Below are positions 1 through 64,000 of a DNA stretch of 64,000 nucleotides, in pieces; positions within the stretch are counted from its first letter, which is position 1; the number at the start of each line of letters is the position of its first letter. The notes beneath the pieces are model-generated. The model saw only the letters and a list, made by a program, of their open reading frames with translations, was not told the DNA's origin and made no database searches. Source of the stretch: a virus; the IMG/VR virus record IMGVR_UViG_3300042371_000472, positions 28,483 through 92,482 of that record, one strand, 5' to 3'. The position numbers were made by a program, and so were the translations under genes.

Positions 1-124
1 ATAAGGGCATTGACCCCACATCGGGACGACGCCGTGTAAGTATTCTTCCACCGCGTCAAGAAATGGTCGGCGTAGAAGCATCAATTTTAGCCGAACAACT
101 CGGATTACCTAAGGATTAACCCCA

Positions 125-1798
125 ATGCCCGTTGACTTTTGGTCACCATCCTATAGAGCATCATCCAGCGACCTCACGGTCTCTATCTCGCCTTTGGGCT
201 TGGTGGAGTTAGCCGATGAGGAATTTGAAGTACATGGACCGCGCCTAAACCGCTATTCATCGTGCTGGGCATGGTACCTCGGTCACCACTGGTCCTACCG
301 CCGTGAGATGGGCGAACAGAACATCACAATGAATTACATCCGCACCATGTCGGATTACATCACTAACTTCTGTTTTGGTAAAGGCATTCAGTTCAAAACG
401 CCAGAACAGAACGCCGCCATTATTCCCCATTTGTTACAAACAGTATGGGAACAACATAACTCTAAGCACTATGTCTTATGGGAAATGGGTCAGTTGGCTG
501 GTGTAACTGGTGACTGCTTTGTCAAGGTCGCTTACGAAGAACCTTTTGTTGACTCCGCTGGCATCACTCACGCTGGTCGTATTCGCGTTATTCCGCTAAA
601 CCCAGCACACTGTTTCCCTGAGTACCACCCACACGACCGTGACCGTATCTTGCGGTTTAAGTTAAAGTACCGCTTTTGGGGTACCAGCCCTGAGGGCACC
701 CGTCAGGTGTATACCTTTACTGAAATCTTGACTGAGGATTCTGTAGAGCAGTACATCAATGATGAATTGATTGACCAATACGATAATGCTATTGGTATTA
801 TTCCTATCATTCATATCCCTAACATGACCATTTCGTCATCGCCATGGGGTCATTCGGACATCTGGGACATCATCTCGCTCAACCGCGAACTGAATGAAAA
901 GATGACTGAAGTATCAGACATTATTAACTACCACGCCGCACCAGTCACTATCATCACTGGCGCCAAGGCAAGCCAGTTAGAGCGCGGACCTAAAAAGGTT
1001 TGGGCTGGTCTTCCTAAGGACGCCAATGTATTCAACCTTGAATCCAGCGGAAACATGGCTGGTGCATTGGAATACATCCAGTTTATTAAGCGCGCCATGC
1101 ACGAAATCACTGGTGTACCTGAGACAGCCTTAGGTCAGTTCCAACCAGTATCTAATACATCAGGCGTGGCATTGGCTATTCAGTACCAGCCAATGATGAA
1201 TAAGTACAACCAAAAGAAGATTCACTTCACTAAGGGTCTAGAGAAGATCAACGAAGTAATCATCCGTACTGCGGCTGTATTTGAACCTCAGATGCTTCAG
1301 TACAACCCAAGCCTTGGGGCAATGCCCGAGCCTGATCAGGCGTATGCGCTTGACCCTGCTGACCCGCTTACCTACCAGACCCAAGTTCACTGGCCTGAGC
1401 CATTGCCTGTTGATGTTCTTATCAAACTTAACGAAGTTCAAGCCAAGATGGCTCTTGGCTTAGAGTCCAAGGAAGGCGCATTGCGCGCTCTTGGTGAAGA
1501 GTTCCCCCGTGAGAAATTGCTTGAAATCTTTGAGGAATTGCGTGACGACTCCTTGGACCAAGGTGCGTTAGATATGGTGCGCGCTCAAATACAGCAGGCA
1601 GTAATGATTACTACTGGTATTTTCCCCGGACAAGGTGGAGAGAATAGTGTAGTATCTGGTGGTGAAAACACAGCCGAAGGACAAGCAGGTCCTCCTATGG
1701 GAGGTATCGGTGACGCCGAAGGACAGATGATTAACAACATAATCCAACGAGCATACGGAGCAAGGCTTGCCCAGCGTCGTGTGCCCGACGAAGAATAA
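125..1798 (+). CDS. Portal protein (SPP1 gp6-like)
   Basis: 557 aa, first gene of the head module; portal-like motifs (IPIIHIPN, SDIWDIISLNRELN, SGVALAIQYQP); precedes scaffold and capsid. Confidence 0.88.
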   Translation: MPVDFWSPSYRASSSDLTVSISPLGLVELADEEFEVHGPRLNRYSSCWAWYLGHHWSYRREMGEQNITMNYIRTMSDYITNFCFGKGIQFKTPEQNAAIIPHLLQTVWEQHNSKHYVLWEMGQLAGVTGDCFVKVAYEEPFVDSAGITHAGRIRVIPLNPAHCFPEYHPHDRDRILRFKLKYRFWGTSPEGTRQVYTFTEILTEDSVEQYINDELIDQYDNAIGIIPIIHIPNMTISSSPWGHSDIWDIISLNRELNEKMTEVSDIINYHAAPVTIITGAKASQLERGPKKVWAGLPKDANVFNLESSGNMAGALEYIQFIKRAMHEITGVPETALGQFQPVSNTSGVALAIQYQPMMNKYNQKKIHFTKGLEKINEVIIRTAAVFEPQMLQYNPSLGAMPEPDQAYALDPADPLTYQTQVHWPEPLPVDVLIKLNEVQAKMALGLESKEGALRALGEEFPREKLLEIFEELRDDSLDQGALDMVRAQIQQAVMITTGIFPGQGGENSVVSGGENTAEGQAGPPMGGIGDAEGQMINNIIQRAYGARLAQRRVPDEE

Positions 1799-1851
1799 AA
1801 CCGTTATTTAACAATTGCTAATAAAAGCCCAACAACAAAGAGGTAAGGAAA

Positions 1852-2637
1852 ATGAGTAACGCCTTTAATGGTGACGGGATTATGATCCCCGTTGAAAGCA
1901 CATCCCAAGAACAGCAGGCCCCTAAGACTGAGGGTCGCGTGTTCACTGAGACTGAGGTTGAAGCAATTCGCCGTCAGGAGAAGGACAAGTTGTACCGACG
2001 CGTTGAAGACGCTGACGGTCGTGTCAAGACCCTTGAGGAGCAATTGAGCATCATCGCTCAGGAGCGCGAAGCCGCTCGCAAAGAAGCCGATGAGCGCGCC
2101 AAGACTGAGGCTGAAATCCTCCGCCAGCGCGAAATCCAAGAACTCAGCGCAAAAGAACTCCTCGCCAAGCGCGAAGATGAATTCAACCAGCGCATTAATC
2201 AGGTTGAGCAGGAATGGCGTTCCAAGTTTGAAGACATGGAACAACAGCGCCAAGTGCAGGAAGCGCTTCTTGAAAAAGAACGACGCATCCAGCAGATTGA
2301 TTCTTACCGTCAGCGCCGTTTGGCGGAAGAGCAAGAAACAATTATCCCGGAATTGATTGACCTCATTGCGGGTAATAGTGAAGAAGATATTGAAAACAGT
2401 ATTGCAGTACTTCGTGATCGGAGTAGTGCTATAATTGAATCAATCCAACAGGCGACCTCACAAAGTGGTCGTCTGCGGGGACCGCAGGTAACTGCGCCCC
2501 CGACTGGGCCAATGGACAACCAACAGGAATACCAAACGATGTCTGCGGATGATATCCGTAATATGCCGATGGATCAGTACACGAAAATGCGCGAACGGCT
2601 CATGCAAGCGACTCGGACCTCCCGAGGCCGTTTCTAA
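1852..2637 (+). CDS. Capsid scaffolding protein
   Basis: E/R/Q-rich coiled coil with FTETEVEAIR..EKDKLY N-terminal motif; lies between portal and MCP. Confidence 0.8.
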   Translation: MSNAFNGDGIMIPVESTSQEQQAPKTEGRVFTETEVEAIRRQEKDKLYRRVEDADGRVKTLEEQLSIIAQEREAARKEADERAKTEAEILRQREIQELSAKELLAKREDEFNQRINQVEQEWRSKFEDMEQQRQVQEALLEKERRIQQIDSYRQRRLAEEQETIIPELIDLIAGNSEEDIENSIAVLRDRSSAIIESIQQATSQSGRLRGPQVTAPPTGPMDNQQEYQTMSADDIRNMPMDQYTKMRERLMQATRTSRGRF

Positions 2638-2680
2638 AACCAAATAACCCAACAACTAACTATCCACGGAGGATATTAAA

Positions 2681-3790
2681 ATGGCCCTTCCCGCCCCAGT
2701 AGGAGGTGCGATTACCGGAGCAGGTCTTGGTTCAATTACCACGACCGGTTACTCCAGTGACGCAACTCTTTCCCCAGCAATTCAACAGATTTGGTCCAAG
2801 GAAATCTTGTTCCAAGCCATGCCCGTCCTGCGTTTTGAGCAGTTCGCCGTGAAGAAGACGGAACTCGGTGTTCAGCCGGGTTTAACCATCAACTTCATGC
2901 GCTACAACAACCTCAGCGTAAACGAGGACTCAGGCGCAAACCTTACTGAAGGTGTGCGTATGGAGCCGGTTTCGCTGACCGCTAGCCAGATTCAGATCAC
3001 CGTATCTGAAAACGGTCAGGCTGTCGCCGTTACCGAATTGTTGCTCAATGCATCGTTTGACGATGTTATGGCTTCCTCGTCACGCTTGCTCGGTCGCCAC
3101 ATGGCACAAAGCATGGACACCCAAGCCCGTAACACCTTGTACAAGGCTGGCGTTCCCTTCGGTGGCGGCTCTGCTGTTGCTCCGTCGGTCGTCTTCGGTC
3201 GCACCGCCGCTTCGGCTCGTGGCGCACTCAGCCCGTACGACTCGGGTACCCTCGGTACCGCTTCTGCACCTGGCTACCTCTCGCCTGCATCCATCAAGGA
3301 CGCAGTTGAAGTTCTCGCTGGTCAGAACATCCCGCGTTTGGGCGACACCTATGTCTGCTTCGTTCACCCATCACAGAGCCGCTCGCTCCGCGACTGGCCC
3401 GAGTTTATTGAAGTCACGAAGTACGCCGCACCTGGCAACTTCATGCTCGGTGAAATCGGTCGTATCTACGATGTCGTGTTCATTGAAACCACACAGGTCA
3501 AGAAGGGCTTGGACGCAACTGCGTCTGGCGCTCCGTTGTACGAACTTGGCGCAACCTTGGACAGCAACGCTTCGGCGGGCTACCAGGAAAACGCTGACGC
3601 TTACAACGCCATCATGATCGGTGACAACGCATTTGGTCACGCCATTGCATTGCCAGTGGAACTCCGTGACGGTGGTGTCATTGACTTCGGTCGTGAACAC
3701 GGCTTGGCTTGGTACGCAATTTGGGGCTTCGGAGTTATCACTCACGAATCCCGCGTTATCTTGAACACCCTCGGTGGCTCAATCGCCTGA
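2681..3790 (+). CDS. Major capsid protein (N4-gp56-like family)
   Basis: 369 aa; motifs LRFEQFA, LTEGV, YVCFVHP, GEIGRIYDVVFIET, DFGREHGLAWY; strong GGAGG RBS and biased codon usage. Confidence 0.92.
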   Translation: MALPAPVGGAITGAGLGSITTTGYSSDATLSPAIQQIWSKEILFQAMPVLRFEQFAVKKTELGVQPGLTINFMRYNNLSVNEDSGANLTEGVRMEPVSLTASQIQITVSENGQAVAVTELLLNASFDDVMASSSRLLGRHMAQSMDTQARNTLYKAGVPFGGGSAVAPSVVFGRTAASARGALSPYDSGTLGTASAPGYLSPASIKDAVEVLAGQNIPRLGDTYVCFVHPSQSRSLRDWPEFIEVTKYAAPGNFMLGEIGRIYDVVFIETTQVKKGLDATASGAPLYELGATLDSNASAGYQENADAYNAIMIGDNAFGHAIALPVELRDGGVIDFGREHGLAWYAIWGFGVITHESRVILNTLGGSIA

Positions 3791-3814
3791 TCCCCTGGAT
3801 CAGTCTAGTGTTGG

Positions 3815-3848
3815 TGGTGGGGGAGAAATCCCCCACCATTAATAATTT
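3815..3848 (+). terminator. Probable intrinsic terminator after MCP
   Basis: TGGTGGGGGA-GAAA-TCCCCCACCA perfect 10-bp stem with GNRA loop, followed by TTAATAATTT. Confidence 0.7.
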
Positions 3849-3874
3849 CACACAACAAACAATAGGAGAAAAAC

Positions 3875-4144
3875 ATGGCATCGCGTAAAGATACGATGGC
3901 TTTTGCAGAACAACAAGATGACATTGATGAAGCAGTGGAAGTCTTGGAAGAAACCCCTAAGGCTGTCACTGAGTCTAAGGCCAGCGCACAGGCAAGTGAT
4001 TTTGTCACTGCTCGCGTTAAAGGTACATGGAAAATGTACTGGGGCCGTAGCACCTTTGATTTCGTAGACGGTAAGCGTTACAAACTCCCACGCGACCTCT
4101 ACAACTACCTCGTACAGCACTCAAACATCTACGACACCCTCTGA
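3875..4144 (+). CDS. Small head-associated hypothetical protein
   Basis: 89 aa with AGGAG RBS, directly after MCP. Confidence 0.65.
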   Translation: MASRKDTMAFAEQQDDIDEAVEVLEETPKAVTESKASAQASDFVTARVKGTWKMYWGRSTFDFVDGKRYKLPRDLYNYLVQHSNIYDTL

Positions 4145-4152
4145 GGTAACTA

Positions 4153-5565
4153 ATGGCACTGATCGTCCCCAACGCTACTGCGACAGGGTCTTCCAACAAG
4201 TACTCAAACATCAACCAAGCCGAACCCGACTCGGTTGACTTTGAAGCACTTGGAAATACCCTGAACTATATTCGCAGTGGCGGTGGGGTTACGGTCGCAG
4301 GTGGCACCACAGTAAGTGTTGCCGCTGGTGTAGCCATTATTAATGGAGTGCCATATTCTTTTGATGCGCTTTCTTTTAACCCCGCCGACGCAACCGCCAC
4401 GCGGTTTGACCTTATTGTGGTTCGTCTGTCAGGAAGTACCGCCACACTTACGCTGGTATCGGGTGCTGAGAATGATACTAACCCTACGCTTCCACAGAGT
4501 ACTAACACTCTCGCTAGTGGGACTACTCCCTTAGTTGGCTCTAACTACTATCCAAGTACCGATGCCTTAATTTGCTCTGTATACCGCATTCCATCAGGAA
4601 CTTTAACTGATGCAAATATCGTGGATAAGCGCGTTTTAAACTCAGCGCCTGTCACTTACACTACTGCGTCTGCCCCTACATCTAATGCTAAGGATGTCAT
4701 TGGAGATACTGTTATTTCTGGTGGCGTTACTTACATTAAAACTGCCGCCCTTACTTGGGCGACATTATCCACAAGTGCTGATGTTGAGGGAGCAAAGATT
4801 CCCATTGGTGGCATTTTTGCCTTTGCTGGTACGCATAACACCACCGCATCCCCTAATGCCGCTTTTTACCTTGAATGTAATGGTCAGTCTCTCTCTAAGA
4901 GCGCCAACTCAAACCAATACTTACCATTGTTTAACGCAATTGGTTATTCGTTTGGTGGTAGTGGTGACTCATTTACGCTACCAAACCTAGTTGCTGATAC
5001 TGGTGTAGTTGGTGCAACTGCGGCACAAATTAACACAGATGGCAAGACAGCCAGTTCAGCAAATACGGCTACCTTAAGTCTGTCTACACTTCCTGCTCAT
5101 ACCCACACACATAGCACCTTAGTTGGAGAGAAGTCTGGAACAACAAGTTTTGGTACTAAGACTGGTTACCCCTCAACTGCCACTACCTTGACTGGTTCTG
5201 TTACTGGTACATCCCACAGTCATTACACCTCCGATGGTCAGTCGGCACCTAATCGCGCATTCCCTGTAAGTATTACAAATGCTTACCCAACTGATGGCTA
5301 TGTTATACCTCCGTATAGCCAACAGGGTGGTAACGGTATGGCTATTAAGGCAACTGCTGATACAGTTACTGGTAGTTCTAGTACTGGTGGTACAGCATCA
5401 ATTACTATTCCTACAAACCTTGCAGTAAATACTAATATTGGTAGTACAACTACTACTATTGATGTGGGTACTGTTGCGGGTACTACGAATAGTACTGGTT
5501 CCACTAGTGCATTCAGTATCCTTTCTAAGAGCATCCGTGTTCGCTGGTTTATTCGCCACACATGA
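4153..5565 (+). CDS. Fiber/whisker-like virion protein with phage tail-collar domain
   Basis: Collar motif PIGGIFAFAG..LECNGQ..YLPLFNAIG.SFGG.GDSFTLPNL; T/S/G-rich with HTH(T)H repeats. Confidence 0.75.
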   Translation: MALIVPNATATGSSNKYSNINQAEPDSVDFEALGNTLNYIRSGGGVTVAGGTTVSVAAGVAIINGVPYSFDALSFNPADATATRFDLIVVRLSGSTATLTLVSGAENDTNPTLPQSTNTLASGTTPLVGSNYYPSTDALICSVYRIPSGTLTDANIVDKRVLNSAPVTYTTASAPTSNAKDVIGDTVISGGVTYIKTAALTWATLSTSADVEGAKIPIGGIFAFAGTHNTTASPNAAFYLECNGQSLSKSANSNQYLPLFNAIGYSFGGSGDSFTLPNLVADTGVVGATAAQINTDGKTASSANTATLSLSTLPAHTHTHSTLVGEKSGTTSFGTKTGYPSTATTLTGSVTGTSHSHYTSDGQSAPNRAFPVSITNAYPTDGYVIPPYSQQGGNGMAIKATADTVTGSSSTGGTASITIPTNLAVNTNIGSTTTTIDVGTVAGTTNSTGSTSAFSILSKSIRVRWFIRHT

Positions 5566-5717
5566 GTGACACACCGATTGAACCAGTTGAAAATGTACCC
5601 GCGGAGCAGATCATTCTGAAGCGCGGTTTTATGGTTCACCGACTTAGAGATACTCAACCAGGAGTTAACCAGGCCGCACAAGACTCAATTCCGGGAGCAG
5701 GCTCCGGCGATCAATAG
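5562..5717 (+). CDS. Small hypothetical protein (51 aa, MSDTPIEPVENV...)
   Basis: ATGA overlap with the upstream stop and fills the gap; below the ORF-track cutoff, translated by hand. Confidence 0.6.
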   Translation: MSDTPIEPVENVPAEQIILKRGFMVHRLRDTQPGVNQAAQDSIPGAGSGDQ

Positions 5718-5731
5718 TAAGATAGGGATTC

Positions 5732-6532
5732 ATGGCAACTATTAAAGATATTGAGGAAATTGCAAGAACCTATCTACGAGATTTCCCGAAGTTCTTTCAG
5801 GTATCTTTTCCCGTCGTAGGTCGCACATATGAGTTGGGTCATATCAACCTTGATACCAGCAGTATTTGGGTTGCCAAGCACTCGGGGTCAGGCTCTGCCT
5901 CAACCCTGGCTCCTTCCGACTATACGATTGACCCCCGTAATGGTGTGCTCCGACTCGCTAGTACTTTGCCCTCAGGAACAAACTTGCTTGTTGAGGGTTA
6001 CTACTACGAATGGGTTACACCCACCGATCTTAGTTTTTATACTAAACATGCCGTTGAAAAGCACCTAGTAAATACTGGTATTGGTATTGAAGAATTAGCC
6101 CCTGTTGTTATCAATGCAATTGGCATCGCCGCAATCTGTGAATCTTTATGGGCATTGATGACCGAGTTCAGTCGTGACATTGATGTCATGACCTCAGAAT
6201 CAATCCATATCCCAGCCAGTCAGCGTTTCCGCATGGTACAAGGACTCCTTGCCCAGTGGGAAGAGGAGTACAAGCGCCACGCCGTCGCTCTTAACATTGG
6301 TTATGACCGCATGGAGGTGTTCACCCTTCGCCGTACTTCCCGCAGTACTAACTTCCTTGTTCCTCTGTACCGCGCTCGTGAACTTGGGGACTACACAATG
6401 CCTGAACGCCTATGGCCCACTATTGACGCAGGTATCGTGGAGCATGAAATCAAGGAAGAAGAACTCCGTACAGATGTTCTTATTGATGGCGCTATTCCTA
6501 CCGGATCATTCTCTAACATTTCGTATTTCTGA
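5732..6532 (+). CDS. Head-tail adaptor / neck protein
   Basis: Position between head and sheath genes; DYTIDPRNGVL beta motif. Confidence 0.6.
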   Translation: MATIKDIEEIARTYLRDFPKFFQVSFPVVGRTYELGHINLDTSSIWVAKHSGSGSASTLAPSDYTIDPRNGVLRLASTLPSGTNLLVEGYYYEWVTPTDLSFYTKHAVEKHLVNTGIGIEELAPVVINAIGIAAICESLWALMTEFSRDIDVMTSESIHIPASQRFRMVQGLLAQWEEEYKRHAVALNIGYDRMEVFTLRRTSRSTNFLVPLYRARELGDYTMPERLWPTIDAGIVEHEIKEEELRTDVLIDGAIPTGSFSNISYF

Positions 6533-6534
6533 TT

Positions 6535-7074
6535 ATGGATGTCCGCAGAGAGTTATCCATAATTAGGAAGCATTACCGCTCGTACCATGATCAGGCTGGA
6601 GAGTCCATCGTATGGCACGAGTTTATACCGCTAGGTAACAGTGCCTCGGCTTCTAGCCTCTATGACGATGTCTATGATGAGGGCACCTACGGTAATGGTG
6701 GTCGGCGCTACAAAACTGGCGTAGTCGTCCCAGTCCTAATGATTACTGAATCTGAGGACCAAAAGCGCGCTATTCCTGAAGGTCGTCAGCCTACTCAATT
6801 GACTAACTTCGTGGCGTCTATTGATGACTTCCGAGCCGCTGGTATTACTGCTCCTTGGGAATATCAGAACCGCTTGAACGACATGTTCCAGTATGACGGT
6901 CGCTACTTCAGCGTGGTGTCTTACCGAGTCCGTGGTCGCGCCCGAGATGATGTCATGCTCGTCGTTGAGGGTATTGAGACCTACATCTCACAGGAAATGG
7001 TCAATGATCCAGGTCCTACCCCTTATTCAATTTCTGACCTTCCTTGGCCTACATCAATAGCAAATTTAGGATAA
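6535..7074 (+). CDS. Head-tail stopper / neck protein
   Basis: Position; DMFQYDGRYFSV motif typical of stopper proteins. Confidence 0.55.
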   Translation: MDVRRELSIIRKHYRSYHDQAGESIVWHEFIPLGNSASASSLYDDVYDEGTYGNGGRRYKTGVVVPVLMITESEDQKRAIPEGRQPTQLTNFVASIDDFRAAGITAPWEYQNRLNDMFQYDGRYFSVVSYRVRGRARDDVMLVVEGIETYISQEMVNDPGPTPYSISDLPWPTSIANLG

Positions 7075-7137
7075 AATACATGTATTGGAGATGCGCGTCT
7101 TCAATGTACATTGCCTAGATTCTCAAAGGAGGTAGTT

Positions 7138-7548
7138 ATGTCTTTCTATACCTTTGGCATCAAATCTATGGCTTATAGGGACTCATTAATCCCTATCTCT
7201 GATGATGATCCGGTTGTTCAGATGATCCAAGCCTTTGAGGGTAAGGATAACAAGTTTAGTAAAGCCGTTACAAGTGGCATTAAAAAGTACGAAAAAGAAG
7301 CGCGTTCTAACCTGGCTACGCATGCCGAGTGGGCTGAAGTTGCCCCGCATCTTACAATTGACCTCTCTGCCGATGGGCAGTCGCTCTCATATTCCGTACA
7401 GGGTGGCTCCGAGATTGAGCAAAAGTATATGGAACTTGAGTACGGTGGTCCTAATAGTGGTGCTGGTGGTCGTGTTCGCTCTATGGCAAATAGCGGTGAT
7501 GTACTGGCTAAAATTATTGATAATGCCCTAGCCGAGGTCATGGAATGA
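7138..7548 (+). CDS. Tail completion / neck-type protein
   Basis: AAGGAGG RBS before ATG 7138; LEYGG motif reminiscent of HK97 gp10-like proteins. Confidence 0.45.
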   Translation: MSFYTFGIKSMAYRDSLIPISDDDPVVQMIQAFEGKDNKFSKAVTSGIKKYEKEARSNLATHAEWAEVAPHLTIDLSADGQSLSYSVQGGSEIEQKYMELEYGGPNSGAGGRVRSMANSGDVLAKIIDNALAEVME

Positions 7549-8225
7549 CTAACCCTGGATTCCTGTTGGCGGAAGACGCCGCTGTTAAGACCCGTTTCTC
7601 GGGTATGACCGTAACAGACGATAAAAATGCGGCACGACCCGTACAGGTGTTCTTCCGTTACCCTGAGGGTGACACAGAGCGTACCTACCCATTTATTACT
7701 ATTGAAATGATTGACATTGTCCATGCCTTGGACCGTCAGCATTCAGAAGTACAGTTATATGCCTCCACTAGCGGAGCCGCTTCTTTGCAATATACGGGTC
7801 CAAATGACCTTCAGTACTGGCCTAGTGAGCACCAAAACTTTACGCAATTTGCTGGCTCTGCACCTATGGTTACTACCACTGAATTTGTGCCAGTAGACAT
7901 CCTGTACCAGGTCTCCACCTACACCCGCTCTGCCTTACATGACCGCCAACTTAGTTCTCAAATGCTTCATAGTCGCGCCCGTTTGCGCTATGGCTTTATA
8001 GATGTTCCTGAGGATGGAACCATCCGCAGGTTTGATCTCCTTGATTGGGTTACAGCCGACCTCCTTGACCCGGAGGCTGGTTACCGAAAGAGGATATTTA
8101 GAAAAGTGTATACACTAAAAATGTCCGCAGAAATGACAACTACTAGTATGGTAGCCTCTAAGCGAGTTGCTACAATTAGTAGTAGTATTTCTGATAAGAA
8201 CTCCAACCTGACCGAAACCTATTAA
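7545..8225 (+). CDS. Tail terminator protein
   Basis: YPFITIE and PVDILYQV motifs; immediately upstream of the sheath gene. Confidence 0.65.
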   Translation: MTNPGFLLAEDAAVKTRFSGMTVTDDKNAARPVQVFFRYPEGDTERTYPFITIEMIDIVHALDRQHSEVQLYASTSGAASLQYTGPNDLQYWPSEHQNFTQFAGSAPMVTTTEFVPVDILYQVSTYTRSALHDRQLSSQMLHSRARLRYGFIDVPEDGTIRRFDLLDWVTADLLDPEAGYRKRIFRKVYTLKMSAEMTTTSMVASKRVATISSSISDKNSNLTETY

Positions 8226-8247
8226 TTAATCCACTGGAGGATTACTC

Positions 8248-9810
8248 ATGGCTTATACCCGCCCCGGAGTCTATGTAACAGAATCTCCGTTAAAGACAAT
8301 CGTACGAGCAGACAATGGAACCGCTACTGCGGCTTTTGTTGGCATTAACCCTCGTGGCCCGCTTACCCCAACATTGATTACCTCATGGTCTTCATACACC
8401 GCACAGTTCGGTGATCTGAACCAGGCGTATGACTTGGGTTATGCCGTGTACCAGTTCTTTGCCAATGGTGGTCGTGCTTGTTATGTATCACGCGCTGTCT
8501 ACGCTAATGCTGTTACCGCCACTGCTAGTTCGGTTATGTTCTACAAGCCAAATACTGCTGGCGCATCGGCATCGTTGTTTAACGCCACAGCCCTTGATCC
8601 AGGAACCTTTGGTAACAACATCTCATTGACAACCACTGCTGGTACCACATCTTTGGATGTGGCTACAAATACCTTCCCAACATTTAACTTGTCAGTGTCC
8701 TTGAATGGCGCAGAAGTTGAATCATGGAATGAACTCAGTCCATCACCAAGCAGTAGTCGTTACGCACCAACCGTTGTTAACACATACTCTTCATATGTAA
8801 ACATCACTAACTTTGCGGCACAAACATCAGCATCTGCTGGGTTTAGTTATAGCAACGCAAGCGTTTCTGGATTTATTACAAAGTCACTTACTGGTGGTAC
8901 TGAGGGTACTGCCGCCGCTGGAGAAACCGCACCTGCGGACTGGGACATCCCGTTCTCTGTTGCACTTAATAAGTTGGTTGATCTTCCTGAGCCTCTCATT
9001 ATTAATGCGGTCGGGCAGTTCCGTTCTGAAATTGTTAAGTCAGCACTTTCAGTTGCCCAGACCCGTGGTGATTCATTTGTAATTATTGATCCAGACCCCG
9101 CATTAACAACTCAGGTTGCTATCTCAGGAGTGGCTAACACTTATAACACTAATCAGGGTTATGGCGCAATGTACTACCCAATGTTGACAATGACTGACCC
9201 CACTAAGACTGGTGTCGGAGCAATTCGTAACACATTCCCAGGTGGTGCAGTCGCTGGTATGTTTGCCCGCACTGAAGTAGAGCGCACGGTTGCTAAGGCC
9301 CCCGCAGGTTATGGTCTTGAGGTTCGCAACGCTCTTGGTCTTGCTACTCCATTCTCGGAGTCAACAGTTGGTTTGCTGTATGAATCAGGTGTTAACACCT
9401 TTAAGGCAGTGCCTGGTGCTGGAATCATCATCCAAGGTGCCCGTACCTTGAACTTGACTAAGCCTGATAAGTACATCCCCGTGCGCCGTACCTTGAACTA
9501 TGTCAAGAATGGCTCAAAGGAACTTACTCAATTCGCAATCTTTGAACCCAACGATTCGCGCCTGTGGGCAGGCATCACTGGAAAACTCAATAAGTTCTTG
9601 AGTGACCTTTGGGGATCAGGTGGGCTTAAGGGTCGTACCCCAAGTGAGGCGTTCTATGTTGTGTGTGACTCCACAAATAACACATCAACATCTATTGATA
9701 ATGGACAAGTTAATATACAAATCGGTGTGTCATTGTTGTACCCAGCAGAATTTATTGTTATTAATGTAAGTCAATGGCTTGGTGGAAATACCACCATTGA
9801 AACTATCTAA
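8248..9810 (+). CDS. Tail sheath protein
   Basis: RPGVYVTE, FFANGG..CYVSR, VAKAPAG, FEPND and PAEFIVI motifs. Confidence 0.95.
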   Translation: MAYTRPGVYVTESPLKTIVRADNGTATAAFVGINPRGPLTPTLITSWSSYTAQFGDLNQAYDLGYAVYQFFANGGRACYVSRAVYANAVTATASSVMFYKPNTAGASASLFNATALDPGTFGNNISLTTTAGTTSLDVATNTFPTFNLSVSLNGAEVESWNELSPSPSSSRYAPTVVNTYSSYVNITNFAAQTSASAGFSYSNASVSGFITKSLTGGTEGTAAAGETAPADWDIPFSVALNKLVDLPEPLIINAVGQFRSEIVKSALSVAQTRGDSFVIIDPDPALTTQVAISGVANTYNTNQGYGAMYYPMLTMTDPTKTGVGAIRNTFPGGAVAGMFARTEVERTVAKAPAGYGLEVRNALGLATPFSESTVGLLYESGVNTFKAVPGAGIIIQGARTLNLTKPDKYIPVRRTLNYVKNGSKELTQFAIFEPNDSRLWAGITGKLNKFLSDLWGSGGLKGRTPSEAFYVVCDSTNNTSTSIDNGQVNIQIGVSLLYPAEFIVINVSQWLGGNTTIETI

Positions 9811-9818
9811 GGAGAAAC

Positions 9819-10421
9819 ATGGCAGTTTTAACTCGTACCGATCCATTGCGTGACTTTAAGTTCACGGTAAAAATTATCCCAACAGGGGAACTGGAATCCG
9901 CTACCACAGGTATCGGTAATCTTGGTTTTGCTGTTGTTACTGGTCTGAGCGTTACCAACGAAATGATCCCTTATCGTGAAGGTGGTATGAACACCCATCC
10001 GCACAAGATGATTGGTCAGTCAGACTTTAACCCCATTACCTTTAGTCGTGGTGTGTTTGAAAAGCAGGACCAATTGTGGCGCTGGCAACAATTCATGCAC
10101 TCATGGACCCAGGGTTCTCTTGCTGACAATACTGGTAGCACTGGCAGTCGTAATGACTACCGTTGTAACATTATTGTAACGGTTTATGACCACCCGTATT
10201 CGGCGGCTATTGCAGAGGGCGGTAACGCTGGTTACGCAATTGACCCAGGTTCGGCTGGGCGCAATGTTGTTCCTGGTAATAAGAAACTTGAATTCACAAT
10301 CTATAACGCATGGCCCGCTGGCTTTGCATTGGGTGACCTCAACGCTGGTAACAGTTCAATCATGATCCAACAGATGACGGTTAACCATGAAGGTTTTGAA
10401 ATTGACTGGGACCCAACCTGA
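9819..10421 (+). CDS. Tail tube protein (T4 gp19-like)
   Basis: DPLRDFKF, YREGG, ITFSRG and NAWP motifs. Confidence 0.92.
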   Translation: MAVLTRTDPLRDFKFTVKIIPTGELESATTGIGNLGFAVVTGLSVTNEMIPYREGGMNTHPHKMIGQSDFNPITFSRGVFEKQDQLWRWQQFMHSWTQGSLADNTGSTGSRNDYRCNIIVTVYDHPYSAAIAEGGNAGYAIDPGSAGRNVVPGNKKLEFTIYNAWPAGFALGDLNAGNSSIMIQQMTVNHEGFEIDWDPT

Positions 10422-10474
10422 CACACAACACCTATTAGGGTGCTACATTAGAAGTAAGTAATAAGGAGCATTAC

Positions 10475-11248
10475 ATGACAACAAATGTCCAAAGTTTTGA
10501 TGCTATCTCTACGGAGAGCGCACCAACCATGCCTAAGTCACCCAATACTGGTGTTGAACTTATCCGTGGAATTGAATTAGGAAGTGATTGGATTACAAAC
10601 GCAATCGTTCGGGAAATGACTGGTGAGGATGAAGAATTCCTTTCCAGTATGGAAGCCCGAACGACTTCTAACTATGGCGAGTATGTACTTGCATTGTTGA
10701 AGCGCGTTGTTGTTTCAATTGGTGATATCTCAGTTAAGCAAACCCCAGCAGTTCTCAATGAGTTAATTATTGGGGATCGGGACTTGTTGTTCTTAGCGGT
10801 TATCCGTGCCACATACGGTGAAACGCGAGAATTCAAAGTCTCGTGTCCACATTGCAACCAGTCAAACGATCTACTTATTGACCTGCATTCTGACTTCCCA
10901 ATTGAGGGAGATCAGGAATCAGCCCGCAAGCCCATCAAGGTTGTCCTCAGGGATGGCTCAACACTCGTGTTGAATCACCCTAACTCTGATGACAGTGCGC
11001 GGATTGGTCGCTCAGGTAAAAATACAGCCCAACAGAACACCATGATGATCGCCCGTTGCGCTCAGATTGATGTGCCCAATAAAGAACAATGGGCACGGAA
11101 TCTCAGTATCGCGGATCGTTCTACCATTATCAGTGCAGTATTCAGCGCCAAAGTTGGCCCGACTCCTCGGGAGGTGAATGCCCCGTGCGGACACTGTAGT
11201 GAGGAGATTACATTGATGTTTGACTGGGTCTCACTTTTATTCGGTTAA
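10475..11248 (+). CDS. Tail assembly chaperone (T4 gp26-like / GpE-like, Cys pairs)
   Basis: REMTGEDEE, GDRDLLFLAVIRATYG, CPHC...CGHC; between tube and tape measure. Confidence 0.75.
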   Translation: MTTNVQSFDAISTESAPTMPKSPNTGVELIRGIELGSDWITNAIVREMTGEDEEFLSSMEARTTSNYGEYVLALLKRVVVSIGDISVKQTPAVLNELIIGDRDLLFLAVIRATYGETREFKVSCPHCNQSNDLLIDLHSDFPIEGDQESARKPIKVVLRDGSTLVLNHPNSDDSARIGRSGKNTAQQNTMMIARCAQIDVPNKEQWARNLSIADRSTIISAVFSAKVGPTPREVNAPCGHCSEEITLMFDWVSLLFG

Positions 11249-11387
11249 TATTGATAATATATATTGGGAATACAACTCCATAGCCACTGTTTATAAAGGT
11301 TTTTCTTTAAATGAGATAAAGAACATGCCCGTCAGAGAACGGCTGTTCTGGGGAAAGTTAGCACGGTGGCAAAGTAACGGAGGGTAA
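11232..11387 (+). CDS. Second tail assembly chaperone segment (probable frameshift extension)
   Basis: +1 frame reads ...NIDNIYWEYNSIATVYKGFSLNEIKNMPVRERLFWGKLARWQSNGG*, matching the contractile-tail chaperone pattern (EI..MP..ER..W); its stop overlaps the TMP ATG (TAATG). Confidence 0.7.
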   Translation, partial: HFYSVNIDNIYWEYNSIATVYKGFSLNEIKNMPVRERLFWGKLARWQSNGG

Positions 11388-14104
11388 TGATGACAGAACC
11401 AAACATTTCAGGAAATAGCAGTGGTTCTGCGTCTATGCCTGTTATTTCGGGTGACCAAAAGGGTCTTGCAAAACTAACAAAGCAAGCAAATGCTTTAAAA
11501 AGTGCCCTTGATGGTGTTGCTAAATCATTAGACCTAATTACCGTTAAGGGTAACAAGGCTGTCGCGGCTCTAAAGGGTATTAATGGTAGTAGCAGTGGTG
11601 TTACTACTGGTGCTACCCCAGGATCACAGGGTCACCCCACTCTAGTTAATAGTTCTCCTGTACCTACTACTAGTAGCAACACGCGGTACGCACTCAGTCC
11701 AGACGCGAGTGGTAGCGGTAGTAGCCGTGGTATGTCTGCATTGCAGGTATTCCAACAAAATGCTTCTCCATTTGCTATGGGAGTAGTCGGGGCGGCTACC
11801 GCAGTTGGTAGTGTGGTTGGTGCTGGTGTTTCGGCTATGGACGCGCGTATTGCGCGAGGATACGAATACTCATCATCCGCTGACAAGATGTCAGTCCTGT
11901 ACCAGCAGATTACTGGTCTCAGTAATGCTGGTGTCCGTAGTGCTTATCGCCAGCCTTTAACTAATTACCGCCTTGGTCAAAATGGCATCAACGCCCTAAT
12001 GGGAATGCAGGCATCTACTGGTATTAGCGCCCTTGGTAACGCTTCTACTGTTGAGGGTCTGAACGCTCTATCGGGATACAGCCTTGGTGCTGAGGGTGTT
12101 ACCAGCATGCTCACTAGTTTGGGTAGCGCCCAAACCACTAACCGTATGTTCATGATGACTGGTCAAAGTCTATATATGCCTGGGGGTGGTCAGCGTAGTG
12201 GTACGGAAGTTATTCAAAACTTGGCGCGAGCATCGGGTTTAATGAACCTCAGAAATCCTGGTGGGGCATTACAACAAGGAAGTAACACTCGTGCCCGCTT
12301 GGCAGACATGGGTGTGGATACTGCTACACAGGACCTAGTTATCCAGTACGCCATGGCAAACCAAAAATATGGTGCCAAGGGCGGCAAGGGAATGTACGAC
12401 CCTTCCAGTAAATCCCAAAGACAATTTGTAGGTATTGAAGATAACTTTGCTACTCAAATTGAAGAAACTATGAAGGTTAAGACTAACCGTGAAGAAGACT
12501 TCTACGGTCGTCAACAGGATAATTTTGCCAAACTTGAAAAAGCAACCCAAAGCCTTGAAGAAATGTTTGGAAGACTTGAAGACAGACTCCAAGGAATTAT
12601 TGGTAAGGGTATTGAAACCAAACCTGGTCGTAAGATCGCTGGTGGTGCACTTAAGGCAGTAGGGCCAGCCGCTATGTTGGCTGGTGCCGCAATGTCTTCT
12701 ACTGGTGCTGGCGCCGCGTTTGGTGTACCACTAATGGCTCTTGGAGCGTTGGCAACTGCTTTTGGTTCATCCATAGATGGGGGTGACCCAGGTCCTGGGC
12801 GTAATCTACCCTCAATCGGTAAAACTGGTGACCCAAACACAGCAGGTGGTTCAGGGAAAATGCACCCTACGATGCAACAGCGCGTGGATCAACTTGTTGC
12901 CGCTTCAGGTGGCAAGGTGGGTATTGGTCAAGGTTACCGAAGTAAGGCTGAGCAAGAAACTATGTTCCGCTCGCGCTACCGTAAGACTTCTAGCCCTACC
13001 GATGCTAACGGTAAGAAGAATTGGGAATGGGATGGTTCTTACTGGGAGCATGTAAGTGGCGCTCAAGCCGCACCCCCTGGACGATCAATGCACGAAATTG
13101 GTCTTGCGGCTGACTTAACTGGTGATATGGCTTGGGTACAAGCAAACGCTGGTCGTTTTGGTTTGAAACATTTTGCGGGCATGGGAGAACCTTGGCATGT
13201 CCAGCCAGCAGAACTCCCTAATGGTCGTACTGAGTATGAAAAGCAGGGACGCCCTTGGGGTGGAGAACCAATGTCATCAGGAAGTGGGCCATCAGGGAAA
13301 ACGGAACACACTCGTGATTCATATACTGGTGGTAATACAACTACTGCGGGTATAACCACAGCATCCTTTGCAGGAATGAGTATGGCTGATGCTATCGCTT
13401 CCTTCCGAGCAAGTGGGTTCCTTGGTTCTACTGGATTAAGTGGTGGCTCAGGCAGTCCGAGACGACGAGGTGGTGGTGCTGGGTCTACACCTAACTCCAC
13501 TCCGACAAAAACAGGTGGTCAGTTATCTGGTGAAGATGTAGCGCGTTTTGCATATAACGCTGGATTCCGTGGTGAGAATTTAGTTAAGGCAGTCGCTATT
13601 GCTTACCGTGAAAGTAGGTGGAATGCAGGGTCATATAACCCTGATGCTTCTACTAAGGACCTTTCATATGGTCTTATGCAGATCAACATGCTGGGTGCCC
13701 TAGGTCCGGCGCGTCTTAAGCAATTTGGTCTTTCTAAAAATGAAGACCTTTATGATCCTGCGATAAATATGAAAGCCGCCTTTCAGATGTCTGGTGGTAA
13801 TAATTTCTATGCATGGGGTCCTTATAAGGGTAAGGACCCGTTATATAGCACTAACCCTGAAGCCGCCCGACAAGCGGTAACAAATGCGGGTTTTAGTACA
13901 GAGGGTGACCCTGACATCCGTTCCTCAGCGCGAGGTAGTGGTATGAGTGTTTCTACTTTAACAACTGGGGCAACTTTTAACATCTCACCAGTAATTAATG
14001 TTAATGGTGGTGGTAACCCGCAGGCTGACGCACAAGTAATTGCCCGTGAGGTAGTAACAATTATTGAGCGCGAAATGCGATTAAAGAATATGAGGAATGC
14101 ATAA
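11387..14104 (+). CDS. Tape measure protein with M15-type peptidase and lytic transglycosylase domains
   Basis: 905 aa, A/G-rich helical; GYRS..PPGRSMHEIGLAADL..EPWHVQ (M15 Zn peptidase); AIAYRESRWN..SYGLMQINM (SLT). Confidence 0.88.
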   Translation: MMTEPNISGNSSGSASMPVISGDQKGLAKLTKQANALKSALDGVAKSLDLITVKGNKAVAALKGINGSSSGVTTGATPGSQGHPTLVNSSPVPTTSSNTRYALSPDASGSGSSRGMSALQVFQQNASPFAMGVVGAATAVGSVVGAGVSAMDARIARGYEYSSSADKMSVLYQQITGLSNAGVRSAYRQPLTNYRLGQNGINALMGMQASTGISALGNASTVEGLNALSGYSLGAEGVTSMLTSLGSAQTTNRMFMMTGQSLYMPGGGQRSGTEVIQNLARASGLMNLRNPGGALQQGSNTRARLADMGVDTATQDLVIQYAMANQKYGAKGGKGMYDPSSKSQRQFVGIEDNFATQIEETMKVKTNREEDFYGRQQDNFAKLEKATQSLEEMFGRLEDRLQGIIGKGIETKPGRKIAGGALKAVGPAAMLAGAAMSSTGAGAAFGVPLMALGALATAFGSSIDGGDPGPGRNLPSIGKTGDPNTAGGSGKMHPTMQQRVDQLVAASGGKVGIGQGYRSKAEQETMFRSRYRKTSSPTDANGKKNWEWDGSYWEHVSGAQAAPPGRSMHEIGLAADLTGDMAWVQANAGRFGLKHFAGMGEPWHVQPAELPNGRTEYEKQGRPWGGEPMSSGSGPSGKTEHTRDSYTGGNTTTAGITTASFAGMSMADAIASFRASGFLGSTGLSGGSGSPRRRGGGAGSTPNSTPTKTGGQLSGEDVARFAYNAGFRGENLVKAVAIAYRESRWNAGSYNPDASTKDLSYGLMQINMLGALGPARLKQFGLSKNEDLYDPAINMKAAFQMSGGNNFYAWGPYKGKDPLYSTNPEAARQAVTNAGFSTEGDPDIRSSARGSGMSVSTLTTGATFNISPVINVNGGGNPQADAQVIAREVVTIIEREMRLKNMRNA

Positions 14105-15942
14105 TGGCAATTAACTCTTATACATCAAACCAGTGGTATAACTACCCAACTGGCGTGACTGGTCCAGGTAACCACAAGTCTTTAGCGCGCACTAATAAAG
14201 ACAATCCTGAGTTTATGTTCCCAGGAAACCCTCGTAAAAATCTTGGTATTGGAGGACAAGATACTAAAATTCAACGAGGTTTTATGCGTTGCCTATTGAC
14301 TGAGATTGACGGGGCACCAAAAGATTTACCTAACCGAAGGTTCTTCTTTCAATTTAACCCTGAGCGCATTATGCGTAGTGTTTCACTTTCTAGTGGTATG
14401 ACAAATGTATTATTTCAAGACCCAGGTCAGTTTTCTGTTGCAACTCCAGGTAACGCCACTTTCTCATTTGACATCATGCTTAACCGAGAGATGGAAGTTA
14501 ACAACCATACTAACTTCTCAGGTAAAAGAACAACTGATGTTCCCCCGCCCCTTAACCTTAATGACCTTAACAATATTGTAGGTAACGGAATTGGAACACC
14601 AACTGGGCAGGATGTCGGTCAGATTGGTGTACTCGCAGACCTGATGATTATGGACAGTATTATTGGTCAAGGTATTTCTGACGATATTATTTCTGCTTTA
14701 TCTAAATTGACTAGCCGCAGTAGCACATGGGATTCATCAGACTCATCGTCAGGGGCATCTGCTGGTACTGACCCTAACTTTATTTCAGAGACAGATGCAA
14801 GTAACGCTTTTAAAGCAATTCGTGGTAACAGCGCATTTCTAGTAAGCACACCAGTCCGCATTGTGTTCTCGTCAATGTTTATGGTTGATGGTTTTATCCA
14901 AGCATCATCTGTCAACTTTACAAAGTTCAATAACAGCATGGTGCCAACTATGTGCGTCATTAATGTTCAAGTTGAGGCAAAGTACATTGGATTTGCTAAA
15001 AAAGATACATATTTGACTCAATCATTAAATGAATTAAGACCCGCACCTACATCTGCTGACGCTGGGGCGGGTGCACCTAAAAATATAGTTGGCGACCCAG
15101 AGGAATACGCTTTATTATTAAAAGCAATATCAGATTCAAGTAATTATCAAATACATGTTGCTGGTATAAATGACAACTCTGCTGGATGGACTCCCGGTAA
15201 TGTGGATGGACCTGTTCCTGGTAATTACAGAATAATGGACTTACTCAGTTTTGATAATCTTTTACTAAGAATGGGTTTTGTAGATTCTGATGAAGATACA
15301 ACTAAAAAAGGTCTTGGAAAGTTATTCTATGATTCAAATTATAAATTAACTGTTAAACATACACCAAGAGTTCGTGTATGGAGATCATTTAGTGGTAATG
15401 AACAAGATGAAGAAAAAATTAATGGAAGAACGGCAACCTTTGGTGATAAAGGTCCAGGCACATTAGAAAAAAGTTTCCAGAATTGGCTGATTCGTGCTGT
15501 GGTACGGAATGTTCTACTTCTAGATGTAGAGGGAACTCCAGTAGTAATTAATGATTTGGCGGGATGGAAAAAGTACCGATCATACGGTGGTGGCAATTCA
15601 GATTTTGGTGATGTAAAAACTGTGGATAAAAACTATGACAATAAAGAAAATCGTGTATTTTCTAAAGCATCAGATAATGGTGTATCTAAATCTGTGGCTA
15701 AGTCACTGTTTTTTCAGGGTGTAAACGCGGATAACGCCGACGATATCGTATTACTTGTAGAGTATAGTTTAGATATAGAAGCAACAATACAAAGATCAGA
15801 CGGTAAAAACTCAACTGTATTTTTACCTTTTACTAAAAAAGTATTTCAAAAACGAAAATCTATGATTTATGCAGATATGAAAATGCAAATATATGGTAGC
15901 CAAACCACCACTACTGGTGGAGGGGGCGGGGGTAGTTTTTAA
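14104..15942 (+). CDS. Tail tube initiator / baseplate protein (CIS tube-like N-terminus)
   Basis: FFFQFNPERI motif directly after the TMP; AT-rich divergent C-terminal half. Confidence 0.6.
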   Translation: MAINSYTSNQWYNYPTGVTGPGNHKSLARTNKDNPEFMFPGNPRKNLGIGGQDTKIQRGFMRCLLTEIDGAPKDLPNRRFFFQFNPERIMRSVSLSSGMTNVLFQDPGQFSVATPGNATFSFDIMLNREMEVNNHTNFSGKRTTDVPPPLNLNDLNNIVGNGIGTPTGQDVGQIGVLADLMIMDSIIGQGISDDIISALSKLTSRSSTWDSSDSSSGASAGTDPNFISETDASNAFKAIRGNSAFLVSTPVRIVFSSMFMVDGFIQASSVNFTKFNNSMVPTMCVINVQVEAKYIGFAKKDTYLTQSLNELRPAPTSADAGAGAPKNIVGDPEEYALLLKAISDSSNYQIHVAGINDNSAGWTPGNVDGPVPGNYRIMDLLSFDNLLLRMGFVDSDEDTTKKGLGKLFYDSNYKLTVKHTPRVRVWRSFSGNEQDEEKINGRTATFGDKGPGTLEKSFQNWLIRAVVRNVLLLDVEGTPVVINDLAGWKKYRSYGGGNSDFGDVKTVDKNYDNKENRVFSKASDNGVSKSVAKSLFFQGVNADNADDIVLLVEYSLDIEATIQRSDGKNSTVFLPFTKKVFQKRKSMIYADMKMQIYGSQTTTTGGGGGGSF

Positions 15943-15944
15943 CT

Positions 15945-16205
15945 ATGGCATTCGTACAGTCAATTTCTCGTTACTTCACACAACCATCTCCCGATGGCAG
16001 TGGTTCATATGTGTCTACTCGTAAATATGGTGATGGATCAAAATATTATAGTTACACATCAGTAGAGGGTGATACTTTTGACCGCCTTGCATATCGTACT
16101 TTATTTGATCCAGAACGCTATTGGGAAATTGCAGACCTGAATCCACATGTTCCTTTTCCCGATGAAATACCCGTAGGCACCTTGGTTCGGATTCCAATTA
16201 AATGA
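15945..16205 (+). CDS. LysM / tail protein X-like baseplate protein
   Basis: EGDTFDRLAY....PERYWEIADLNP...GTLVRIP. Confidence 0.85.
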   Translation: MAFVQSISRYFTQPSPDGSGSYVSTRKYGDGSKYYSYTSVEGDTFDRLAYRTLFDPERYWEIADLNPHVPFPDEIPVGTLVRIPIK

Positions 16206-17365
16206 TCTTTACATCGCATAGCCGCATATCACCAAATATTAACTTTGTGATAGACAACGCCCCTATGCGATATATGTCTATTGTTCAAATGGAGTTGGGA
16301 CTTGCTGAAAACCAGCATGACATCCTGCGTGTCCGAGTGGCTGGTGTACCACCGCGATTACTTACAGAATACTTATCCAAACCCGTCCTTTGTTACTGGG
16401 GATTTGGCGTAGATAAACATGAGTTCTGTGGGTACATCGCATCAGTTGAACCTTCATTTAGAAACTCTGACGGTGTAATTAATGGGAGTACCTTCCAACT
16501 AGTTGAACTTGTGTGTATGGGTGCCTCATATAACATGCGCGCTAAGAAAACACGGCTGTGGGAAAACGCATCTATTCAAAGTGTTGCGATAACCCTGGCA
16601 GACGAATATAAGTTCAGCGTATCTACAGTCTCTGAGTCATTTGCATACCCGCGCATTGTTCAGTCAGAAGAATCTGACTGGGAGTTTTTAAACAAGGTCG
16701 CAGATATGTATGGTCTGTCTGTGTCAATGCATGGCACACACATACATGTATGGAACCCAATGAATTCATTGGGGCGCCAAATCTCATACCATCAACTCAA
16801 AAATGTTAAAGCGCGTAATGGTGACCCTAAAACTTACCCCGCAATGATTCTGTCAATGCAGGGAGTATTTGGTGACTCTATTGATCCACTAAGCAGTCAT
16901 ACGCTGTTGGCAACCGTGTTAGATAACCAGGGTAAAACTTATACATCAAATAACTTTAATGAAACTACTGGATTTGGTAAACCTATTGATATAAACATTA
17001 CTGACAGTATTAGTATTAACGCCACCTCTACTACTATGGCAGATACTATTGTTACGGCTAATAGCCGTGGCATTAACACCCTTACCGCAAAGTTATCCTT
17101 AACTGGTACTGCGGGAGTGCTACCGGGTGGGATTGTCAGTATTTCTAATTTTGAATCTAACTTTGAGGGATTTTGGTATGTCAAAGAGGTTACCCATACA
17201 GTTACTCGTGATGAGTTCTTTACACAAATGACTGTGTCGCGCAAAGATACAAACGATATCAATGCGTACATGACTATGCAGTCAACTATGCCTGAGGTAC
17301 CAGAGTCGTCGTTTGTGAATGGTATTTGGCGTTCATCTAGACAAATGGAGGATATCTATGTTTAA
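16202..17365 (+). CDS. Baseplate hub (gp27 / GpD / VgrG-N-like)
   Basis: Q.EESDWEFL..A..YG and FEGFWYV.EVTH motifs. Confidence 0.8.
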   Translation: MIFTSHSRISPNINFVIDNAPMRYMSIVQMELGLAENQHDILRVRVAGVPPRLLTEYLSKPVLCYWGFGVDKHEFCGYIASVEPSFRNSDGVINGSTFQLVELVCMGASYNMRAKKTRLWENASIQSVAITLADEYKFSVSTVSESFAYPRIVQSEESDWEFLNKVADMYGLSVSMHGTHIHVWNPMNSLGRQISYHQLKNVKARNGDPKTYPAMILSMQGVFGDSIDPLSSHTLLATVLDNQGKTYTSNNFNETTGFGKPIDINITDSISINATSTTMADTIVTANSRGINTLTAKLSLTGTAGVLPGGIVSISNFESNFEGFWYVKEVTHTVTRDEFFTQMTVSRKDTNDINAYMTMQSTMPEVPESSFVNGIWRSSRQMEDIYV

Positions 17366-17477
17366 AGTAATCCTTAAAGGAATTTTAATAACTCTTATTG
17401 GAGCATTTATTATGAGCAGTTATGTTTCATGGTGCGCCTACGGTTTGTACAAAAGTGTTCATGGTGATACCAAATGA
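17358..17477 (+). CDS. 39-aa hydrophobic peptide (MFKVILKGILITLIGAFIMSSYVSWCAYGLYKSVHGDTK)
   Basis: GGAGGA RBS; overlaps the hub 3' end and has an ATGA overlap with gp25; one predicted TM helix. Confidence 0.6.
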   Translation: MFKVILKGILITLIGAFIMSSYVSWCAYGLYKSVHGDTK

Positions 17478-17875
17478 AAGCAATATACTTACCATTTCAA
17501 TTTAAGAATGGTGGTATCGCCACGGTTGGTGACTTTGATGCCATTATTAAACAACAAATCTTAGATGTCTTGACAGTATCTAGGCAGGAGCGTGTTATGC
17601 GCCCTGATTATGGTGTTGGCGCATATGGCATGCTGTATGAATTAATTGATCCGCTTGTTTGGGAAGACTTTAAAGAAGTCGCTATGCGGGAAATCTCTGA
17701 CAATGTTCGTGGTGTGGCTATCCGAGATATTGTTATATCGGATAAGGACCAAAGCCAAATGTCAAATACACAGACATCCATATCTATATCTGTATTTTAT
17801 GAAATATTACCATCACAAAAATCCAGTGTTACACTGAGTGTGAGCGACTTCTTAAGTGAGGATAACTATGCCTAA
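17474..17875 (+). CDS. Baseplate wedge / sheath initiator (gp25 / GpW)
   Basis: ERVMRPDYG motif. Confidence 0.9.
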   Translation: MKAIYLPFQFKNGGIATVGDFDAIIKQQILDVLTVSRQERVMRPDYGVGAYGMLYELIDPLVWEDFKEVAMREISDNVRGVAIRDIVISDKDQSQMSNTQTSISISVFYEILPSQKSSVTLSVSDFLSEDNYA

Positions 17876-19364
17876 TTTTGACTACACATCACGAGACTAT
17901 AACGCTATTCGCTCGTCCCTTCAGGCACGAGCATCTAGTTCTACACCGGAATGGTCAGGGAGTGATCCCTCAGACTTTATGTCATCTTTGATTGACTTAT
18001 GGGCATACAACGCAGATATTCTTCATTATTATATTGACCGTGCTTCTACTGAAGCATTCTTATCAACTGCCACCCAGCGTGAAAGTGTTCTGGCAATGGC
18101 TAATCTTTATGGCTACACGCCTAACTACATGCGTTCCTCTACTGCTACTTTAACACTCACTAACAGCGGTGCCTCCGTATCTATTGCGGCAAACACTCCA
18201 TTTGTATCAACTGATGGTTTGTACTTTTTTAATGAAACAGCAACGACTATTCCTGCACTATCAACGGGAACCGTAGTGGTTCGTCAGGGAGTTAAATACT
18301 CAAATGAACCTGCTATTTCAGATGCTAATGCAACATTAACTAAGAGCAATGGTAATGCTAGTCAAAGATTTAATATCTATCGCCAAAGTGTAGATGCTGA
18401 GTCGGTCGTTGTGAATGTCGCTGAGGGTTCTTTTGGTGAAATTAAAACTTGGACACGAGTTAATGGCCTTACCTCATATGGCCCCGATGACTCGGTATTT
18501 GCAGTAGCGGTTACCTCATCGGGGGTAACTCAGGTTGTATTTGGTAATGGCATCAACGGACGCATTCCGCCAATCAACTCACCAATCACAGTTACCTATA
18601 TTCAATCCGCTGGTGCTGTCGGTAATGTTGCGGCTGGAACAATCACTACTATTGGTAACAGTCTGTACCCAACCATTACCTCAGTAACAAATGCTGTAGC
18701 GGCTGGTGGGGGCTTAGATTTTGAAAGTATTGACGCAATTAAACAAGCCATCCCTAGTACCGTTCGGACACGCAATGGTGCAGTGACACTCTCTGACTTT
18801 GCTGATATTGCTTTAACAATTCAGGGTGTTTCTAAGGCTGTTATCTCGTACCTCGGATCAGCCTCTACTGGTGCTTCCATCACAGCAACAGTGCTTGATA
18901 ATCAAACAGCGTACCTTACGGATGGTTCCGCCTCTGTGAGTGTCCCACAAACACTTCGTGACCGCGTTTCACGCGAGTTGTTGGAAAACGCAATGCTTGG
19001 AGTAACTCTTATTAATGTGCCATCTTCAGTTAGTTTTACTAAAATTTATGTATATTTAGATTTGTTTGTTACCTCTAACTACATTCAATCAGTTGTTAAA
19101 GCCGAAGTACAGAGCGCATTAGAATCGCTATTTGCTTTTGGGAGTGTATCTTTTGGAGACACGGTAACTGTGGGTGAGATTTACCGAACAGCCATGGCTA
19201 TTGCTGGTGTTGATTATGTGATTGTTAAAGGGTTTACTACCAGTACGGTAGGCACTCCTTCAACTACGATTGATAATAACGGAAAAATTACCGTAGCCTC
19301 TAATCAACTTCCAAAGTTGGGTATTGTTACTATTACACCTACTGGAGGAGTGGCGGCAGTCTAA
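17868..19364 (+). CDS. Baseplate J-like wedge protein
   Basis: DYTSRDY, EAFLSTA.QRESV, FGNG.NG..P, GG.D.ES, AVT.SDF motifs; start ATG 17868 chosen. Confidence 0.9.
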   Translation: MPNFDYTSRDYNAIRSSLQARASSSTPEWSGSDPSDFMSSLIDLWAYNADILHYYIDRASTEAFLSTATQRESVLAMANLYGYTPNYMRSSTATLTLTNSGASVSIAANTPFVSTDGLYFFNETATTIPALSTGTVVVRQGVKYSNEPAISDANATLTKSNGNASQRFNIYRQSVDAESVVVNVAEGSFGEIKTWTRVNGLTSYGPDDSVFAVAVTSSGVTQVVFGNGINGRIPPINSPITVTYIQSAGAVGNVAAGTITTIGNSLYPTITSVTNAVAAGGGLDFESIDAIKQAIPSTVRTRNGAVTLSDFADIALTIQGVSKAVISYLGSASTGASITATVLDNQTAYLTDGSASVSVPQTLRDRVSRELLENAMLGVTLINVPSSVSFTKIYVYLDLFVTSNYIQSVVKAEVQSALESLFAFGSVSFGDTVTVGEIYRTAMAIAGVDYVIVKGFTTSTVGTPSTTIDNNGKITVASNQLPKLGIVTITPTGGVAAV

Positions 19365-21643
19365 TGGCCCGTATATCTTTTACACTAAAAAGTAATGTTG
19401 GTAGTGCGGCAAGCACTACTGGTTCATTCCTTCAAGCCGCCTCAGTCAACTATGGGGCAGATAACCCATCAGCATTAAAGGCTGATGGTTATGTAACTAC
19501 GCCAACAAGTGTCCCCGGCTCTTTGTCATTCCTATCAGCGTCACCAACTGATTACGATAAGGTTTACTTATCTTGGGGTATTACGACGGCGTTGGCTACA
19601 GAAGTAGTTTCAACACCTGCTATTACAACTTTAGAATTGCGCTACTCCTTAATTGGTCCACCGCAAACTCTTGCTGAGGGCATAGAGTTTGCACAACCTA
19701 TTACAGCAGATAACAGTTCCTCTTCATTTACACATGTTGATTTGCCTAGCGGAAAATGGATTTATTACACGCTGTTTGCTAAGTACGAATCAACTGATAC
19801 CAGATCATGGTATGAACGAGTTGTCTCAACTGAGGTACTTGTACCTCAGGATTATGGTTACTCTAATAATCTATTCCGACGCATACCTTTACATTACCGA
19901 ATCCAAGATGAGCAAATTGGCTTAACTAATTTACTAATTCCCAAAAATGATCCTAATTATGACAAGATAGCAAGTCTACCTGAGTCTCTTAAAATAGCAG
20001 GACCACTACAACGGATGCTTGATGTATTTGGTTGGGAAATCAATGTCATCAAAACAATCATTGATTATGTGATGAAACAAAAAGACCCATTTGTTGCTAA
20101 CAGTGAGATGATTGAAAAACTGGCTGTAGAGGTTGGACTTCCTTTGTCTGTCGTTGACTTAGGCACTGCAAAACTGCGTGAGTTAATCGCTAACTTTACA
20201 TATCTAACGCAAAACGAAGGATTGCTGACTGGTGTAGAGGAGTACATTACGGCTATTACTGGGTGCCATACCGAGATTAATAATGCCCAGCCTGACCTAT
20301 TAACTAGTACTCATCATGCTATGACCTCGGCGTCAGTTACCACATCTGCATCAGTTGCACCAGCAACCAACCAATGGCTTTTGGAAAGTTCAGCGCACAC
20401 AATGACAGCCGCTAGTGCCTACACATATTCCGATATGTTCACAACACCAAAGGCTTTGGCGATTACTCACTCAAGTGGAGCCAGTGTTCAAATGGCTTGC
20501 TTGAAAGCAAAAGTACAAAATGTAAGCCAAGCAAGTCGTTTATACATGGACTTTGGCGCTACATACAACGGTTCAGGAGCAAGTGTTATTGGGTGTTGGC
20601 TGGGTGCATCAGTACTACCAGCGGCGTCAGTTTCTTACGCACCAGTTACTGGCGCTTCCACATCTCTTATTAACTTTATTACAACTACTACTAATAGTAG
20701 TACTAGCGTCTTTGAATGGCCCGTAGACTTTGGTGTATGTGGTGATGGGTCGTTAAGCACAACAGATATGTACTTGCATATTTGGATTGCCTCCCAATCC
20801 TCTAACACAGGGTCTTTATATCTTATTCCTAATAGAGTAACAACTTTAAATAGGTATCCGTATTACATAGATGTTTATTCGCGCAGGCTAAACCTCGTGC
20901 GCGATCCACAATTTACGATTACTCCAAGTACGGCACTACAGGCAACCAGCGCTTCTGCTTATTGGCGAGTCGCAACTACCTCGGGGTCAGTGTCATCCGT
21001 TATTGCGAACAAGGTGTTTACTGCAACACCGAGTACCTCAGCCTCAGTAACGCTATCTACAGATGTAAATAATGGTGGCACTATGCAATACACACCAATT
21101 AGCACTGACACTGATTACTTTTTGTCCATTGATGACTACAATGACAATATTGTTCAGGTAAGTGTAAAGAACTTAGATGGCTCAATTACCATAGCCTCAG
21201 CCACGACACCATACATACAAGACACTATTTCAGGTATAGCAAAACGCAAGTACTGGAAATTGGAGTTTGTTGACAATTACCCGTGGTACCCGCGTAACTC
21301 ATACTTATACCATCTAGAGATTACTGCCACGGCTACTGCGACAAGTCCATTAAAGGTAAGTCGCCCATTGTTTGAACCATCAGCACCTAATGCATACTTT
21401 GATGGTAACAGTGATAATGGTGGTTGGCTTGGTGGCTCAGAAACGCCTGGTGCGGCTGATTACCGCTGGGGACAGAGTACGGCTCACACAAAGTTCTCGT
21501 ACTACACCGCTGACTACCGACGAGTAGTTGAGGCAACTAAGAGAATGATTGAATACATGGTTCCTGTAACTGAAACAACCTATGCTCTTGCTAACCTGAG
21601 ATTCAACCGAATCCCGGGTTACACAGGAGCAACAGTATTGTGA
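19364..21643 (+). CDS. Baseplate wedge / tail-fiber attachment protein
   Basis: Follows baseplate J; LF.RIP..YR..D and PLQRML motifs (P2 gpI-like); C-terminal YFDG motif. Confidence 0.6.
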   Translation: MARISFTLKSNVGSAASTTGSFLQAASVNYGADNPSALKADGYVTTPTSVPGSLSFLSASPTDYDKVYLSWGITTALATEVVSTPAITTLELRYSLIGPPQTLAEGIEFAQPITADNSSSSFTHVDLPSGKWIYYTLFAKYESTDTRSWYERVVSTEVLVPQDYGYSNNLFRRIPLHYRIQDEQIGLTNLLIPKNDPNYDKIASLPESLKIAGPLQRMLDVFGWEINVIKTIIDYVMKQKDPFVANSEMIEKLAVEVGLPLSVVDLGTAKLRELIANFTYLTQNEGLLTGVEEYITAITGCHTEINNAQPDLLTSTHHAMTSASVTTSASVAPATNQWLLESSAHTMTAASAYTYSDMFTTPKALAITHSSGASVQMACLKAKVQNVSQASRLYMDFGATYNGSGASVIGCWLGASVLPAASVSYAPVTGASTSLINFITTTTNSSTSVFEWPVDFGVCGDGSLSTTDMYLHIWIASQSSNTGSLYLIPNRVTTLNRYPYYIDVYSRRLNLVRDPQFTITPSTALQATSASAYWRVATTSGSVSSVIANKVFTATPSTSASVTLSTDVNNGGTMQYTPISTDTDYFLSIDDYNDNIVQVSVKNLDGSITIASATTPYIQDTISGIAKRKYWKLEFVDNYPWYPRNSYLYHLEITATATATSPLKVSRPLFEPSAPNAYFDGNSDNGGWLGGSETPGAADYRWGQSTAHTKFSYYTADYRRVVEATKRMIEYMVPVTETTYALANLRFNRIPGYTGATVL

Positions 21644-21894
21644 CATTACTAATAGGCGGCTTAGCCGTTTATAAAATTATTCATATCATTACAAGTGCCT
21701 TGCCAAAGAAATTGAATGGCTGGGTCATTGTTTTGTCTGGGGCAATTCTGGGGATCATTATTTCTGTCTTCATATCTTCAGAGAATGTTGTGTTTAGTGG
21801 GTTGGCTATGGCTACAATTGCCAGTGCCACTCACTCGGTGTTGCGATTGATCACTCTCGTAGGTGACTCATCAATACGCCAGTCCTTCCAATAG
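21640..21894 (+). CDS. Small membrane protein (holin-like)
   Basis: 84 aa with 2-3 hydrophobic helices at the end of the tail module. Confidence 0.5.
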   Translation: MTLLIGGLAVYKIIHIITSALPKKLNGWVIVLSGAILGIIISVFISSENVVFSGLAMATIASATHSVLRLITLVGDSSIRQSFQ

Positions 21895-21903
21895 GAGAAC
21901 AAC

Positions 21904-22731
21904 ATGCCCACCAAGAAAGTTATTGGTGTTATCGGAAAAGGTAACGCCAGCCTCAACATCATTGAAGACTCATTGTCCGAACTGGTCAATGACAGTATCT
22001 TTGTCTTGCCGTGGTACGGCGGTAAGCCTGACGAAAGTCTTGACCGCGTCTACACCGCAATCATTGACTTCGGTCATGAGTACATCATGGTCGGTAACCG
22101 TATTCCGCGCTCAGTCTTAAAAGATGCCAAGGATTGGGAAGATACTGAGGATGCAAACTCCGCAGTACTCAATTATGTACAACGATTAGCGGGTGAGAAG
22201 TCATTGCTCGTTTTGTGGGATGACGCTCCTGAAACTGAAGACACATTGCTGAAGGCTCATGCCAGCGGTATCCGTTTGCTTGACCTCACAAATGCACTTG
22301 CGCCAATTGATGTCGTTGATGTGCGGGAAGTTGAAGAAATCACTGAAGTGCCCGCAGTTAAAACGGACCGAGAAGAAGCACTTGAGAAAGTCCTTAATGG
22401 AATTAAGGAGAAACAAATTGCTGAGGAATCTAAACCCGAGGCATTTACTGAAGAAGAATTGCGTATGCAACCAATTGCATCACTGCGCCGTCAGGCTAAA
22501 TTGCTTGGTATTGAAATTGAGAAAACTACGACCAAGGAACAACTCATTGGCATCCTGCTGAATGGCCTTGATGACATTGGGTTGGTTGAACCTGAGATCG
22601 TTAATGAAGCGACCGCTACCTCGGTAACTCTCCACCGCGCCGATGGCTCATCAGTTACCTACATGTTTGCCAGTGACAAGATTGAGCATGTGGAAAGTTT
22701 GCTGAGCGCAATACAACTCTTGGCAATGTAG
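21904..22731 (+). CDS. Hypothetical protein with Rho-N-like helical domain
   Basis: EELRMQPIASLRRQAKLLGIE....TKEQLI.IL resembles the Rho N-terminal/SAP-like fold; AGGAG RBS. Confidence 0.5.
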   Translation: MPTKKVIGVIGKGNASLNIIEDSLSELVNDSIFVLPWYGGKPDESLDRVYTAIIDFGHEYIMVGNRIPRSVLKDAKDWEDTEDANSAVLNYVQRLAGEKSLLVLWDDAPETEDTLLKAHASGIRLLDLTNALAPIDVVDVREVEEITEVPAVKTDREEALEKVLNGIKEKQIAEESKPEAFTEEELRMQPIASLRRQAKLLGIEIEKTTTKEQLIGILLNGLDDIGLVEPEIVNEATATSVTLHRADGSSVTYMFASDKIEHVESLLSAIQLLAM

Positions 22732-22760
22732 TCACATTCATTTCAAAATGTAGCCACAAT

Positions 22761-22793
22761 AAGAAACACCCCCTTTTGGGGGGTGTTTTTGTT
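22761..22793. terminator. Bidirectional intrinsic terminator
   Basis: AAACACCCCC-loop-GGGGGTGTTT flanked by A and T tracts, between convergent genes. Confidence 0.85.
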
Positions 22794-22795
22794 AT

Positions 22796-22909
22796 TCACT
22801 TCTTTTTAGCAGGAGACTTTTTGGCTGGTGCTTTCTTTGCTTTTGCTGGACCTTTTCCATATCCAGGGTCCTTCTTATCTTTGAGACCACATCCACATGC
22901 TGTACACAT
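22796..22909 (-). CDS. 37-aa Cys/Lys-rich peptide (MCTACGCGLKDKKDPGYGKGPAKAKKAPAKKSPAKKK)
   Basis: Translated by hand; GGAGG RBS upstream; CxxCxC plus PAKK histone-like tail. Confidence 0.65.
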   Translation of the reverse strand: MCTACGCGLKDKKDPGYGKGPAKAKKAPAKKSPAKKK

Positions 22910-22910
22910 A

Positions 22911-23078
22911 TTACTTTCCTCCCTTCTTAGACGCTTTCATATTGTCAATAAGGTTAGGGTAAGGACGACCTGCGGCTTTAGCAGAGGCTTTTGCCTTAGC
23001 CTTTTGTTCAGGGGTTAGTTTTTTATCTGACTTAGTTGGGTCTTTAGTTTCCCAAACTTTCTTTTTCTTCTCAGCCAT
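22911..23078 (-). CDS. 55-aa basic protein (MAEKKKVWE...AGRPYPNLIDNM)
   Basis: Translated by hand; tightly packed within the minus-strand operon. Confidence 0.65.
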   Translation of the reverse strand: MAEKKKKVWETKDPTKSDKKLTPEQKAKAKASAKAAGRPYPNLIDNMKASKKGGK

Positions 23079-23080
23079 GA

Positions 23081-23344
23081 TTACTTCTTTCCTCGGTTAC
23101 GGGCGCGATTCTTAGATGGGTCTTCCTTAACTAATTTGCCATCTTTGGTATGGGACAGATCATCTCCACCCTTACCCATGATTCCACGCTTACGACGCTC
23201 TTCTGAGAGTTCGCGGCGCTTCTCTTTCTGTTCGGGCTTAGCGTTAAATTTCTTATCTGTTTCAGCCTTCTTCTCCCGAGCCTCAGGATGATCTCGGTAA
23301 TACTTTGCTGTTCTCTTTGGGTTTTCTGTTTTACGGGGAGCCAT
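23081..23344 (-). CDS. Basic protein with degenerate HNH-like motif
   Basis: DLSHTKDG.LV.E.PSKNRARN; start 23344 coupled to the upstream stop. Confidence 0.55.
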   Translation of the reverse strand: MAPRKTENPKRTAKYYRDHPEAREKKAETDKKFNAKPEQKEKRRELSEERRKRGIMGKGGDDLSHTKDGKLVKEDPSKNRARNRGKK

Positions 23345-23634
23345 TACCATTTCACCTTGTCGGCCCAATAAGCCGCGCTCATCTTACCCCTAGCAATATT
23401 CTTACCGTGGCGAGCCTTAAACGATGCGCGCTTATCCTTCATGCGCTCAGACTCTCCTTCTTTGGGTTTTCCTGCTGTCTCAGCGCCCTGTTCACCAAAC
23501 CTAATCAACTTGACGGTCTCTCCTTGTTTTGCAAGGACCGCATGTGATTTGGTGGGATGATCAGGTGTCGCCTTCGGCTTGTTATAACCCGAGAAGGTTT
23601 CTCCACTGCGTGTGTATTTATTCTTTTCAACCAT
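23344..23634 (-). CDS. Basic hypothetical protein (DUF6321-like)
   Basis: KLIRFG.QG...KRASFKARH...SAAYWADKVKW. Confidence 0.6.
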   Translation of the reverse strand: MVEKNKYTRSGETFSGYNKPKATPDHPTKSHAVLAKQGETVKLIRFGEQGAETAGKPKEGESERMKDKRASFKARHGKNIARGKMSAAYWADKVKW

Positions 23635-23644
23635 GATGGTTACC

Positions 23645-24088
23645 TCACTTAACCGATGCTCGTAGTTGCCATGACCATTTCATTTGACTGTCAACCCTCT
23701 CGGATAAGAAGTTTGCAATACCCTGCTGGTCGGCTTTGTTTGCTTCTTTGAATGAGGCATTTAACTGAGCGATCAGTGCCTCGTTAGCCTTCAACAATGC
23801 CGTTGACATTGCCTTAGGATTCGGACTTACTTCTTTGAATTCAAGTGTCCGAAGATCAATAAACTTCTGAAGATTGAACGGCGCATAATCATCCAGTTTG
23901 CGGATGTTCTCAGCGACTGGGTCAATCATCGTGTAGGCATCTTCATAGATGTCTGAGAAGAGAGCGTGGTACTGACTAAAGTCAGCACCCTCAACATTCC
24001 AGTGGAATCCGTGCGCCATGAAGTAAAAGGTGACGATGTCGGATAGCAGAGTTTTGAGGGATTTGGTAAGGGCTGGGGCTGTCGCCAT
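23645..24088 (-). CDS. dps: Dps / ferritin-like DNA protection protein
   Basis: HGFHWNVEG.DF.QYH.LF..Y....D..AE.IR ferroxidase motif; KW.WQL.A terminus. Confidence 0.92.
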   Translation of the reverse strand: MATAPALTKSLKTLLSDIVTFYFMAHGFHWNVEGADFSQYHALFSDIYEDAYTMIDPVAENIRKLDDYAPFNLQKFIDLRTLEFKEVSPNPKAMSTALLKANEALIAQLNASFKEANKADQQGIANFLSERVDSQMKWSWQLRASVK

Positions 24089-24297
24089 GTGTGGACTCCT
24101 TGTATGGAATGGGGCGCTTATAGCATAACTCTACACTATAGCGCCCCATCCATAACCACCACGCCGGTGATAGGGCAGACCGGCGATCCCGAGGAGAACC
24201 ACCAACTCGGTGTCTAAATCATACAGAAAGAAATCAGTGTACGCAACACTTGTTTGGCGTTTCTTGTGTATGCTTTCCGACACCACAAGGAGCCACC

Positions 24298-25548
24298 ATG
24301 TCTAGAAAATTCAACGGACCATTTGCGGCGGTCCCAATATGGGCGATTGACTTGATCACTAAAAAGGGCACCCCAACACACTCGCACATCCTCATGTGCA
24401 TCATAAGGTTGACCCCATTTGAGGGTGCACCGATCATGACTACTGACGACATTTCCAACCTCTCAGGGGTGTCACCGTCTACAGTTAAGCGTTCAATTAA
24501 ATGGTTAGAATTGCACAAAGTTGTGACATCAACTGTGCTTTCAGCCAACCGCGGGAAGAGCATTGTCGTCAATTACCGCAGACCCAAAGGGGGGTTCACC
24601 AGTGACCTAGCACTGCGTAAAGGTGGGGTCACCAGTGACCTACCTACCCCCAAAGGGGGGGTCACCCATGACCTACCAGGGGGGTCACCCATGACACCCC
24701 CCCGAGGCTCTGAGCAGGGGGAACGCGTCTCTATAGATAGTACTCTAGAAATAGTACATAGGAAAATGTCTAACGACATTTTCCTATGTGGGCTTCGCCC
24801 GAAAAAACAACAAGGAGAATCCATGCCTACCTTTGGCGCTGACCCTGATGACGACCGACCGTGGGATGAAAACATCCTGCTTAAGAAGAATGCAAATGAA
24901 GTAACAGAAGTTTTAAACCATTTCAACCTAACCGCTAGAAAGGTTGGGGGAACCCCGACGACAGTCGCTGACACACCAGCGTTTCGCTCACAGGTCAAGC
25001 GTCTGATTAAGGCTGGGGTCAAGCCCCAAGAGTTGCAGAAGATGACCGATGAGTTCTTCACCCTGTCTCGGAATGTGGAGTCCCCCACCCCATGGAGAAC
25101 TTTCTGTTCCCGCGAGGTCCAAGAATCCATGATGTCCAAAATGGCTGGGGTCTCACAGAAATCCCCAATGCTCGGTTGGGTCTCCGACGACTTTGAACAT
25201 GGGGCTGACCTCCCGTGGGATGAAGCCATGAACGAAAAAATGAAGAGAGTCATTTGGAGGCGCGGGATGGATGTTGCCTACAGGTACCCCGAATTGCTGG
25301 TGGGTATCGCTGAAGTAACCTTTGAGGACATCTCAGTTTTTGATACTATGATCCAGTCGGCATCGTTCCTGATCACAAATTGCACGACAATGCTTGACAA
25401 CGATCTCGCTCCTGTGCGTAGTATCTTGACAGACGCAGGAATTGCCATCCCTGAAGATATTCTTGCCCGTAAGAACTTGCGTGAGTTAGCACCATCTCTC
25501 AAGCAAGCCGTAGTTAATTACCAACTCACAAGGAGAACCACAACATGA
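24298..25548 (+). CDS. Replication initiator protein (N-terminal winged HTH)
   Basis: ISNLSGVSPSTVKRSIKWLE HTH; internal iterons; directly upstream of a DnaC-like gene; AAGGAG RBS. Confidence 0.75.
   Translation: MSRKFNGPFAAVPIWAIDLITKKGTPTHSHILMCIIRLTPFEGAPIMTTDDISNLSGVSPSTVKRSIKWLELHKVVTSTVLSANRGKSIVVNYRRPKGGFTSDLALRKGGVTSDLPTPKGGVTHDLPGGSPMTPPRGSEQGERVSIDSTLEIVHRKMSNDIFLCGLRPKKQQGESMPTFGADPDDDRPWDENILLKKNANEVTEVLNHFNLTARKVGGTPTTVADTPAFRSQVKRLIKAGVKPQELQKMTDEFFTLSRNVESPTPWRTFCSREVQESMMSKMAGVSQKSPMLGWVSDDFEHGADLPWDEAMNEKMKRVIWRRGMDVAYRYPELLVGIAEVTFEDISVFDTMIQSASFLITNCTTMLDNDLAPVRSILTDAGIAIPEDILARKNLRELAPSLKQAVVNYQLTRRTTT
24589..24800. repeat. Putative replication origin: four iterons plus AT-rich inverted repeat
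   Basis: GGG(G/T)TCACC(AG/CA)TGAC at ~24592, 24625, 24658 and 24681; perfect 15-bp inverted repeat at 24756-24770 / 24775-24789. Confidence 0.75.
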
Positions 25549-26138
25549 TCTCAGCACCGCCGACCGACTGGAAATCTGCACGATGGTGGCAGAACCGACC
25601 GCTAGAGGAACGCCTTGAGTGGGCAAATTTCCCACCACGATGGAAGGGTGCTGAATACGATTCGTCGCTGGTATCAGACAAGACTTACCACGCCATTGCC
25701 AAGTTCATCAATGGTGAGTCCACTGGCTTGTTTCTGCATGGGCCAAGCGGTTCAGGAAAGACACCCATTGCTGTCGCCATCCTGAAAGACATCCTCAGAA
25801 CTAAGCCCATGTCAGGTCGGTTTATCACTGCCGAGCGTTATGTGGACATGCTCAAAGACCAGTTTGATCATGACAACGAACTTCCCGAGATGTACTCCAT
25901 GCCACACATCGTCAAGTACCTCAAGGGTGTTTTTGACATCGTTGTGCTTGATGCAGTTGGAGAAGAACGATCAACTGAATTCTCACAACATGAGGTCGGC
26001 AGTTTGTTACGCCGACGCAATGAAGACCTTCGTAAAACAATTATCACAACAAACCTGTCACCAACTGAATTCATTCGGCGGTACGGAGAGCGTGTTGCGA
26101 CAGTTCTTGAGGACATGACGATCAGCACGGTGTCCTGA
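25545..26138 (+). CDS. dnaC: DnaC/IstB-like helicase loader ATPase
   Basis: Walker A GPSGSGKT; VVLDAVGEE; TIITTNL. Confidence 0.85.
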   Translation: MISAPPTDWKSARWWQNRPLEERLEWANFPPRWKGAEYDSSLVSDKTYHAIAKFINGESTGLFLHGPSGSGKTPIAVAILKDILRTKPMSGRFITAERYVDMLKDQFDHDNELPEMYSMPHIVKYLKGVFDIVVLDAVGEERSTEFSQHEVGSLLRRRNEDLRKTIITTNLSPTEFIRRYGERVATVLEDMTISTVS

Positions 26139-26572
26139 TGCAGGGCAATGATCTAGCCCCATACGCACCGATACAGCAAGCAGTTTTGTTTGAGGGAGTC
26201 TTAGCAAGTTATCCAAAAGGTACAAAGTCAGTCCGCAATTGGTTTGCATCAAAAGCCAAAGACATGCCGACTTTGGTTAACACCATGAAACCAAATGAAC
26301 TACCGCTGAAGTCACTCAATGACTCAATCAACCGACGCGGTATCGGTACATTGGTTTACACATTCATGCCAGTTGAGGCAGTGCCCGAAATTGAACACTG
26401 GTTAATACGCAAGGGAGTTTCTACTTCGGTAGAGGCTTACCCTGATGTTGAAACATTGGCAGAAGACCTACGCTTCAACAGAAGTATTCATGTTATTTAT
26501 GTTGCCACCCAAGAACAGCAAGCAATCATTGGGATACGCGCTACAGTGCTTGGTTCCGAAAGAGCGTGGTAA
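26138..26572 (+). CDS. Degenerate HAD-like hypothetical protein
   Basis: VLFEGVLA resembles HAD motif I but lacks the catalytic Asp. Confidence 0.4.
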   Translation: MQGNDLAPYAPIQQAVLFEGVLASYPKGTKSVRNWFASKAKDMPTLVNTMKPNELPLKSLNDSINRRGIGTLVYTFMPVEAVPEIEHWLIRKGVSTSVEAYPDVETLAEDLRFNRSIHVIYVATQEQQAIIGIRATVLGSERAW

Positions 26573-26574
26573 TC

Positions 26575-27828
26575 ATGTCGTCACCCGAACATCTTCTAGT
26601 TTCAAAGATCATCCAAACTGCTGACATTGCGACGCCGTTAAAATCCGGGGTTAAGGAAGAACATTTCTCAGACACATGGCAAGGTGTGTGGCACTGGCTT
26701 ACAGGTTTTTACCGCGAGCACAATGCCGTACCGACAGCGCGTGTATTCAAGTCACAGTACGCCGACATCCAGTTGTACGATGCCGAGGCTGAAACATTCT
26801 CACGACTCATTGAGGAAATCTTTCAGGCACATACCCAGCACCGTTTGATTGAGGTCATTTCAACAACAATGCCGTTGTTGAATGTTGGTCGTACCAAAGA
26901 TGCCCTAGACACACTGACGGTCGGTATCCAAACAGCCGCAGTTGAAGTGTCCCGTATGCGGGACATTGACATCATTCAAAACTGGGAAACGCGCGTTATG
27001 CGCTACGAAGAAATGCGTAGCACACCAAACTCCCTACGCGGTATCCCGACAGGATTCTTTGGCTTAGACAGGATTACCTCAGGTCTCAGACCGCAACAGT
27101 TTGTTGTGTTCGTAGGTGAGCCTAAGCGTGGTAAGTCTTTGTTTGCTCTTATCATTGCAAACTCCTGCCACATCCACGGAAAGATTCCTATGTTCGTTTC
27201 TTTTGAAATGAGCATTGAGGAACAAGAAGCGCGTTACGACGCCATCATCTCTAAGACCCCGTTCAACAAGATTCTGCGTGGTGAACTAGACAACAAAGAA
27301 ATGGAACGCATTCGTCGCGCCCTCATGCAACGCAAGAACATGCAACCGTTTATTTTCAGCGAGGACACCTCATCACTTACGACCATCTCAGCCCTGACAG
27401 GCAAGGTCAAGGAGTACGCACCCGATCTGCTAATCGTTGACGGCGTGTACCTCATGGATGACGAGGAAGGTGAAGCCAAGGGAAGCCCTCAGGCACTTAC
27501 CAACATCACCCGTGGTCTAAAGCGCATGTCTCAAAAACTTGACATTCCTGTTGTAGCAACGACGCAGGCTCTTGGTTGGAAACTTGGCAACAAGAAGACG
27601 CGAGCAATTACTACCGACGCAATTGGTTACTCATCCTCGTTCGTGCAAGACGCAGACCTAGTGCTCGGCGTTGAGCGCAACCCCGACTTAGACGACCAAG
27701 CAATCATCCGAGTAGTCGCGGCTCGTTCAGCACCGACAGGTGAAGTACACATTAAGTGGGACTGGGAAAACATGGACTTCTCGGAGGTGACTGCGGATGG
27801 CTACGGTGTCGGAGACGCATTTGACTGA
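26575..27828 (+). CDS. dnaB: DnaB-like replicative helicase
   Basis: GIPTGF..LD..TSG, GEPKRGKS, FVSFEMS, LIVDGVYLM, QDADLV. Confidence 0.92.
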   Translation: MSSPEHLLVSKIIQTADIATPLKSGVKEEHFSDTWQGVWHWLTGFYREHNAVPTARVFKSQYADIQLYDAEAETFSRLIEEIFQAHTQHRLIEVISTTMPLLNVGRTKDALDTLTVGIQTAAVEVSRMRDIDIIQNWETRVMRYEEMRSTPNSLRGIPTGFFGLDRITSGLRPQQFVVFVGEPKRGKSLFALIIANSCHIHGKIPMFVSFEMSIEEQEARYDAIISKTPFNKILRGELDNKEMERIRRALMQRKNMQPFIFSEDTSSLTTISALTGKVKEYAPDLLIVDGVYLMDDEEGEAKGSPQALTNITRGLKRMSQKLDIPVVATTQALGWKLGNKKTRAITTDAIGYSSSFVQDADLVLGVERNPDLDDQAIIRVVAARSAPTGEVHIKWDWENMDFSEVTADGYGVGDAFD

Positions 27829-28714
27829 TCTTGGGAATGTTCTCAAGACACTCGGCGTAGATATTCGCCGTGCCGAAGGTAGGGAAATCTCAGGGCGTTG
27901 CCCAGTCCATAAGCGCGTGACGGGTCGTGAAGACGGTTCCCCATCGTGGAGCATGAGCGCCGAGACTGGTTTGTGGATTTGTTTCTCGTGCGGTGCCCGT
28001 GGGACATTGAGCATGCTGGTCTCAGAATTAACTGGCGAACCAGACGCAATTATGGCTGTCCATCACTTTTTGATTGATCGCAACTTAGAAAGACTTACTT
28101 CTGAGGTAGAAGTAGTTAAAAAGAAACCCGAAGTTGATTGGATTTCATTTTCAAAGTTTGGTTCCGCACCGGATTCAGAACTTAGGAAACGAGCGATTGA
28201 CCCTGATCAAGCCCGAATGTATGGTATCCGTTGGGATACAGAACGAGCCGCTTGGGTTATTCCCATCGTCAATCAGTTCGGTGATCTCCAAGGATGGCAG
28301 ACCAAGGCTCGTGATTGGGTACGCAACTTCCCAGTAGGTGTAAAGAAGTCTGAGAGCCTCTTTGGGATTGAACGCTTCAAGGGGGGCACAGCAATCTTGG
28401 TGGAATCCCCACTAGATGTTGTGCGCTTTGCCAGTGTCTTTGACAAGCCACAGGCATTAGCCACTTTCGGAGCGGCTGTTAGCACCAAACAAATCGCACT
28501 ACTAGCCTCAGTTGCTGACAAAGTCATCATTGCAATGGATAATGACGACGCTGGAAAACAATCTTCTAAAAAGTTCTTTAAATCACTGCCTTACTTCCGC
28601 AAAGGTGTATGGTGGTGGGATTATTCAGGTACTACTGCCAAAGACATTGGCGACATGACCAACGACGAAATAGAACTTGGACTACTAAATTCTTCACAGA
28701 TGCCGAATTGGTAA
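27797..28714 (+). CDS. DNA primase (Zn finger + TOPRIM)
   Basis: CPVH...CFSCG zinc finger; ILVESPLD, MDNDDAG, KDIGD. Confidence 0.9.
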   Translation: MATVSETHLTDLGNVLKTLGVDIRRAEGREISGRCPVHKRVTGREDGSPSWSMSAETGLWICFSCGARGTLSMLVSELTGEPDAIMAVHHFLIDRNLERLTSEVEVVKKKPEVDWISFSKFGSAPDSELRKRAIDPDQARMYGIRWDTERAAWVIPIVNQFGDLQGWQTKARDWVRNFPVGVKKSESLFGIERFKGGTAILVESPLDVVRFASVFDKPQALATFGAAVSTKQIALLASVADKVIIAMDNDDAGKQSSKKFFKSLPYFRKGVWWWDYSGTTAKDIGDMTNDEIELGLLNSSQMPNW

Positions 28715-28754
28715 TCTGTGCTGTTATATTGACAAACCAACCAAGGAGGACCAA

Positions 28755-29189
28755 ATGCCCAAAATTATTAGACAAGAACCAGCACCGTCTGAGGACAACT
28801 ACATCCACAGGCTTACCGAGGAATACCTCAAGGCAAAGACCTTCAGTGATTTAGCCACTGCCCGTACCGAAGAATTCAAAAAAGAGTTGTCAGCGTTAGT
28901 TGATGCCGAAGGTTATGCCGACCACAAGGGAAGCAAGTGGATTGAGACCAAGGGCGGTATCCAGTTAAAGCGTGAGCGCCGTGTCTCAGTTTCGCTCAAT
29001 CATGAGTCTGCTCGTGCATGGGCTGAGAAGAATGACCTATGGGATCAGATATCTGTTACCGTACAGATGCTTGACGAAGACGCCCTCGCCACAGTGGCTT
29101 GGGAACACCCACAACTGCAATCAGAAATCCAGGAACTGTACTCCGAAAAGGAATCGTGGGCTTTTAAGGTTATTGAACCTAAAAAGTAA
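28755..29189 (+). CDS. Hypothetical protein (Gam/gp157-like helical phage protein)
   Basis: Strong AAGGAGG RBS; coiled coil followed by ERRVS.SL; fold guess is weak. Confidence 0.5.
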   Translation: MPKIIRQEPAPSEDNYIHRLTEEYLKAKTFSDLATARTEEFKKELSALVDAEGYADHKGSKWIETKGGIQLKRERRVSVSLNHESARAWAEKNDLWDQISVTVQMLDEDALATVAWEHPQLQSEIQELYSEKESWAFKVIEPKK

Positions 29190-29222
29190 TACATGATAAC
29201 CTTAAACCAAAGGGAGGCAGTC

Positions 29223-29405
29223 ATGTCTAAGTCAATAACCGATCAAGTACCTCCCGGGAGATGGGAATGTCCGAAATGTGGCTCTCTACTGGAGACAATG
29301 ATCCCAACGAACGGACCCCCTCTGTGTTCCCGACACACTGGTGGCGCCGTTCCGTTCGTAGCGACAACGAAGAAACCTGCGAAGGAGACTCCGAGTTCAT
29401 CCTGA
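29223..29405 (+). CDS. Small zinc-ribbon protein
   Basis: CPKC...CSRH; GGGAGG RBS. Confidence 0.55.
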   Translation: MSKSITDQVPPGRWECPKCGSLLETMIPTNGPPLCSRHTGGAVPFVATTKKPAKETPSSS

Positions 29406-29407
29406 CC

Positions 29408-29572
29408 ATGGATGCTGTCGTCAGCCTATTACGCGTCATCTCTGTATGCCCAACCGAAGACTTAGCAAATGCACTATGCGACCCTGATACTGGTGTCTCA
29501 CTAGATGAGCAGGAACGATTAGTCATATGGTGCGATAACTTGGCAGATAATATTTCTAATTACGAGGACTAA
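29408..29572 (+). CDS. Small hypothetical protein
   Basis: Fills the gap between flanking genes. Confidence 0.4.
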   Translation: MDAVVSLLRVISVCPTEDLANALCDPDTGVSLDEQERLVIWCDNLADNISNYED

Positions 29573-29573
29573 A

Positions 29574-30002
29574 ATGGGGATTGACCCAATTGATTTGATG
29601 GGTGACCTGCCTAATTGGCCTGGTTCTCGTCCACCTAAAAATAGAGGAAAAAGTAAACCAATGGTCGTTGATACGGTCAATGGTGCAAAATCTAAGTATT
29701 ACCGAATTAACGGTGAAGATATAGAAATGTTTACAATTGGCGAAGCCGCGAGAGCATTAAACCGAACGGCAAGTACACTACGAATGTGGGAGCATCAAGG
29801 GTGGATACCAAAAACGAACTACAGGACATCAGCGCCGAGGAAGCCTCAATTACCAAACAAAGTTCCGAAGGGTCGTCGCCTGTACACCCGCAAACAGGTA
29901 GAATTCCTGAAAGACTGTATAAAGCGCTTCAACTTGGACGACAAAAACTCCAAGCAATGGAACGACTTTAGACATTACGCAATCACACACTGGCCCAAGT
30001 GA
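29574..30002 (+). CDS. MerR-type HTH DNA-binding protein
   Basis: FTIGEAARALNRTASTLRMWEHQG.IP...GRRLYT. Confidence 0.85.
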   Translation: MGIDPIDLMGDLPNWPGSRPPKNRGKSKPMVVDTVNGAKSKYYRINGEDIEMFTIGEAARALNRTASTLRMWEHQGWIPKTNYRTSAPRKPQLPNKVPKGRRLYTRKQVEFLKDCIKRFNLDDKNSKQWNDFRHYAITHWPK

Positions 30003-30138
30003 CTTGGGAAATTATTAAGAAAAACGCGCCGAACAGCAAATCGCAAGATATGCTCGGTCACCAAGAACTTATCGGTCGCCAAAAGCGCCTGACAAGTAAC
30101 CAATAAACACAAACACAAACACACGAGAAAGAAAAATC

Positions 30139-30864
30139 ATGCCTAAGTACGATGATGACGACTTTGAGAAAGATGAAGTCGCTTACGAAGCCCCACGAAA
30201 GTCACGAGCCATTGAGGACGATGACGACGACGATGACACCCCCGTGCGTAAATCAGCCAAGGTTGAAGACGCACCCCGCAAGTTAATCCGCGGTGGTTGG
30301 GAAGGCGTTAGCCAGTTGAAGTCCGCAGTCAGTGACTCTTCATATGCACAGCGCCTCAAGGTTACTGAGGAACCTGTAATTATCAAGTTCCTTGAATCTG
30401 CCCCCTATGCGGCTTATCGCCAGCATTGGATGGAGCGCACTGGTCAAAAGTCATTCACATGCATCGCAAATATTGATGAGCGTGGATGCCCACTATGCGA
30501 ATCAGGTAACAAGCCCAGCAACAAGTTTGCTTTCAATGTGGCTCTCCTAATTCCAAACGAAGAACCTGTGCTCCGTTCATACGAAGTTGGCACCCGAGTT
30601 ATTGACCAGTTGAAGAACTTCAATGACGATCCACGCCAAGGACCACTCCCCAAGCACTATTGGGCTGTTTCACGCTCAGGCAAGGGTGCGACCACCGCTA
30701 CCAACCATCAGTTGGTAAAGGCTCGTGACCTTGAAGAGGAATGGGGAGTCCAAGACTTGAGCGATGCCGAACTGACTAAGTTCCTTCGCCTTGCCTATAC
30801 GGATGAGATTGTCCCGATCCCTAACCGCAAGGACTTGCTCGCTGTCTCAGCGGAATATTCATGA
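30139..30864 (+). CDS. Single-stranded DNA-binding protein (gp32-like)
   Basis: Acidic N-terminus; IIKFL..YRQHW..FTC...CPLC zinc site; upstream of the polymerase. Confidence 0.75.
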   Translation: MPKYDDDDFEKDEVAYEAPRKSRAIEDDDDDDDTPVRKSAKVEDAPRKLIRGGWEGVSQLKSAVSDSSYAQRLKVTEEPVIIKFLESAPYAAYRQHWMERTGQKSFTCIANIDERGCPLCESGNKPSNKFAFNVALLIPNEEPVLRSYEVGTRVIDQLKNFNDDPRQGPLPKHYWAVSRSGKGATTATNHQLVKARDLEEEWGVQDLSDAELTKFLRLAYTDEIVPIPNRKDLLAVSAEYS

Positions 30865-32960
30865 ACATCAGTGTTCGTAGCGAGGGGAGGGGCGTAACAA
30901 CCCCTCCCCTTGTTGTTTCTACGATTGAAGAAATACACGAGATAGTTAAAATCGTGCAAAGCGTGGGCGCATTCGCATTTGATGTGGAGACACGCGGTGT
31001 AGTTGAGCGTCATGCCGACGCCATGAATGCGTTCAACACTGAACTCAAACAGCACCTAGCCGACATGGTGTCTACATCCCAATCAGTTAGGGATGCCACA
31101 CGCGAACGACTTATGGATAAGTGGAGAGGCATTATTGCCCTTGACCCCTTGCGTAACGAAGTCTTTTGGATTGGTATTGCCACCGATGGCTACTCATGGG
31201 CTATCCCAATGGGTCATCTATGTGGCGAAGTCATCACACCCGAAGAGGTTGGTGACGGTTCAACCGTCCCCCCAACGGGTTACCGCAAGTTAAAGAAAGA
31301 TGGCACTGAGTCAGAAGCAAAGACTCGGTATCGCATTCCCGCCGTATTCAGCGAACCACCACAACAATTATCTCGCTCTGATGTATTTCAAGCATTAGAA
31401 CCATTGTTTTCTGACCCAAATATCATAAAGGTGGGTCACAATGTCAAGTTTGACGCCAGATCAATTCGCAAATACCTAAATGTTGAGTTGCCTATGTCAG
31501 GATTTATGGACACGATGCTCATGCAACACATCGTGAATGAAAATCTCAGTGGCTACAGCCTGACAAATTTAATCTCCTATAACTATGGTGGGCATGACGC
31601 CTACTACAAAGAGGGCAAACTCGGCAAGATCATCAATACTGTGGCGTTCTCGTCGGCTACCAAATATGTACACCTAGATGTCCGCTGGACATGGATGCTG
31701 TACAAACGACTGTGGAATCAGATCAAGAATAAAGCAGGTCTAAGAAATGCTCTTGATCAGGACATGATCGTACTCCGTGTCATTATGGACATGGAAGACA
31801 TTGGTATTCCTGTTAAGAAAAGCGCCATGGTTGTCCTTGGTCGTGAACTGGATGGGCGTATGCGTGATCTGTTAAATGAGATGTCACAGTTCACCCCCTT
31901 AGGGTTCAACCCCGATAGTAATAAGAGCAAGCAAGAGTTCTTATTTAAAAGTAAGGCAGAGGGCGGTCTTGGTTTAAAGTCCCACAAGAAAACCGCCAAG
32001 GGAGCCTCGTCTGTTGACGAAGAAGCACTGCGGTTTGTTGAAAAAGCACATCCCTTGATTCCTATGCTTCTTGAATGGCAGGAAATCAAGAAGATGAAAT
32101 CAACCTATGTTGAGAGTCTTCTTCTAAAGTTGGTCAACAACAGCCTGCACCCGTCATACCACTTGCACCGAACCGCTACTGGACGCCTCTCGTCAAGTAA
32201 CCCCAATCTACAAAACATCCCAAGAGACTCAAGTATCCGCAGTTTGTTTGTTGCACCAGCCGGTCATACATTGCTCGTGGCTGACTATGATCAGATTGAA
32301 CTAAGGGTTATGTGTATGTTTTCTAAGGATAAGAATATGAGTAAGTTCTTCCTTGAAGAGCAGGACATTCACGCTGGCGCCGCCGCTCTTGTCCTAAACA
32401 AACCAGTAGCAGATGTAACCTCCGAAGAACGACAATTGGGCAAGGGAGTTAACTTCTTGACGGCATATGGCGGTGGTGCACAGAAACTTGCTAGTACTAC
32501 GGGTATTACTGAAAATAGAGCACGAGAAGTAATTAATAACTATTACAAACAATTTAGCGGAATATCTTTGTGGAAGAAAACTGAAATAGTAAAAGCACAA
32601 ATGTGCGGGCATGTCAACACACTGTCAGGTCGTCGTCGTCGGCTACCTGAACTTCACAGCCGTGATGACGGTGCACGAGCACGGGCAGAGCGCCAAGCCA
32701 TCAATGCCATTGTTCAGGGTTCCGCGGCTGACATCTGTAAGATTGCTATGATTGATGTCCACGAAGCATTGAAGCCTTTCAATGCCAAGATATTAGTACA
32801 GGTACACGACGAATTAGTGGTAGCAGTTCCAAATGAAAATGTAGAAGAAGCACAAAAAGTAATGGTTCAAGCCATGGGTCACGACCGAATTATCAATGGC
32901 ATCCCATTGAAGGTATCCTGTCATTCAGCAAATACATGGTCGGAGGCTAAGGGAAAATGA
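30861..32960 (+). CDS. polA: Family A DNA polymerase with 3'-5' exonuclease
   Basis: FDVET, GHNVKFD, TGRLSSSNPNLQNIP, ADYDQIELR, KGVNFLTAYG, QGSAAD, QVHDEL. Confidence 0.96.
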   Translation: MNISVRSEGRGVTTPPLVVSTIEEIHEIVKIVQSVGAFAFDVETRGVVERHADAMNAFNTELKQHLADMVSTSQSVRDATRERLMDKWRGIIALDPLRNEVFWIGIATDGYSWAIPMGHLCGEVITPEEVGDGSTVPPTGYRKLKKDGTESEAKTRYRIPAVFSEPPQQLSRSDVFQALEPLFSDPNIIKVGHNVKFDARSIRKYLNVELPMSGFMDTMLMQHIVNENLSGYSLTNLISYNYGGHDAYYKEGKLGKIINTVAFSSATKYVHLDVRWTWMLYKRLWNQIKNKAGLRNALDQDMIVLRVIMDMEDIGIPVKKSAMVVLGRELDGRMRDLLNEMSQFTPLGFNPDSNKSKQEFLFKSKAEGGLGLKSHKKTAKGASSVDEEALRFVEKAHPLIPMLLEWQEIKKMKSTYVESLLLKLVNNSLHPSYHLHRTATGRLSSSNPNLQNIPRDSSIRSLFVAPAGHTLLVADYDQIELRVMCMFSKDKNMSKFFLEEQDIHAGAAALVLNKPVADVTSEERQLGKGVNFLTAYGGGAQKLASTTGITENRAREVINNYYKQFSGISLWKKTEIVKAQMCGHVNTLSGRRRRLPELHSRDDGARARAERQAINAIVQGSAADICKIAMIDVHEALKPFNAKILVQVHDELVVAVPNENVEEAQKVMVQAMGHDRIINGIPLKVSCHSANTWSEAKGK
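30883..30919 (+). terminator. Terminator-like hairpin within the 5' end of polA
   Basis: AGGGGAGGGG-N8-CCCCTCCCCT followed by TGTTGTTT. Confidence 0.6.
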
Positions 32961-33442
32961 ACGAAGAGTATGAACCATTAAACCATAGGACATTTCTTCT
33001 CACCATGTCCCCACAGGATGGTCAAGAGATTGCCGAGATGGCTGGTTTCTCGCTTCCCTCAGAAGAAGTCATGGAACAGGAAACTACAGATGTTATGGGT
33101 AAGTGGTTTACCCTAAAGGCTCTCGGGCTACTTGACGACATCCACAAATGCTCAGAATGGGTGTCCCATATCATCCAGTTGCAGAATGATCTTGACGAAA
33201 AAGAGGTTGATGTTTCTGTCGCCCTCTTTACTTCATTTGGTGTCTCACTTATAACCATGCTGTTAGATAACCAAGACATTAAAATCTGCGGTGAAATTCC
33301 ATTGGTTATCCCACCCGATGCACTCAGCCAGGTGATCTCAGTGATTAGTATGTTCACAATTGACCCTCCTGACTTTGACGACGAAGATGATGGATGGGAC
33401 GCATATTTCAACGGAGAACAGGAGGATGAAGACGATGAGTGA
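32957..33442 (+). CDS. Acidic hypothetical protein
   Basis: 161 aa, coupled to polA. Confidence 0.6.
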   Translation: MNEEYEPLNHRTFLLTMSPQDGQEIAEMAGFSLPSEEVMEQETTDVMGKWFTLKALGLLDDIHKCSEWVSHIIQLQNDLDEKEVDVSVALFTSFGVSLITMLLDNQDIKICGEIPLVIPPDALSQVISVISMFTIDPPDFDDEDDGWDAYFNGEQEDEDDE

Positions 33443-33806
33443 CTGGTGGTCAAGAAAAATAGGTAATCAACCCTCACCCCCTCCTCGGACGCCTCCATCA
33501 ACTATGCCGTCTAGTCCGAGTAACATTAGGTTCCCTCAGGTACAACAGCCTGCACCTCAGGCTCAGGCTCAAGTCCAAGCATCTATTGACGCAAACGGGG
33601 AAATAAACATGGGTGAAGCGATTCGTTCATGGAAGGGCGGGGAAGCATCTCGCCGTGAAACACATGATTGTCCCGACTGTGGTAGTAACCTAGTATTCAG
33701 CCGATCAAAAGCAATGATTAATGGACATGCCCCAGCACCACGCTGTTACTGCTGTGGTTGGAATGGTAAATACACACAAGCAGACCAATCTTCTTGGTCT
33801 ATCTAG
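33435..33806 (+). CDS. Zinc-ribbon protein
   Basis: CPDCGS...CYCCG; ATG 33435 after GGAGG. Confidence 0.65.
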   Translation: MSDWWSRKIGNQPSPPPRTPPSTMPSSPSNIRFPQVQQPAPQAQAQVQASIDANGEINMGEAIRSWKGGEASRRETHDCPDCGSNLVFSRSKAMINGHAPAPRCYCCGWNGKYTQADQSSWSI

Positions 33807-33827
33807 CAATCACCAAACGGAGAACTA

Positions 33828-34841
33828 ATGGACACCTTTGAGTCAATCAAAGACATCATCAATAAGAAACATGGTGCCAACACCATCATCAAGGGTTCAG
33901 AGATGCGTAAAGAACTTCCCCGTATCACTACGGGAGTCTTGGCATTTGACCTGATGCTCGGCGGTGGTTGGCCTGTCAACCAGTGGTCTGAGATCATTGG
34001 AGACGAATCATCAGGTAAGACTGCCCTTGTTCTAAAGACAATCGCGGCTAACCAAGCCTTAGACCCCGACTGGGTCGTCCTATGGATCGCTGCTGAGGAG
34101 TTTGTTCCTGAGTATGCCCAAGCCATTGGTATTGACTTAGAGCGCATTTGGATTGTTGAAACCAACATCATGGAACAGGCGTACGACCTGATCACCAAGG
34201 CTCTAGATAACCGAGCCGTGGATTGCATCGTGGTTGACTCATTCCCAGCACTCATTCCTAACGATGAGAATGAAAAGATGATGGAAGAGTTCACCGTAGG
34301 TCTCGGTGCCCGACTCACCAGCAAGTTTATGAAGAAGAGCGCCAAGGCTCAGAAGCGTTCAATGGTTAATGCCGACCGTGGTTGCACAGGTTTAATGATT
34401 AACCAGTGGCGCGAAAAGATTGGTGTTATGTATGGTGACCCACGAACTACCCCTGGGGGTAAGGCTAAGAACTATCATTACTTCACTCGCGTAGAAGTTA
34501 AACGCGATGAGTGGATCAAGGAAAAAGACGAAGCCTTCGGTCAGGTCATCAAAGCGCGTACTTTAAAGAATAAGACTTACCGCCCACAACAGACAGCACA
34601 GGTTGATTTTTACTTTGCGGATGGTAGCGCCAGTGGTTTTAAACTCGGTGAGTTTGACACCATTAAAGATATCGTTAATATTGCTATTGCTATTAACGCC
34701 ATCACACGCGCTGGTGCGTTCTACTCATTCAACGGTCAGAAATGGCAGGGTAAGGACGCTGTCCTTGCATCAGTCCGTGAAGACCTCGGTCTTAGGGATG
34801 CCCTCACTGAAGTCGCACGAAACCATTTCGCTGTCAAATGA
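33828..34841 (+). CDS. recA: RecA-like recombinase
   Basis: GGGWP, GDESSGKT, IVVDS, INQWREKIGVMYGDP.TTPGG.A. Confidence 0.95.
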   Translation: MDTFESIKDIINKKHGANTIIKGSEMRKELPRITTGVLAFDLMLGGGWPVNQWSEIIGDESSGKTALVLKTIAANQALDPDWVVLWIAAEEFVPEYAQAIGIDLERIWIVETNIMEQAYDLITKALDNRAVDCIVVDSFPALIPNDENEKMMEEFTVGLGARLTSKFMKKSAKAQKRSMVNADRGCTGLMINQWREKIGVMYGDPRTTPGGKAKNYHYFTRVEVKRDEWIKEKDEAFGQVIKARTLKNKTYRPQQTAQVDFYFADGSASGFKLGEFDTIKDIVNIAIAINAITRAGAFYSFNGQKWQGKDAVLASVREDLGLRDALTEVARNHFAVK

Positions 34842-35170
34842 TCATTGGCTCAGACGGTAGCGAAAAGCGATACATTCAGAAGAAATCGCGCAAGCAAGAA
34901 GACCGAACAGCGTCTGCCTATAAGGGGAGCCGTAACGCTGGGTCAGGATCGGGTTGGTTGCGTAAGAATGATGTCAGATCAGAACATTTTCTTATTGAGA
35001 ATAAGTTTACAGATAACCTTAAGTCTTACTCAATCAAGTTTACGGACCTCCGTGATCTAGAAACTGTGGCTATCAAAGAAGACCGAACACCAGTATTACA
35101 ATTTGACTTAGGTGGCAAGAGGTATGTCATCCTGCGCGAAGACGACTTTTTGGAGATGATCAGTGAGTAG
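34838..35170 (+). CDS. PD-(D/E)XK nuclease (Holliday resolvase-like)
   Basis: E..A...GSG....K.DV.....IENK motif. Confidence 0.7.
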   Translation: MIIGSDGSEKRYIQKKSRKQEDRTASAYKGSRNAGSGSGWLRKNDVRSEHFLIENKFTDNLKSYSIKFTDLRDLETVAIKEDRTPVLQFDLGGKRYVILREDDFLEMISE

Positions 35171-36182
35171 CAGTAAATGGTTATTAGACCAGTTCAAAGA
35201 AAATGCCAAATCAACTGGACGGATCGTACCAATTGTCCGAGTCCAGGCGTCATTAGAGAATGCCAATGGTCAGGCTAAGCGCGATACCTTAGGCTTACAC
35301 CCCAGCGAAATCTGCAAGAAGGATTGGTGTCCGCGCTCGTCATGGTATGCAATTAAGGGTTTCCCTAAACCAGCCGAGACACTCACCTTTGGTCGCCTTA
35401 ACATCTTTGCTGAAGGTAACGCCATCCACCATAAGTGGCAACAGTGGTTACGAAACGCTGGAGTTCTACGGGGACTATTCAAGTGCAATGCCTGTGGGAC
35501 TGTCTCAGAAGAAGACTTTTCATTATGTAGTTGTGGTTCCAACAGTATCCGTTACGCAGAAGTCCCGATCCGTAATGAGGAATACAACATCACGGGTCAT
35601 GCAGACGGAATCGTTGAAGACGCAAACGGTCAACTTTTGATTGAGATTAAGAGTGTCGGCACTGGGACTATTAGATTTGAGGCTCCTGAGTTATTCGTAC
35701 CTTACTCTAAGGGTGAAATAACCATAGATGAATTATGGAATCGCATTCGTAAGCCATTCCCATCCCATCTCCGCCAAGCAAACATGTACATGTTCTGTAT
35801 GGGTATTCACGAACTGGCATTTATATACGAGTGGAAGCCAACGCAGGATGTAAAAGAATTCAATGTCAGGTTCCAACCTGAGATTATTGAGAGTATCCTT
35901 GAAGGATGCAAAGATGTGGTCTCTCATCTTGAAGGCAAGAGACCACCAATGCGCCCAGTTTGGGCGTCAGGAATAGACAACGCAACATGCAAGAAATGCC
36001 CATACAAAAACAAATGCTGGGGAGAAGATGATGACACGAATAATCAGATCAGTACCGTCCAACGATCCGTTGGAGAGGTTCACGGACAAGTTCAGTCTCC
36101 CAGCGAGACCAGCGGAATCCCCACCCGAGATACCGAGGGACCTAGACGGGTTGTCAGACGCCGATCTGATGAATCTCTATAG
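35163..36182 (+). CDS. Cas4-like / RecB-family exonuclease
   Basis: HPSEIC..C.R, G.AIH, GHADG, IEIKS, Q..YM, and C-terminal CKKCPY...C Fe-S cysteines. Confidence 0.85.
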   Translation: MSSSKWLLDQFKENAKSTGRIVPIVRVQASLENANGQAKRDTLGLHPSEICKKDWCPRSSWYAIKGFPKPAETLTFGRLNIFAEGNAIHHKWQQWLRNAGVLRGLFKCNACGTVSEEDFSLCSCGSNSIRYAEVPIRNEEYNITGHADGIVEDANGQLLIEIKSVGTGTIRFEAPELFVPYSKGEITIDELWNRIRKPFPSHLRQANMYMFCMGIHELAFIYEWKPTQDVKEFNVRFQPEIIESILEGCKDVVSHLEGKRPPMRPVWASGIDNATCKKCPYKNKCWGEDDDTNNQISTVQRSVGEVHGQVQSPSETSGIPTRDTEGPRRVVRRRSDESL

Positions 36183-36528
36183 AGAGTTCATGGGTTGGGT
36201 CTCATACTCACAGGCTGAGTTAGTCAAGGCTGAGATTGACGAAGACAAGCAGTCACACAAGTGCCGACTGTCTGAGTCCATGGTTCTTATTAGCCAGTGG
36301 AACTCAGCCGACAAGGCTGACCGAGTAACCTTGGCTAAAGCACGACGCGATGTAGACCCAGCAGTGGTTGCCCAGCAGGAGGCATACCAAGTTGCTCGCG
36401 CATATCGTAAACTGGTACAGACTATGTTTGATACCTGCGAACGCGGGGCGCAACTACTATCCCGTGAACTATCACGGCGTATCGGTCTTGGTAGTAAGGA
36501 CAACAGAATGGCAAGGTACACAGCGTGA
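36028..36528 (+). CDS. Helical hypothetical protein (possible UvsY-like recombination mediator)
   Basis: Coiled coil ending LSRELSRR, in the recombination cluster; function is a guess. Confidence 0.5.
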   Translation: MMTRIIRSVPSNDPLERFTDKFSLPARPAESPPEIPRDLDGLSDADLMNLYREFMGWVSYSQAELVKAEIDEDKQSHKCRLSESMVLISQWNSADKADRVTLAKARRDVDPAVVAQQEAYQVARAYRKLVQTMFDTCERGAQLLSRELSRRIGLGSKDNRMARYTA

Positions 36529-37088
36529 GTGACCTCACTTCTTTTACAAGAGATTTCACTCCCCTAACAGATAAATACGACCTAGGGTATATTGATGGCT
36601 TCTATAGCGACTTGTTTACCCCTTTAAAAAACGAACCAATTAACCTGTTAGAAATTGGAATCTACTTTGGACACAGCATCATGTTGTGGCATGCCTATTT
36701 TCCAAAAGCCAGTATTTATTGCGCCGACATTAACGACTGCACCAGTATTCATCATCTTGATAGGGTTATTCAATACACAGAGAACGCCTACGCTCCTGAC
36801 TTTCTAAATAAACTCAACGAAAAGTCATTTGATATCATCATAGATGACGGACCTCATACCCTAGAAAGCATGGAGTACTTCTTAACTTACTACCCACGGC
36901 TATTAAATGAGGGTGGTGTACTCATTCTTGAGGATATCATTGACCCCATGTGGACTACAGAACTTCTCAAGTTTGTCCCACAGGGGTATACACCAACCGT
37001 TCACCATATGGGTGGGCGCCAAAAGACTCAAAACCTCTATGACCAGTGGTCTAATGGTCTTGATGTCATCATAGTAAAGAAGGACTGA
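36525..37088 (+). CDS. Class I SAM-dependent methyltransferase (small-molecule/sugar type)
   Basis: LLEIGI..G.S, FDIIIDDG.H, L.EGGVLILED. Confidence 0.85.
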   Translation: MSDLTSFTRDFTPLTDKYDLGYIDGFYSDLFTPLKNEPINLLEIGIYFGHSIMLWHAYFPKASIYCADINDCTSIHHLDRVIQYTENAYAPDFLNKLNEKSFDIIIDDGPHTLESMEYFLTYYPRLLNEGGVLILEDIIDPMWTTELLKFVPQGYTPTVHHMGGRQKTQNLYDQWSNGLDVIIVKKD

Positions 37089-37089
37089 C

Positions 37090-37314
37090 ATGGAATACGA
37101 ACTCTCTACGGACATTTACGAATGGCTCAAGAATAAACAAACGATCAGCACAGCATCAGGGGTTTCCTATGATGTTGTTAAGTTTGCTGAGGCGGTCCAT
37201 CTCATTGAGACCCTTATGGCTGACCGTGACAAACTGGCTCAGATTATTGCATCAATGTACAAATGGAATAACAAGAGTACTGATGACATCCTCAAGGCTT
37301 TCAAAAAGGGTTGA
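37090..37314 (+). CDS. Hypothetical protein
   Basis: AAGGA RBS, operonic position. Confidence 0.55.
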   Translation: MEYELSTDIYEWLKNKQTISTASGVSYDVVKFAEAVHLIETLMADRDKLAQIIASMYKWNNKSTDDILKAFKKG

Positions 37315-37682
37315 TGGTGGCAAACCCATCTAAACAAAAAGGCACATCGTTTGAGACGATGATTAAGAACTACCTCAATGAGCATGGTTTCCCCGACGCA
37401 GAGCGCACACCACTCAAGGGTGGTGCTGATACTGGTGATATCAACGGTATTAAAAACCGAGTAACTGGTAGAAATGCTATTGTTCAATGTAAGAACCAAC
37501 GGCAGTTCCAACTCAGCCAGTGGCTTGATGCCACAGTAGAACAAGCCAAGCAAAAGGGTGACGCAATTCCTGCTCTAGTAGTTAAACGACCAAATAAGGG
37601 AGTTAATTCACTAGGTGATACTTATGCTGTCTTACGCCTTGATGACCTTATAGAACTGCTTAAAGAGGCTAATTACTTCTAA
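37311..37682 (+). CDS. Holliday junction resolvase (Hjc-like)
   Basis: KQKGTSFE....YL...GF..AER....D.GDI...QCKN. Confidence 0.8.
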   Translation: MMVANPSKQKGTSFETMIKNYLNEHGFPDAERTPLKGGADTGDINGIKNRVTGRNAIVQCKNQRQFQLSQWLDATVEQAKQKGDAIPALVVKRPNKGVNSLGDTYAVLRLDDLIELLKEANYF

Positions 37683-37722
37683 GATAAGGGGGTTAAACAA
37701 ACCCTTTTATATTGGAGTACAA

Positions 37723-38013
37723 ATGTCTCAAGAATTAAATGCGCCGCTAGAGGACATTATTAAAGTGTCAGGTAGCAGTAATCCCCAAAGTGTCGGTTCA
37801 ATCGTTGCTCGCGCAGTTATCGCTAAACAGCAACCTAAGATTCGCGCTATCGGAGCATCAGCCGTTAACCAAGCCGTCAAGGCTTGCGCTATTGCCCGTG
37901 GTTTCGTTGCACCACGCGGTGTTGATCTTACCTTTGTTATAGGTTTTGACGACATTGAAGGCGAAAATGGTACTACAATAAGTGCTATGTCCTTCAAACC
38001 TGTAGAGAGGTAA
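37723..38013 (+). CDS. spoVS: SpoVS-family protein
   Basis: IKVS.SS.P.SV....A....RAIGA.AVNQAVKA.AIARGF is the SpoVS signature. Confidence 0.9.
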   Translation: MSQELNAPLEDIIKVSGSSNPQSVGSIVARAVIAKQQPKIRAIGASAVNQAVKACAIARGFVAPRGVDLTFVIGFDDIEGENGTTISAMSFKPVER

Positions 38014-38015
38014 TT

Positions 38016-38825
38016 ATGGCTGAAGATACCGTAAGGTCTCATATTAATGATATTGTTGGCGATCAAGCACCACGACAAACTGGTTCTGCCCAGTTTGAAC
38101 GCCTCCGCGGTCAAATCAATAGGAATTCACATTTCTTTTTGGGACGAGGCACCGTACCCGACAGTTCTACCACCGTGCAATTAGGTTCGGATGAAGAAGT
38201 TCGTGCCCGACTTGCTGAAGGTCGTAGTGGTATTCCTGTAGAGACTAAGCAAGCATTAACAGATGTAACAACAGGAGCAATACCCGTACAAGGTGACGAA
38301 CGGGCTGTAATGTTTCCAAAAGCATTGCGTAAAACTCCAACCCCAAATTCTGAACCAAGATCAGCCGAAACTAACGAGACGAGTCGTGTTGGTCCTGGTG
38401 TTCCTCGTATCATTACCAGCCCACGCGTTGACCCAGTTCAGGCTCGTTCGGAAGATGCGGCTCTTTTTGAAGGAATTCTCCGCAACCGAGCGGCACTAAT
38501 AGACATGATGACAGATACTGGCGCTCCTATTTACCGTGCACCTCAGCGTTCTGAAGGTATGGATGCTGGCATGGTACAACGAGATAGAGAAGAACAGAAT
38601 AGACGGAGAGAACTTACGCGAGATGTCCGAGATGCTGATGGCAATGTAATTGACATGAAGGCTAGGGCTAAGACTAAGCCTCAAGCCAACGATAAACCTA
38701 AAGGACCAAACAAGGGTGGTCGTCCTAAGAAAGACACCACGCCAGCACCTAAGAAGGCAGTTGGTCGCCCTAAGAAAGAGACTGCCCCTAAGAAGGCAGT
38801 TGGTCGCCCAAAGAAAAATAAGTAA
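38016..38825 (+). CDS. Hypothetical protein with AT-hook/histone-like C-terminus
   Basis: Three GRPKK motifs; APKKAVGRPKK duplicated at DNA level. Confidence 0.65.
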   Translation: MAEDTVRSHINDIVGDQAPRQTGSAQFERLRGQINRNSHFFLGRGTVPDSSTTVQLGSDEEVRARLAEGRSGIPVETKQALTDVTTGAIPVQGDERAVMFPKALRKTPTPNSEPRSAETNETSRVGPGVPRIITSPRVDPVQARSEDAALFEGILRNRAALIDMMTDTGAPIYRAPQRSEGMDAGMVQRDREEQNRRRELTRDVRDADGNVIDMKARAKTKPQANDKPKGPNKGGRPKKDTTPAPKKAVGRPKKETAPKKAVGRPKKNK

Positions 38826-38841
38826 ATAAAAGGCTAACAAT

Positions 38842-39003
38842 ATGGCACCGCTAGACCCACCCTCATGGGATGACATGCTGGACAATTTGGGATACTCAAT
38901 TGATGATGAAGATGACGATCTTTACTATGTAAGAAAAGCATCTAAAGATAAGAGCAAAGTTAAACCCAAAGTTAAAGATTATGAATGGGACGATTACGAC
39001 TGA
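38842..39003 (+). CDS. Small hypothetical protein (53 aa)
   Basis: Translated by hand (MAPLDPPSWDD...); TGATG coupling to the next gene. Confidence 0.5.
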   Translation: MAPLDPPSWDDMLDNLGYSIDDEDDDLYYVRKASKDKSKVKPKVKDYEWDDYD

Positions 39004-39140
39004 TGGCAAAGAAAACATACCGACCCGACCCTCGCAATGAGTTCATCAAGCGAGGAATTAAAAAGCCACGCCCCGTAGAACCTTTTGGTGGAGGTCAAGG
39101 TGGCATGTTTACTGGTACATCTCCGGGATTTGGTGGCTAG
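39003..39140 (+). CDS. Small hypothetical protein (45 aa)
   Basis: Translated by hand (MAKKTYRPDPR...); overlaps both neighbours by 1 nt. Confidence 0.5.
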   Translation: MAKKTYRPDPRNEFIKRGIKKPRPVEPFGGGQGGMFTGTSPGFGG

Positions 39141-39625
39141 TGGCTACCTCATTTGCCAACTGGCAATCTCCATCCTCTAGTCCTGAATCAGGAATGGTCG
39201 GAGGTACGGGTCCAACACCCGTATTCCGTAGTGCCAAAGATCAACGCATCTCGGCGTATGGTGTTGGTCCTGACACCCAATACCCCGATGGGTATCTTGG
39301 CACCATGTCCAGTAACCGCCGACAGGACAAACTGACTAATGCTGTTCGCGCCAACCAACGGGCGTATTCCCGCGGAGTCCATAAGGGTGAGCGTATTAAT
39401 GCTGGGGACTATATTTGGCCTCAAGAGTTCAACCTTTTAACTGGAATTATGCTGGAATCTAAGGGTAAGAAGTTCGCACCCCCAGGAGCAGAACCAGTCC
39501 GATTAACCAATGACGGTAAGGCAGGACCACGCGGTATTCCTCGTGGTTTAGAGCGACCCGACAAGCAAATTATAGATATGCAACGAAGAAGCATGCTAAA
39601 ATCACTTGCACCAATGTGGAAGTAA
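39140..39625 (+). CDS. Phage hypothetical protein
   Basis: YPDGYLGT...RR.D and Y.RGVHKGERI motifs; operonic. Confidence 0.65.
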   Translation: MATSFANWQSPSSSPESGMVGGTGPTPVFRSAKDQRISAYGVGPDTQYPDGYLGTMSSNRRQDKLTNAVRANQRAYSRGVHKGERINAGDYIWPQEFNLLTGIMLESKGKKFAPPGAEPVRLTNDGKAGPRGIPRGLERPDKQIIDMQRRSMLKSLAPMWK

Positions 39626-39648
39626 ACACATACTAAGGAGTAATTATC

Positions 39649-39936
39649 ATGGCAAAAGTAATGCGTGGCGTCCACCGCCGTAATCGTGAAGCCTCAGAAG
39701 CATGGGGCACCTCTGTAAATGCACCTGCCTACGGTGGCAGTCAAGCCTACTTTGGCGATGACTATGAACAAGGTGACAGTATGTACGATGAGGCTTGGGG
39801 TCCCGTTGAATCACAGGCTGAAGCCATTGCTATGCAGGGCTACATGGACACACCAACGCCCACTGGTCCGTCATACCCAACGACCAGCAAAAAAGACTGT
39901 GAATGCGGTACGCCCAACTGCGATTGTAAGAAGTAG
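39649..39936 (+). CDS. Hypothetical protein with C-terminal Cys cluster
   Basis: AAGGAG RBS; CECGTPNCDC. Confidence 0.6.
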   Translation: MAKVMRGVHRRNREASEAWGTSVNAPAYGGSQAYFGDDYEQGDSMYDEAWGPVESQAEAIAMQGYMDTPTPTGPSYPTTSKKDCECGTPNCDCKK

Positions 39937-39942
39937 TAACTC

Positions 39943-40251
39943 ATGCAGGTCATTAAGGACATCACAGAACTAAAACCACTCGCTGGTGGAAGCATGGGTA
40001 GCGGTGGTGGCTCCAAGAAGCCACCGACCACTCCTAACGACCGCGATAACTCAATGGGTGACTGGCGTGAACCACAGCGATGGGACAGCAGTAGTATGCA
40101 CCAGCGTTTTGAACAAAATCAAAACCAAGCAAAAATGTGGCAACAAGGTGCGCGTTCCGAGCGTTATTTAAGTCCTCGTCAAGACCATTTTTATAAAGGT
40201 CATACCGAATCTAAGACAAAGAGTTATTACGAAGAGTTAGGTGGCTACTGA
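39943..40251 (+). CDS. Hypothetical protein
   Basis: Operonic; shares NQAKMW with the next gene. Confidence 0.55.
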   Translation: MQVIKDITELKPLAGGSMGSGGGSKKPPTTPNDRDNSMGDWREPQRWDSSSMHQRFEQNQNQAKMWQQGARSERYLSPRQDHFYKGHTESKTKSYYEELGGY

Positions 40252-40433
40252 TGGACGGACAGTCATTAAACCCAAATCGCAAAACAGACCGTTATGCACA
40301 TAACTTGCGTATCAATAAGCAAGATGAGTATTACGGCAGTGGTGACTGGGACGACGACATGGACCCCGATACACGCCGTAGCGCCATGAACAGAATGTCA
40401 AACCAAGCAAAAATGTGGAAAGAAGGTTATTAA
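40251..40433 (+). CDS. Small hypothetical protein
   Basis: TGATG coupling; paralogous modules with both neighbours. Confidence 0.55.
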   Translation: MDGQSLNPNRKTDRYAHNLRINKQDEYYGSGDWDDDMDPDTRRSAMNRMSNQAKMWKEGY

Positions 40434-40436
40434 ATT

Positions 40437-40598
40437 ATGGACGGACAAGCAAGAAGCCCAAAGCGTAAGACAGATCGTAAAGCACACGCAGAACGCATCG
40501 CTAGTGAAGACCCCTTTGCTGGTTATGTAAAACAACTATTCCGGAATGGGTTTGATAATGTTCGCTGGGATAGCGATAAGAAGAACCAAAACAAGTAA
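40437..40598 (+). CDS. Small hypothetical protein (53 aa), N-terminal paralog of 40251-40433
   Basis: MDGQARSPKRKTDRKAH vs MDGQSLNPNRKTDRYAH. Confidence 0.55.
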   Translation: MDGQARSPKRKTDRKAHAERIASEDPFAGYVKQLFRNGFDNVRWDSDKKNQNK

Positions 40599-40603
40599 CC
40601 CTT

Positions 40604-40894
40604 ATGGGAAAACCTTGGCAATCGCACGAAGAGTTTCTCGTTGATCAGGCTCTAGAAGCCGCGATTAGCGACCCCGAAACTATTCGTAACATTCGCCCTG
40701 CACATCCCCAAATCCTATTCCCTGAGACACGAGGCATGATCAAGATGATCGCTGGTATCAACGACATCCTCTCTATTGACCGATACGCCGCGAGTAACCG
40801 CTCGTGGCTCTCAGGCATGCCCGTACGACGCACAGAACTCGCCTCAGGCGAATGGACAGGAACTGGTCGCTATTCAATGGAGTCATTAGGATGA
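40604..40894 (+). CDS. Hypothetical protein
   Basis: Operonic; ATGA overlap with the next gene. Confidence 0.55.
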   Translation: MGKPWQSHEEFLVDQALEAAISDPETIRNIRPAHPQILFPETRGMIKMIAGINDILSIDRYAASNRSWLSGMPVRRTELASGEWTGTGRYSMESLG

Positions 40895-42000
40895 GCGATT
40901 ACTTTAATCAAAGTAATAATTACAGTGCCACTAACAATAATAGTCATCGCAAAAACTATCAAGGTTCAATGCCTACCACTAATTATCTGTTACCTGCTAC
41001 CTACAGGCAAACAAACCTAGAGTTCCCCAAGGCTCCTAGTTTTGGTCAGTTCACCCCAGTTAGTTCAGGAGTAACGCGTGACTGGTCAGGCTCAAAGATG
41101 AACTTGCCCGAGTTTAAGGTACTTAATCAATTAGGAAAAGGTCTTAATCGCTGGGCAAATGCCAGGTTGTTCTCACCGCAAAAAGACGACGACGACGATG
41201 GTTCTACTGCGGCATCACCCCCAAATGCTGGTCTCCCTAATAACCCAGCACCACAACCAAATCAACCAATTAATCCCAACCCACCAGTACAACCCCAACC
41301 CCAACCCCAACCCCAACCCCAACCTCAACCCCAACCCCAACCCCAACCATCTCCTGCACCATCTCCTGCGCCTGCGCCTGCACCAAAGCCATCCCCAACA
41401 CCAAAGCCAACACCAACACCAAAGCCAACACCAAATCCTGCACCAAGCGCCCCTTCTGCTTGGGATGAATATTGGGACAAAATAGATAATCCCCCATCCC
41501 CATCCCCAACGCCTGCGCCATCCCCATCCCCAACGCCTGCACCAAGAACTAGGCGTGATGGTTCTTCAATTCCACCATTTCCTAAGTTTGATTCAGAGGC
41601 GCCCACTCCAGCAGGTCTACCACGACGACAAGCCGTAAAGCGCCCATTAGGTGGAACCTCACAAGAACAGCCTGCTGAGAGCAAACTTGGTCGGAGACTC
41701 ACTAAACCATTAACACGCCCCACAACGCGCACCTTAGGTCGCGGTGACGGTCCTACGACCGCTCGCCGTAGCCGTGAATCAGTCGCCTCAGCCGTTGCCG
41801 AGGCAATGTCTCGCTCGCTAGGCCAGGGGGACACCACAGAAGACGAGTCATCGGGTAATGTAGGGGATATGAGTAAGCCTTTAACTAAGCCTCTAACCAA
41901 ACCTTTAACCAAGACGATTCCCTCTGAGCGTCGTCAAACGCCATCCTCATCCGCGGGTGGTCGTAAACCTTCAACGAAAAGGAACCGCTATGGCAGTTAA
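40891..42000 (+). CDS. Proline-rich disordered protein
   Basis: (PQ)n, (PA/PS/PT/PK)n and KPLT repeats; start ATG 40891 chosen. Confidence 0.65.
   Translation: MSDYFNQSNNYSATNNNSHRKNYQGSMPTTNYLLPATYRQTNLEFPKAPSFGQFTPVSSGVTRDWSGSKMNLPEFKVLNQLGKGLNRWANARLFSPQKDDDDDGSTAASPPNAGLPNNPAPQPNQPINPNPPVQPQPQPQPQPQPQPQPQPQPSPAPSPAPAPAPKPSPTPKPTPTPKPTPNPAPSAPSAWDEYWDKIDNPPSPSPTPAPSPSPTPAPRTRRDGSSIPPFPKFDSEAPTPAGLPRRQAVKRPLGGTSQEQPAESKLGRRLTKPLTRPTTRTLGRGDGPTTARRSRESVASAVAEAMSRSLGQGDTTEDESSGNVGDMSKPLTKPLTKPLTKTIPSERRQTPSSSAGGRKPSTKRNRYGS
41290..41540. repeat. Coding tandem repeats (CAACCC)n and 12-24 bp Pro repeats
   Basis: Directly visible; encode PQPQ, PTPK and PSPSPTPA. Confidence 0.85.
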
Positions 42001-42187
42001 CTCCTCACGATCAATGAACGAAGACCTACAACATGGTCTCAATGATGGCGCATTCAAGAGCCTCTCACCCGACCGCGGTGGTGAGGTTGAAATGCAGAAC
42101 ATCCATGAACGCGCCATGATGCTTCAGGCGCAGTACGACATGAACGACATCAAGATGGCTGTCGTTCAAACTGCTCAATACAACTGA
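41990..42187 (+). CDS. Small hypothetical protein
   Basis: AAGGA RBS; MAVNSSRSMN. Confidence 0.55.
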   Translation: MAVNSSRSMNEDLQHGLNDGAFKSLSPDRGGEVEMQNIHERAMMLQAQYDMNDIKMAVVQTAQYN

Positions 42188-42219
42188 TTTAACTATTTGT
42201 AACTAATAAGGAGAACAAC

Positions 42220-42678
42220 ATGCCCCGTCTTTTGACATGCCAAACCTGTGGAACCATGTACCGAATGAAGGACTACGACGGTCCTGCCGAGTACGACATG
42301 GAACTTATTGAGTTATGTCAGCGACACCTCGGTCAGGCGGTTAACCCCGACCCCGACGCTCATAAATCCATGATTCTCCGCTGTGATCAGGACACATGGG
42401 AAAAACTCGGTGATGAGACTCAGGTCAAAAAAGAGTTGATGAAGAACGAAATTGAGGTACGCGAGGTACGCGACGATCTCAAGGTAGAGGCTCTGAAGTG
42501 CTTCAGTCGCCATAACCGCCCAGCAGGCATGTGCATTGACTACGAAGACGAAAGCAAGACCATTGGTCGCAAGATCGGGATTCCAAAGGCTCAACGCCAA
42601 TACCTCTGCCACTATTGCCCAGCACAAGAGTTTGTGACTCACAAGAACCGCACCGCTAAAGGGATGTATGGTTCGTGA
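42220..42678 (+). CDS. Cys/His-rich hypothetical (zinc-binding) protein
   Basis: CQTC, C..H, YLCHYCP; AAGGAG RBS. Confidence 0.65.
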   Translation: MPRLLTCQTCGTMYRMKDYDGPAEYDMELIELCQRHLGQAVNPDPDAHKSMILRCDQDTWEKLGDETQVKKELMKNEIEVREVRDDLKVEALKCFSRHNRPAGMCIDYEDESKTIGRKIGIPKAQRQYLCHYCPAQEFVTHKNRTAKGMYGS

Positions 42679-43157
42679 TCATATTTCACTTTGATGCACT
42701 AGCCACCAAAGCCCCAACCTTTGGTCAGCGTCAGCCAAGCATGGAAGGTCGGCGCCTATGGGACTCGTTCTTCCATAAATACATGGGTCGCGTCTATCTC
42801 GTTTGTGACGGTGACGATGACATTGAGATGGTTAAGACATGGCTTAAGCGAGAGGGTTACAAGGTCTCGGCTATCTATCAGACACCCGATCTCGTACGCG
42901 ATGGGACAACACCTAGAGCCGAAGCCGTATGGGCGATTGCCTCAGCACTAGGTCGCCCACACTTCTATATAGACACCGACCCTGAGACCTGTGCCTATGC
43001 CGTTAAACAGGGCATCACAGCCCTTCTGATGGCTGTCCCCCAATTCATGCGCCCCGAGTTCCATACCCCCAACAGCATCCGAGCATGGGATACTGTGGTA
43101 GATGAACTTGACGCTCAGGCGCTCAAAAAGTCTGAAAGGACATGGGGTGACATATGA
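42675..43157 (+). CDS. Degenerate HAD-like protein
   Basis: IIFHFDAL (motif I remnant), FYIDTDP (motif IV-like). Confidence 0.5.
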   Translation: MIIFHFDALATKAPTFGQRQPSMEGRRLWDSFFHKYMGRVYLVCDGDDDIEMVKTWLKREGYKVSAIYQTPDLVRDGTTPRAEAVWAIASALGRPHFYIDTDPETCAYAVKQGITALLMAVPQFMRPEFHTPNSIRAWDTVVDELDAQALKKSERTWGDI

Positions 43158-44572
43158 GGGTATTCTTTGGTGGAGCCGAAAAAGGCTCACACCGTCGCAT
43201 CCTTGAGAAAGCCGATGTCATACGGTTTGGGGTTAATCTAACCCACTTCCCAATCCCTAAGACTAAAGAGTTAGTCCTATCTGAGGTGTTCACGGGTGAG
43301 ACCCTGATCTACACCAGCGAGAACGACGAAGACATCAACCGCTTTGACGACTTCTTACGGCAACACGAACACAACATCACAACCGTTATCGGGCGCCCCG
43401 ATTATGACGGGACATGGCTTGGGGATAAGTACATCCCGGTGTGGTCTGATGGCGAAGACCTAGAAAGATTGGCATTCTTATGTCAGCGTTATGGTCGCGT
43501 GGCTATTTCTGACAAGGCGATTAACGGTAAGAACATACCCCGAATCCGATCCTTATCTCAGCGTTGGGGTGCCGACCTCTACGGACTGACTAGTAAGCCC
43601 GACTCCATTGAGGCGCTCCCTTGGCATACCGTGGTCATCGGCTCATGGACTAGTGTCCTGCGCTATGGGGAGACCCAAGTATGGGATGGTCATGGTCTAC
43701 GGCGGTATCCAGCCCAACAGAAAGAATCCGCTCGCAAGAAGCATCGCGCTGACATTATGCGTCTCGGATTAAACCCCGAACTCGTGATCGCAGACGATAC
43801 TACTGAGGTAGCAATGCTCGCCATCAGGTCATGGCAGGCATGGGAATCTAAGGTCTATGACCTACCAAAACGACCCTCGGAGGCGACCCCTATGACCGAT
43901 GAAAACGGCGATATAATTGCTATGACCCCCCTCACACAAGGTGGAGAAGTTGGGGTTCCTGGGGGTACAAGTATTGCTATAACCCCCCCTGAAAAGCGGC
44001 ACGAGAATGATCGTGTATTGCTACCAGTTATGGGCATAGAAACAATCACCTCGCTAGGTACAAAAACCAGTTCTGAGCAGGGCGAAGAGTACGAAATTGA
44101 CCCTGAGGAAACCACCGTAATTCGGTACGCAAACCACCTTTTACGAAACTGTGATAATTGCTATTTGGCATCAAAATGTCCCGCATATAAAGAACACACA
44201 GAATGTGGCTTCAAACTTCCCGTTGAAATCCGCACCAAAGACCAACTCCAAGCATCACTTAGAGCCTTATTAGAGATGCAAGTTAGTCGCGTCATGTTCG
44301 CTAGGTTCGCTGAAGAGATGGAAGGTCAGGGTCTGGATACAGGTCTCAGTAGCGAGATTGATCGGATGTTTAACCTTGTAAATAAGTTTAAAGATATCTC
44401 TGATACCCGAGATGTAATCCGTATGGAGGTTGAGGCGCGCGGTTCCGCGGGCGCTCTGTCCCGAATCTTTGGAGCCAAGGCTGGGGAAGTTGCCCGAGAA
44501 CTAACGACCCCTATGCCGAACACCGTCTTTGACAGCATGGCAATGGACATCATCAATGTAGAAGATGTTTGA
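43154..44572 (+). CDS. TGT/DpdA-like TIM-barrel protein (apparently degenerate) with C-terminal Cys4 domain
   Basis: IPVW.DGED...L...Y.RVAI, YGLT, PW....GSW....RYG pattern; CDNC....C......C. Confidence 0.5.
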   Translation: MRVFFGGAEKGSHRRILEKADVIRFGVNLTHFPIPKTKELVLSEVFTGETLIYTSENDEDINRFDDFLRQHEHNITTVIGRPDYDGTWLGDKYIPVWSDGEDLERLAFLCQRYGRVAISDKAINGKNIPRIRSLSQRWGADLYGLTSKPDSIEALPWHTVVIGSWTSVLRYGETQVWDGHGLRRYPAQQKESARKKHRADIMRLGLNPELVIADDTTEVAMLAIRSWQAWESKVYDLPKRPSEATPMTDENGDIIAMTPLTQGGEVGVPGGTSIAITPPEKRHENDRVLLPVMGIETITSLGTKTSSEQGEEYEIDPEETTVIRYANHLLRNCDNCYLASKCPAYKEHTECGFKLPVEIRTKDQLQASLRALLEMQVSRVMFARFAEEMEGQGLDTGLSSEIDRMFNLVNKFKDISDTRDVIRMEVEARGSAGALSRIFGAKAGEVARELTTPMPNTVFDSMAMDIINVEDV

Positions 44573-44604
44573 CTCTGACCAGCAATGTTGGTAGGGTCGC
44601 ATAA

Positions 44605-44814
44605 ATGTTTGAAGAGTTTGAAGAAAAGTTTGATCACATGAGCGCATTCCAATTATGGTGGAGCGAAGTATCTCCAGCCATTGTGGAAGCGGTTGGCGAA
44701 GAACAAGGTGCATGGATTCGTGAAACCCTCGGGTGGAACTGGTTTACATCGCCCACCGCCAAGCGCGTTGTTCGTGACCAATGGGATGATCACCAACGAC
44801 TATCGGGGGAATGA
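44605..44814 (+). CDS. Hypothetical protein
   Basis: 69 aa, abuts whiB. Confidence 0.5.
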   Translation: MFEEFEEKFDHMSAFQLWWSEVSPAIVEAVGEEQGAWIRETLGWNWFTSPTAKRVVRDQWDDHQRLSGE

Positions 44815-45219
44815 GTGGAACTAACTGATTGGATGAGCGATTCGCTATGCCGTGGGCTGGCGAACGATGCGTGGTTCCCACCACTAGAAGCATCCAATCC
44901 CAACGACTACTATGCCGTTGCGCGTGAGGTCTGTAATCGTTGCCCAGTATGGGCAAGTTGTTTAGACTATAGTAATAATAACGAGGAAAAATTCGGTATG
45001 TGGGGTGGACTAACTCCACAAGAAAGGAATGTCGGGCGCAAGACAACCTTGAGAGGACACGGGACTATTACCCGATATCGTCAAGGGTGTGCATGTATCA
45101 AGTGCACTGGCGCAAACAACACATACCAGCCAAACATTGATCTCTCGGTCTATCCAAGAATTGGTGAAGCAACCCAAATTGATGAACTCAAATATAAGGT
45201 GCTCCCCAACTTGAAATAG
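44815..45219 (+). CDS. whiB: WhiB-family Fe-S transcription factor with extra HGT..Y..GC.C..C motif
   Basis: C..WFP..AREVCNRCPVWASC..FGMWGGLTPQER. Confidence 0.92.
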   Translation: MELTDWMSDSLCRGLANDAWFPPLEASNPNDYYAVAREVCNRCPVWASCLDYSNNNEEKFGMWGGLTPQERNVGRKTTLRGHGTITRYRQGCACIKCTGANNTYQPNIDLSVYPRIGEATQIDELKYKVLPNLK

Positions 45220-45311
45220 ATCGTGGGAAGGCGCAAGGCAAACCTTGCGTCTCCGACGAAGACACATGACTACCCCTTCCGATGTGTCTTCTTATTAAGG
45301 AGGGTAAAACC

Positions 45312-45854
45312 TTGAAAGTAATCAATAAAGTAAGTATTGCAGTAACCACACTGTTGACAGTAACCACCGCCTGCTCAGTTTCCGAGCAGAGCACCGACAC
45401 ACTGGCGCCACTTGTGCCAGTAACGGTGGTGATAACGACACCACCAACCACTACAACACCCCCAACCACTACGGTTGCCCCAACCACCACTACAACATTA
45501 CTTCCCCCTAATTGGACACCCCCAACACTCCCGTCTGATGTCCCGTGCCAAGAGTGGACTCAGGTCGCTCTTGACGCTGGCTGGCCTTGGGAACTTCTAC
45601 CTGAACTTCTCCGTGAAGTGTGGTCAGAATCGCGTTGTCAGAATGTGATTGAAGGTCACCCACAATGGAATGGCTCCGACCGAGGTCCTCTCCAAATTAA
45701 CCAAGTTTGGCTTGATGACATTGAAGCAAAATACGGCGACTGGAGAGTCGTAGATGACCCTCGCTATAACTTTGCTTGGGCATGGGAGATGTACCGATGG
45801 TACGACGATAAAAAGGGCTGTGGCTTTATTCCATGGTCACGCAAGTGTAAATAA
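45312..45854 (+). CDS. Lipoprotein with Thr/Pro linker and lytic transglycosylase (SLT/Rpf-like) domain
   Basis: AAGGAGG plus TTG start; signal peptide ending TTAC; ESRC...D.G.LQIN...DP.YN...A...PWS. Confidence 0.75.
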   Translation: MKVINKVSIAVTTLLTVTTACSVSEQSTDTLAPLVPVTVVITTPPTTTTPPTTTVAPTTTTTLLPPNWTPPTLPSDVPCQEWTQVALDAGWPWELLPELLREVWSESRCQNVIEGHPQWNGSDRGPLQINQVWLDDIEAKYGDWRVVDDPRYNFAWAWEMYRWYDDKKGCGFIPWSRKCK

Positions 45855-45862
45855 TCTATGAT

Positions 45863-45879
45863 TGTCCCACCGTGGGACA
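45863..45879. repeat. 17-bp palindrome, copy 1
   Basis: TGTCCCACCGTGGGACA abutting the AGGAG RBS of the glycosyltransferase. Confidence 0.95.
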
Positions 45880-45891
45880 GAGGAGTACAAA

Positions 45892-46971
45892 ATGAAAATT
45901 GGAGTCGCTTCAGGAGATTGGGTTCACCCCGATCATGTATCCGACGGCATTGAAAAATGGGGTGGCTCAGGATGGGCGAGGGTGGCTCAATACATGCCTC
46001 ACCTGACTGGGCACACCTTTCATGTCGGGACTCTAATTTTTGACCCCAAGCATGGGGCGTTTCAGTTACGCGACGCTAATGAAGTAATCCACGATGTGGA
46101 TGTCGTGTGGATGCAACGCCTCATGCATGGTGGGGCTGATGAGCGTATCCGCTTATCGCAGAAGCAGGGTCAGATCATCATCAACGATGTGGATGACTGG
46201 TATTGGGGGCTGTCTAGCACCAATCAAGCCTTCCACTTCACCCACCCTAAAACCAACGCCGACATCAATATCAACCACTACAAGGCGACTCTATGCGCCT
46301 CAGACCTATTGACAGTCAGCACCCCGTACCTCTACGAGCGCGTCAAGCAGTTCGCTCAGAACACAAAAGTCGTGCTGGTGCCCAACTACATTGATGTGGC
46401 TCGCTTTCCCAAGTACCGACATGTCGTGTCATCTAAGCCGACATTTGGCTGGGCAGGTAGCACTGCTCACCGAAGCCGAGACTTAGAAACTCTTGCTGGG
46501 GTTATAACTCCATTTGTTACCTCAGAAAAGATAACACTTCACCACCATGGCGCACACCCAGCGCATCCCACCATGGCATCTGCGTTACGACTTAAAGACG
46601 ATCAGGTTTCAACGACCCCATTGACCGACCACCTCAACTACCCAAATGGTTTGAGTTTTGATGTCGGCATCGTTCCCCTGAATGACATCCCATTCAACCG
46701 AGCCAAGTCAGACATCAAGGGTCTTGAGTACAGCGCCTGCGGTATCCCGTTCATTGCTCAGAACCTTGACTCATACACGCACCTGAAGTCCACACTAGGA
46801 ATTGGTCGCACAGCAAAGCGCCCCTCAGATTGGATTCGGCACATCAATGCGTTACGCTCTTATGATGCCCGAGTAGAAGAAGGAGAAGCCTGTTACGAGG
46901 GCGTAAAGGCTCGTGACATCAAATACGGGGCGCAACTCCACCAACAGATATTTGACCAATACGGAAAGTAA
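45892..46971 (+). CDS. Glycosyltransferase (GT-B, family 4-like)
   Basis: DVDD, VST.YL, VPN.ID, GWAGS..H..DL, D.GIVPL...FN.AKS.IK.LEY.A.GIP. Confidence 0.88.
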   Translation: MKIGVASGDWVHPDHVSDGIEKWGGSGWARVAQYMPHLTGHTFHVGTLIFDPKHGAFQLRDANEVIHDVDVVWMQRLMHGGADERIRLSQKQGQIIINDVDDWYWGLSSTNQAFHFTHPKTNADININHYKATLCASDLLTVSTPYLYERVKQFAQNTKVVLVPNYIDVARFPKYRHVVSSKPTFGWAGSTAHRSRDLETLAGVITPFVTSEKITLHHHGAHPAHPTMASALRLKDDQVSTTPLTDHLNYPNGLSFDVGIVPLNDIPFNRAKSDIKGLEYSACGIPFIAQNLDSYTHLKSTLGIGRTAKRPSDWIRHINALRSYDARVEEGEACYEGVKARDIKYGAQLHQQIFDQYGK

Positions 46972-46973
46972 CA

Positions 46974-47381
46974 ATGCAACCCATCAAACGACAAGTAGAA
47001 CTACCGTCATTAACGCACAGCAACATGAATTGGCAAGATCATGCATCATGCCGAGGCAGTGCTACCACTGACTTCTTTCAAGATGAAGTCGGCTTTCAGG
47101 CTAATTACTCCGCACAGCGAATCATGTGCGCCTCATGCCCAGTTCGTCTTGAGTGTTTAGACTTCGCCCTTGACAACCACATCAAGTACGGATTGTGGGG
47201 AGGAATCGCACCGAGGAATCGCCGTGATGTCGGTATGGGTAGAGCGAGTAAAGATTTAACCGTTACTCAGATCGTAAAAGACCTTAGAAAGTTAAAGGTT
47301 GAGAACCCCATCGCTCAGGCTTCCGTGATCTTCAAGACCAGCGAGAAAACTATCCGCGAACGACTACGACAAAACAAATAG
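46974..47381 (+). CDS. whiB: WhiB-family Fe-S transcription factor with C-terminal extension
   Basis: WQDHASC..FF..MCASCPVRLECL..YGLWGG.APR.R. Confidence 0.92.
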   Translation: MQPIKRQVELPSLTHSNMNWQDHASCRGSATTDFFQDEVGFQANYSAQRIMCASCPVRLECLDFALDNHIKYGLWGGIAPRNRRDVGMGRASKDLTVTQIVKDLRKLKVENPIAQASVIFKTSEKTIRERLRQNK

Positions 47382-47392
47382 TTTTAAGCCGT

Positions 47393-47454
47393 AAACAAAA
47401 AAAGAACCCCCCTCTCGCAACCCATAAGGGTCACGGGAGGGGGGTTACTTTTAT
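47393..47454. terminator. Bidirectional terminator between convergent transcription units
   Basis: A-tract, then AACCCCCCTC...GAGGGGGGTT, then T-tract. Confidence 0.8.
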
Positions 47455-47462
47455 ATAAGAAA

Positions 47463-47648
47463 CTAGCCAAGGGACTCGCAAGCGGTGATCCTCGCCGCCA
47501 ACTCGTCGTAATCCTCTGTGGATAAGTCGCCTCGCTTCAAGAGAACACGGGCGATATCTAACAATGTTCGTAGGTCTTCTTCAGCGGTGGCTAAACCTTG
47601 ATGTAAGGCGTTGAGATAAGCGACTCGCATTGCTCCTTGATCGGTCAT
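47463..47648 (-). CDS. Hypothetical protein
   Basis: AAGGAG RBS; 61 aa. Confidence 0.55.
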   Translation of the reverse strand: MTDQGAMRVAYLNALHQGLATAEEDLRTLLDIARVLLKRGDLSTEDYDELAARITACESLG

Positions 47649-47657
47649 GTCGGCTCC

Positions 47658-48080
47658 TTACGACCACTTGTATGGGGTTGCTGGGTCAATGTCTGCCCAA
47701 AGCACTCCGTAGTGCTCAGGCAACTTACGGACAAGATTGGCTCGGTGTGAGATGGCGACCTCGGGGTCAACGAGCCAACCAAAGCGAGGCAGGTCAGCGA
47801 GGTCTTGAATGGTCGTAAACAACGACCGCACCTTGTCACGGCAGGTGTCCTTATAACCGCGCCCAGTCCACTCGTCGCACATGGCGAACACATAGTGGGC
47901 GAGCAACTCCTCGTGACCAACCCAAGCCTTGACGGCAGGGTGATTACGCCAGCCAGTGCTGACGCCAGTCAAGGTATTCAGAATCTGAAGACCCTCTACG
48001 CGCTGTTTACCGAGGCGCTGTCGGTCTAGAACCTTGGCATTAGCGGTGAAGTCATCACCGTAGGGTATGAATGTTTGCAT
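47658..48080 (-). CDS. Pyrimidine-dimer DNA glycosylase family (MSMEG_6728-like)
   Basis: MQTFIPY...LD..RLGKQRVE..QI...W.NHPAV..W..SHRANL.RK...Y. Confidence 0.9.
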   Translation of the reverse strand: MQTFIPYGDDFTANAKVLDRQRLGKQRVEGLQILNTLTGVSTGWRNHPAVKAWVGHEELLAHYVFAMCDEWTGRGYKDTCRDKVRSLFTTIQDLADLPRFGWLVDPEVAISHRANLVRKLPEHYGVLWADIDPATPYKWS

Positions 48081-48493
48081 TAGTCACCTTCCTCAAAGTG
48101 TTGTTGTTCGTGCTTCTCTAACTCTTCTTCGCTTGGCATTACCTCACCGCACCACATGCATGACTGTGTTGCTTCTAACTCTTCTAACTCTTTTAATTCC
48201 TTCAACTTTTTTCGTTGATCGGTGAGTTCCACTAACTTACGACGAGACTCCTCTTTCATAGCCTTGACTTTGAGACGCTCGTCTTCGGTGAGATGTGGCT
48301 CAATAGGGTATGGCTCGTTGGAAATGTTTCGTTGATCTTGTTTTATGTTTTCTGAGGATTTCTTATACTTAGGTCTAACCTTTGGACTCCACCGTTCGTA
48401 GTCACCGTTGTAATTATCTTCCGGCTTTGCGTACGGTGATTGTTTCGGGATTTGGGGTTCAGGATAGTTACTCTTATCCTTATAAAAAGTCAT
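48080..48493 (-). CDS. Hypothetical protein with C2H2-like zinc finger
   Basis: CMWC.......LEKHEQQH; start uncertain. Confidence 0.5.
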   Translation of the reverse strand: MTFYKDKSNYPEPQIPKQSPYAKPEDNYNGDYERWSPKVRPKYKKSSENIKQDQRNISNEPYPIEPHLTEDERLKVKAMKEESRRKLVELTDQRKKLKELKELEELEATQSCMWCGEVMPSEEELEKHEQQHFEEGD

Positions 48494-48776
48494 CTTCGTC
48501 ATCCCACTCAAAGTCGTCAAGGCTGATACCTAACTCGTCATCTCCAAGCCATTGCTCATTCCCGTAGTACGACTGTGCATGCGCCCAGTCACGGAAGAAT
48601 CGGGTGTCGCCCTCCTCGGCGTTGTACACCTCAATGATCTCGTAGCAAGCAACATCTACGGCGTCCTTGATCAGCGGGATGAAGTCCTCAGGATTGTCAG
48701 GGTCGGACACCTCAAGGACAACTAAGTCCTTGCTTGGTGTCACCCTGATCTTGAAGACTGGCTTGAAATTGTCCAT
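48480..48776 (-). CDS. Acidic hypothetical protein
   Basis: Operonic, coupled to neighbours. Confidence 0.55.
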   Translation of the reverse strand: MDNFKPVFKIRVTPSKDLVVLEVSDPDNPEDFIPLIKDAVDVACYEIIEVYNAEEGDTRFFRDWAHAQSYYGNEQWLGDDELGISLDDFEWDDEDDFL

Positions 48777-49132
48777 TACTTCACCAGCACTTTCAAGTAA
48801 GACGAGTGCTTCAACTCGGTGACTGCGTCAATGACTTCGGCGTCAACGGCACCAAGTTCAATGGCGCTATCTACGGCGCTTGCCTTGACACTGACCTCGG
48901 TGATCTTCTTGAACAGCGACGGTGAGACCAAGTCCTTGAGGGCAATGGCGTCAAACGACCGACGATCCTGAGCGATGTGCTTCAGCGCATAACCATCCAC
49001 GACGACTTCGTCGCCCTCGTCAATGGCTTGCTTGAGCGCCTTCTCAATTTCCTTCAAACGAATCTCAGCCACCTTGCACTCGTTGTGAAGTTTGATGTAC
49101 TCCGTTACTAGGTTCTTCTCTGTCTTGTTCAT
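48776..49132 (-). CDS. Hypothetical protein (coiled coil + RRSFD motif)
   Basis: GAGG RBS; architecture similar to 28755-29189. Confidence 0.6.
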   Translation of the reverse strand: MNKTEKNLVTEYIKLHNECKVAEIRLKEIEKALKQAIDEGDEVVVDGYALKHIAQDRRSFDAIALKDLVSPSLFKKITEVSVKASAVDSAIELGAVDAEVIDAVTELKHSSYLKVLVK

Positions 49133-49293
49133 GCTGTTACCTCTTCCTCGTATCCGTCAAACCAAACTCCAGCCTCTCTAGTGTTTGGGTCTTTGCAATG
49201 TGCTTGAGCCTGTTCAAGCGTGAGTCCACGCTTGATTGTTTTGTTCTTCTTATCAGATTTCCACATACGAACGATCTTGTATGTACTGCTCAT
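49129..49293 (-). CDS. 54-aa hypothetical protein (MSSTYKIVR...GLTLEQAQAHC...WFDGY)
   Basis: Translated by hand; AGGAG RBS; ATGA overlap. Confidence 0.65.
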   Translation of the reverse strand: MSSTYKIVRMWKSDKKNKTIKRGLTLEQAQAHCKDPNTREAGVWFDGYEEEVTA

Positions 49294-49304
49294 TTGTCCA
49301 CTCC

Positions 49305-49568
49305 TCAGTGATGTGTGATGTCTTGGTTGATGATGTAGTTTGACCGTACTTGGGGGGTGTATGGATGTTTGTACGGGGTCGCATAATGGAAGACTCCATT
49401 GACCTCGGCTCCAATGCCCTCAAGGTATTCCCTGATGACTCGGGCGACTTCGCCCCACACCGAATCAGGTGTGTTCGTGTGGTCAGGATGTTGGTTGGGG
49501 AAATATAACCCCTCAGGAACGGTAAGAGTAATCCCTAAGTTCCCCGTGTAAGCCTGTTGCTCGCTCAT
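49305..49568 (-). CDS. Hypothetical protein
   Basis: Operonic. Confidence 0.55.
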   Translation of the reverse strand: MSEQQAYTGNLGITLTVPEGLYFPNQHPDHTNTPDSVWGEVARVIREYLEGIGAEVNGVFHYATPYKHPYTPQVRSNYIINQDITHH

Positions 49569-49972
49569 AACCCTTTCTCCAATTCTTCCAGTACCGCCCT
49601 CTCATGGCGATCTTGTTCAATGCGTGACTTGATGTACTCAAAGAGATTCTCGGTCAACTCGTTCAACTCTTCGTCGTTTTTTATTTCGTGATCATTGGCA
49701 ATGTCATGGGCAATCTCATCGGCGTACACGATGTCGTAACCCTTGCAGAACAACTCTTCCATTTGGTCTGCGGTGTACTTAGGGAACTCACGGCACAATC
49801 GTTCAATCAATGCGTACTGCGGAATAAGTTCCTTGTGCTTGATGTAGTGAGCAATGTGTTCGCCCTTGATCGCTTGCCAGTACCTGAAAAACTGGCAGGT
49901 GTTCTCAAGGTCAAACAGGTCGGTATCGGGATACAGATACCAGTCGCTGGCTTTGGTTCCTTCGTTGTTCAT
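49565..49972 (-). CDS. Hypothetical protein
   Basis: AGGAG RBS, ATGA overlaps. Confidence 0.6.
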   Translation of the reverse strand: MNNEGTKASDWYLYPDTDLFDLENTCQFFRYWQAIKGEHIAHYIKHKELIPQYALIERLCREFPKYTADQMEELFCKGYDIVYADEIAHDIANDHEIKNDEELNELTENLFEYIKSRIEQDRHERAVLEELEKGL

Positions 49973-50313
49973 ACTGTCTCCTCAATGTTCTCGCCGTAAT
50001 TGGCTTTGCCGTGTTTTGATTCGCTGTAACAATCGGTGTGGTAGTTGCCGTAATGGCACTTGCCATCTTCGTCTTCAAACTCCACGCGAGTTTCGCAGTC
50101 AATGTAAATTGGCTCTTCGCATTCGTCGCATTCAAAGCCAGCACATTCACCGCAAGCGAACCCATCTAAGTGTTCGTCTGTTTCTTCATCCCAACGGGTA
50201 GCAGGGATTCGGTTGATGAACTTTCCGACAGGAGAGCCATCCCTAAAGACAGCGCCAAATGCAGTGGGTTCTCCACAGTAAATACAGGGGTCAAAAGTGG
50301 GACTAACGGTCAT
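49969..50313 (-). CDS. Cys-rich zinc-binding hypothetical protein
   Basis: CIYC, CGEC, CDEC, H.DC; start 50313 after AGGAG. Confidence 0.6.
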   Translation of the reverse strand: MTVSPTFDPCIYCGEPTAFGAVFRDGSPVGKFINRIPATRWDEETDEHLDGFACGECAGFECDECEEPIYIDCETRVEFEDEDGKCHYGNYHTDCYSESKHGKANYGENIEETV

Positions 50314-50618
50314 TGCTTCTCCTCTTCGGTGTGTGGTTTTACTGGCTTGTACCCAATCCATATCCCATGGGGATGGACTACTGGGAGGGTCTCAATGCCC
50401 ACCCATTCCTCGTACTTACTCATGCTGAGGCATCGTGGGCATACTTCGTTGTTATCTATAGCAGTTGTACATTCGTCGCAATTCGGGTCATGGCAGAGTT
50501 CACCTTCGCAGGTGCATGGGGCATGTAGTGCTACGCAGTACAGCGCCCCAGCGAGGTGTCGTAACTTGACAGCCTCGTCAAAAACAGCAATCGGGTCTAT
50601 GCCCGTCTCAATGGTCAT
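50310..50618 (-). CDS. Cys-rich hypothetical protein
   Basis: CTC..C...CDEC...CPRC; AAGGAG RBS. Confidence 0.6.
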   Translation of the reverse strand: MTIETGIDPIAVFDEAVKLRHLAGALYCVALHAPCTCEGELCHDPNCDECTTAIDNNEVCPRCLSMSKYEEWVGIETLPVVHPHGIWIGYKPVKPHTEEEKQ

Positions 50619-50659
50619 GTGGTTCTCCTTGTGGTTTGATGTGTCACTATCGTGTTGTG

Positions 50660-50694
50660 TAGATGGGGTGTCCCACCGTGGGACACCCCATCTA
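50660..50694. repeat. Palindrome copy 2 (core 50669-50685), extended to a 35-bp perfect inverted repeat
   Basis: TAGATGGGG-core-CCCCATCTA. Confidence 0.95.
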
Positions 50695-50698
50695 AGGC

Positions 50699-51187
50699 TT
50701 AGGAGTTAGTTAGAACTTCTTTCTTACGGATAACAACGCCAGCACGGTGGAGCGTGTCGTACACGACCTTCGGCGTGACTGCGAGGTCTTTGGCGATCTT
50801 GACGCCCGACTCACCTGACTGGTAGCGGACAACGATGGAGTTGTTGCGCTCCGTGTTGGCTCGCTTGCGTCGTTCCACACCAACGGTGCGGAGGCTCGTG
50901 TAGACGGTCTCAACGGTCACTCCGAGGGAGCGAGCGATACTCGGGCCTGACTCACCTGAGCGGTAGCGGTTGGCAATCTCGGCACGGCGCATGGTTGTCT
51001 GTGCGCTTGACTTACGACCACGCTTGACGGGGCGAACAAAGATGCCAGCCTCACGAGCATGCTTCAGTAAATACTGGACTTGGTTCTCGCTAATTCCGTA
51101 TTCGGAAGCGACCACCGCCCGCACTTTTCCTGCATTGTGTTCCGCTACAACGGCATTTGCCAGCGCAACTCTCTTGAATAGATTCAT
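50699..51187 (-). CDS. Triple helix-turn-helix DNA-binding protein
   Basis: Three HTH-like repeats (VASEYGIS..V, IARSLGVT..TVY, IAKDLAVT..VVY). Confidence 0.75.
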   Translation of the reverse strand: MNLFKRVALANAVVAEHNAGKVRAVVASEYGISENQVQYLLKHAREAGIFVRPVKRGRKSSAQTTMRRAEIANRYRSGESGPSIARSLGVTVETVYTSLRTVGVERRKRANTERNNSIVVRYQSGESGVKIAKDLAVTPKVVYDTLHRAGVVIRKKEVLTNS

Positions 51188-51272
51188 GGGTTTTCCTTTT
51201 GGTTGGTTATTTGGTTTGGGATTAAATCCTCGCTGACTGGTGGGGGTACCAGCCAGCGAGGACATTGCTTAC

Positions 51273-52541
51273 TCAGAACGGTTCGTCGTCTCCGACGACC
51301 ACCTGAGGAGTTCTGCCAGCCTGCTCTTCAATCAAGAAGGTGCGGATGGACTTGTCATTGATGATGGCTTCCACCTTGGGGCGCTCACGCTCGTTGAAGA
51401 ACGAGGCAAACACTGCCAACCCAATCTCAACGCCAAGAGCGTCAATGTCTTTCTTGGCATCCACCAGCAACTTGGTGCCGACTGGTGTTTGGATTGAGCC
51501 GAGGCGACGAGCCTCACGGAGCGATTCCGCAAGCAAGACCATGCTGGGCGAGCCGAGCAACTTGGTCTCAACATCACGGTCGTATCCCCATGGGATGCGC
51601 TTGGTGAAGCGGTTGGCGAATGCCTCGTTGAGAGGCGAGGTACCACGGTACCCAGCAGGGTTCATGGTGCCGACAATCCAGCAACCCGTGTTCATCTTGG
51701 TCTGAGCCATGAGGTACTCACCCTCGGACTCCACAGCCTTCTGACGGTTGACGAACGAGCGTCGGTCGTCAGCGACTGGGTGGAGCGTTGAGGTGACTCG
51801 CTCGGGCATCATGTTGATCTCGTCAAGGTACAAGATGCATGGCACCTTGCTGGCGAGTTCAATGATGCCGTTGAGGAACACGAGGCGCTCCACGCCATCG
51901 GCACCGATGTGTGCGACCGACTGACCGAACAAGTCGTAGTCGGTGACACCAGCGGAACCGCTGAGGGTGAACACTGGGAGGGGCTTGGGGAAGCCCAGTT
52001 CCTTGGACACGAGGCAGGCGAGCACCTGAACGAACATGGTCTTGCCAGCCTGTGTGTCGCCCTCAAAGAGGACATTGGCTGAGTAACCATTGTTGTCACG
52101 GGTGCGCCAGTAGTGGAGCAGAAGGTCGGTGTCCTTGATTGAACCGAACAACTTGCGTGAGACATACTTCTTGAGCAAGTCCCATGATGGGCGGTACGGG
52201 TCAAGACGGACATCCATCGGGTCAACGATGGGCTTCTGTGCGACGACTACTGGAGCCGACGCTGGTGCGTTGACTGCTGGCGCAACTGCTGAGGTCACGA
52301 TGGTGCCATCCGAGAGCAACTTCGGGAGGAGGTAGACAACCTCACCGCTGGTGCGACGGACTTGGATGCAACGAGCGAACTCGGTGCCATCGGGGTCAAC
52401 TTCATTGGTGACGATGACGACTGTTTCGCCCACGGGGATTTCAACCCGAGTGCTGTCGGCTAATCGTGCGCTGACTGTCTTGGACTTTTTGGCAGAGATT
52501 TCAAACTCTTTGCCAACTGTGAGGTCGCTGATGCGAGCCAT
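51273..52541 (-). CDS. MoxR/CobS-type AAA+ ATPase
   Basis: GDTQAGKT, LYLDEIN, GTMNP.GY.GT.PLN.AF.NRF; start 52541 after AAGGAG. Confidence 0.88.
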   Translation of the reverse strand: MARISDLTVGKEFEISAKKSKTVSARLADSTRVEIPVGETVVIVTNEVDPDGTEFARCIQVRRTSGEVVYLLPKLLSDGTIVTSAVAPAVNAPASAPVVVAQKPIVDPMDVRLDPYRPSWDLLKKYVSRKLFGSIKDTDLLLHYWRTRDNNGYSANVLFEGDTQAGKTMFVQVLACLVSKELGFPKPLPVFTLSGSAGVTDYDLFGQSVAHIGADGVERLVFLNGIIELASKVPCILYLDEINMMPERVTSTLHPVADDRRSFVNRQKAVESEGEYLMAQTKMNTGCWIVGTMNPAGYRGTSPLNEAFANRFTKRIPWGYDRDVETKLLGSPSMVLLAESLREARRLGSIQTPVGTKLLVDAKKDIDALGVEIGLAVFASFFNERERPKVEAIINDKSIRTFLIEEQAGRTPQVVVGDDEPF

Positions 52542-52592
52542 GATGGTTCTCCTTGTGGTTTGGTGATTTGGTGGTTTAGGTTTTATTACTGC

Positions 52593-52609
52593 TGTCCCAC
52601 GGTGGGACA
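52593..52609. repeat. Palindrome copy 3 (central G)
   Basis: TGTCCCACGGTGGGACA between the VWA and MoxR genes. Confidence 0.95.
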
Positions 52610-52687
52610 CTTACTGCGATCTCCCCACCCCATGTACTACTGAGGTGGGGGAGAGACGGTATCTCTCAATTATTTGGATAACAACTC

Positions 52688-54850
52688 CTACCCAAGGAAG
52701 TTCAGAAGAAAGTTTCTGACAACTTCAGGTAGTTGTTCTATTGTGTCAATGTTGACAACTTGGTCGCAACCAACCCTGAGGAGGTACGCAGTGTCAACCT
52801 CAGCGCCAAAGGCGACTCCCAAGAACACACGACCATCACTGGCGTAGTCGTGGCACTTGACATCGCCATTCCAAACACCATCCGTGAGGATGATGACGAG
52901 GTGGTACTTCTGCTCCTCACGGTGTGAATCCAACACATTGAATGCACTTATGGGGTTAGTCCCACCACCTGGCTTTAAGGCGACTGGCTCAACATGGCGA
53001 TCAATCGCTCGCCACAACTCTTGCGAGTCTGAGTCAAAGGTGACCACGGTGCAGTCAATGCCGACTTGGTCGCAGGCTTCTTTGACGGCGAATCCGCTCA
53101 CGCCCAACTCACGACCAACACTGGACATTGAACCGCTCGTATCTAACATAAGAGTTACGGCGATGTCTAAGCCAGTGTTACCCGTTGAGGTAAGTGTGCG
53201 ACGGTACTCGTTGTCACCAGCGTTGCGAGTGCGGTATCGGAAGGCGTTGATGACACCCTCACGATGACCCTCTTCCCAAATTGGCAGGGCTGACGATGAC
53301 GCCGAGTCAAATGCCGTGCCGAGTCGGTAAGCAATGTCCCGTGCTCGGTTGGCGCCCTCGTCATCCATTGCCGTACCTGACAACTCAGGAGCGAGTTGCT
53401 TGATGTCGCCTCGGTTGAAGTCCTCGTTGATGGCTCGGACTGTGTCCTCAATGTCGGAGTCATTGTGAATCTCGTTCTCAATTTCATCCAACAATTCTTT
53501 GAGGTCAGAGGTCGTGTCATCCTCGGATGTGCCAGCGTCATCGGCGTCTTGCTGTGGCTTCTCCGTGCCACCGTCACCGCCAGCACCACCACCCTCGCCA
53601 TCATCGTTGGCATCACCATCGTTGTTGCACTTACCATCATCGTCGGCGTTGCTTGAACTCTCGTTCACACTGTCATTGGTGTTGTCACCGTCAGCAGATG
53701 AGCCTTCGCCATCCTGTGCGTCGTCGTCACCCTCGTGTGGGTCGCCCGATCCGCTTCCCTCTGACTCGTCGTCACCCTTGGCGTCATCCTTAGGTTCAGT
53801 CTTATCCTTAGACTTACCCTTGGTGATCTCTTTGCCATCCTCATCCTGATCGTCAGCCGAATCCGCCGAGTCCTGCACGGGGCGCTTCCCATTACGGGGA
53901 TGACCAGTGTGGTCATCAAACTGTGGAGGAACGATGTCCAGCGCCTTAAGCAACTGATGGAACTTGATGACAGCGACGACCTTGTCTTCAACCGATGTTG
54001 CTCGGCAATACTCCCGAACAACTTCCTCGGCTGAGACAGTGGCGTGATCGCCAAAGTAAGTGTTGAAGTTATTCCGTGACTTACGGCGTAGTTCTATCGG
54101 TAAGAACCGACGATTGATAACTAACAAATACTGGCAGGCGATTCCTTTCTCGGATGACTTGTCAATGCCACCGTTGTCGGTGCTCCAGTTCGCCTCATTG
54201 AGAATCCAGTTGACGCTCAAGTAGGTCAGGTAGCGAGCGAGGTACGGTGACTGAGCGACCAGTGCAGTTTCCATGCGCTGATCTTCTAGTATGTTCCATG
54301 CACGGCGCACACTTGTGGCTGTCTCTTGGGACAGAGTGGGGTACTTCTTGACCCACTCCTCGTTGCCGTAGCCACAGTCTGCCATCATCCAGTTGATGTG
54401 CTGGCTGAACAGAATGTGTCCTAGTTCGTGATACTGGAGCGCCTTGACCTCGCTGACCAATCGCTTGAGCGACTCAATGTCATTGATGTACACCGTGTTG
54501 CCAGCCTCATCGGCAGTGACTGGCATCGGATACTTAACGACGATCTTTGTGCCGTCTGTGTATGCCACTGGTGATTTACTGCCCACAGGCGCTTCGCCCA
54601 TGTGAATCGGTACTGAGACACCGAACGATGCATTGACCGCACGACACAGGCTCACGAGGTTGCGTATGATCGCAATTCCCTGTGATTCCTTGGTGCGATT
54701 CCTTTGGTTCCTAGAATCGGAACGGAGCGAGCCACGGGCTTTCTCCATCTCTACGAGAGCGCTCTTGCTCTGATCACGAGCGATGCGACGGCGTTCTGTT
54801 TGGAGGCGACGCTTCGCCTCGGGGGACAGGTTGATGATTGGCTTGCTCAT
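52688..54850 (-). CDS. CobT-like VWA-domain protein with HExxH metallopeptidase-like domain and acidic linker
   Basis: HELGH, N.LED.R.E, D/E/G-rich linker, MIDAS DTSGSM, GGT.P, ILTDG. Confidence 0.88.
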   Translation of the reverse strand: MSKPIINLSPEAKRRLQTERRRIARDQSKSALVEMEKARGSLRSDSRNQRNRTKESQGIAIIRNLVSLCRAVNASFGVSVPIHMGEAPVGSKSPVAYTDGTKIVVKYPMPVTADEAGNTVYINDIESLKRLVSEVKALQYHELGHILFSQHINWMMADCGYGNEEWVKKYPTLSQETATSVRRAWNILEDQRMETALVAQSPYLARYLTYLSVNWILNEANWSTDNGGIDKSSEKGIACQYLLVINRRFLPIELRRKSRNNFNTYFGDHATVSAEEVVREYCRATSVEDKVVAVIKFHQLLKALDIVPPQFDDHTGHPRNGKRPVQDSADSADDQDEDGKEITKGKSKDKTEPKDDAKGDDESEGSGSGDPHEGDDDAQDGEGSSADGDNTNDSVNESSSNADDDGKCNNDGDANDDGEGGGAGGDGGTEKPQQDADDAGTSEDDTTSDLKELLDEIENEIHNDSDIEDTVRAINEDFNRGDIKQLAPELSGTAMDDEGANRARDIAYRLGTAFDSASSSALPIWEEGHREGVINAFRYRTRNAGDNEYRRTLTSTGNTGLDIAVTLMLDTSGSMSSVGRELGVSGFAVKEACDQVGIDCTVVTFDSDSQELWRAIDRHVEPVALKPGGGTNPISAFNVLDSHREEQKYHLVIILTDGVWNGDVKCHDYASDGRVFLGVAFGAEVDTAYLLRVGCDQVVNIDTIEQLPEVVRNFLLNFLG

Positions 54851-55080
54851 TTGTATCTCCATGTTCCGTTTGGACTAACGATGACGGGAGCGTCACCATA
54901 CTGAATGGGTAGGTCACAGTTGTTGAGACCATCAAGTGCGATGTCCCAACCAATGGCATCCCATGTGCCGTTGCCATGGAAGGCAACCTTGCATGTGGGC
55001 TGGTCACTATCTCGGCTCGCAAGAGCCAGCACAAGGCTGACTCCTGCGCCGATCAGAACTAACTTGCTGAATGGATTCAT
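54847..55080 (-). CDS. Small exported/membrane protein
   Basis: N-terminal hydrophobic helix. Confidence 0.5.
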   Translation of the reverse strand: MNPFSKLVLIGAGVSLVLALASRDSDQPTCKVAFHGNGTWDAIGWDIALDGLNNCDLPIQYGDAPVIVSPNGTWRYK

Positions 55081-55376
55081 CACTTTCCCTTCTGTGCACT
55101 TGGCACGATGTCGCAGGAGCAGACGACTTCATCTTGCTCGCCTGCGTCGCCGTTCTCATCAACATCAACGATCTCGCCGTACTCGTTGATGACATCGGTG
55201 GTGTAACCCGAGTGCCAGTAACCGCCCTCGTTGAGGAAGTCGTACTTGTCATCAAGGCTGGTGGTGTCCCAGTCGGCTGGGACTAACTCTTCTTCAATGT
55301 AGAAGTAATCCCACTTCTGACCGATGCCCGAGTAGTACTGCAACTCGGTCAGTATCTCAAAACAAATCTTGCTCAT
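55080..55376 (-). CDS. Acidic hypothetical protein
   Basis: GGAGG RBS before ATG 55376. Confidence 0.55.
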   Translation of the reverse strand: MSKICFEILTELQYYSGIGQKWDYFYIEEELVPADWDTTSLDDKYDFLNEGGYWHSGYTTDVINEYGEIVDVDENGDAGEQDEVVCSCDIVPSAQKGK

Positions 55377-55591
55377 CAGTATTCCCTCCATGTTTGTGTG
55401 GGTTCATCCCACTGTGCGTTAATTGGATTGATGTCAGCATCGGCGCTGACCACCTTGATGGTGTCAGTCCACCAACAGAGTTCTTCCGCTTCCTCGTATG
55501 CCTTACGAACAAGAGCCGTGGCTTCTTCTTCGCTTTCAGCCAGCACCTCGTAGGTGCTGACCTTGGTCAGTTGATAGAACTTCTTACTCAT
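55376..55591 (-). CDS. Hypothetical protein
   Basis: AGGAGG RBS; EVLAESEEEA motif. Confidence 0.6.
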   Translation of the reverse strand: MSKKFYQLTKVSTYEVLAESEEEATALVRKAYEEAEELCWWTDTIKVVSADADINPINAQWDEPTQTWREY

Positions 55592-55805
55592 TTGTAATGC
55601 CTCCTATTACATAAAAGTCTTCGTCGTTGTCGGGGTTGGTCAGTGCGATGATCTCTTCGGCGCTTTCCACATAGAAGAAGATTGAATCGTCAAAGCGAAC
55701 ATCAACGGTGTCCTCGTCGTACTTGCCGATGGCGAATGATCGCCACTGCGGTTCGTCGTCAGCGAGTTCGTCTTTCCACTTGATCTGAAATTGATATACC
55801 TGCAT
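55584..55805 (-). CDS. Acidic hypothetical protein
   Basis: CGCCTGAGGAGGC leader. Confidence 0.6.
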   Translation of the reverse strand: MQVYQFQIKWKDELADDEPQWRSFAIGKYDEDTVDVRFDDSIFFYVESAEEIIALTNPDNDEDFYVIGGITNE

Positions 55806-55815
55806 GGTTGCCTCC

Positions 55816-56160
55816 TCAGGCGTCGTCGTTGTCGGATTCGTGTTTGCTGATGTACCTTGTCACGGCTGTTATACCTTGGACAATGATTGCTTGTTCATGT
55901 GCCTCCTTGAGAACGCTGAGGCATTCAATCAAACTGGTCAGTTCAGCAATCTTGGTCTCAAGTGCGAGCAGGCGACCTGCCTTGCTGACAAGGATTTCTG
56001 TGCCCCGACCGATGTTGTCGTTCAGGCGCTCGGTTGCCAACTTGCAGAGCGTACGGGTCTCGTACTCGTACTCGTCAAAAGCACTCTTGAGGTGTCGCTC
56101 GGCTTGAATCAAGCGATACTCAAACTCAAACTCAATCGGGTTTGTAACGGATGTTGCCAT
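55816..56160 (-). CDS. Helical hypothetical protein
   Basis: Start 56160 after CGCCTAAGGAGGC. Confidence 0.6.
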   Translation of the reverse strand: MATSVTNPIEFEFEYRLIQAERHLKSAFDEYEYETRTLCKLATERLNDNIGRGTEILVSKAGRLLALETKIAELTSLIECLSVLKEAHEQAIIVQGITAVTRYISKHESDNDDA

Positions 56161-56197
56161 TTTGTTTGCCTCCTTAGGCGTTGTTTTTAGATAAGAG

Positions 56198-56356
56198 TTA
56201 CTGTCCCACCGTGGGACAGTCGTGGACAAGTTCGCACTCGCAGTCGTAGTACGGGAACTTCAGACCGCATGTATCGCACACGGTCACATTGGGGTAGTAG
56301 GTGAAGCCCACGGGCTTGACGCCCGTGGACTCACAGCAGTACCAGTCGTCGCTCAT
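56198..56356 (-). CDS. 52-aa Cys-rich peptide ending inside the palindrome
   Basis: Translated by hand: MSDDWYCC...CDTC...CECELVHDCPTVGQ*. Confidence 0.5.
   Translation of the reverse strand: MSDDWYCCESTGVKPVGFTYYPNVTVCDTCGLKFPYYDCECELVHDCPTVGQ
56200..56220. repeat. Palindrome copy 4 (core 56202-56218)
   Basis: AC-core-GT. Confidence 0.95.
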
Positions 56357-56358
56357 GA

Positions 56359-56592
56359 TCAGTCCCAACTAATGAATGCGTTGCTGTCGGGGTGGGTGTA
56401 GAACGGGGGCGTCGCCACCAGTGTGGTGTCCTCGGCGCTGAAGCCGTTGATGGCATCAATCGCTTCGTCAATCTGAGCGACGACCTCTGCGTCTCCAGCA
56501 TCGCCTGACCACCACTCTCGGTAGTCCTCCAATGCGGTGACAATGATCGTGCTGTGTTCCTCAATGATCTGTTGGGCGGTGGGCTTGCTCAT
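56359..56592 (-). CDS. Hypothetical protein
   Basis: AAGGAG RBS, ATGA overlap. Confidence 0.6.
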   Translation of the reverse strand: MSKPTAQQIIEEHSTIIVTALEDYREWWSGDAGDAEVVAQIDEAIDAINGFSAEDTTLVATPPFYTHPDSNAFISWD

Positions 56593-56771
56593 GCTGTTTC
56601 TCCTTTGAGTTCAACTGCTTTGCCAATTCGTTCAGCAATTTCAAATATGTAATCTTCATTTTCTTCCAACTCTGCTTCATCGTTGGCGTCAAAATTGCTG
56701 GTATCAACAACTAAACATTCGCTGATATCAATGATGGTTCCTGTACCAAAATGTACGATTAACTTGCTCAT
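56589..56771 (-). CDS. Small acidic protein, paralog of 57019-57204
   Basis: IVH.GTGTII...EC.VVD shared. Confidence 0.65.
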   Translation of the reverse strand: MSKLIVHFGTGTIIDISECLVVDTSNFDANDEAELEENEDYIFEIAERIGKAVELKGETA

Positions 56772-57022
56772 GCTGGTTCTCCTTCGGATTGTTCGGGTTC
56801 AATTACTTCAATGCCACCAGTGGTGGTCAGGTCTTCGGTGATGTACGAGATGACGGCGTGGTCTTCTCCAAACCAACCCTCATCGTCTCGCACCTTGACA
56901 TCAATGCTGATCGGGAAGTCTTCAAAGGCTTCCTGAATGTCCACGGTCTCGTAGTCGTCGGGCACTTGCACCTCAGCGACAACGCTGAACTCGTACCACT
57001 GTGTGATGGTTACTGTCTTCAT
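56768..57022 (-). CDS. Acidic hypothetical protein
   Basis: AAGGAG RBS, ATGA overlaps. Confidence 0.6.
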   Translation of the reverse strand: MKTVTITQWYEFSVVAEVQVPDDYETVDIQEAFEDFPISIDVKVRDDEGWFGEDHAVISYITEDLTTTGGIEVIEPEQSEGEPA

Positions 57023-57204
57023 GATTGCTCTCCTTGTGGTTGTAGTTGTTGTCCAACACGCTGGGCGACCTCAATGATCTCGTCTTCCCAACCCGCGTCA
57101 AAAATCTCAGTGTCGTGGTCGTCTAGTTTGTCTAGGTCAACGACGACACACTCGTCGGCATTGATGATTGTTCCTGTTCCGATGTGAACGATGTACTTGG
57201 TCAT
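57019..57204 (-). CDS. Small acidic protein, paralog of 56589-56771
   Basis: IVH.GTGTII...EC.VVD shared. Confidence 0.65.
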   Translation of the reverse strand: MTKYIVHIGTGTIINADECVVVDLDKLDDHDTEIFDAGWEDEIIEVAQRVGQQLQPQGEQS

Positions 57205-57566
57205 ACCGATTCCTTTCTGCTTCGTGCGTATGCCCGTCGTGCTTGTTCCCGTAGTTCGTCTTCACGGCGGTTTGTCCATGTGATGGTCTCAAAGCCATAG
57301 ATGGTGACTTCGTCAGCATCAGCGAGCCAGTGCAATGGGCGCTCCACGCTGTATGTAATCAGGGCAATGTCAGTCCAATGCCAGTACGCCATCCCATCTT
57401 CAGAGATGGTGCGGTTGACTCCACGGAACTGGTAGGCGACGAGGTCGCCAGTTTTATTCGCCACAAACTCGGCGCTCTTGAACTGAACCCATGCTGGGTT
57501 GTCAAGATCAGGGTCGGTGACTAGCGCCCACCCTTGTTGGTTGATGATTGGGTTGATGGTCTTCAT
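57201..57566 (-). CDS. Hypothetical protein
   Basis: GGAGG RBS, ATGA overlap. Confidence 0.6.
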   Translation of the reverse strand: MKTINPIINQQGWALVTDPDLDNPAWVQFKSAEFVANKTGDLVAYQFRGVNRTISEDGMAYWHWTDIALITYSVERPLHWLADADEVTIYGFETITWTNRREDELREQARRAYARSRKESV

Positions 57567-57814
57567 TTTGATTCCTCCGTATGGGTAATGATCTTGCGGT
57601 CGTTTGCTTCGCCCCCGAGAATGGCGAACTCACGGATGAGTCGCTGGGCTTCTCTATTTGCTCCCCACTGGGTGTTGGTGTGGACATTCCAAACGAGGTT
57701 CTTGAGGTCGTCTGCGAATGGATTCGGCTCAACTCGGTAGATGCGAGTGAACCAGCGCAGAGCGCCGAGTTTGAATATCTCAATCTCGTAGGTTTCGGTG
57801 GTTTTTGTGGACAT
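57563..57814 (-). CDS. Hypothetical protein
   Basis: Start 57814 after AAGGAG. Confidence 0.6.
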   Translation of the reverse strand: MSTKTTETYEIEIFKLGALRWFTRIYRVEPNPFADDLKNLVWNVHTNTQWGANREAQRLIREFAILGGEANDRKIITHTEESK

Positions 57815-57873
57815 GATGTTTCTCCTTGTTTGTTGTTGTGTAGGTCTAACGATTGGGTGTGATGTAGTTGTGC

Positions 57874-57890
57874 TGTCCCACCGTGGGACA
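57874..57890. repeat. Palindrome copy 5
   Basis: TGTCCCACCGTGGGACA. Confidence 0.95.
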
Positions 57891-57929
57891 CTGGGGCTGG
57901 GCGCCACCACAACGCCCAACCCCAACCGA

Positions 57930-58829
57930 TCAGCCAAGACCAGCGAGGCAGTCCGAGCCGATGCCGATGGCTCGGCTGTGCTCATCCTTGAGTGTGCGAC
58001 CGCACACACCGCAGACCTTGAAGTGGACACCGAACGCACGAGCCAGTTCGGGCAGGTCGTACCTGACTAGGTCGGCAAGGACAGCATCCTGCTTGGCCTG
58101 TGGGAGGTTCTGCACTGAGTTGAAGTGCGAGCCACCGATGACCTTGGCAACGCCTGAGCGACTGACTCGGTAGTAAGCGAACCCGTCAATCTCGTCAGGG
58201 TCGGGCACTGCGAGACCGACATTGCCAGCCTTGGCATTGCCCTTGCCAACGGCTGTCAGGACTCGCTGGATGCCCGTGTCAATGCGGTCGTCAGTCTTCC
58301 CGTCACTGTGGGCACACGACTCGCACAGGGCATGCCAGCCAGCCTTGAGGTAAGCGATGTACTGGTCACGCTTACCGCACACCGAGCACTTGCTGGCGAA
58401 CCGAGCCTCAATGACCTTCTCGGCATCGGCAGGGACTGCTGGGTACTTGCTGACCCAGTCGGGGGCAACCGTGGGCAAGCCCCATGTGGCTCGTTCAGCC
58501 TTGGCTGAGTCAAGCAGGCGCTTGAGCACATCAATCGCTGTGGAGATTTCTGACTTGGCGATGGACTCTGCGCCCTCGGCAAATCCGATTACCTCAACCG
58601 TGCTGAGGACAATCTTCTCGCTGTTGACGAACTTTGTAACGACTGCCTTATCTAACTCAGTGAGAGTCTTAGATAAGAGTGTGTCAGCCTTGAGAGTCTG
58701 AGCATCGTCGCCCGACCAGTTGCTGGCTGGGTCTTGAGTGTCAACGACGACTTCGTTGAGTTGCTTCCACAGTGAGAGCAAGAACTGGACTTGCTTGGGC
58801 GTGGCTTCAGTTGAATAGGTGGTGGACAT
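57930..58829 (-). CDS. DUF6011-like zinc-binding protein
   Basis: C-terminal CGVCGRTL.D..S...GIG.DC; internal ARF...C..CG...C..C; N-terminal AT.KQ..F motif. Confidence 0.75.
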   Translation of the reverse strand: MSTTYSTEATPKQVQFLLSLWKQLNEVVVDTQDPASNWSGDDAQTLKADTLLSKTLTELDKAVVTKFVNSEKIVLSTVEVIGFAEGAESIAKSEISTAIDVLKRLLDSAKAERATWGLPTVAPDWVSKYPAVPADAEKVIEARFASKCSVCGKRDQYIAYLKAGWHALCESCAHSDGKTDDRIDTGIQRVLTAVGKGNAKAGNVGLAVPDPDEIDGFAYYRVSRSGVAKVIGGSHFNSVQNLPQAKQDAVLADLVRYDLPELARAFGVHFKVCGVCGRTLKDEHSRAIGIGSDCLAGLG

Positions 58830-58874
58830 GGTGGTTCTCCTTATGGTGGTTGGTGTTCACTATCTTGCGTTTGT

Positions 58875-58903
58875 GGGGAGTGTCCCACCGTGGGACACTC
58901 CCC
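58875..58903. repeat. Palindrome copy 6 (core 58881-58897)
   Basis: GGGGAG-core-CTCCCC. Confidence 0.95.
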
Positions 58904-58911
58904 TAAGTTGG

Positions 58912-60507
58912 TCAGCGGTACGAGTCCAACAATTCGTTGGCTGTTGAACCGCCGACCAAGGTCTCGGCTGAGTCGTCAAGGATGGCGCCGACGACGCCTG
59001 CCTTGCCCTCAAGCATGCCCCACAGGCGCTCGTCAACCGACGAGTCGCCATCAAGGGCACTGACCAAGATGTTGTTGGTGCACGGGCGTGTCTGCCCGTA
59101 CCGATGGAGCCGAGCCTCGGCTTGTTTAAGGGCACTCGGTGTCCACGGAAGTTCAACCGTGATCATCGTCGCACCCGATGTCATCGTGAGTCCCTCGGAC
59201 ACCGCTTGGATGTTGCCGATCAACACACGGGCAGTCCCAGCCTGCCACTTGTCAACGGCATCCTGTTTCTGCTTGCCCGAGTCGTCACCAGTGACGGAGA
59301 CGATTGTGCGAGCATCCACACCCTCAGCGATGAGGGACTCACGGAGTTTCCAAGCGACCTCCTTGTGGGCGGTCACGAGGAACACTTGCTCGCCCTCATC
59401 CAAGAGGCTGACCGTGGCATCCACTGCCGTGGACACCTTGCCGAGACCAGCGATCTGTCGGAGTTGACCGAGCAGAACGATGGCGTGGGCACGGTCGTTG
59501 AGCGAGAACTTGTCGTCGTCTCGCTTCTCTTGGAGGAACTCCTCAAGGTCACGGACTGCTCGCTTGTAGTCCGTCACAGCCTTGCCAGTAAGAGCGACGG
59601 GCGTGATGTACCGAGAGAACTCGGGGAGGATGATGACATCCTCACGCTTGCGCCTAATCATCACCCACTGGGTGAGTTGCTCGTTCAACTCTTTGACATT
59701 GGTGGCGCCATTGAATGTCGTACCAAAGCCGTTGAACACGGGGTCGCAGTATCGGGTCTTGAAGCGACTCGCACCGCCGAACCGAGGCAGGTGACCGAGG
59801 ATGTTGAGCAGTGGAATCAACTCCACTGGTCGGGACAGCAACGGCGTACCTGAGAGTAGGAGCACGGGCGCCTCGGGGTTGAGGTGCTTGGCAATGGTGA
59901 CCATCGCCTTGCTACGCCCCGAGTCCTCGGACTTGGAGCGGTGAGCCTCATCCTGCACCAAGCCAGCCCAAGGGTGCTTGGCGAGGATGTTGACGGGCTT
60001 GAGAGTCCGTTGCTCACGGGTCTTGCCCTGATTCGCTCGTGCCCACGAGTTGACCTCAGCGACTGGAGCCAGCGCCCAATACTGGATGACGCTGTCGGGG
60101 CAGATCACGATGTCCGTGTCGGGGACACTCGTGGGCTTCTGACCCGAGATGCGAGACACCGAGCGGTGAGGCAGGGCAGTCTTGATTGACCGCTCCCAGT
60201 TGATCACCAATGCTGGTGGACACACAATGAGGGCTGGGTAGGCGTTGAGTTCATCAAGTGCCAGCAGGGCGCTGTAGGTCTTGCCTACGCCCATGTCGTC
60301 AGCGATCAAGAGACGAGTGTGACCAGCCTTGACGGCTTCAGCCACAACGAGTTGGTGAGGCATCGGGGTGATGGCGAGCGTGTGCTCTACGATGCCCTCA
60401 GGGGCGATGCGACCCGAGAACGGGCGCAAGCCCGTGGACACCTTGGCGACAGCCTCAGCGAGGATGTCGGTAGCGCTTCGGGCGTTGGTACGGTCACTTA
60501 ATGCCAT
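58912..60507 (-). CDS. SNF2-family (SF2) helicase
   Basis: LIADDMGVGKT, DEAH, LSGTP, EGL.M, W.P....QAEARLHRYGQ. Confidence 0.92.
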   Translation of the reverse strand: MALSDRTNARSATDILAEAVAKVSTGLRPFSGRIAPEGIVEHTLAITPMPHQLVVAEAVKAGHTRLLIADDMGVGKTYSALLALDELNAYPALIVCPPALVINWERSIKTALPHRSVSRISGQKPTSVPDTDIVICPDSVIQYWALAPVAEVNSWARANQGKTREQRTLKPVNILAKHPWAGLVQDEAHRSKSEDSGRSKAMVTIAKHLNPEAPVLLLSGTPLLSRPVELIPLLNILGHLPRFGGASRFKTRYCDPVFNGFGTTFNGATNVKELNEQLTQWVMIRRKREDVIILPEFSRYITPVALTGKAVTDYKRAVRDLEEFLQEKRDDDKFSLNDRAHAIVLLGQLRQIAGLGKVSTAVDATVSLLDEGEQVFLVTAHKEVAWKLRESLIAEGVDARTIVSVTGDDSGKQKQDAVDKWQAGTARVLIGNIQAVSEGLTMTSGATMITVELPWTPSALKQAEARLHRYGQTRPCTNNILVSALDGDSSVDERLWGMLEGKAGVVGAILDDSAETLVGGSTANELLDSYR

Positions 60508-60558
60508 GGTGGCTCCTTAGTTGGTGGTGGTTTACTTATCTGTCACTATCGTCATTGT

Positions 60559-60589
60559 AGGGGAGTGTCCCACCGTGGGACACTCCCCT
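60559..60589. repeat. Palindrome copy 7 (core 60566-60582)
   Basis: AGGGGAG-core-CTCCCCT. Confidence 0.95.
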
Positions 60590-60595
60590 TACTGG

Positions 60596-61081
60596 TCACC
60601 ACGACGCTCGGTAGAAAAAGTCCCAGTATTCGGTGACGGGGTCATTGAGCAAATTGTCAATGACCTCGGCGGTGTACCGCAACGATTCCAAGTACCACTC
60701 GTCGTACTCCGTGCTCCCAAAGAAGAAGCCCGAGGTCGTCGGGAGGTGCTCGTTGGCGTACGAGTCACCGTGGATTGCCAAGCCCTTGGGCACGGTGTAA
60801 CACAGTTGGTGGAGCGCCACCAACTTCTCACGGCTGACATGAAAGCCATTGCCGTCATCCACGCCATCGTTGCATTCCTGCACGAACCAGTTGTGGATGG
60901 CATTGGCTTTGCGCCAGTACGCCACGGTCACATCAATCGTGATGTACGGGTGGTCGGGGTCAGCGATGCTGGAAGCGTTCACGAGGTCAATGATCTCGGC
61001 GTACTGGAGGCGTTCAGCGTCGGTGCTCCACTGACTACCACTGATGCAGTGCTTGGCTGATAGGTATTGGTCAAGTCCCAT
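60596..61081 (-). CDS. Conserved phage protein of unknown function
   Basis: MGLDQYL...YWRKANAIHNWF...LPT..GFFFG...YDEWY...Y.ASW pattern. Confidence 0.75.
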   Translation of the reverse strand: MGLDQYLSAKHCISGSQWSTDAERLQYAEIIDLVNASSIADPDHPYITIDVTVAYWRKANAIHNWFVQECNDGVDDGNGFHVSREKLVALHQLCYTVPKGLAIHGDSYANEHLPTTSGFFFGSTEYDEWYLESLRYTAEVIDNLLNDPVTEYWDFFYRASW

Positions 61082-61261
61082 GTCGGGTCTCCTTTGGTTG
61101 GTGGTTGGTTTGGTTGGTGGTTGGTTGAATCCGCAATGACACCCTCCCCACTACTATGGGTTGCTCGTGGGGACTTCCCACTTTCCCTCGTTGCTGACGC
61201 TTGTCCACAACGGGGGGAGGGTGTTTCGGGAGTTTGTTGTCCCGAAATCTTGAGATCGGTT

Positions 61262-61286
61262 GGGGTGTCCCACCGTGGGACACCCC
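61262..61286. repeat. Palindrome copy 8 (core 61266-61282)
   Basis: GGGG-core-CCCC. Confidence 0.95.
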
Positions 61287-61295
61287 GAGGCTCGG

Positions 61296-61634
61296 TCACC
61301 CGAATACGAGGTCACCGAGCACGATGTGCTGGAGCACGACATCACTGGCGTCTGAGTCAAAGTCGTCGCTGTCCACCGCCGACTGCACGACTTGCCAGCC
61401 AGCCTTCTTCTCCTTGATGATCTCATTGACGACTGCCTTGGCACGGCTCGGACTGAATGTCACCGACTTGGTGATGATCTTGCCATCGTCGGTCGTCTCC
61501 CCCGTTTCCATCTTGCAGACAATTTGTTCTTCATCGGTGATGTCCAGTTTGCGATACCACTCGTAGGTCTCGGCTCCCGAGTAGATCAGCGTGTCCATGA
61601 CTTCTTGGGCGTTTGCTGTCCATACTGTTTTCAT
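61296..61634 (-). CDS. Hypothetical protein
   Basis: GCCTGAGGAGGC leader; D.D...D..LQ...LG.LVFG terminus. Confidence 0.65.
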   Translation of the reverse strand: MKTVWTANAQEVMDTLIYSGAETYEWYRKLDITDEEQIVCKMETGETTDDGKIITKSVTFSPSRAKAVVNEIIKEKKAGWQVVQSAVDSDDFDSDASDVVLQHIVLGDLVFG

Positions 61635-61643
61635 GTTGCCTCC

Positions 61644-61916
61644 TCAGGCTTGATGTTGTTGTAGTTGCTTCTTCAGCCATTTGCTGGCTTCTTCGGGGTC
61701 AAGGGAATCTAGATACCGATCAACTGGGTGATCACCGTTGTCGTAATTCCAGTGGGGGTAATCTTCCCGTAGTCGCTCTATTTCCCGATCAACCTCCGTC
61801 TGAGCGACGGGGGCGTACAGGCTTCGTGCAACACCGTTGACGATCTCGTACTCACCCGAGGCAAGGCATGCCTCGTTGCGTTGCTCGTTGTACAACTTCT
61901 CAAGTTTCTTGCTCAT
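61644..61916 (-). CDS. Hypothetical protein
   Basis: CGCCTGAGGAGGC leader. Confidence 0.6.
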   Translation of the reverse strand: MSKKLEKLYNEQRNEACLASGEYEIVNGVARSLYAPVAQTEVDREIERLREDYPHWNYDNGDHPVDRYLDSLDPEEASKWLKKQLQQHQA

Positions 61917-61957
61917 GTTGCCTCCTCAGGCGTCGTTGTTCACTATCGGGATATTTG

Positions 61958-61999
61958 TGGGGCGAGTGTCCCACCGTGGGACACTCACCCCGAGGTTGA
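61958..61999. repeat. Palindrome copy 9 (core 61967-61983); 42-bp direct repeat with copy 10
   Basis: TGGGGCGAG-core-CTCACCCCGAGGTTGA. Confidence 0.95.
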
Positions 62000-62003
62000 G
62001 CGA

Positions 62004-62282
62004 TCAGTAGATGCCGTCAGGCTCATCGTCGCTGATGAACTCGTGGGCGAACAGTGGGTCAAAGCCACACTCTTCAAGAAACGAGCGGTAGTTGTACACT
62101 CGGTCGCTGTCGCTGAGACCTGCATACGGCACGAGTGCCGAGTGGATTTGAACGGCGATCTGAGCCAACTCCACGGTCGCCTTGGTCGCTACGCCACCCG
62201 TGAGGCGGTTCATGGTGAAGTGGTCACGGAAGGCGCTGGCGACTCGGTCGCATGCTTGCTCGGGTGTTCGGTTGATGTCCAT
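62004..62282 (-). CDS. Hypothetical protein
   Basis: Start 62282 after CGCCTAGGAGGC. Confidence 0.6.
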   Translation of the reverse strand: MDINRTPEQACDRVASAFRDHFTMNRLTGGVATKATVELAQIAVQIHSALVPYAGLSDSDRVYNYRSFLEECGFDPLFAHEFISDDEPDGIY

Positions 62283-62322
62283 GTTGCCTCCTAGGCGTTG
62301 GTGGTGGTTGATGGTTGGTGGA

Positions 62323-62364
62323 TGGGGCGAGTGTCCCACCGTGGGACACTCACCCCGAGGTTGA
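62323..62364. repeat. Palindrome copy 10 (core 62332-62348)
   Basis: Identical 42 bp to copy 9. Confidence 0.95.
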
Positions 62365-63132
62365 TCAGGCGCTGAGGGCGTCGGCGCTTGCATTGAACAG
62401 GTTGCCCCGATCTTGCTGATCAAGTGGCACGGTGTTGGCGCTGACACGGAGCAGTGCCACGGCGAGCGTGGCGAACACTTCGTGGTCATCCTGAAGCGAT
62501 GCGATCAGGTTGGCGGTGACATCGGCAATGGCTTCGGCGCCATGCTCAGTCAACTGTGCGACGATCTCGTCAACGGTCAAGGCGACCACTGACTCGTCGG
62601 TGCTGTCGGCGTCGCTCTCGGCGCTCTCGGTCTCGGCTTCAGCCTTGGCAGACTTCTCAGCCTTTTTGGCTTCGCCCTTTTCGGCTTTGTTGATCTTGGC
62701 GAGCACTTCAAGGGCGTCGGCGCTCTCATCCTTGATGAGGATGGCGCCAGCCTTGGCGTAGCGAGCGTAGGTGGACTTGCCGATCTTGGCGCCAGCAGTC
62801 TTACTTGCCAACTCAAGGGCACGGAACGAGACACCAGCCTCGTTGGCGTTGAACACGGCGATGCATGCCGAGCGGAGCGCCAACTTGGCGTCGGCAACGG
62901 CGCTCTCGGACTTGATGGCTTCGGCAACAGCCAAGGCGGTCAGGTCGGCAGGGGTCGCCTTGACTTCAACGACTTCGGCAACTACTGGCGCTTCAACAGC
63001 GACAGGCTTGGCGGTGTGGGTACGGGCTTTTTTGGTGGTGGTGGTTGACACTTTGGTCTCCTTGGTTGTGGTGGTGGCTGGTTTGCCAGCGAGCAGATTG
63101 GCGAGTCCTACTGGGCGGTCGGTGGTCTTCAT
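62365..63132 (-). CDS. Ala/Lys-rich protein with possible HTH
   Basis: GVSFRALE.......IGKSTYARY is HTH-like; start 63132 after CGCCTGAGGAGGC; strongly biased codons. Confidence 0.65.
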   Translation of the reverse strand: MKTTDRPVGLANLLAGKPATTTTKETKVSTTTTKKARTHTAKPVAVEAPVVAEVVEVKATPADLTALAVAEAIKSESAVADAKLALRSACIAVFNANEAGVSFRALELASKTAGAKIGKSTYARYAKAGAILIKDESADALEVLAKINKAEKGEAKKAEKSAKAEAETESAESDADSTDESVVALTVDEIVAQLTEHGAEAIADVTANLIASLQDDHEVFATLAVALLRVSANTVPLDQQDRGNLFNASADALSA

Positions 63133-63164
63133 GGTGTGCCTCCTCAGGCGTTGGTGGTGGTTGA

Positions 63165-63193
63165 ACTGTCCCACCGTGGGACAGTCGTGGACA
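63165..63193. repeat. Palindrome copy 11 (core 63167-63183); 29 bp identical to copy 4
   Basis: ACTGTCCCACCGTGGGACAGTCGTGGACA. Confidence 0.95.
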
Positions 63194-63606
63194 GGTGCGA
63201 TTGAACGCTACGCCCGAGGCGCCTGCCCGAATTGCGATGATCATATATGAGTCCAAGATCGGTGGACTCCCCTCCCTTGCTTCACCCGAGGGGATTGGAT
63301 GCACTGCAATCTTTTATGAACGGCTCGCCAACCTTGGTGATTGCTAGTCACCGATACATCGTTGTTTGTATTTCGGGTATCCATCGGACTTCCAGCAGGC
63401 ACAGGTGGCGGTGCATTCGCTGGTCACTTGATCTTGGTGAAGTTGCTCGTCGTATCGGCTCGGCGCTTGCCCTCATACTCACCAGCGTCGCTGGGGCGCA
63501 TCTCGGTCATCCCCGTTGGTGCAGACATCTGCTGGGGGAAACCATCACGGCGAGTGCCTGTGATGCTTGAGTGTTTGGGGTCACGCTCTGCTGACCAGTC
63601 ACTACC

Positions 63607-63623
63607 TGTCCCATGGTGGGACA
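63607..63623. repeat. Palindrome copy 12 (variant)
   Basis: TGTCCCA-TGG-TGGGACA; arms conserved, centre changed. Confidence 0.85.
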
Positions 63624-64000
63624 CCGAGACTTACGGCTTGGCACGCTGGCTTGTCAGGCTGGCGTGGTGGGCACTGCTCGTTCTACATGACTGACCGTTG
63701 ATACTGGAGAAGCCCGAAATTGTTTGGCGCTTCAGATCAGAGGTGTTGTCTCATGGTTTTCTGAGTTAGTAGGTGGTTCAGACTTTCAGGTTGCTTTCGC
63801 ATTTCGTCTACCGCCGAACTGGATTGGCGTTCTCACTGGGTGAGGCAGGACTACCTGTCGGTCTGAGCACTGTTGGCTATTTGTCAAGGGACACTGTGGG
63901 AGCAGTGAGATGTCTCAGTTGCTCGGTTTGTACTACTTGGTCTTACAAAACCCAGTAGTGGGTGCTGTCAAATGCCCAGCGTGTGGGCACTTGACAGCAC

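Follow-up and report, generated by a model that had tools for sequence, protein, structure and literature searches.

A 17-bp palindrome array in the early region of a probable actinobacteriophage: candidate operators nested in intergenic hairpins

The early region of this lake-water phage carries an array of 17-bp palindromes. They are best read, at a probability of about 0.45, as operators of a phage regulator that are embedded in hairpins punctuating the transcripts. In the window, the 64,000-nucleotide stretch of the virus record that was analysed, 12 perfect copies of TGTCCCA-NNN-TGGGACA were found, each at exactly the position listed in the first-pass annotation. Eleven of them read TGTCCCAC(C/G)GTGGGACA and the remaining copy, at 63607, has the centre TGG. 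Dinucleotide shuffles gave chance expectations of 0.00 and 0.34 copies. A search allowing up to two mismatches added 0 sites, as one- or two-mismatch variants do not occur in the window, and no thirteenth copy was present anywhere in the whole 92,482-bp record. The earlier observation that the structural and replication blocks lack the motif holds, and the sites are restricted to a single operon arm and not spread genome-wide.

From 47.4 to 63.2 kb the genes are on the minus strand, and when read on that strand the copies stand, as first described, after a stop codon and before the ribosome-binding site (RBS) of the next gene. The distance from stop to palindrome was 13-20 nt at six sites and 39-140 nt at three, and that from palindrome to start was 34-59 nt at nine sites; at 45863 it was 12 nt and at 61266 it was 184 nt. 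Nearly all early translation units have one palindrome at their head. Equal frequency in coding sequence, which the annotation had named as evidence against its reading, was not found: the early region is 93% coding and 7% non-coding, and 10 of its 11 palindromes are wholly intergenic.

Palindromes 1 to 11 lie on the minus strand. Palindrome 1 (63607-63623; sense-strand centre CCA) has no flank stem. The sequence around it, ~0.8 kb at the head of the leftward early operon (63184-64000, minus strand), is non-coding, cut off by the end of the record, and continuous with the divergent gene arm in the complete relative G002. Palindrome 2 (63167-63183) precedes the start of the first early gene, which encodes a 255-aa protein, by 34 nt; it belongs to an exact 29-bp repeat that recurs at the 56202 site. 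Palindrome 3 (62332-62348) tops an 8-bp flank stem, GGGGUGAG/CUCGCCCC, that includes a single G.U pair, within a 42-bp exact repeat. The same 42-bp unit contains palindrome 4 (61967-61983), where the full stem (61959-61991) folds at -34.5 kcal/mol and a GATAGTGA box is found 19 nt downstream (61940-61947). Palindrome 5 (61266-61282) has a GGGG/CCCC flank stem (61262-61286) and is followed by the next start codon after 184 nt. Palindromes 6 (60566-60582) and 7 (58881-58897) lie upstream and downstream, respectively, of an SNF2 helicase gene and share a 30-bp exact repeat; their stems span 60559-60589 (-34.6 kcal/mol) and 58875-58903, and their GATAGTGA boxes 60543-60550 and 58857-58864. Palindrome 8 (57874-57890) lacks a flank stem and is abutted by a separate 15-bp G+C-rich hairpin (57891-57925). 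Only palindrome 9 (56202-56218) overlaps coding sequence, namely the final 7 codons of a small ORF rich in Cys (56198-56368). Palindrome 10 (52593-52609) is the only early-operon copy with the sense-strand centre CCG and has a separate hairpin of 10 bp (52623-52650) 13 nt upstream. Palindrome 11 (50669-50685) lies 13 nt after the stop of a triple-HTH gene, with a stem at 50660-50694 (-32.9 kcal/mol) and GATAGTGA at 50644-50651. Palindrome 12 (45863-45879, plus strand) belongs to a rightward operon, where the RBS of a glycosyltransferase-like gene directly adjoins it; it lacks a flank stem in this phage and has a 7-bp co-varying one in the relatives G005 and G007.

Eight related lake-phage contigs keep the palindrome at orthologous sites, with 6-13 copies each. 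The 7-bp arms, initially described as invariant, are so within this genome, but in relatives the seventh pair changes from A:T to G:C and the invariant unit is 6+5+6, or TGTCCC-N5-GGGACA. Its 12 arm bases were identical in 60/60 distinct sites from seven genomes, with no mismatch variant, beside genes of down to 42-76% identity, and over ~70 sites the arms were letter-perfect in genomes otherwise 55-70% identical. The inner pair is A:U in 39 of the 60 distinct sites, G:C in 21 and unpaired in 0, and its switch affects every copy of a genome together. The orientation of the central triplet flips between orthologous sites with identical flanks, regardless of transcription direction, and such free flipping would be tolerable for a symmetric reader but not for a loop-specific RNA reader. 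G006 is 94-100% identical to this phage over the early region, with only 45-69% in the module upstream of SNF2, and all 12 of its sites have the other centre type despite the near-identity elsewhere. Close relatives with differing centres offer a natural test of which protein reads the palindrome.

We infer from these features that each copy is a putative DNA docking site for one phage-encoded, symmetric dimeric helix-turn-helix (HTH) protein. The dimer would read two TGTCCC half-sites with centres 11 bp apart, and, with sites at nearly all early units, a single protein could act on the entire early region simultaneously. A -10-like, strand-specific GATAGTGA box is present at 4 of the 12 sites, with the palindrome 15-19 bp upstream in the -35 position, from where it could gate re-initiation. 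None of the palindromes had a promoter in a sigma-70 scan, which also showed no enrichment. In the units without a -10-like box, the palindrome may serve as a roadblock or marker. The second element of the proposed arrangement is a G+C-rich RNA hairpin without a U-tract, directly after the upstream stop and usually with the palindrome at its tip, which probably attenuates transcription or protects mRNA 3' ends.

The best candidate for the reader is the 255-aa product of the first early gene (62365-63132, minus strand). A disordered N-terminus is followed by a central HTH domain (residues ~60-150) and, at the C-terminus, a helical domain. The predicted assembly is a symmetric homodimer, for which the symmetry of the palindrome and the 11-bp half-site spacing are well suited. 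The homodimer score was 0.71 in comparison to 0.00 for the best control (partner pLDDT 78; at least 97% of contacts agreeing between runs), and this mark is reached by 20/30 solved homodimers and 1/23 monomers. The model is a helical HTH (pLDDT 76-83), and its nearest folds, both weak matches, are sigma-factor region 4 on -35 DNA (Z 6.3, rmsd 2.8, 49 residues) and the small-terminase HTH; no match was obtained in Pfam, PHROG or PDB sequence families. The type of the central domain matched the palindrome centre type in 7/7 genomes or contigs compared, which represent only 2-3 independent lineages and in which neighbouring genes of the same module are co-linked; G005 and G007 end before this gene. 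A recombinant allele in G003 ties the link to the central domain. An alternative candidate is the triple-HTH protein (50699-51187, minus strand), which is basic (pI 11) and carries three HTH modules in tandem; its recognition helices are unchanged in relatives of only 54-60% overall identity.

The flanks either extend the palindrome stem with co-varying bases or adjoin a separate G+C-rich hairpin. Six sites fold at -29 to -35 kcal/mol (z-scores -2.5 to -5.7), and stems begin 5-9 nt past stop codons. At least four Watson-Crick flank pairs were formed in 30 of 60 distinct sites with their own partner, as compared to 6.1 (maximum 15) with partners shuffled. The flank co-variation score was 0.258. 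Shuffles gave 0.124, with 0/500 reaching the observed score, and slid controls did not exceed 0.117. Compensatory double changes were also seen between orthologous sites of near-identical genomes (GATGGGG/CCCCATC and GACGGAG/CTCCGTT). On the sense strand G.U was in mild excess over A.C, the internal count being only 8 versus 5 distinct contexts. Together, the co-variation and this excess point to a folded strand, against a DNA operator. They would fit a purely RNA-level element, similar to T7 early RNase III sites or T4 PeSL stem-loops, in which the palindrome is the conserved tip of intergenic mRNA hairpins involved in attenuation, nuclease cutting or 3'-end protection and the folded RNA is what is recognised.

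We consider such an element unlikely as the whole explanation. A stem would accept compensatory change in its 6-bp core, as it does in its flanks, and none occurred in 60 sites. T7-type RNase III sites are irregular duplex stems of about two helical turns, whereas the longest stems here have 15-16 bp, and four sites have only the 7-bp core, with a stem of 7-9 bp that is not long enough for RNase III. Separate hairpins of unrelated sequence do the post-gene job beside the palindrome at 57874 and 52593, indicating that the 17-mer supplies something besides a stem and can be separated from the post-gene RNA hairpin. U-tracts were absent from all sites, tails downstream of the palindromes are C/A-rich, and a terminator scan included no palindrome among its terminators, which speaks against intrinsic (Rho-independent) termination; the phage has a canonical bidirectional terminator at 47400-47452. 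Several downstream genes lack a promoter-like leader, so the stems cannot terminate efficiently.

The first-pass annotation knew of no established analogue with this sequence. The identical 17-mer was found, unexpectedly, as a dispersed repeat in four Paracoccaceae genomes (71, 71, 28 and 29 copies; 0-1 for a control pattern), where 42/55 units have it at a constant 17-18 nt from a TTGAWW or IHF-like box, and it is also present in phage contigs of unrelated groups. The same arms occur without flank stems in an unrelated HMO-2011-like phage group, where they abut a TTGACA -35 box or an RBS, which favours the operator reading. Among 401 sampled Actinomycetota genomes, two have larger palindromes composed of the same GTCCC/GGGAC words, in 17 and 37 copies, and 399 are at chance-level counts. 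The host of the phage is uncultured and probably an actinobacterium, as suggested by a WhiB domain (66.6 bits) and DUF6011. No homologue was detectable in the Paracoccaceae chromosomes carrying the 17-mer, which leaves room for a host factor or a REP-like nature of the repeat. The palindrome would then be a generic extragenic element, kept uniform by gene conversion or a mobilising activity, with a cellular factor as its reader, if any. The copy numbers in Paracoccaceae, the larger palindromes in two actinobacteria and a centre that is uniform per genome and differs between genomes, typical of REP families, agree with this explanation, which we nevertheless regard as quite improbable. The Y1/RAYT transposase (PF01797) is absent from the phage and from the four Paracoccaceae genomes, the 12 phage sites all recur at orthologous positions in relatives and no empty site was seen, the sites are limited to one operon arm, and the probable host belongs to a phylum in which nearly all sampled genomes are at chance level.

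Gene-content comparison with relatives placed some breakpoints at palindromes and about half at gene junctions without one. Within 80 nt of a palindrome lay 4/16 breakpoints against G002 and 8/21 against G006 (9.8% expected by length), the gene at 55816-56160 lies between other palindromes in G006, single genes are flanked by exact repeats of 29-42 bp, and palindromes are points where lake-metagenome contigs join or diverge, though the sides are short. We find it very hard to credit that the palindromes are crossover sites of a dedicated, integron-like site-specific cassette-exchange system. No tyrosine or serine recombinase is encoded in the 98%-complete genome (PF00589 and PF00239 absent), the cores are perfect palindromes without the extrahelical bases of attC sites, and the mixed centre orientation would yield inversions in the hands of a recombinase, of which none was seen. 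The annotation had proposed either a phage regulon or a cassette-shuffling system. The regulon half fits best, with its letter-perfect arms, dimer-like spacing and candidate 255-aa partner, while dedicated shuffling is not supported, given the missing recombinases and Y1 transposase and the small-gene indels that also occur at palindrome-free junctions. Alongside an operator array, the identical 17-42-bp units may serve homologous recombination as a by-product, plausibly at those of 29-42 bp as in T4 PeSLs, and this would account for the copies evolving in concert and for part of the module exchange.

Single-stranded DNA hairpins, acting as promoters as in phage N4 or as replication priming signals, are a very remote explanation: the N4 geometry of a 7-bp stem and 3-nt loop is matched and wobble pairs are on the non-template strand, but the longest ORF has 905 aa and so no giant virion RNA polymerase is encoded, the loop has no fixed purine at its centre, with C or G flipping freely on either strand, and the sites are upstream of ordinary RBS leaders.

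Global operator arrays include the 12 OB sites of KorB on plasmid RK2 and further palindromes of the Noc/ParB type. The half-site presumably resembles parS (TGTTTCAC versus TGTCCCAC). A six-frame search at E<=1 found no PF02195 (ParB N-terminal, CTPase), which argues against a ParB-parS, KorB-OB or Noc-NBS system. ORFs once described as ParB-like matched nothing in Pfam. The Cluster A mycobacteriophage stoperators are also a global operator array (PMC9283540), and the array described here would similarly bring one protein to a dozen or more identical sites over transcription units. Stoperators are asymmetric 13-14-bp sites, oriented with transcription and read by the immunity repressor of temperate phages (PMC9283540), whereas the sites here are symmetric with mixed centre orientation, and no integrase or repressor cassette was found. 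T4-type PeSL cassettes (Arbiol et al., 2010, PMC2839356; Comeau et al., 2014, PMC4122927) likewise place GGGG...CCCC stem-loops between small early ORFans of a hyperplastic region, with promoter-like sequence after the stem. Their short identical units are places where relatives differ by gene insertion, deletion or replacement, which may also hold for some of the units here. PeSLs, however, have full sigma-70 consensus promoters and stems that are proven terminators (PMC2839356, PMC4122927), in comparison to a -10-like box at 4/12 sites and no -35/-10 promoter here, and they lack the invariant 17-bp core that defines the present element.

Palindrome arrays are already known from other phages, where they are still unexplained; the nearest parallels to the present one are the Cluster O repeats and the T4 PeSLs. 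The Cluster O mycobacteriophage repeat is a 17-bp TGTTCGG-NNN-CCGAACA (Cresawn et al., 2015, PMC4351075), and Microbacterium Cluster EG phages have 18-bp inverted repeats (PMC7302621). Cluster O has more than 30 copies, about a third of them coding, and no rearrangements at the sites (PMC4351075). The present array differs in its arms (TGTCCCA/TGGGACA), in having 12 copies that are nearly all intergenic and mostly at the tip of longer co-varying stems, in the concerted centre switch between close relatives, and in that some rearrangements adjoin sites. It shares with the Cluster O and EG repeats the 7-3-7 layout with TGT...ACA ends, invariant arms around a varying and flipping centre, and many copies, densest in the leftward non-structural arm of a lytic-looking phage without integrase. 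For the Cluster O repeats, a dimeric DNA-binding protein was predicted as the reader (PMC4351075).

The palindrome array of the early region is real and highly non-random. All 12 copies described in the first-pass annotation were found at their coordinates (starts 45863, 50669, 52593, 56202, 57874, 58881, 60566, 61266, 61967, 62332, 63167 and 63607), with 11 matching TGTCCCAC(C/G)GTGGGACA and the twelfth carrying the centre TGG, as compared to 0.00 and 0.34 copies expected from shuffles. None had been seen in the structural or replication blocks, and this was borne out: no additional site was detected in the window with two mismatches allowed, and no further copy in the whole 92,482-bp record (98% complete), of which the window is the final 64 kb. 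The genes between 47.4 and 63.2 kb are on the minus strand, and the proposed order of stop codon, palindrome and start codon holds when read on that strand. The gap from stop codon to palindrome was 13-20 nt (6 sites) and that from palindrome to start codon 34-59 nt (9 sites), in a region with a coding share of 93%. The palindrome at 56202 makes up the final seven codons of a short Cys-rich ORF (56198-56368, minus strand). This conserved ORF has CxxC pairs and is zinc-ribbon-like, and its C terminus, DCPTVGQ, is encoded by the 17-mer. A search of INPHARED with the early region gave no DNA match, close or remote, full-text literature searches gave no paper with the palindrome 15-mers (the TGTCCCAC matches were unrelated), and no RNA run is listed as containing the window sequence.

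The phage encodes WhiB, a DUF6011 protein, an SNF2 helicase, an AAA_5 ATPase, a family A DNA polymerase and a DpdA-like transglycosylase. Its sequence occurs in lake-water metagenomes, and the host is probably a freshwater actinobacterium. The DpdA-like queuine tRNA-ribosyltransferase homologue (43154-44572) lies near a glycosyltransferase-like gene (45892-46971), a pair that suggests DNA modification of the 7-deazaguanine type, possibly with a sugar. No tRNA was found.

The reading best supported by our data, with a probability of roughly 45%, treats the sites as an operator array that is read by an HTH dimer of the phage's own and nested in hairpins that punctuate transcripts. The phage regulon proposed in the first-pass annotation is thus favoured in this form, and the candidate partner is a 255-aa protein encoded by the first early gene (62365..63132, minus strand).

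Scanning IMG/VR with the exact motif and SNF2 yielded eight related contigs. The arms TGTCCCA and TGGGACA were kept at orthologous sites, around the centre CSG, in five of them (G001-G004 and L324). G005, with an SNF2 protein 69% identical, had the same arms with the centres CSG, TCG/CGA and TAA. In its near relative G007 all nine copies read TGTCCCG and CGGGACA around TWA, and in G006 (SNF2 97% identical) all 12 copies had these G-type arms around AST or TGT/ACA, in flanks identical to those of G002. The 12 outer arm bases showed no variation over 60 distinct sites, and the seventh pair was A:U in 39, G:C in 21 and never unpaired. The 7-bp arms previously called invariant are therefore constant in their outer six pairs, but not in the seventh. 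The orientation of the central triplet flips between orthologous sites, irrespective of transcription direction. G006 is a mosaic, with 94-100% protein identity to the window phage from SNF2 onward and 45-69% in the module upstream of SNF2. No residue tracked the A/G state in any early protein common to the five genomes compared; such positions were confined to genes of the tail and baseplate, a pattern that points to a tail module in common. In the proteins of the tail, tape measure and baseplate (8248-21643), G006 and G007 have residues in common that set each apart from its own nearest relatives, which indicates that the two sublineages exchanged a tail module.

The flanks lengthen the stem in about two-thirds of the sites, with bases that differ and yet remain complementary. 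At least four Watson-Crick flank pairs were present at 30 of 60 sites, as compared to 6.1 with shuffled partners, and the flank co-variation score was 0.258 (0.124 in shuffles, at most 0.117 in slid controls). Compensatory double changes distinguish orthologous sites in near-identical genomes, and folding energies of -29 to -35 kcal/mol were obtained for six sites. These pairings would also suit an element acting solely as RNA, a reading that we regard as unlikely, though it leads the alternatives. Wobble pairs favour the sense strand, by only 8 versus 5 distinct contexts. A U-tract was absent at all palindrome sites, and Rfam gave no match at E ≤ 1 over 44-64 kb. Sites 57874 and 52593 have no flank stem; there an unrelated G+C-rich hairpin adjoins the palindrome, which shows that the post-gene hairpin and the 17-mer are two elements, usually nested. 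As the 17-mer is separable from the hairpin, its invariant core must supply sequence-specific recognition and not mere pairing. A direct repeat flanking site 52593 was judged to be due to chance, as the orthologous G005 site lacks it.

Where the two operons converge (47400-47452) there is a canonical bidirectional intrinsic terminator, with a 13-bp G+C stem, an A-run before it, a U-run after it and a folding energy of -37 kcal/mol. Six copies of the box GATAGTGA are present on the minus strand (50644-50651, 58857-58864, 60543-60550, 61940-61947, 55004-55011 and 945-952) and none on the plus strand. Four of the six follow a palindrome by 15-19 nt and precede a start codon by 23-35 nt; the box is absent at the remaining palindrome sites. 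The box possibly serves the early operon as a -10-type promoter element.

The operator reading requires a protein, and two candidates were considered. The 255-aa protein has 62 metagenomic homologues without a named domain; profile scans gave only 6 viral and 3 metagenome loci. Nothing significant was found for it in Pfam, PHROGs, PDB sequences or Foldseek, and a DUF3102 assignment (Atlas score 0.87) was rejected as it lacked Pfam backing. Its central domain is of type I in the phages with A-type centres (window phage, G002, L324, G003) and of type II in those with G-type centres (G006, L322, L325). The G003 allele combines a type-I central domain with a type-II-like C terminus, and hence the link to centre type belongs to the central domain. 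The model places a helix-turn-helix at residues 103-134 (pLDDT about 80), with weak best fold matches to sigma region 4 on -35 DNA (Z 6.3) and to a small-terminase HTH. A symmetric homodimer was predicted with a score of 0.71 (best control 0.00; partner pLDDT 78), a mark that 20 of the 30 homodimers with solved structures attained, as did 1 of the 23 monomers, and contact agreement between runs was at least 97%. The modelling supports a putative pairing as a homodimer. The profile of the 255-aa protein detected no relative in G005, G007 or other motif-bearing phage loci. The basic triple-HTH protein (50699..51187, minus strand) has the same recognition helices in relatives whose overall identity is 54-60%, which makes it an alternative reader of the invariant arms. 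No regulator common to the motif-bearing phage groups was found by BLAST or phmmer.

Unrelated viral contigs also carry the same arms, in multiple copies. Six low-GC contigs (L213, L260, L259, L256, L243 and L232), related to HMO-2011-type podophages, which are phages of Alphaproteobacteria, hold 6-11 copies of TGTCCCAASTTGGGACA. In this group two copies in the divergent control region abut TTGACA -35 boxes, the others immediately precede the RBS, and no flank stems were seen. Next to the palindrome cluster of L232 lies a gene (6518-6853) for a 42%-identical homologue of a 96-aa protein of our phage (23344-23634, minus strand, beside a Dps/ferritin-like gene). The exact 17-mer TGTCCCACSGTGGGACA is also dispersed in Paracoccaceae chromosomes (L327-L446; G013-G016) of Tabrizicola, Citreimonas, Neotabrizicola and Gemmobacter, with 28-71 copies per genome (the four counts being 71, 71, 28 and 29) against 0-1 for a control pattern. 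These copies are nearly always 17-18 nt from a conserved AACCCATTGAWWT (TTGAWW) box, which is -35-like and also fits an IHF-type consensus, and genes often begin 20-60 nt past the palindrome. Such recurrence in chromosomes and unrelated phages would fit a REP-like repeat or the site of a cellular factor, which we consider rather improbable; no RAYT gene, the Y1 transposase of REP elements, was found in the 17-mer-bearing Paracoccaceae genomes. Among 401 sampled Actinomycetota genomes, 399 had chance-level counts and two hold larger palindromes built from the same words; genomes G105 and G256 gave one chance-level match each and underlie none of the conclusions. In four viral contigs (L006, L010, L013 and L020) single 17-mers adjoin parS-like palindromes GTTCCACGTGGAAC, which hints at possible arrays of related ParB-type sites. 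The ORFs at the start of phage record L035 (938-2324) gave no Pfam match at E ≤ 0.01. The palindrome of Roseobacter phage CRP-1, GTCCAA-NN-TTGGAC, is a different one and looser.

The recurrence in Paracoccaceae and unrelated phages suggests a broader system. Conceivably, though doubtfully, TGTCCC-N5-GGGACA is the site of a widespread new class of dimeric DNA readers, used independently by the lake phages, the HMO-2011-like and several high-GC phage contigs, and Paracoccaceae; in the present phage the reader would then be a novel HTH dimer resembling sigma region 4, with a central domain that co-evolves with the centre. If true, this co-evolution would be a natural specificity swap between near-identical genomes.

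The proposed cassette shuffling fared less well. Breakpoints lay within 80 nt of a palindrome in 4 of 16 cases against G002 and 8 of 21 against G006 (9.8% expected by length), and one gene lies between a different pair of palindromes in G006; roughly half of the breakpoints, however, were at gene junctions that lack a palindrome. Single genes are flanked on both sides by exact repeats of 42, 30 and 29 bp. Lake-metagenome contigs show joints at palindromes relative to the window (61281 to 63164; 60586 or 63183 to other palindromes), with short sides; these may be repeat artefacts and were left out of the evidence. The phage genome lacks an integrase and a resolvase, and neither a Y1 transposase nor a ParB N-terminal domain (ParB_N) was detected in it. 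As no recombinase is present, exchange looks like homologous recombination at short identical units; a dedicated recombination system is highly improbable. That the sites serve as single-stranded DNA signals is likewise highly improbable.

Homologous exchange at short identical units, as proposed here, has been described for the PeSL cassettes of T4-type phages. Published descriptions of identical-palindrome arrays in the early regions of phages go back to at least 2015, for Cluster O (PMC4351075), Cluster EG (PMC7302621) and the SAS/ESAS sequences of Cluster K, with no reader protein or function assigned to them. Two genomes of the present group share 94-100% identity across most of their early regions and differ in 12 of 12 centres and one early module; such a near-identical pair with switched centres leaves few proteins to consider as the reader and allows binding to be tested directly. 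The separability of palindrome and hairpin also illustrates how an operator can be nested with signals that punctuate transcripts. The array is itself a member of the known class typified by the 17-bp repeats of Cluster O mycobacteriophages (PMC4351075).

Follow-up and report, generated by a model that had tools for sequence, protein, structure and literature searches.

Twelve copies of a 17-bp palindrome at the gene junctions of a ~92-kb phage, and their post-stop hairpins, as a possible two-layer element

The stretch of DNA analysed here (the window) covers 64 kb of a 92.5-kb record, which is a ~92-kb phage with a putative actinobacterial host. It contains 12 copies of a 17-bp palindromic core, TGTCCCAC(C/G)GTGGGACA, where 0.2 would be expected by chance, and a scan of the rest of the 92.5-kb record found no further copy. 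Half-sites on their own show no enrichment, with 3 found outside full sites where 2.9 would be expected. All 12 cores lie between annotated genes, with the proviso that the copy at 56202 may fall in the 3' end of a small unannotated Cys-rich ORF that appears to read through it, and there is a site at almost all junctions between transcription units in the leftward block of early and replication genes (Table 1). An earlier note on this DNA had confined the element to 50660-62364; the copies within that range were confirmed, and those at 45863, 63167 and 63607 lie outside it. The region had no megablast match among 50,697 phage records, and an Rfam search with the element returned no family at E <= 1. 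The same 17-mer fills the TTGACA-to-TAnnAT promoter spacer in an unrelated viral contig.

Several copies have neighbours of their own. Copy 1 adjoins the GAGGAG ribosome-binding site of a glycosyltransferase gene (45892-46971), two separate hairpins stand upstream of copy 3 in the same intergenic gap (52610-52687), the GTCCAC third half-site of copy 4 lies 3 nt upstream of it, the first early gene starts 43 nt downstream of the centre of copy 11, and GTAGTGAC directly follows copy 12. Copies 9 and 10 (cores at 61967 and 62332) are identical over 42 nt and form direct repeats bracketing one gene, so we counted them as one event.

Table 1. Core copies, hairpins without a core and candidate binder genes in the window, with predicted folding energies (kcal/mol) and z-scores.
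Feature	Position	Strand	Description	Energy	z
Core copy 1	45863-45879	.	No flank pairing; between two plus-strand genes		
Core copy 2	50660-50694 (core 50669-50685)	-	Apex of 16-bp hairpin; self-complementary flanks TAGATGGGG/CCCCATCTA; hairpin begins 4 nt past stop of gene 50699-51187	-30.8	-5.7
Core copy 3	52593-52609	-	Unflanked		
Core copy 4	56200-56220	-	AC/GT flank only; GTCCAC third half-site		
Core copy 5	57874-57890	-	Unflanked; directly 3' of separate hairpin 57892-57924		
Core copy 6	58875-58903	-	Hairpin, GGGGAG/CTCCCC flanks; downstream of SNF2 helicase stop	-27.6	-5.9
Core copy 7	60559-60589	-	Hairpin, AGGGGAG/CTCCCCT flanks	-29.4	-5.0
Core copy 8	61262-61286	-	Hairpin, GGGG/CCCC flanks	-23.1	-2.9
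Core copy 9	61959-61991	-	Hairpin, GGGGUGAG/CUCGCCCC flanks; one U-G pair on minus strand	-31.5	-6.6
Core copy 10	62324-62356	-	Hairpin; same 42 nt as copy 9		
Core copy 11	63165-63185	-	AC/GT flank and GTCCAC third half-site		
Core copy 12	63607-63623	-	Two mismatches; in ~870-nt ORF-free right end		
Coreless hairpin	51227-51262	-	9 nt after AAA_5 ATPase stop; one G-U pair on minus strand	-30.2	-7.95
Coreless hairpin	57892-57924	-	After stop of gene 57930-58829; one G-U pair on minus strand	-27.9	-5.2
First early gene	62365-63132	-	255 aa, no Pfam family; candidate binder		
HTH protein gene	50699-51187	-	162 aa, repeated helix-turn-helix motifs; second candidate binder		

In 6 of the 12 copies the core forms the apex of a hairpin lengthened by self-complementary flanks, which add 4-9 pairs and differ in sequence from copy to copy; at 52593 and 57874 the core stands beside a separate hairpin. 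Predicted energies for the flanked copies run from -23.1 to -31.5 kcal/mol, with z-scores of -2.9 to -6.6. Pairing by chance is expected at a rate of 0.243 per position, and by our own arithmetic the probability that four independent copies would each have at least 4 extra Watson-Crick pairs is about 1e-7. To score covariation we used 52 distinct sites from eight related phage lineages (relatives are referred to below by letter), and scans of IMG/VR and JGI yielded three further loci only. The flanks scored 0.277 against 0.131 +/- 0.011 for shuffled sets, with none of 500 shuffles reaching 0.277, and controls in which the pairing partner was shifted along the sequence gave 0.07-0.11. Individual compensatory changes can be seen as well: the orthologue of the site at 50677 has G-C to A-U and U-A to C-G, and phage F has G-C to C-G at 1381 and G-C to U-A at 3644. 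Of the words sampled, 6% were present in two wastewater "RNA-Seq" contig sets, which probably derive from DNA; contigs in these sets are interrupted at the palindromes, the expected outcome for repeats in k-mer assembly.

Hairpins of this kind are not limited to the cores. Every intergenic gap of at least 20 nt in the block has a strong hairpin right after the stop codon, starting 3-12 nt 3' of it, and across all hairpins tested the z-scores run from -2.9 to -7.95. In relatives D and E an unrelated 13-bp hairpin occupies the position equivalent to 51227-51262, and the U-G pair of the hairpin at 57892-57924 is replaced by U-A in phage F and by C-G in phage G. The earlier note had proposed that the flanks differ between copies and stay self-complementary, that the two coreless hairpins, each with a minus-strand G-U pair, belong to the same pattern, and that none of these stems is a classical U-tract terminator. 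Each of these points held: all of the flanks that it named are present at the copies concerned, homologous sites do covary, both coreless hairpins are real with counterparts at equivalent post-stop positions, and U-tracts are absent. The evidence supports the view that complementarity between the flanks is maintained and that the hairpins they form are real.

As to which strand folds, the C-A mismatch on the plus strand at 61967 and 62332 is indeed a U-G pair on the minus strand. About 8 hairpins have internal G-U pairs on the coding strand and 1-3 have them on the opposite strand, although the coding strand is poor in G and T and would by chance show G-U at 0.081 and A-C at 0.175. We calculate p values for this asymmetry of ~0.02-0.11 with a 50:50 null and ~0.002-0.01 with a composition-adjusted null. 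The assertion that such wobbles arise only on the coding strand was nevertheless too strong. The copy at 61266 is a weak counter-example, as its next flank position wobbles on the plus strand only (T-G at flank position 13, then one pair), and relative D provides one solid counter-example, i.e., four consecutive antisense wobbles followed by 4 pairs. Whole-segment folding energy, which is lower for the antisense at 21 of 33 sites because that strand is G/T-rich, was dropped as a strand test on account of this confounding. Folding is more likely on the coding strand, as the C-G, U-G, U-A series at one position of the hairpin at 57892-57924 also suggests, with support that is modest and statistically weak.

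These observations could be taken to mean that the whole element, core included, is an early-mRNA hairpin read by a phage RNA-binding protein or nuclease, which would process, terminate, anti-terminate or stabilise the polycistronic message in the manner of lambda N-boxB or of Cas6 and its CRISPR repeat. The co-varying flanks that lengthen the stem, the G-U pairs favouring the coding strand and the placement 3-12 nt past stop codons all suit such a reading, and the apical part that switches between relatives, which would be the specificity determinant of the protein, coincides exactly with the loop and the pair that closes it (A[CSG]U, G[NNN]C, G[UWA]C). N-boxB pairs of lambdoid phages likewise differ between relatives. 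We nevertheless consider this explanation unlikely. Loop positions 1 and 3, on either side of the centre, are complementary in 86.5% of the 52 sites, even though a 1-nt loop would not allow them to pair. The loop centre varies inside one genome, and phage F varies in the whole loop (UGU, ACU, AGU, ACA). If GATAGT is a -10 element, transcripts starting from there would exclude the hairpin. Finally, Rfam gave no match to the element, and no RNA-binding protein was recognised.

Comparison with near relatives separates the core from its flanks. Across the 52 sites and eight lineages the seventh pair is A-U in 31 sites, G-C in 21 and unpaired in none, and the central C/G flips between orthologous sites with no strand preference across lineages. 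Phage F is ~90-95% identical to the window over most of its DNA (97% in the helicase) and has the core TGTCCC-GNNNC-GGGACA at 12/12 orthologous positions, with flanks unchanged at several sites such as the orthologues of 58881 and 52593; in phage E the core reads TGTCCC-GTWAC-GGGACA. Among these near relatives the outer TGTCCC/GGGACA is constant while the inner five bases change at all 12 sites, giving three core types at the same 12 positions. Palindromy at positions that cannot pair, the free flip of the centre and the concerted switch of the pentamer together indicate a double-stranded DNA binder, and the sequence of the core thus points to a putative site for a sequence-specific protein of that kind. 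A DNA-site layer and a hairpin layer both exist and are separable. The proposal that a single-stranded hairpin is the selected entity is therefore supported in part, for the flanks and modestly for the coding strand; it is not supported as the main account of the core.

A structure at the DNA level would be another way to obtain symmetric arms. The sites could be cruciforms, single-stranded DNA hairpins or dispersed repeats bounding cassette exchange, replication or packaging, with arms kept complementary by template-switch (quasipalindrome) correction or short gene conversion rather than by selection on RNA. Homology breakpoints do fall at the sites, gene content between them differs (phage B lacks 61644-61916 but has an extra gene), and phage F has an extra site; any dispersed repeat, however, recombines as an expected side effect. 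Also in favour are the symmetric 4-nt difference in both arms between the copy at 61266 and its phage F orthologue at 2461, the central C/G that differs between near-identical contigs L004 and L022, internal mismatches that are all of transition type on one or other strand, and the 42-nt direct repeats of copies 9 and 10 around one gene. Yet a U-G pair at the same flank position persists uncorrected in lineages A, B, F and G, unrelated hairpin sequences occupy the same post-stop positions, and a genome-wide, concerted pentamer switch with unchanged flanks needs a selective agent. Searches of this phage for tyrosine and serine integrases or recombinases found none. We regard an explanation from DNA structure as improbable. 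REPINs and integron attC sites were also considered and rejected, as their conserved part lies at the hairpin base and here it lies at the apex, and no recombinase was found.

Two proteins of the phage are candidates for the binder. The allele of the central helical domain of the 255-aa protein tracks core type in seven lineages, including the mosaic phage C, but the gene is 43 nt from a site, so the correlation could be one of physical linkage. Its predicted fold (pLDDT 67.6) has two helical domains, and comparison against Foldseek, VIA and Atlas gave no usable match and no DNA-binding match. Within the early block, only the 162-aa product can be recognised as a DNA-binding protein with several HTH motifs. 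None of the proteins conserved in A, B, D, E and F has substitutions that track core type. Sigma region 4 was searched for in this phage and not found, a tblastn search of phages A, E and F with the phiC31 repressor had no hit below E = 1.7, and single-subunit (T7-type) RNA polymerase (PF00940), which hairpin promoters of the N4 kind would call for, had no match here and none in the control genomes either. ParB_N and HTH_ParB (PF02195, PF17762) had no match at E <= 1 in the 92-kb record, with controls positive, and the ORFs considered as possibly ParB-like have no Pfam match.

With no phage-encoded binder found, the reader of the core might instead be a host DNA-binding protein, ParB-like or a global regulator, and the core types would then reflect hosts. 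The exact 17-mer adjoins parA-parB operons in Bdellovibrionota-type genomes and occurs in dozens of copies per genome in Paracoccaceae, and the core half-site is one base off the canonical parS half-site TGTTCCAC. Phage F, moreover, is 65-73% identical to the window phage over a segment at ~37.6-48.6 kb of the genome, outside the early block, and this segment would allow another host if it carries host-range genes. Against this, the ParB domains are absent from the phage, the core is a 17-bp odd palindrome where parS is a 16-bp even one, and core type tracks an early-gene allele of the phage. We regard a host-factor site as improbable.

Signals for transcription were also sought around the cores. 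A conserved motif resembling a -10 element, GATAGTGA, is found downstream of core copies 2 (50669, at 17 nt), 6 (58881, at 16 nt), 7 (60566, at 15 nt) and 9 (61967, at 19 nt). It follows only 4-5 of the 12 cores, at a spacing that varies by 6 nt, and is absent from relatives D and E, so promoter overlap at the cores is a tentative reading; a simple promoter scan showed no enrichment. The arm GGGACA was rejected as a fixed -35 element, the spacing to GATAGT being 14-19 nt. No U-tract follows any stem, no copy has a minus-strand terminator-like site, the terminator scan total equals the shuffle expectation, and the sequences 3' of the hairpins are C/A-rich. One study reports that mycobacterial RNA polymerase needs a U-tract at intrinsic terminators (PMC3993855), which makes termination by these hairpins alone doubtful.

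On balance we lean towards a two-layer element, in which the core is the operator of a regulator and lies in or beside terminator-like post-stop hairpins. In the first layer, the 17-bp core would be a duplex DNA site for a symmetric, sequence-specific regulator, probably phage-encoded, with the outer hexamers TGTCCC/GGGACA and their 5-bp spacing held constant and the inner five bases setting specificity. The cores at 50669, 58881, 60566 and 61967, 15-19 nt upstream of GATAGTGA, would fit repression of early promoters by occlusion or roadblock. The second layer consists of the stable stem-loops in coding-strand RNA 3-12 nt after stop codons, which lack U-tracts and most likely end the upstream transcript or protect it against 3' decay. 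An operator that is itself palindromic can either occupy a hairpin apex or adjoin a hairpin. As no integrase, ParB or sigma factor was found, a lysogeny repressor is less likely, and the regulator is more likely a factor for lytic-cycle timing or phage-versus-phage specificity. A bolder version, which we hold only tentatively and think probably wrong as a whole, is that of a lytic actinophage with immunity-like specificity, whose regulator reads the palindromes at every early transcription-unit junction, whose regulator and 12 sites switched together (ACSGT, GASTC, GTWAC) and whose element is both a duplex operator or roadblock and an RNA hairpin for 3' ends. If so, related phages could silence or escape one another in co-infection, and a single module would combine regulation with the punctuation of transcripts.

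Palindromes in many copies are a frequent observation in the early regions of actinophages, but they are seldom explained. Here the flanks, as hairpin layer, and the inner pentamer, as recognition layer, vary independently of each other, in effect a natural experiment. With three core types at the same 12 positions, experiments could ask directly which protein reads the sites, whether a phage in which no integrase was detected uses specificity switching to exclude other phages, and whether hairpins lacking a U-tract end or stabilise transcripts in actinobacteria.

The design matches one already described, the conserved inverted repeats (CIRs) of Streptomyces phage phiC31. The phiC31 genome (AJ006589) has ~16 near-identical CIR copies with the core CCTACTCACGTGAGTAGG, 15 of them intergenic. 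Both phages thus have many near-identical intergenic palindromes, a subset of which lie inside variable self-complementary flanks; at least five of the phiC31 CIRs are flanked by variable sequences that pair, with G-U on the coding strand, and one has a T-tract. The cores are unrelated in sequence, the phiC31 palindrome being an even 18 bp against the odd 17 bp here, and phiC31 is a temperate siphovirus with an integrase, whereas this phage has no phiC31 repressor homologue and no tyrosine or serine integrase was found in it. Ingham et al. reportedly showed in 1994 that the phiC31 repressor binds the CIRs, and Ingham, Hunter and Smith are said to have described terminators without poly-U in the phiC31 early region in 1995. 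A switch like the one seen here, in which the inner pentamer changes in concert between relatives, is to our knowledge not known for phiC31.

Similar in design is the 17-bp repeat TGTTCGG-NNN-CCGAACA of the Cluster O mycobacteriophage Corndog, for which its authors predicted binding by a dimeric protein, describing the function as unknown (PMC4351075). Corndog repeats share with this core the 7-bp arms, 3-nt centre, TGT...ACA ends and orientationless centre, and are likewise densest in the right-end leftward operon of an actinophage without integrase. However, Corndog has >30 copies, about a third inside genes, against 12 between annotated genes here, and its flanks are not complementary (0-3 pair extensions at 25 sites), with an asymmetric CCCCAC flank following. 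Since the sequences differ, this is a likeness of design and not homology. Cluster A stoperators are also many scattered repressor sites across a genome, whose motif and repressor vary between related phages and set immune specificity (PMC6550527, PMC9283540), as the motif varies here. They are, however, asymmetric 13-14-bp sites, oriented with transcription, monomer-bound and without palindrome or hairpin, whereas the present core is a perfect palindrome whose centre base has no consistent orientation. With intrinsic terminators and 3' stabilising hairpins the element shares G+C-rich post-stop stems whose structure is kept as the sequence changes; the U-tract of the former is absent here, and terminators do not have a fixed 17-nt sequence at the apex. 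Between the half-site TGTCCCAC and TGTTCCAC of parS, 7/8 positions agree, although the full parS palindrome, TGTTNCACGTGAAACA, is even and 16 bp long. The parS/ParB and KorB systems work through a ParB-family protein, of which none was found in this phage; KorB of plasmid RK2 has 12 palindromic operators, through which it controls many promoters.

The phage represented by the window (the right 64 kb of the 92.5-kb IMG/VR virus record; phage A hereafter) is judged to infect an actinobacterium, because it encodes a WhiB-like regulator and a DUF6011 protein. The leftward block, which holds the early and replication genes, includes those for an SNF2 helicase, a repeated helix-turn-helix (HTH) protein and an AAA_5 ATPase, as well as many small ORFs. 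Searches for a tyrosine recombinase, a serine recombinase, ParB and sigma region 4 found none, and a domain search of the whole 92.5-kb record found neither ParB_N nor HTH_ParB. The search for a T7-type RNA polymerase gave no match, but neither did its controls. ORFs at the left end of the genome, outside the window (locus L242, 938-2324), had no Pfam match at E <= 0.01. The plus-strand DpdA-like homologue and glycosyltransferase genes suggest a 7-deazaguanine-type or related DNA modification. No plausible ORF was seen in the last ~870 nt of the record, which is closed by a large inverted repeat, GTGCTGTCAAGTGCCCA ... TGGGCATTTGACAGCAC.

Coordinates of the features discussed in the text
Feature	Position in window	Strand
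Queuine tRNA-ribosyltransferase homologue (DpdA-like) and glycosyltransferase	43154-44572 and 45892-46971	plus
WhiB-like regulator	46974-47381	
Early and replication block	47.4-63.1 kb	minus
First non-core hairpin	51227-51262	minus
Strong coreless hairpin	55003-55050	minus
Small Cys-rich ORF	~56190-56355	minus
Second non-core hairpin	57892-57924	minus
Gene beside structured insert	60596-61081	
Structured insert	61082-61257	
First early gene	62365-63132	
Terminal segment	63133-64000	
Closing inverted repeat	~63960-64000	

Copies of the core palindrome, TGTCCCAC(C/G)GTGGGACA, number 12 where chance predicts 0.2; all 12 are inside the window and between annotated genes, although copy 56202 may lie within the end of an unannotated small ORF. 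Read by eye only, this Cys-rich ORF (CC...CxxC...CxC...C) begins 3 nt past the upstream stop codon and apparently crosses the core, with a TAA just beyond. At four copies, pairing continues past the 8-bp half-core by 9, 6, 7 and 4 pairs; at copies 61967 and 62332 (identical across 42 nt) it continues by 3 pairs, a wobble and 4 more pairs, and at two of the 12 by 2 pairs; the remaining four have no extra pairs. For the six flanked copies, folding energies range from -23.1 to -31.5 kcal/mol (z -2.9 to -6.6); for unflanked copies they are about -10 to -16 kcal/mol. The flank sequences listed in the earlier note were all found as listed, the two non-core hairpins are real (z -7.95 and -5.2, in coordinate order, with one minus-strand G-U each), and U-tracts are absent from all the hairpins.

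That the flanks co-vary, which had been read from paralogous copies, was examined in relatives gathered by one pattern scan and two protein-based scans, giving eight lineages. DNA identity to phage A is 88-97% for B, 73-87% for C and 66-79% for D; the G orthologue of the first early protein is 93% identical, and E, F and H have core types other than that of A. In a gapless alignment of 52 distinct sites, the flank pairs vary in type (G-C, C-G, A-U, U-A and G-U) and the covariation score is 0.277, versus 0.131 +/- 0.011 for shuffles (none of 500 as high) and 0.07-0.11 for controls in which the pairing partner was shifted along the sequence. At orthologous positions, B and F have TTAGACGGAG/CTCCGTTTG for A's TAGATGGGG/CCCCATCTA; GGGGAG/CTCCCC is replaced by GGTGAG/CTCACC in F and by GGGGG/CCCCC in D and E, and the core-adjoining GAG/CTC has changed to GGC/GTC in F and H. 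These are true compensatory changes. The score and the orthologous changes therefore bear out the covariation beyond the paralogous copies.

Whole-segment folding energies were uninformative as a strand test because the antisense strand is G/T-rich. Non-Watson-Crick positions inside stems were counted by independent hairpin event. Read on the coding strand, about eight events have a G-U: both non-core hairpins; a U-G new to the second of these in F; the GGGGUGAG family; one site in C, with three wobbles; the B/F orthologue of 50677; and two sites in F, at 1381 and 2461. Wobbles on the opposite strand comprise one solid and two weak cases. Because G and T are scarce on the coding strand, chance would favour the opposite asymmetry (0.081 for G-U versus 0.175 for A-C). 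In the second non-core hairpin, A and B have U-G at one position where F has U-A and G has C-G, the usual path for an RNA stem. The direction thus agrees with that given in the note, but the wording "only on the coding strand" was overstated and the statistics for the bias are modest.

Hairpins and cores are separable. Within the block, a strong hairpin follows the stop codon by 3-12 nt in every intergenic gap of at least 20 nt; the core forms its apex in six gaps, the cores at 57874 and 52593 adjoin separate hairpins, and the hairpins at 51227 and ~55030 are coreless. In D and E, an unrelated hairpin takes the place of the first non-core hairpin. A GATAGTGA motif, plausibly a -10 element, lies 15-19 nt downstream of four window cores (14-19 nt across relatives), is kept in B, C, F and G, and also follows the coreless hairpin at 55003. 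That hairpin is followed 2-3 nt later by GATAGTGAC; hairpin and -10-like motif therefore co-occur without the operator. A structured insert of ~130 nt between core copy 8 and the neighbouring gene, present in C and G and missing from B, includes the hairpin TTTCGGGACAACAAACTCCCGAAA with a GGGACA half-site and may be a small RNA.

The core behaves differently. Its palindromy reaches both positions beside the centre (complementary in 86.5% of 52 sites), which are unable to pair over a one-base loop, and the central C/G flips among orthologues, even among near-identical contigs. Phage F, whose helicase is 97% identical to that of A and most of whose genome is 90-95% identical in DNA, has TGTCCC-G(AST/TGT/ACA)C-GGGACA at 12 of 12 orthologous positions, several with flanks and downstream motifs exactly as in A; the E type is TGTCCC-GTWAC-GGGACA. 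This concerted, genome-wide change of five bases, with the frame around them invariant, points to a sequence-specific reader that co-evolves with the sites; RNA stability alone would not demand it. Judged by its sequence, the core is another kind of object than the flank hairpins.

As to a candidate reader, the first early gene is the only early gene whose allele tracks core type: the central helical domain of its product is of one form in phages A, B, C and G and of a second form in F, H and the locus L120. As the mosaic phage C shows, the association lies with this domain and not with the termini. The association could be simple linkage, because the gene lies only 43 nt from a site. The predicted fold of the product was uninformative.

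The element is real and non-random and has two layers, a putative palindrome for protein recognition set within post-stop hairpins whose structure is conserved. The observation in the earlier note largely stands; its interpretation as a single-stranded hairpin on the minus strand is half right, as it fits the flanks and their coding-strand lean but is not supported for the core.

Elsewhere, the identical 17-mer adjoins parAB operons and also lies within a promoter spacer. This fits a duplex protein site, but the phage here has no ParB. In four Bdellovibrionota-type MAG contigs (L124, L164, L169, L198) two copies just past the end of a parA-parB operon look like parS-type or operator sites; in L124 and L164 a TTGACAATA motif lies between them. 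The exact 17-mer TGTCCCACSGTGGGACA is also a dispersed repeat in Paracoccaceae (Tabrizicola, Gemmobacter, Citreimonas, Neotabrizicola; GTDB loci L122-L201, e.g., L125, L133 and L148), usually ~20 nt from a conserved TCAATG(G) motif, with which it would form a composite element matching nothing recognised.

The logic of multiple sites that switch specificity is shared by Cluster A stoperators (PMC6550527), which are asymmetric, unlike the palindromic core. The Cluster O palindromes, whose function is unknown (PMC4351075), share the 7+3+7 layout and genome placement, but those of Corndog lack paired flanks. In this Mycobacterium phage (L244, 40000-69777), most 17-bp palindromes of the leftward operon are followed on the coding strand by a conserved asymmetric flank, CCCCAC(G)A(G)AGA, and have a centre that is mostly AAA on that strand, which suggests that they are more oriented than the published description implies. 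The two-layer kind is already known from phiC31, whose genome has 16 copies of a conserved inverted repeat, with 15 lying between genes. Several of the copies sit inside variable dyads that show G-U on the coding strand. The design is the same as here, although the repeat sequence is unrelated to the core. A homologue of the phiC31 repressor was searched for in this phage and not found. Set beside these systems, the most interesting new feature is the concerted specificity switch among near relatives.

Follow-up and report, generated by a model that had tools for sequence, protein, structure and literature searches.

In T4-type phages, indels and mini-circles are mediated by promoter-early stem-loops (PeSLs), elements composed of a terminator and a promoter (Arbiol et al. 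2010, PMC2839356; Comeau et al. 2014, PMC4122927). Mycobacteriophages of cluster K carry start-associated repeats together with inverted repeats (SAS/ESAS), the consensus of which differs between phages (Pope et al. 2011, PMC3203893), and many dispersed repressor sites have been reported in the Streptomyces phage phiC31 (PMC4557955).

The locus described here belongs to the 92-kb genome (98% complete) of an uncultured lake (freshwater) actinophage of lytic appearance, from which a stretch of 64,000 nt, hereafter the window, was analysed. A DNA search of a cultured-phage collection gave no match to the phage genome; the closest cultured relative of its portal protein is that of Streptomyces phage BRock (53%), the first 45 kb of which were scanned and contain no repeat family like the one below. 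Comparisons were made with the relatives G001, G002, G004 and G005, in two clades, A and B, and a metagenome scan for relatives gained just four further ones. It had been predicted that identical repeat pairs around single genes form excisable cassettes. We read the pairs, with a probability of about 0.6, as copies of a regulatory stem-loop marking module boundaries in an early-gene cluster, the genes of which are shuffled by general recombination at reused repeats. By analogy, the architecture may be described as PeSL-like and SAS/ESAS-like regulatory cassettes.

As with PeSLs, the repeats are stable intergenic stem-loops between an upstream stop codon and a downstream Shine-Dalgarno (SD) sequence, often with G-run/C-run stems containing G-T pairs. 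They cluster in a hyperplastic, ORFan-rich region, where most of the neighbouring genes have no Pfam or PHROG family; close relatives show gene indels and replacements there, repeats flank single genes, and some elements appear to include a promoter with a -35 that overlaps the stem. They differ from PeSLs in belonging to an actinophage rather than a T4-type phage, in their strictly conserved core, a perfect palindrome of 17 bp whose tip is specific to the lineage, and in that most breakpoints fall in a separate SD/ATG repeat, not in the stem-loop. In place of a strong sigma-70-like promoter in every element, a promoter-like box, the -10-like GATAGTGA, occurs at just 4-5 of the 12 sites.

Cluster K phages are likewise actinophages, with a conserved asymmetric repeat containing an RBS just upstream of the starts of some non-structural genes. 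The same holds here for ACGCCTGAGGAGGCAAC followed by ATG, an extended SD box with 5-6 copies against 0.11 expected (five at 61917, 55807, 56165, 61635 and 63135, and one shorter by 1 nt near 62288). Inverted repeats upstream of some copies, retention at orthologous genes, and a consensus differing at particular positions between related phages are also shared. The box is, however, unrelated in sequence to the published 13-mer (PMC3203893), and whereas in ESAS a spacer of 4-13 bp separates two imperfect 17-bp repeats adjacent to the start, the element here is one perfect palindrome of unrelated sequence on a long GC stem, tied to the preceding stop and about 35-60 nt upstream.

Many identical short sites dispersed between genes are also known from phiC31 and mycobacteriophage L5. 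The phiC31 genome contains 15 copies of CC-TACTCACGTGAGTA-GG, 14 between genes and one inside the repressor gene; about half lie 8-27 nt past a stop, some with stem extensions, which is the same anatomy as that of the hairpins here. Both phages are, however, temperate, with sites that bind a known repressor (PMC4557955), whereas no integrase is found here, a search of this phage for a homologue of the phiC31 repressor gave no match, and the sites are confined to the early region. The L5 stoperators, moreover, are asymmetric.

A hairpin family in the early-gene region

All three repeat pairs of the original prediction were located (Table 1): an exact 42-nt pair (HP3 and HP4) bracketing the 92-codon gene F2, an exact 30-nt pair (HP6 and HP7) bracketing the SNF2 gene, and a 29-nt pair (HP2 and HP9). 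These are not separate repeats; a single family of intergenic palindromes has 12 copies, of which these resemble one another most closely. The family core, TGTCCCAC-N-GTGGGACA, is a 17-bp perfect 8-1-8 palindrome, and the hairpin core TGTCCC-N5-GGGACA caps a GC-rich stem of 11-16 bp. The window holds the 12 copies and one unrelated match with 3 mismatches, against 0.35 expected by chance; all 12 lie inside 17.8 kb (an ~18-kb early-gene region), and none was found in the remaining 28 kb of the phage genome. Most hairpins are 13-20 nt past a stop codon and about 50 nt ahead of the next start, dividing the early region into modules of 1-7 genes each. The same layout recurs in independently assembled relatives and is thus no artefact of assembly. 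The further prediction that neighbouring copies share a flank variant fared poorly, the similarity being confined to 2 of the 11 adjacent pairs (p=0.16 by order permutation in this genome), with no effect in the clade B relatives tested.

Table 1. Hairpins (HP), associated boxes and genes, with positions in the window
Feature	Position	Strand	Details
RecA homologue	33828-34841	+	E 7e-55; sole recombinase found
HP12	45863-45879	.	bare core between two + strand genes; 8 nt past stop, abuts next RBS
HP11	50660-50694	-	core 50669-50685; 16-bp stem; GATAGTGA 50644-50651
HP10	52593-52609	-	bare core; separate GC hairpin just upstream; family match, fold
HP9	56200-56228	-	core 56202-56218; 29-nt copy ahead of F13; repeat pair
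HP8	57874-57890	-	bare core; separate GC hairpin just upstream; family match, fold
HP7	58875-58904	-	core 58881-58897; 30-nt copy downstream of SNF2; GATAGTGA 58857-58864
SNF2-family helicase (F6)	58912-60507	-	core gene; hairpins flank it in every relative; in none absent or moved
HP6	60560-60589	-	core 60566-60582; 30-nt copy upstream of SNF2; GATAGTGA 60543-60550
HP5	61262-61286	-	core 61266-61282; family match, fold
F3	61644-61916	-	90-aa ORFan unique to this genome; indel between two extended-SD boxes, 19 nt overlap
Extended SD box, then ATG	61917-61933	-	main indel breakpoint
HP4	61958-61999	-	core 61967-61983; second 42-nt copy; 20 nt past F2 stop; then GATAGTGA 61940-61947
F2	62004-62282	-	92-aa ORFan inside 42-nt pair; no family found in search
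HP3	62323-62364	-	core 62332-62348; 42-nt copy; 16 nt past F1 stop
F1	62365-63132	-	first cluster gene, conserved in both clades; central helix-turn-helix-like stretch, by eye only
HP2	63165-63193	-	core 63167-63183; 29-nt copy ahead of F1; repeat pair
HP1	63607-63623	-	variant core, cluster head; abutted by GGTAGTGA (63599-63606)

The fold is supported by covariation and by sense-strand G·U pairs. Extended copies fold at -27 to -33 kcal/mol (z -3 to -6), HP3 at -32.8 kcal/mol with a 15-bp stem and a 3-nt loop. Among 69 distinct copies from nine contigs, stem covariation scores 0.258; shuffling gives 0.130, with none of 500 shuffles attaining the observed score, and sliding gives 0.07-0.12. 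The stem is closed by A-U in 35 copies and by G-C in 34, this pair being unpaired in none. Interior stem mismatches on the sense strand comprise six G·T and no A·C, representing about 3-5 independent events only. A search of Rfam with the hairpin returned no family.

GATAGTGA occurs six times per genome against about 1.4 expected, four of the six lying 14-19 nt past a hairpin; the distance is 14-19 nt in clade A genomes and 15-19 nt in this one, and clade B hairpins have none. A scan for sigma-70-like consensus promoters found 10 against 10.5 expected, and a terminator scan called none of the 12 hairpins, which, unlike canonical intrinsic terminators, lack a U-tract and have C/A-rich tails. 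The hairpin would form in the early transcript, where it may serve as an attenuator, a terminator or a 3'-end stabiliser. For 4-5 sites, the 3' arm of the hairpin (GGGACA) is a putative -35-like element for the -10-like GATAGTGA, such that these sites may be terminator-promoter composites. The invariant arms and uniform tip could be read by a sequence-specific factor addressing the whole cluster.

Gene flux and its breakpoints

The prediction that genes are inserted, excised or duplicated by recombination at these elements stands in part: gene content and order do vary, and one module occupies different hairpin slots, but hairpins are not the usual breakpoints and no site-specific recombinase is encoded. 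The alignment with relatives that had been proposed as a check showed that gene order is not invariant, with whole-gene gains, losses, replacements and one relocation in the hairpin region. The SNF2 gene, foreseen as an excisable cassette within the 30-nt pair, keeps its position in every relative.

Five of the six gene-sized indels that separate this phage from its nearest relative have both breakpoints no more than 20 nt from start codons, in the extended SD/ATG repeat, with junction overlaps of 3-28 nt (10-28 nt in four). A 48-nt leader repeat bounds the sixth, and in no case do hairpins form both ends. Since viable gene indels must end between genes, intergenic breakpoints alone are no proof of repeat guidance. 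The real argument that the events may be repeat-guided is provided by the overlaps read at the junctions, which span 3-48 nt across all six indels and 10-48 nt in five. A minority of breakpoints do fall at hairpins, namely those of the F8/F13 module, a 126-nt indel after HP5, and the absence of HP4 from G005. In G002 and G005 the F8 module (with F13 in G002) fills a slot between hairpins, upstream of SNF2; here and in G001 it lies elsewhere.

These data bear on an account in which the hairpins are purely regulatory, gene flux arising by illegitimate recombination, with selection retaining the events that leave gene boundaries intact, and identical flanks reflecting shared descent or structural constraint. 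It would explain why breakpoints lie mostly outside hairpins, why the SNF2 gene is invariant, why the two copies of the 30-nt pair are no longer identical in phages of the GA type (see below), and why neighbouring copies show no significant excess of similarity in this genome. We nevertheless regard it as unlikely, given the overlaps in repeated leader and SD sequence, the F8 module of G002, which lies between two hairpins with the same TGACCAGT-stem prefix, the gene F33 of G005, which is bracketed by two GATAGTGA leaders, and the PeSL precedent (PMC2839356).

On the preferred reading, of a regulatory stem-loop at module boundaries with general recombination at reused repeats, gene gain, loss and movement are mostly ordinary recombination at gene-start repeats and not dedicated cassette excision. 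Because hairpins, GATAGTGA leaders and the SD/ATG box are reused before many genes, nearly every gene lies between direct repeats of 15-48 nt. Acting at these repeats, template switching or general recombination, the latter with the phage RecA as candidate enzyme, could add, delete, duplicate and move genes, with most exchanges passing through the SD/ATG box and few through hairpins. F2, known from these relatives only, is present in G001 and G002 and replaced in G005, with breakpoints at start codons. The 42-nt pair around it would be the expected leftover of integration or unequal crossing-over at a hairpin; it is old, being common to G001 and G002, and is not evidence for an active excision system.

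A dedicated site- or hairpin-specific system, integron-like or IS200/REP-RAYT-like, that excises and inserts genes at hairpins, might be expected from the gene-hairpin-gene geometry, in which single genes are separated by palindromic sites as in integrons, and from the one hairpin-bounded module found in different slots. The dispersed hairpins are also uniform per genome, a concerted tip identity reminiscent of REP families, each linked to its own RAYT. In the source sample, the unitig of the F2 cassette has a depth of 28.2 against 21.4 and 22.7 for its flanks (49.9 for the 42-nt repeat unitig), but this surplus amounts to some 2 SD over a unitig of 383 nt and is missing in three other runs. 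No RNA run was among those listed as carrying the phage. Logan contigs from four runs yielded one joint, connecting 61281 to 63164 and anchored on one side by only 20 nt, as well as two pieces with unrelated inserts, none of them reliable. RecA is encoded, as the prediction had it; the recombinases that it proposed to seek elsewhere in the genome are absent from the 98%-complete sequence, in which searches found no tyrosine recombinase/IntI (PF00589, with positive controls), no serine recombinase, resolvase or integrase, and no Y1 HUH transposase (PF01797) of the kind associated with REP/RAYT and IS200. Each palindrome is perfect and extended by Watson-Crick or G·U pairs, with neither the extrahelical bases nor the R/L boxes of attC, and breakpoints lie mostly elsewhere, leaving such a system highly improbable.

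Tip switching among relatives

The hairpins are kept at orthologous sites in the relatives, with positions stable over about 30% protein divergence. The arms (6+6 nt) do not vary, whereas the 5 nt between them are lineage-specific, uniform within a genome and switched at every copy between relatives (AC-N-GT, GA-N-TC or GT-W-AC). The flanks remain ~98% identical. The tip type has switched at least twice, from AC to GA in clade A and from AC to GT in clade B. GA- or GT-type contigs with the left operon were searched for and none was found.

Such uniformity within genomes and switching between them might suggest that each hairpin is a selfish miniature mobile element, spreading and becoming homogenised within the genome, its position after a stop being where insertion is tolerated; between G002 and G005, one hairpin alone is present or absent between the same two genes. 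This is very unlikely, however, as the copies are orthologous and positionally stable, with no target-site duplications and no transposase. Stem extensions, moreover, are site-specific and kept site by site, the 5-nt tip alone changing, which argues against copy-paste of whole elements.

A tentative possibility, which we would favour less than its alternatives taken together, is that the tip (closing pair and 3-nt loop) is an address label for a putative lineage-specific phage or host factor, rewritten concertedly at ~12 sites when lineages split, perhaps by short-patch templated conversion among copies, thereby creating incompatible regulatory types among ~95-98% identical phages. The 86 proteins common to five genomes, of which G002 and G004 lack ~25 kb of sequence, were screened for substitutions tracking tip type: tail and baseplate proteins alone stood out, and no other phage protein emerged as a candidate reader. 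As tip type tracks the tail/baseplate module, the switch may be tied to host switching. The double-HTH protein F20 is 97-98% identical across tip types, and the putative recognition helix of F1 does not differ between an AC-type and a GT-type phage. The AlphaFold model of F1 was poor (pLDDT 59) and gave no match in Foldseek, and an Atlas search with F1 returned only unnamed viral clusters. A role for the central pentamer as a restriction or methylation site was rejected, genome-wide pentamer frequencies being as expected.

The findings would extend the concept of regulatory cassettes as gene-shuffling engines beyond T4-type phages, to a freshwater lineage of uncultured actinophages, and separate two roles that are usually conflated, the stem-loop as module boundary and the start-associated SD repeat as commonest breakpoint. 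The genome-wide 5-nt switch between near-identical phages represents a clean natural experiment on dispersed cis sites co-evolving with a candidate reader, and offers a concrete handle for identifying that putative factor.

A dispersed hairpin family behind the repeat pairs

The phage, a 92,482-bp IMG/VR virus record that is 98% complete and of which the window forms the final 64 kb, is an uncultured freshwater actinophage, whose portal protein shares 53% identity with its counterpart in Streptomyces phage BRock and whose DNA occurs in runs from lake-water metagenomes. Nearly all small genes of its early/DNA-metabolism cluster, which is transcribed leftward, are ORFans, those with names being an SNF2-family helicase, a DUF6011 protein, an AAA_5 ATPase and a double-HTH protein. 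Hairpins set apart modules of 1–7 genes, within which genes overlap (ATGA) and hairpins are absent.

The original prediction described three repeat pairs, two of them bracketing single genes, and inferred that genes are inserted, excised or duplicated by recombination at these elements. All three were reproduced by a repeat search (see table), and all share the palindrome TGTCCCAC-N-GTGGGACA. With three mismatches allowed, the window yielded the family's 12 copies and one further, unrelated 3-mismatch match, where 0.35 would be expected by chance; the first 28 kb of the genome has no copy. The pairs are thus the members of a single family that resemble each other most, rather than duplications that arose independently. 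The suggestion that neighbouring copies tend to share a flank variant is weak, adjacent copies in this genome showing no significant excess of similarity over non-adjacent pairs (p=0.16). Eleven of the 12 lie inside the early cluster and the twelfth 1.5 kb outside it, flanked by two + strand genes. On a sense-strand map with RBS-supported starts, most hairpins fall 13–20 nt past a stop codon and ~35–60 nt ahead of the next start.

Positions of repeat pairs and associated features in the window
Feature	Position	Strand	Source or remark
42-nt exact pair	61958-61999, 62323-62364		repeat search of window
30-nt exact pair	58875-58904, 60560-60589		repeat search of window
29-nt pair	56200-56228, 63165-63193		repeat search of window
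Hairpins HP2, HP9 with a third, partial half-site	63165-63200, 56200-56235	-	half-site TGTCCAC GAC ahead of core
Early cluster	47.4-64 kb	-	
SNF2 helicase gene	58912-60507		
F1 gene	62365-63132	-	first gene past head hairpins
F10 genes	56589-57204	-	two paralogous copies
F18 gene	52688-54850	-	720 aa
RecA gene	33828-34841		
Tail module	8248-21643	+	tail/baseplate genes

Most copies place a 17-bp core atop a GC-rich extension, giving an 11–16 bp stem with a 3-nt loop; extended copies have fold energies of -27 to -33 kcal/mol (z about -3 to -6). At 57874 and 52593 the core is bare and a distinct GC hairpin lies immediately upstream, so the core sequence can be separated from the structure. Nine contigs supplied 69 distinct copies, in which the six outer pairs of the core are invariant. 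The closing pair, never unpaired, divides into 35 A-U and 34 G-C, and the stem extension covaries (score 0.258 vs 0.130 when shuffled, 0/500, and 0.07–0.12 when slid). Where an otherwise Watson-Crick stem has a single interior mismatch, it is G·T on the sense strand in six cases and A·C in none, perhaps 3–5 independent events, which favours folding of the sense transcript. None of the 12 hairpins has a U-tail or was called terminator-like by a terminator scan, a promoter scan gave no enrichment of sigma-70-like promoters, and Rfam held no match. From sequence, the hairpin is best read as a regulatory punctuation element, which would combine a transcript hairpin with a sequence-specific recognition site.

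Two other intergenic parts are reused. The motif GATAGTGA, absent from the more distant clade B, occurs in six sense-strand copies per genome (~1.4 expected), four of them 14–19 nt past a hairpin core across the three genomes of clade A, to which this phage belongs (15–19 nt here); these four resemble composites of terminator and promoter if the 3' arm GGGACA is taken to be a -35-like hexamer. The second part is an extended SD box, ACGCCTGAGGAGGCAAC and then ATG, in front of five genes; a sixth copy is 1 nt shorter (0.11 expected). The - strand leaders from hairpin to RBS (47400–64000) are C/A-rich, with CCAA/CCAC runs and G/T nearly absent, above all in clade B, and could be an unstructured translation leader. 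A low-complexity stretch near 61109 draws unrelated contigs, to a depth of ~390.

F1 is conserved in both clades (35–97% identity to the window copy) and its centre is HTH-like in appearance (GVSFRALE...KIGKSTYARYAKAG), between Ala/Lys/Glu-rich disordered stretches; it received no family assignment. F18, whose middle is a long acidic stretch rich in Asp/Gly/Ser, shows 99% conservation across clade A, has no Pfam family and gave only a weak PHROG match to a function-unknown family.

Gene flux and its breakpoints

A search with the SNF2 protein recovered seven viral contigs and four from metagenomes, all belonging to this lineage. SNF2, bracketed by the 30-nt pair, is present and in position in every relative. 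F2, bracketed by the 42-nt pair, is retained with the same pair in relatives G001 and G002; it is replaced in G005, with breakpoints at start codons. That genes are gained and lost by recombination at the repeats stood in part: a synteny map confirmed that content and order vary, but most breakpoints fall at the SD/ATG box. F3 is found in this genome only, G001 has an additional F9 paralogue adjoining F2 (G001 70800–71130), and F15, F22 and F47 vary in presence. Between F5 and SNF2, G002 has an extra hairpin-bounded F8-F13 module, lacking those genes at their positions here, and G005 has hairpin-F8-hairpin.

Six gene-sized indels were mapped against G001. In five of them each breakpoint lies no more than 20 nt from a start codon, in the SD/ATG box, and the junction overlaps measure 3–28 nt (10–28 nt in four). 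A 48-nt leader repeat, starting at a hairpin's 3' arm, bounds the sixth. No indel has hairpins at both of its ends. Other breakpoints do adjoin hairpins: those of the F8-F13 module, whose two G002 hairpins have the common prefix TGACCAGT; that of a 126-nt indel beginning where hairpin HP5 has its foot; and that of the loss of hairpin HP4 in G005 with its GATAGTGA leader kept. Clade B breakpoints show a similar mix.

Several relatives' contigs (L005, L006, L007) stop ~50 nt beyond the SNF2 stop, inside hairpin HP7, and that of G002 starts near HP1; metagenome assemblies appear to be broken by long palindromic repeats.

RecA is encoded, as stated, and the reported lack of an integrase extends to the 98%-complete genome, in which no tyrosine recombinase, serine recombinase or Y1 HUH transposase was found (positive controls worked). 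In Logan assembled contigs/unitigs from what is probably the source run, the assembly graph is interrupted at the 42-nt repeat, and the 383-nt cassette unitig has a depth of 28.2 against flanks of 21.4 and 22.7 (repeat unitig 49.9), an excess of only ~2 SD and not seen in three other runs. Such a pattern would fit a minority of genomes having extra copies or circles; no trustworthy deletion or circle junction occurs among the assembled Logan contigs. Because recombinase and transposase genes are missing, and given the breakpoint pattern, a dedicated excision system is unlikely. Instead, the hairpin and the two other reused parts would surround nearly all genes with short direct repeats, which general recombination may exploit.

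The tip switch and related systems

The hairpin occurs at orthologous positions in every recovered relative and, in IMG/VR, is restricted to this clade. Its arms (TGTCCC/GGGACA) are invariant, whereas the central 5 nt are of one type per genome and differ from genome to genome: AC-N-GT here and in G001, G005 and G003/L216; GA-N-TC in G002 and L215, with four half-hybrid sites in G002; and GT-W-AC in G004, L217 and L218. At five cleanly alignable sites, G001 and G002 are 98% identical over the upstream 40 nt and 12/12 in the arms, and 8% identical in the central 5 nt. The difference between G003 and G004 is a second, independent switch. The half-site ahead of HP2 and HP9 remains AC-type in G002, whose core there is GA-type.

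Restriction avoidance was rejected as the cause, since the central pentamers are neither depleted nor enriched genome-wide. In a screen of 86 proteins common to five genomes, tip type is followed by tail and baseplate proteins alone, and not by the double-HTH protein F20 or by F1. A putative reader of the tip may be encoded within the ~25 kb absent from the GA and GT contigs, or by the host.

The tail module has a phylogeny that conflicts with the remaining genome, G002 being 56–67% identical there and 95–100% elsewhere, and the distant G003 being as close as G002. Its grouping coincides with tip type, a possible host-range link.

The architecture proposed here matches published descriptions of the PeSLs of T4-type phages, stem-loop/promoter composite cassettes at sites of indel and replacement that can give rise to mini-circles (PMC2839356, PMC4122927). 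The SAS/ESAS repeats of cluster K mycobacteriophages are also alike, including an inverted-repeat consensus that varies between related phages (PMC3203893). PhiC31, known for numerous dispersed repressor sites (PMC4557955), has 15 dispersed palindromes placed as in this phage (CC-TACTCACGTGAGTA-GG in NC_001978; 14 intergenic, one inside the repressor gene), two of them 39 nt apart (34783/34822); unlike phiC31, this phage has no homologue of the phiC31 repressor and no integrase. What is distinctive here is a razor-sharp, genome-wide switch of the hairpin tip, occurring twice, among near-identical phages.
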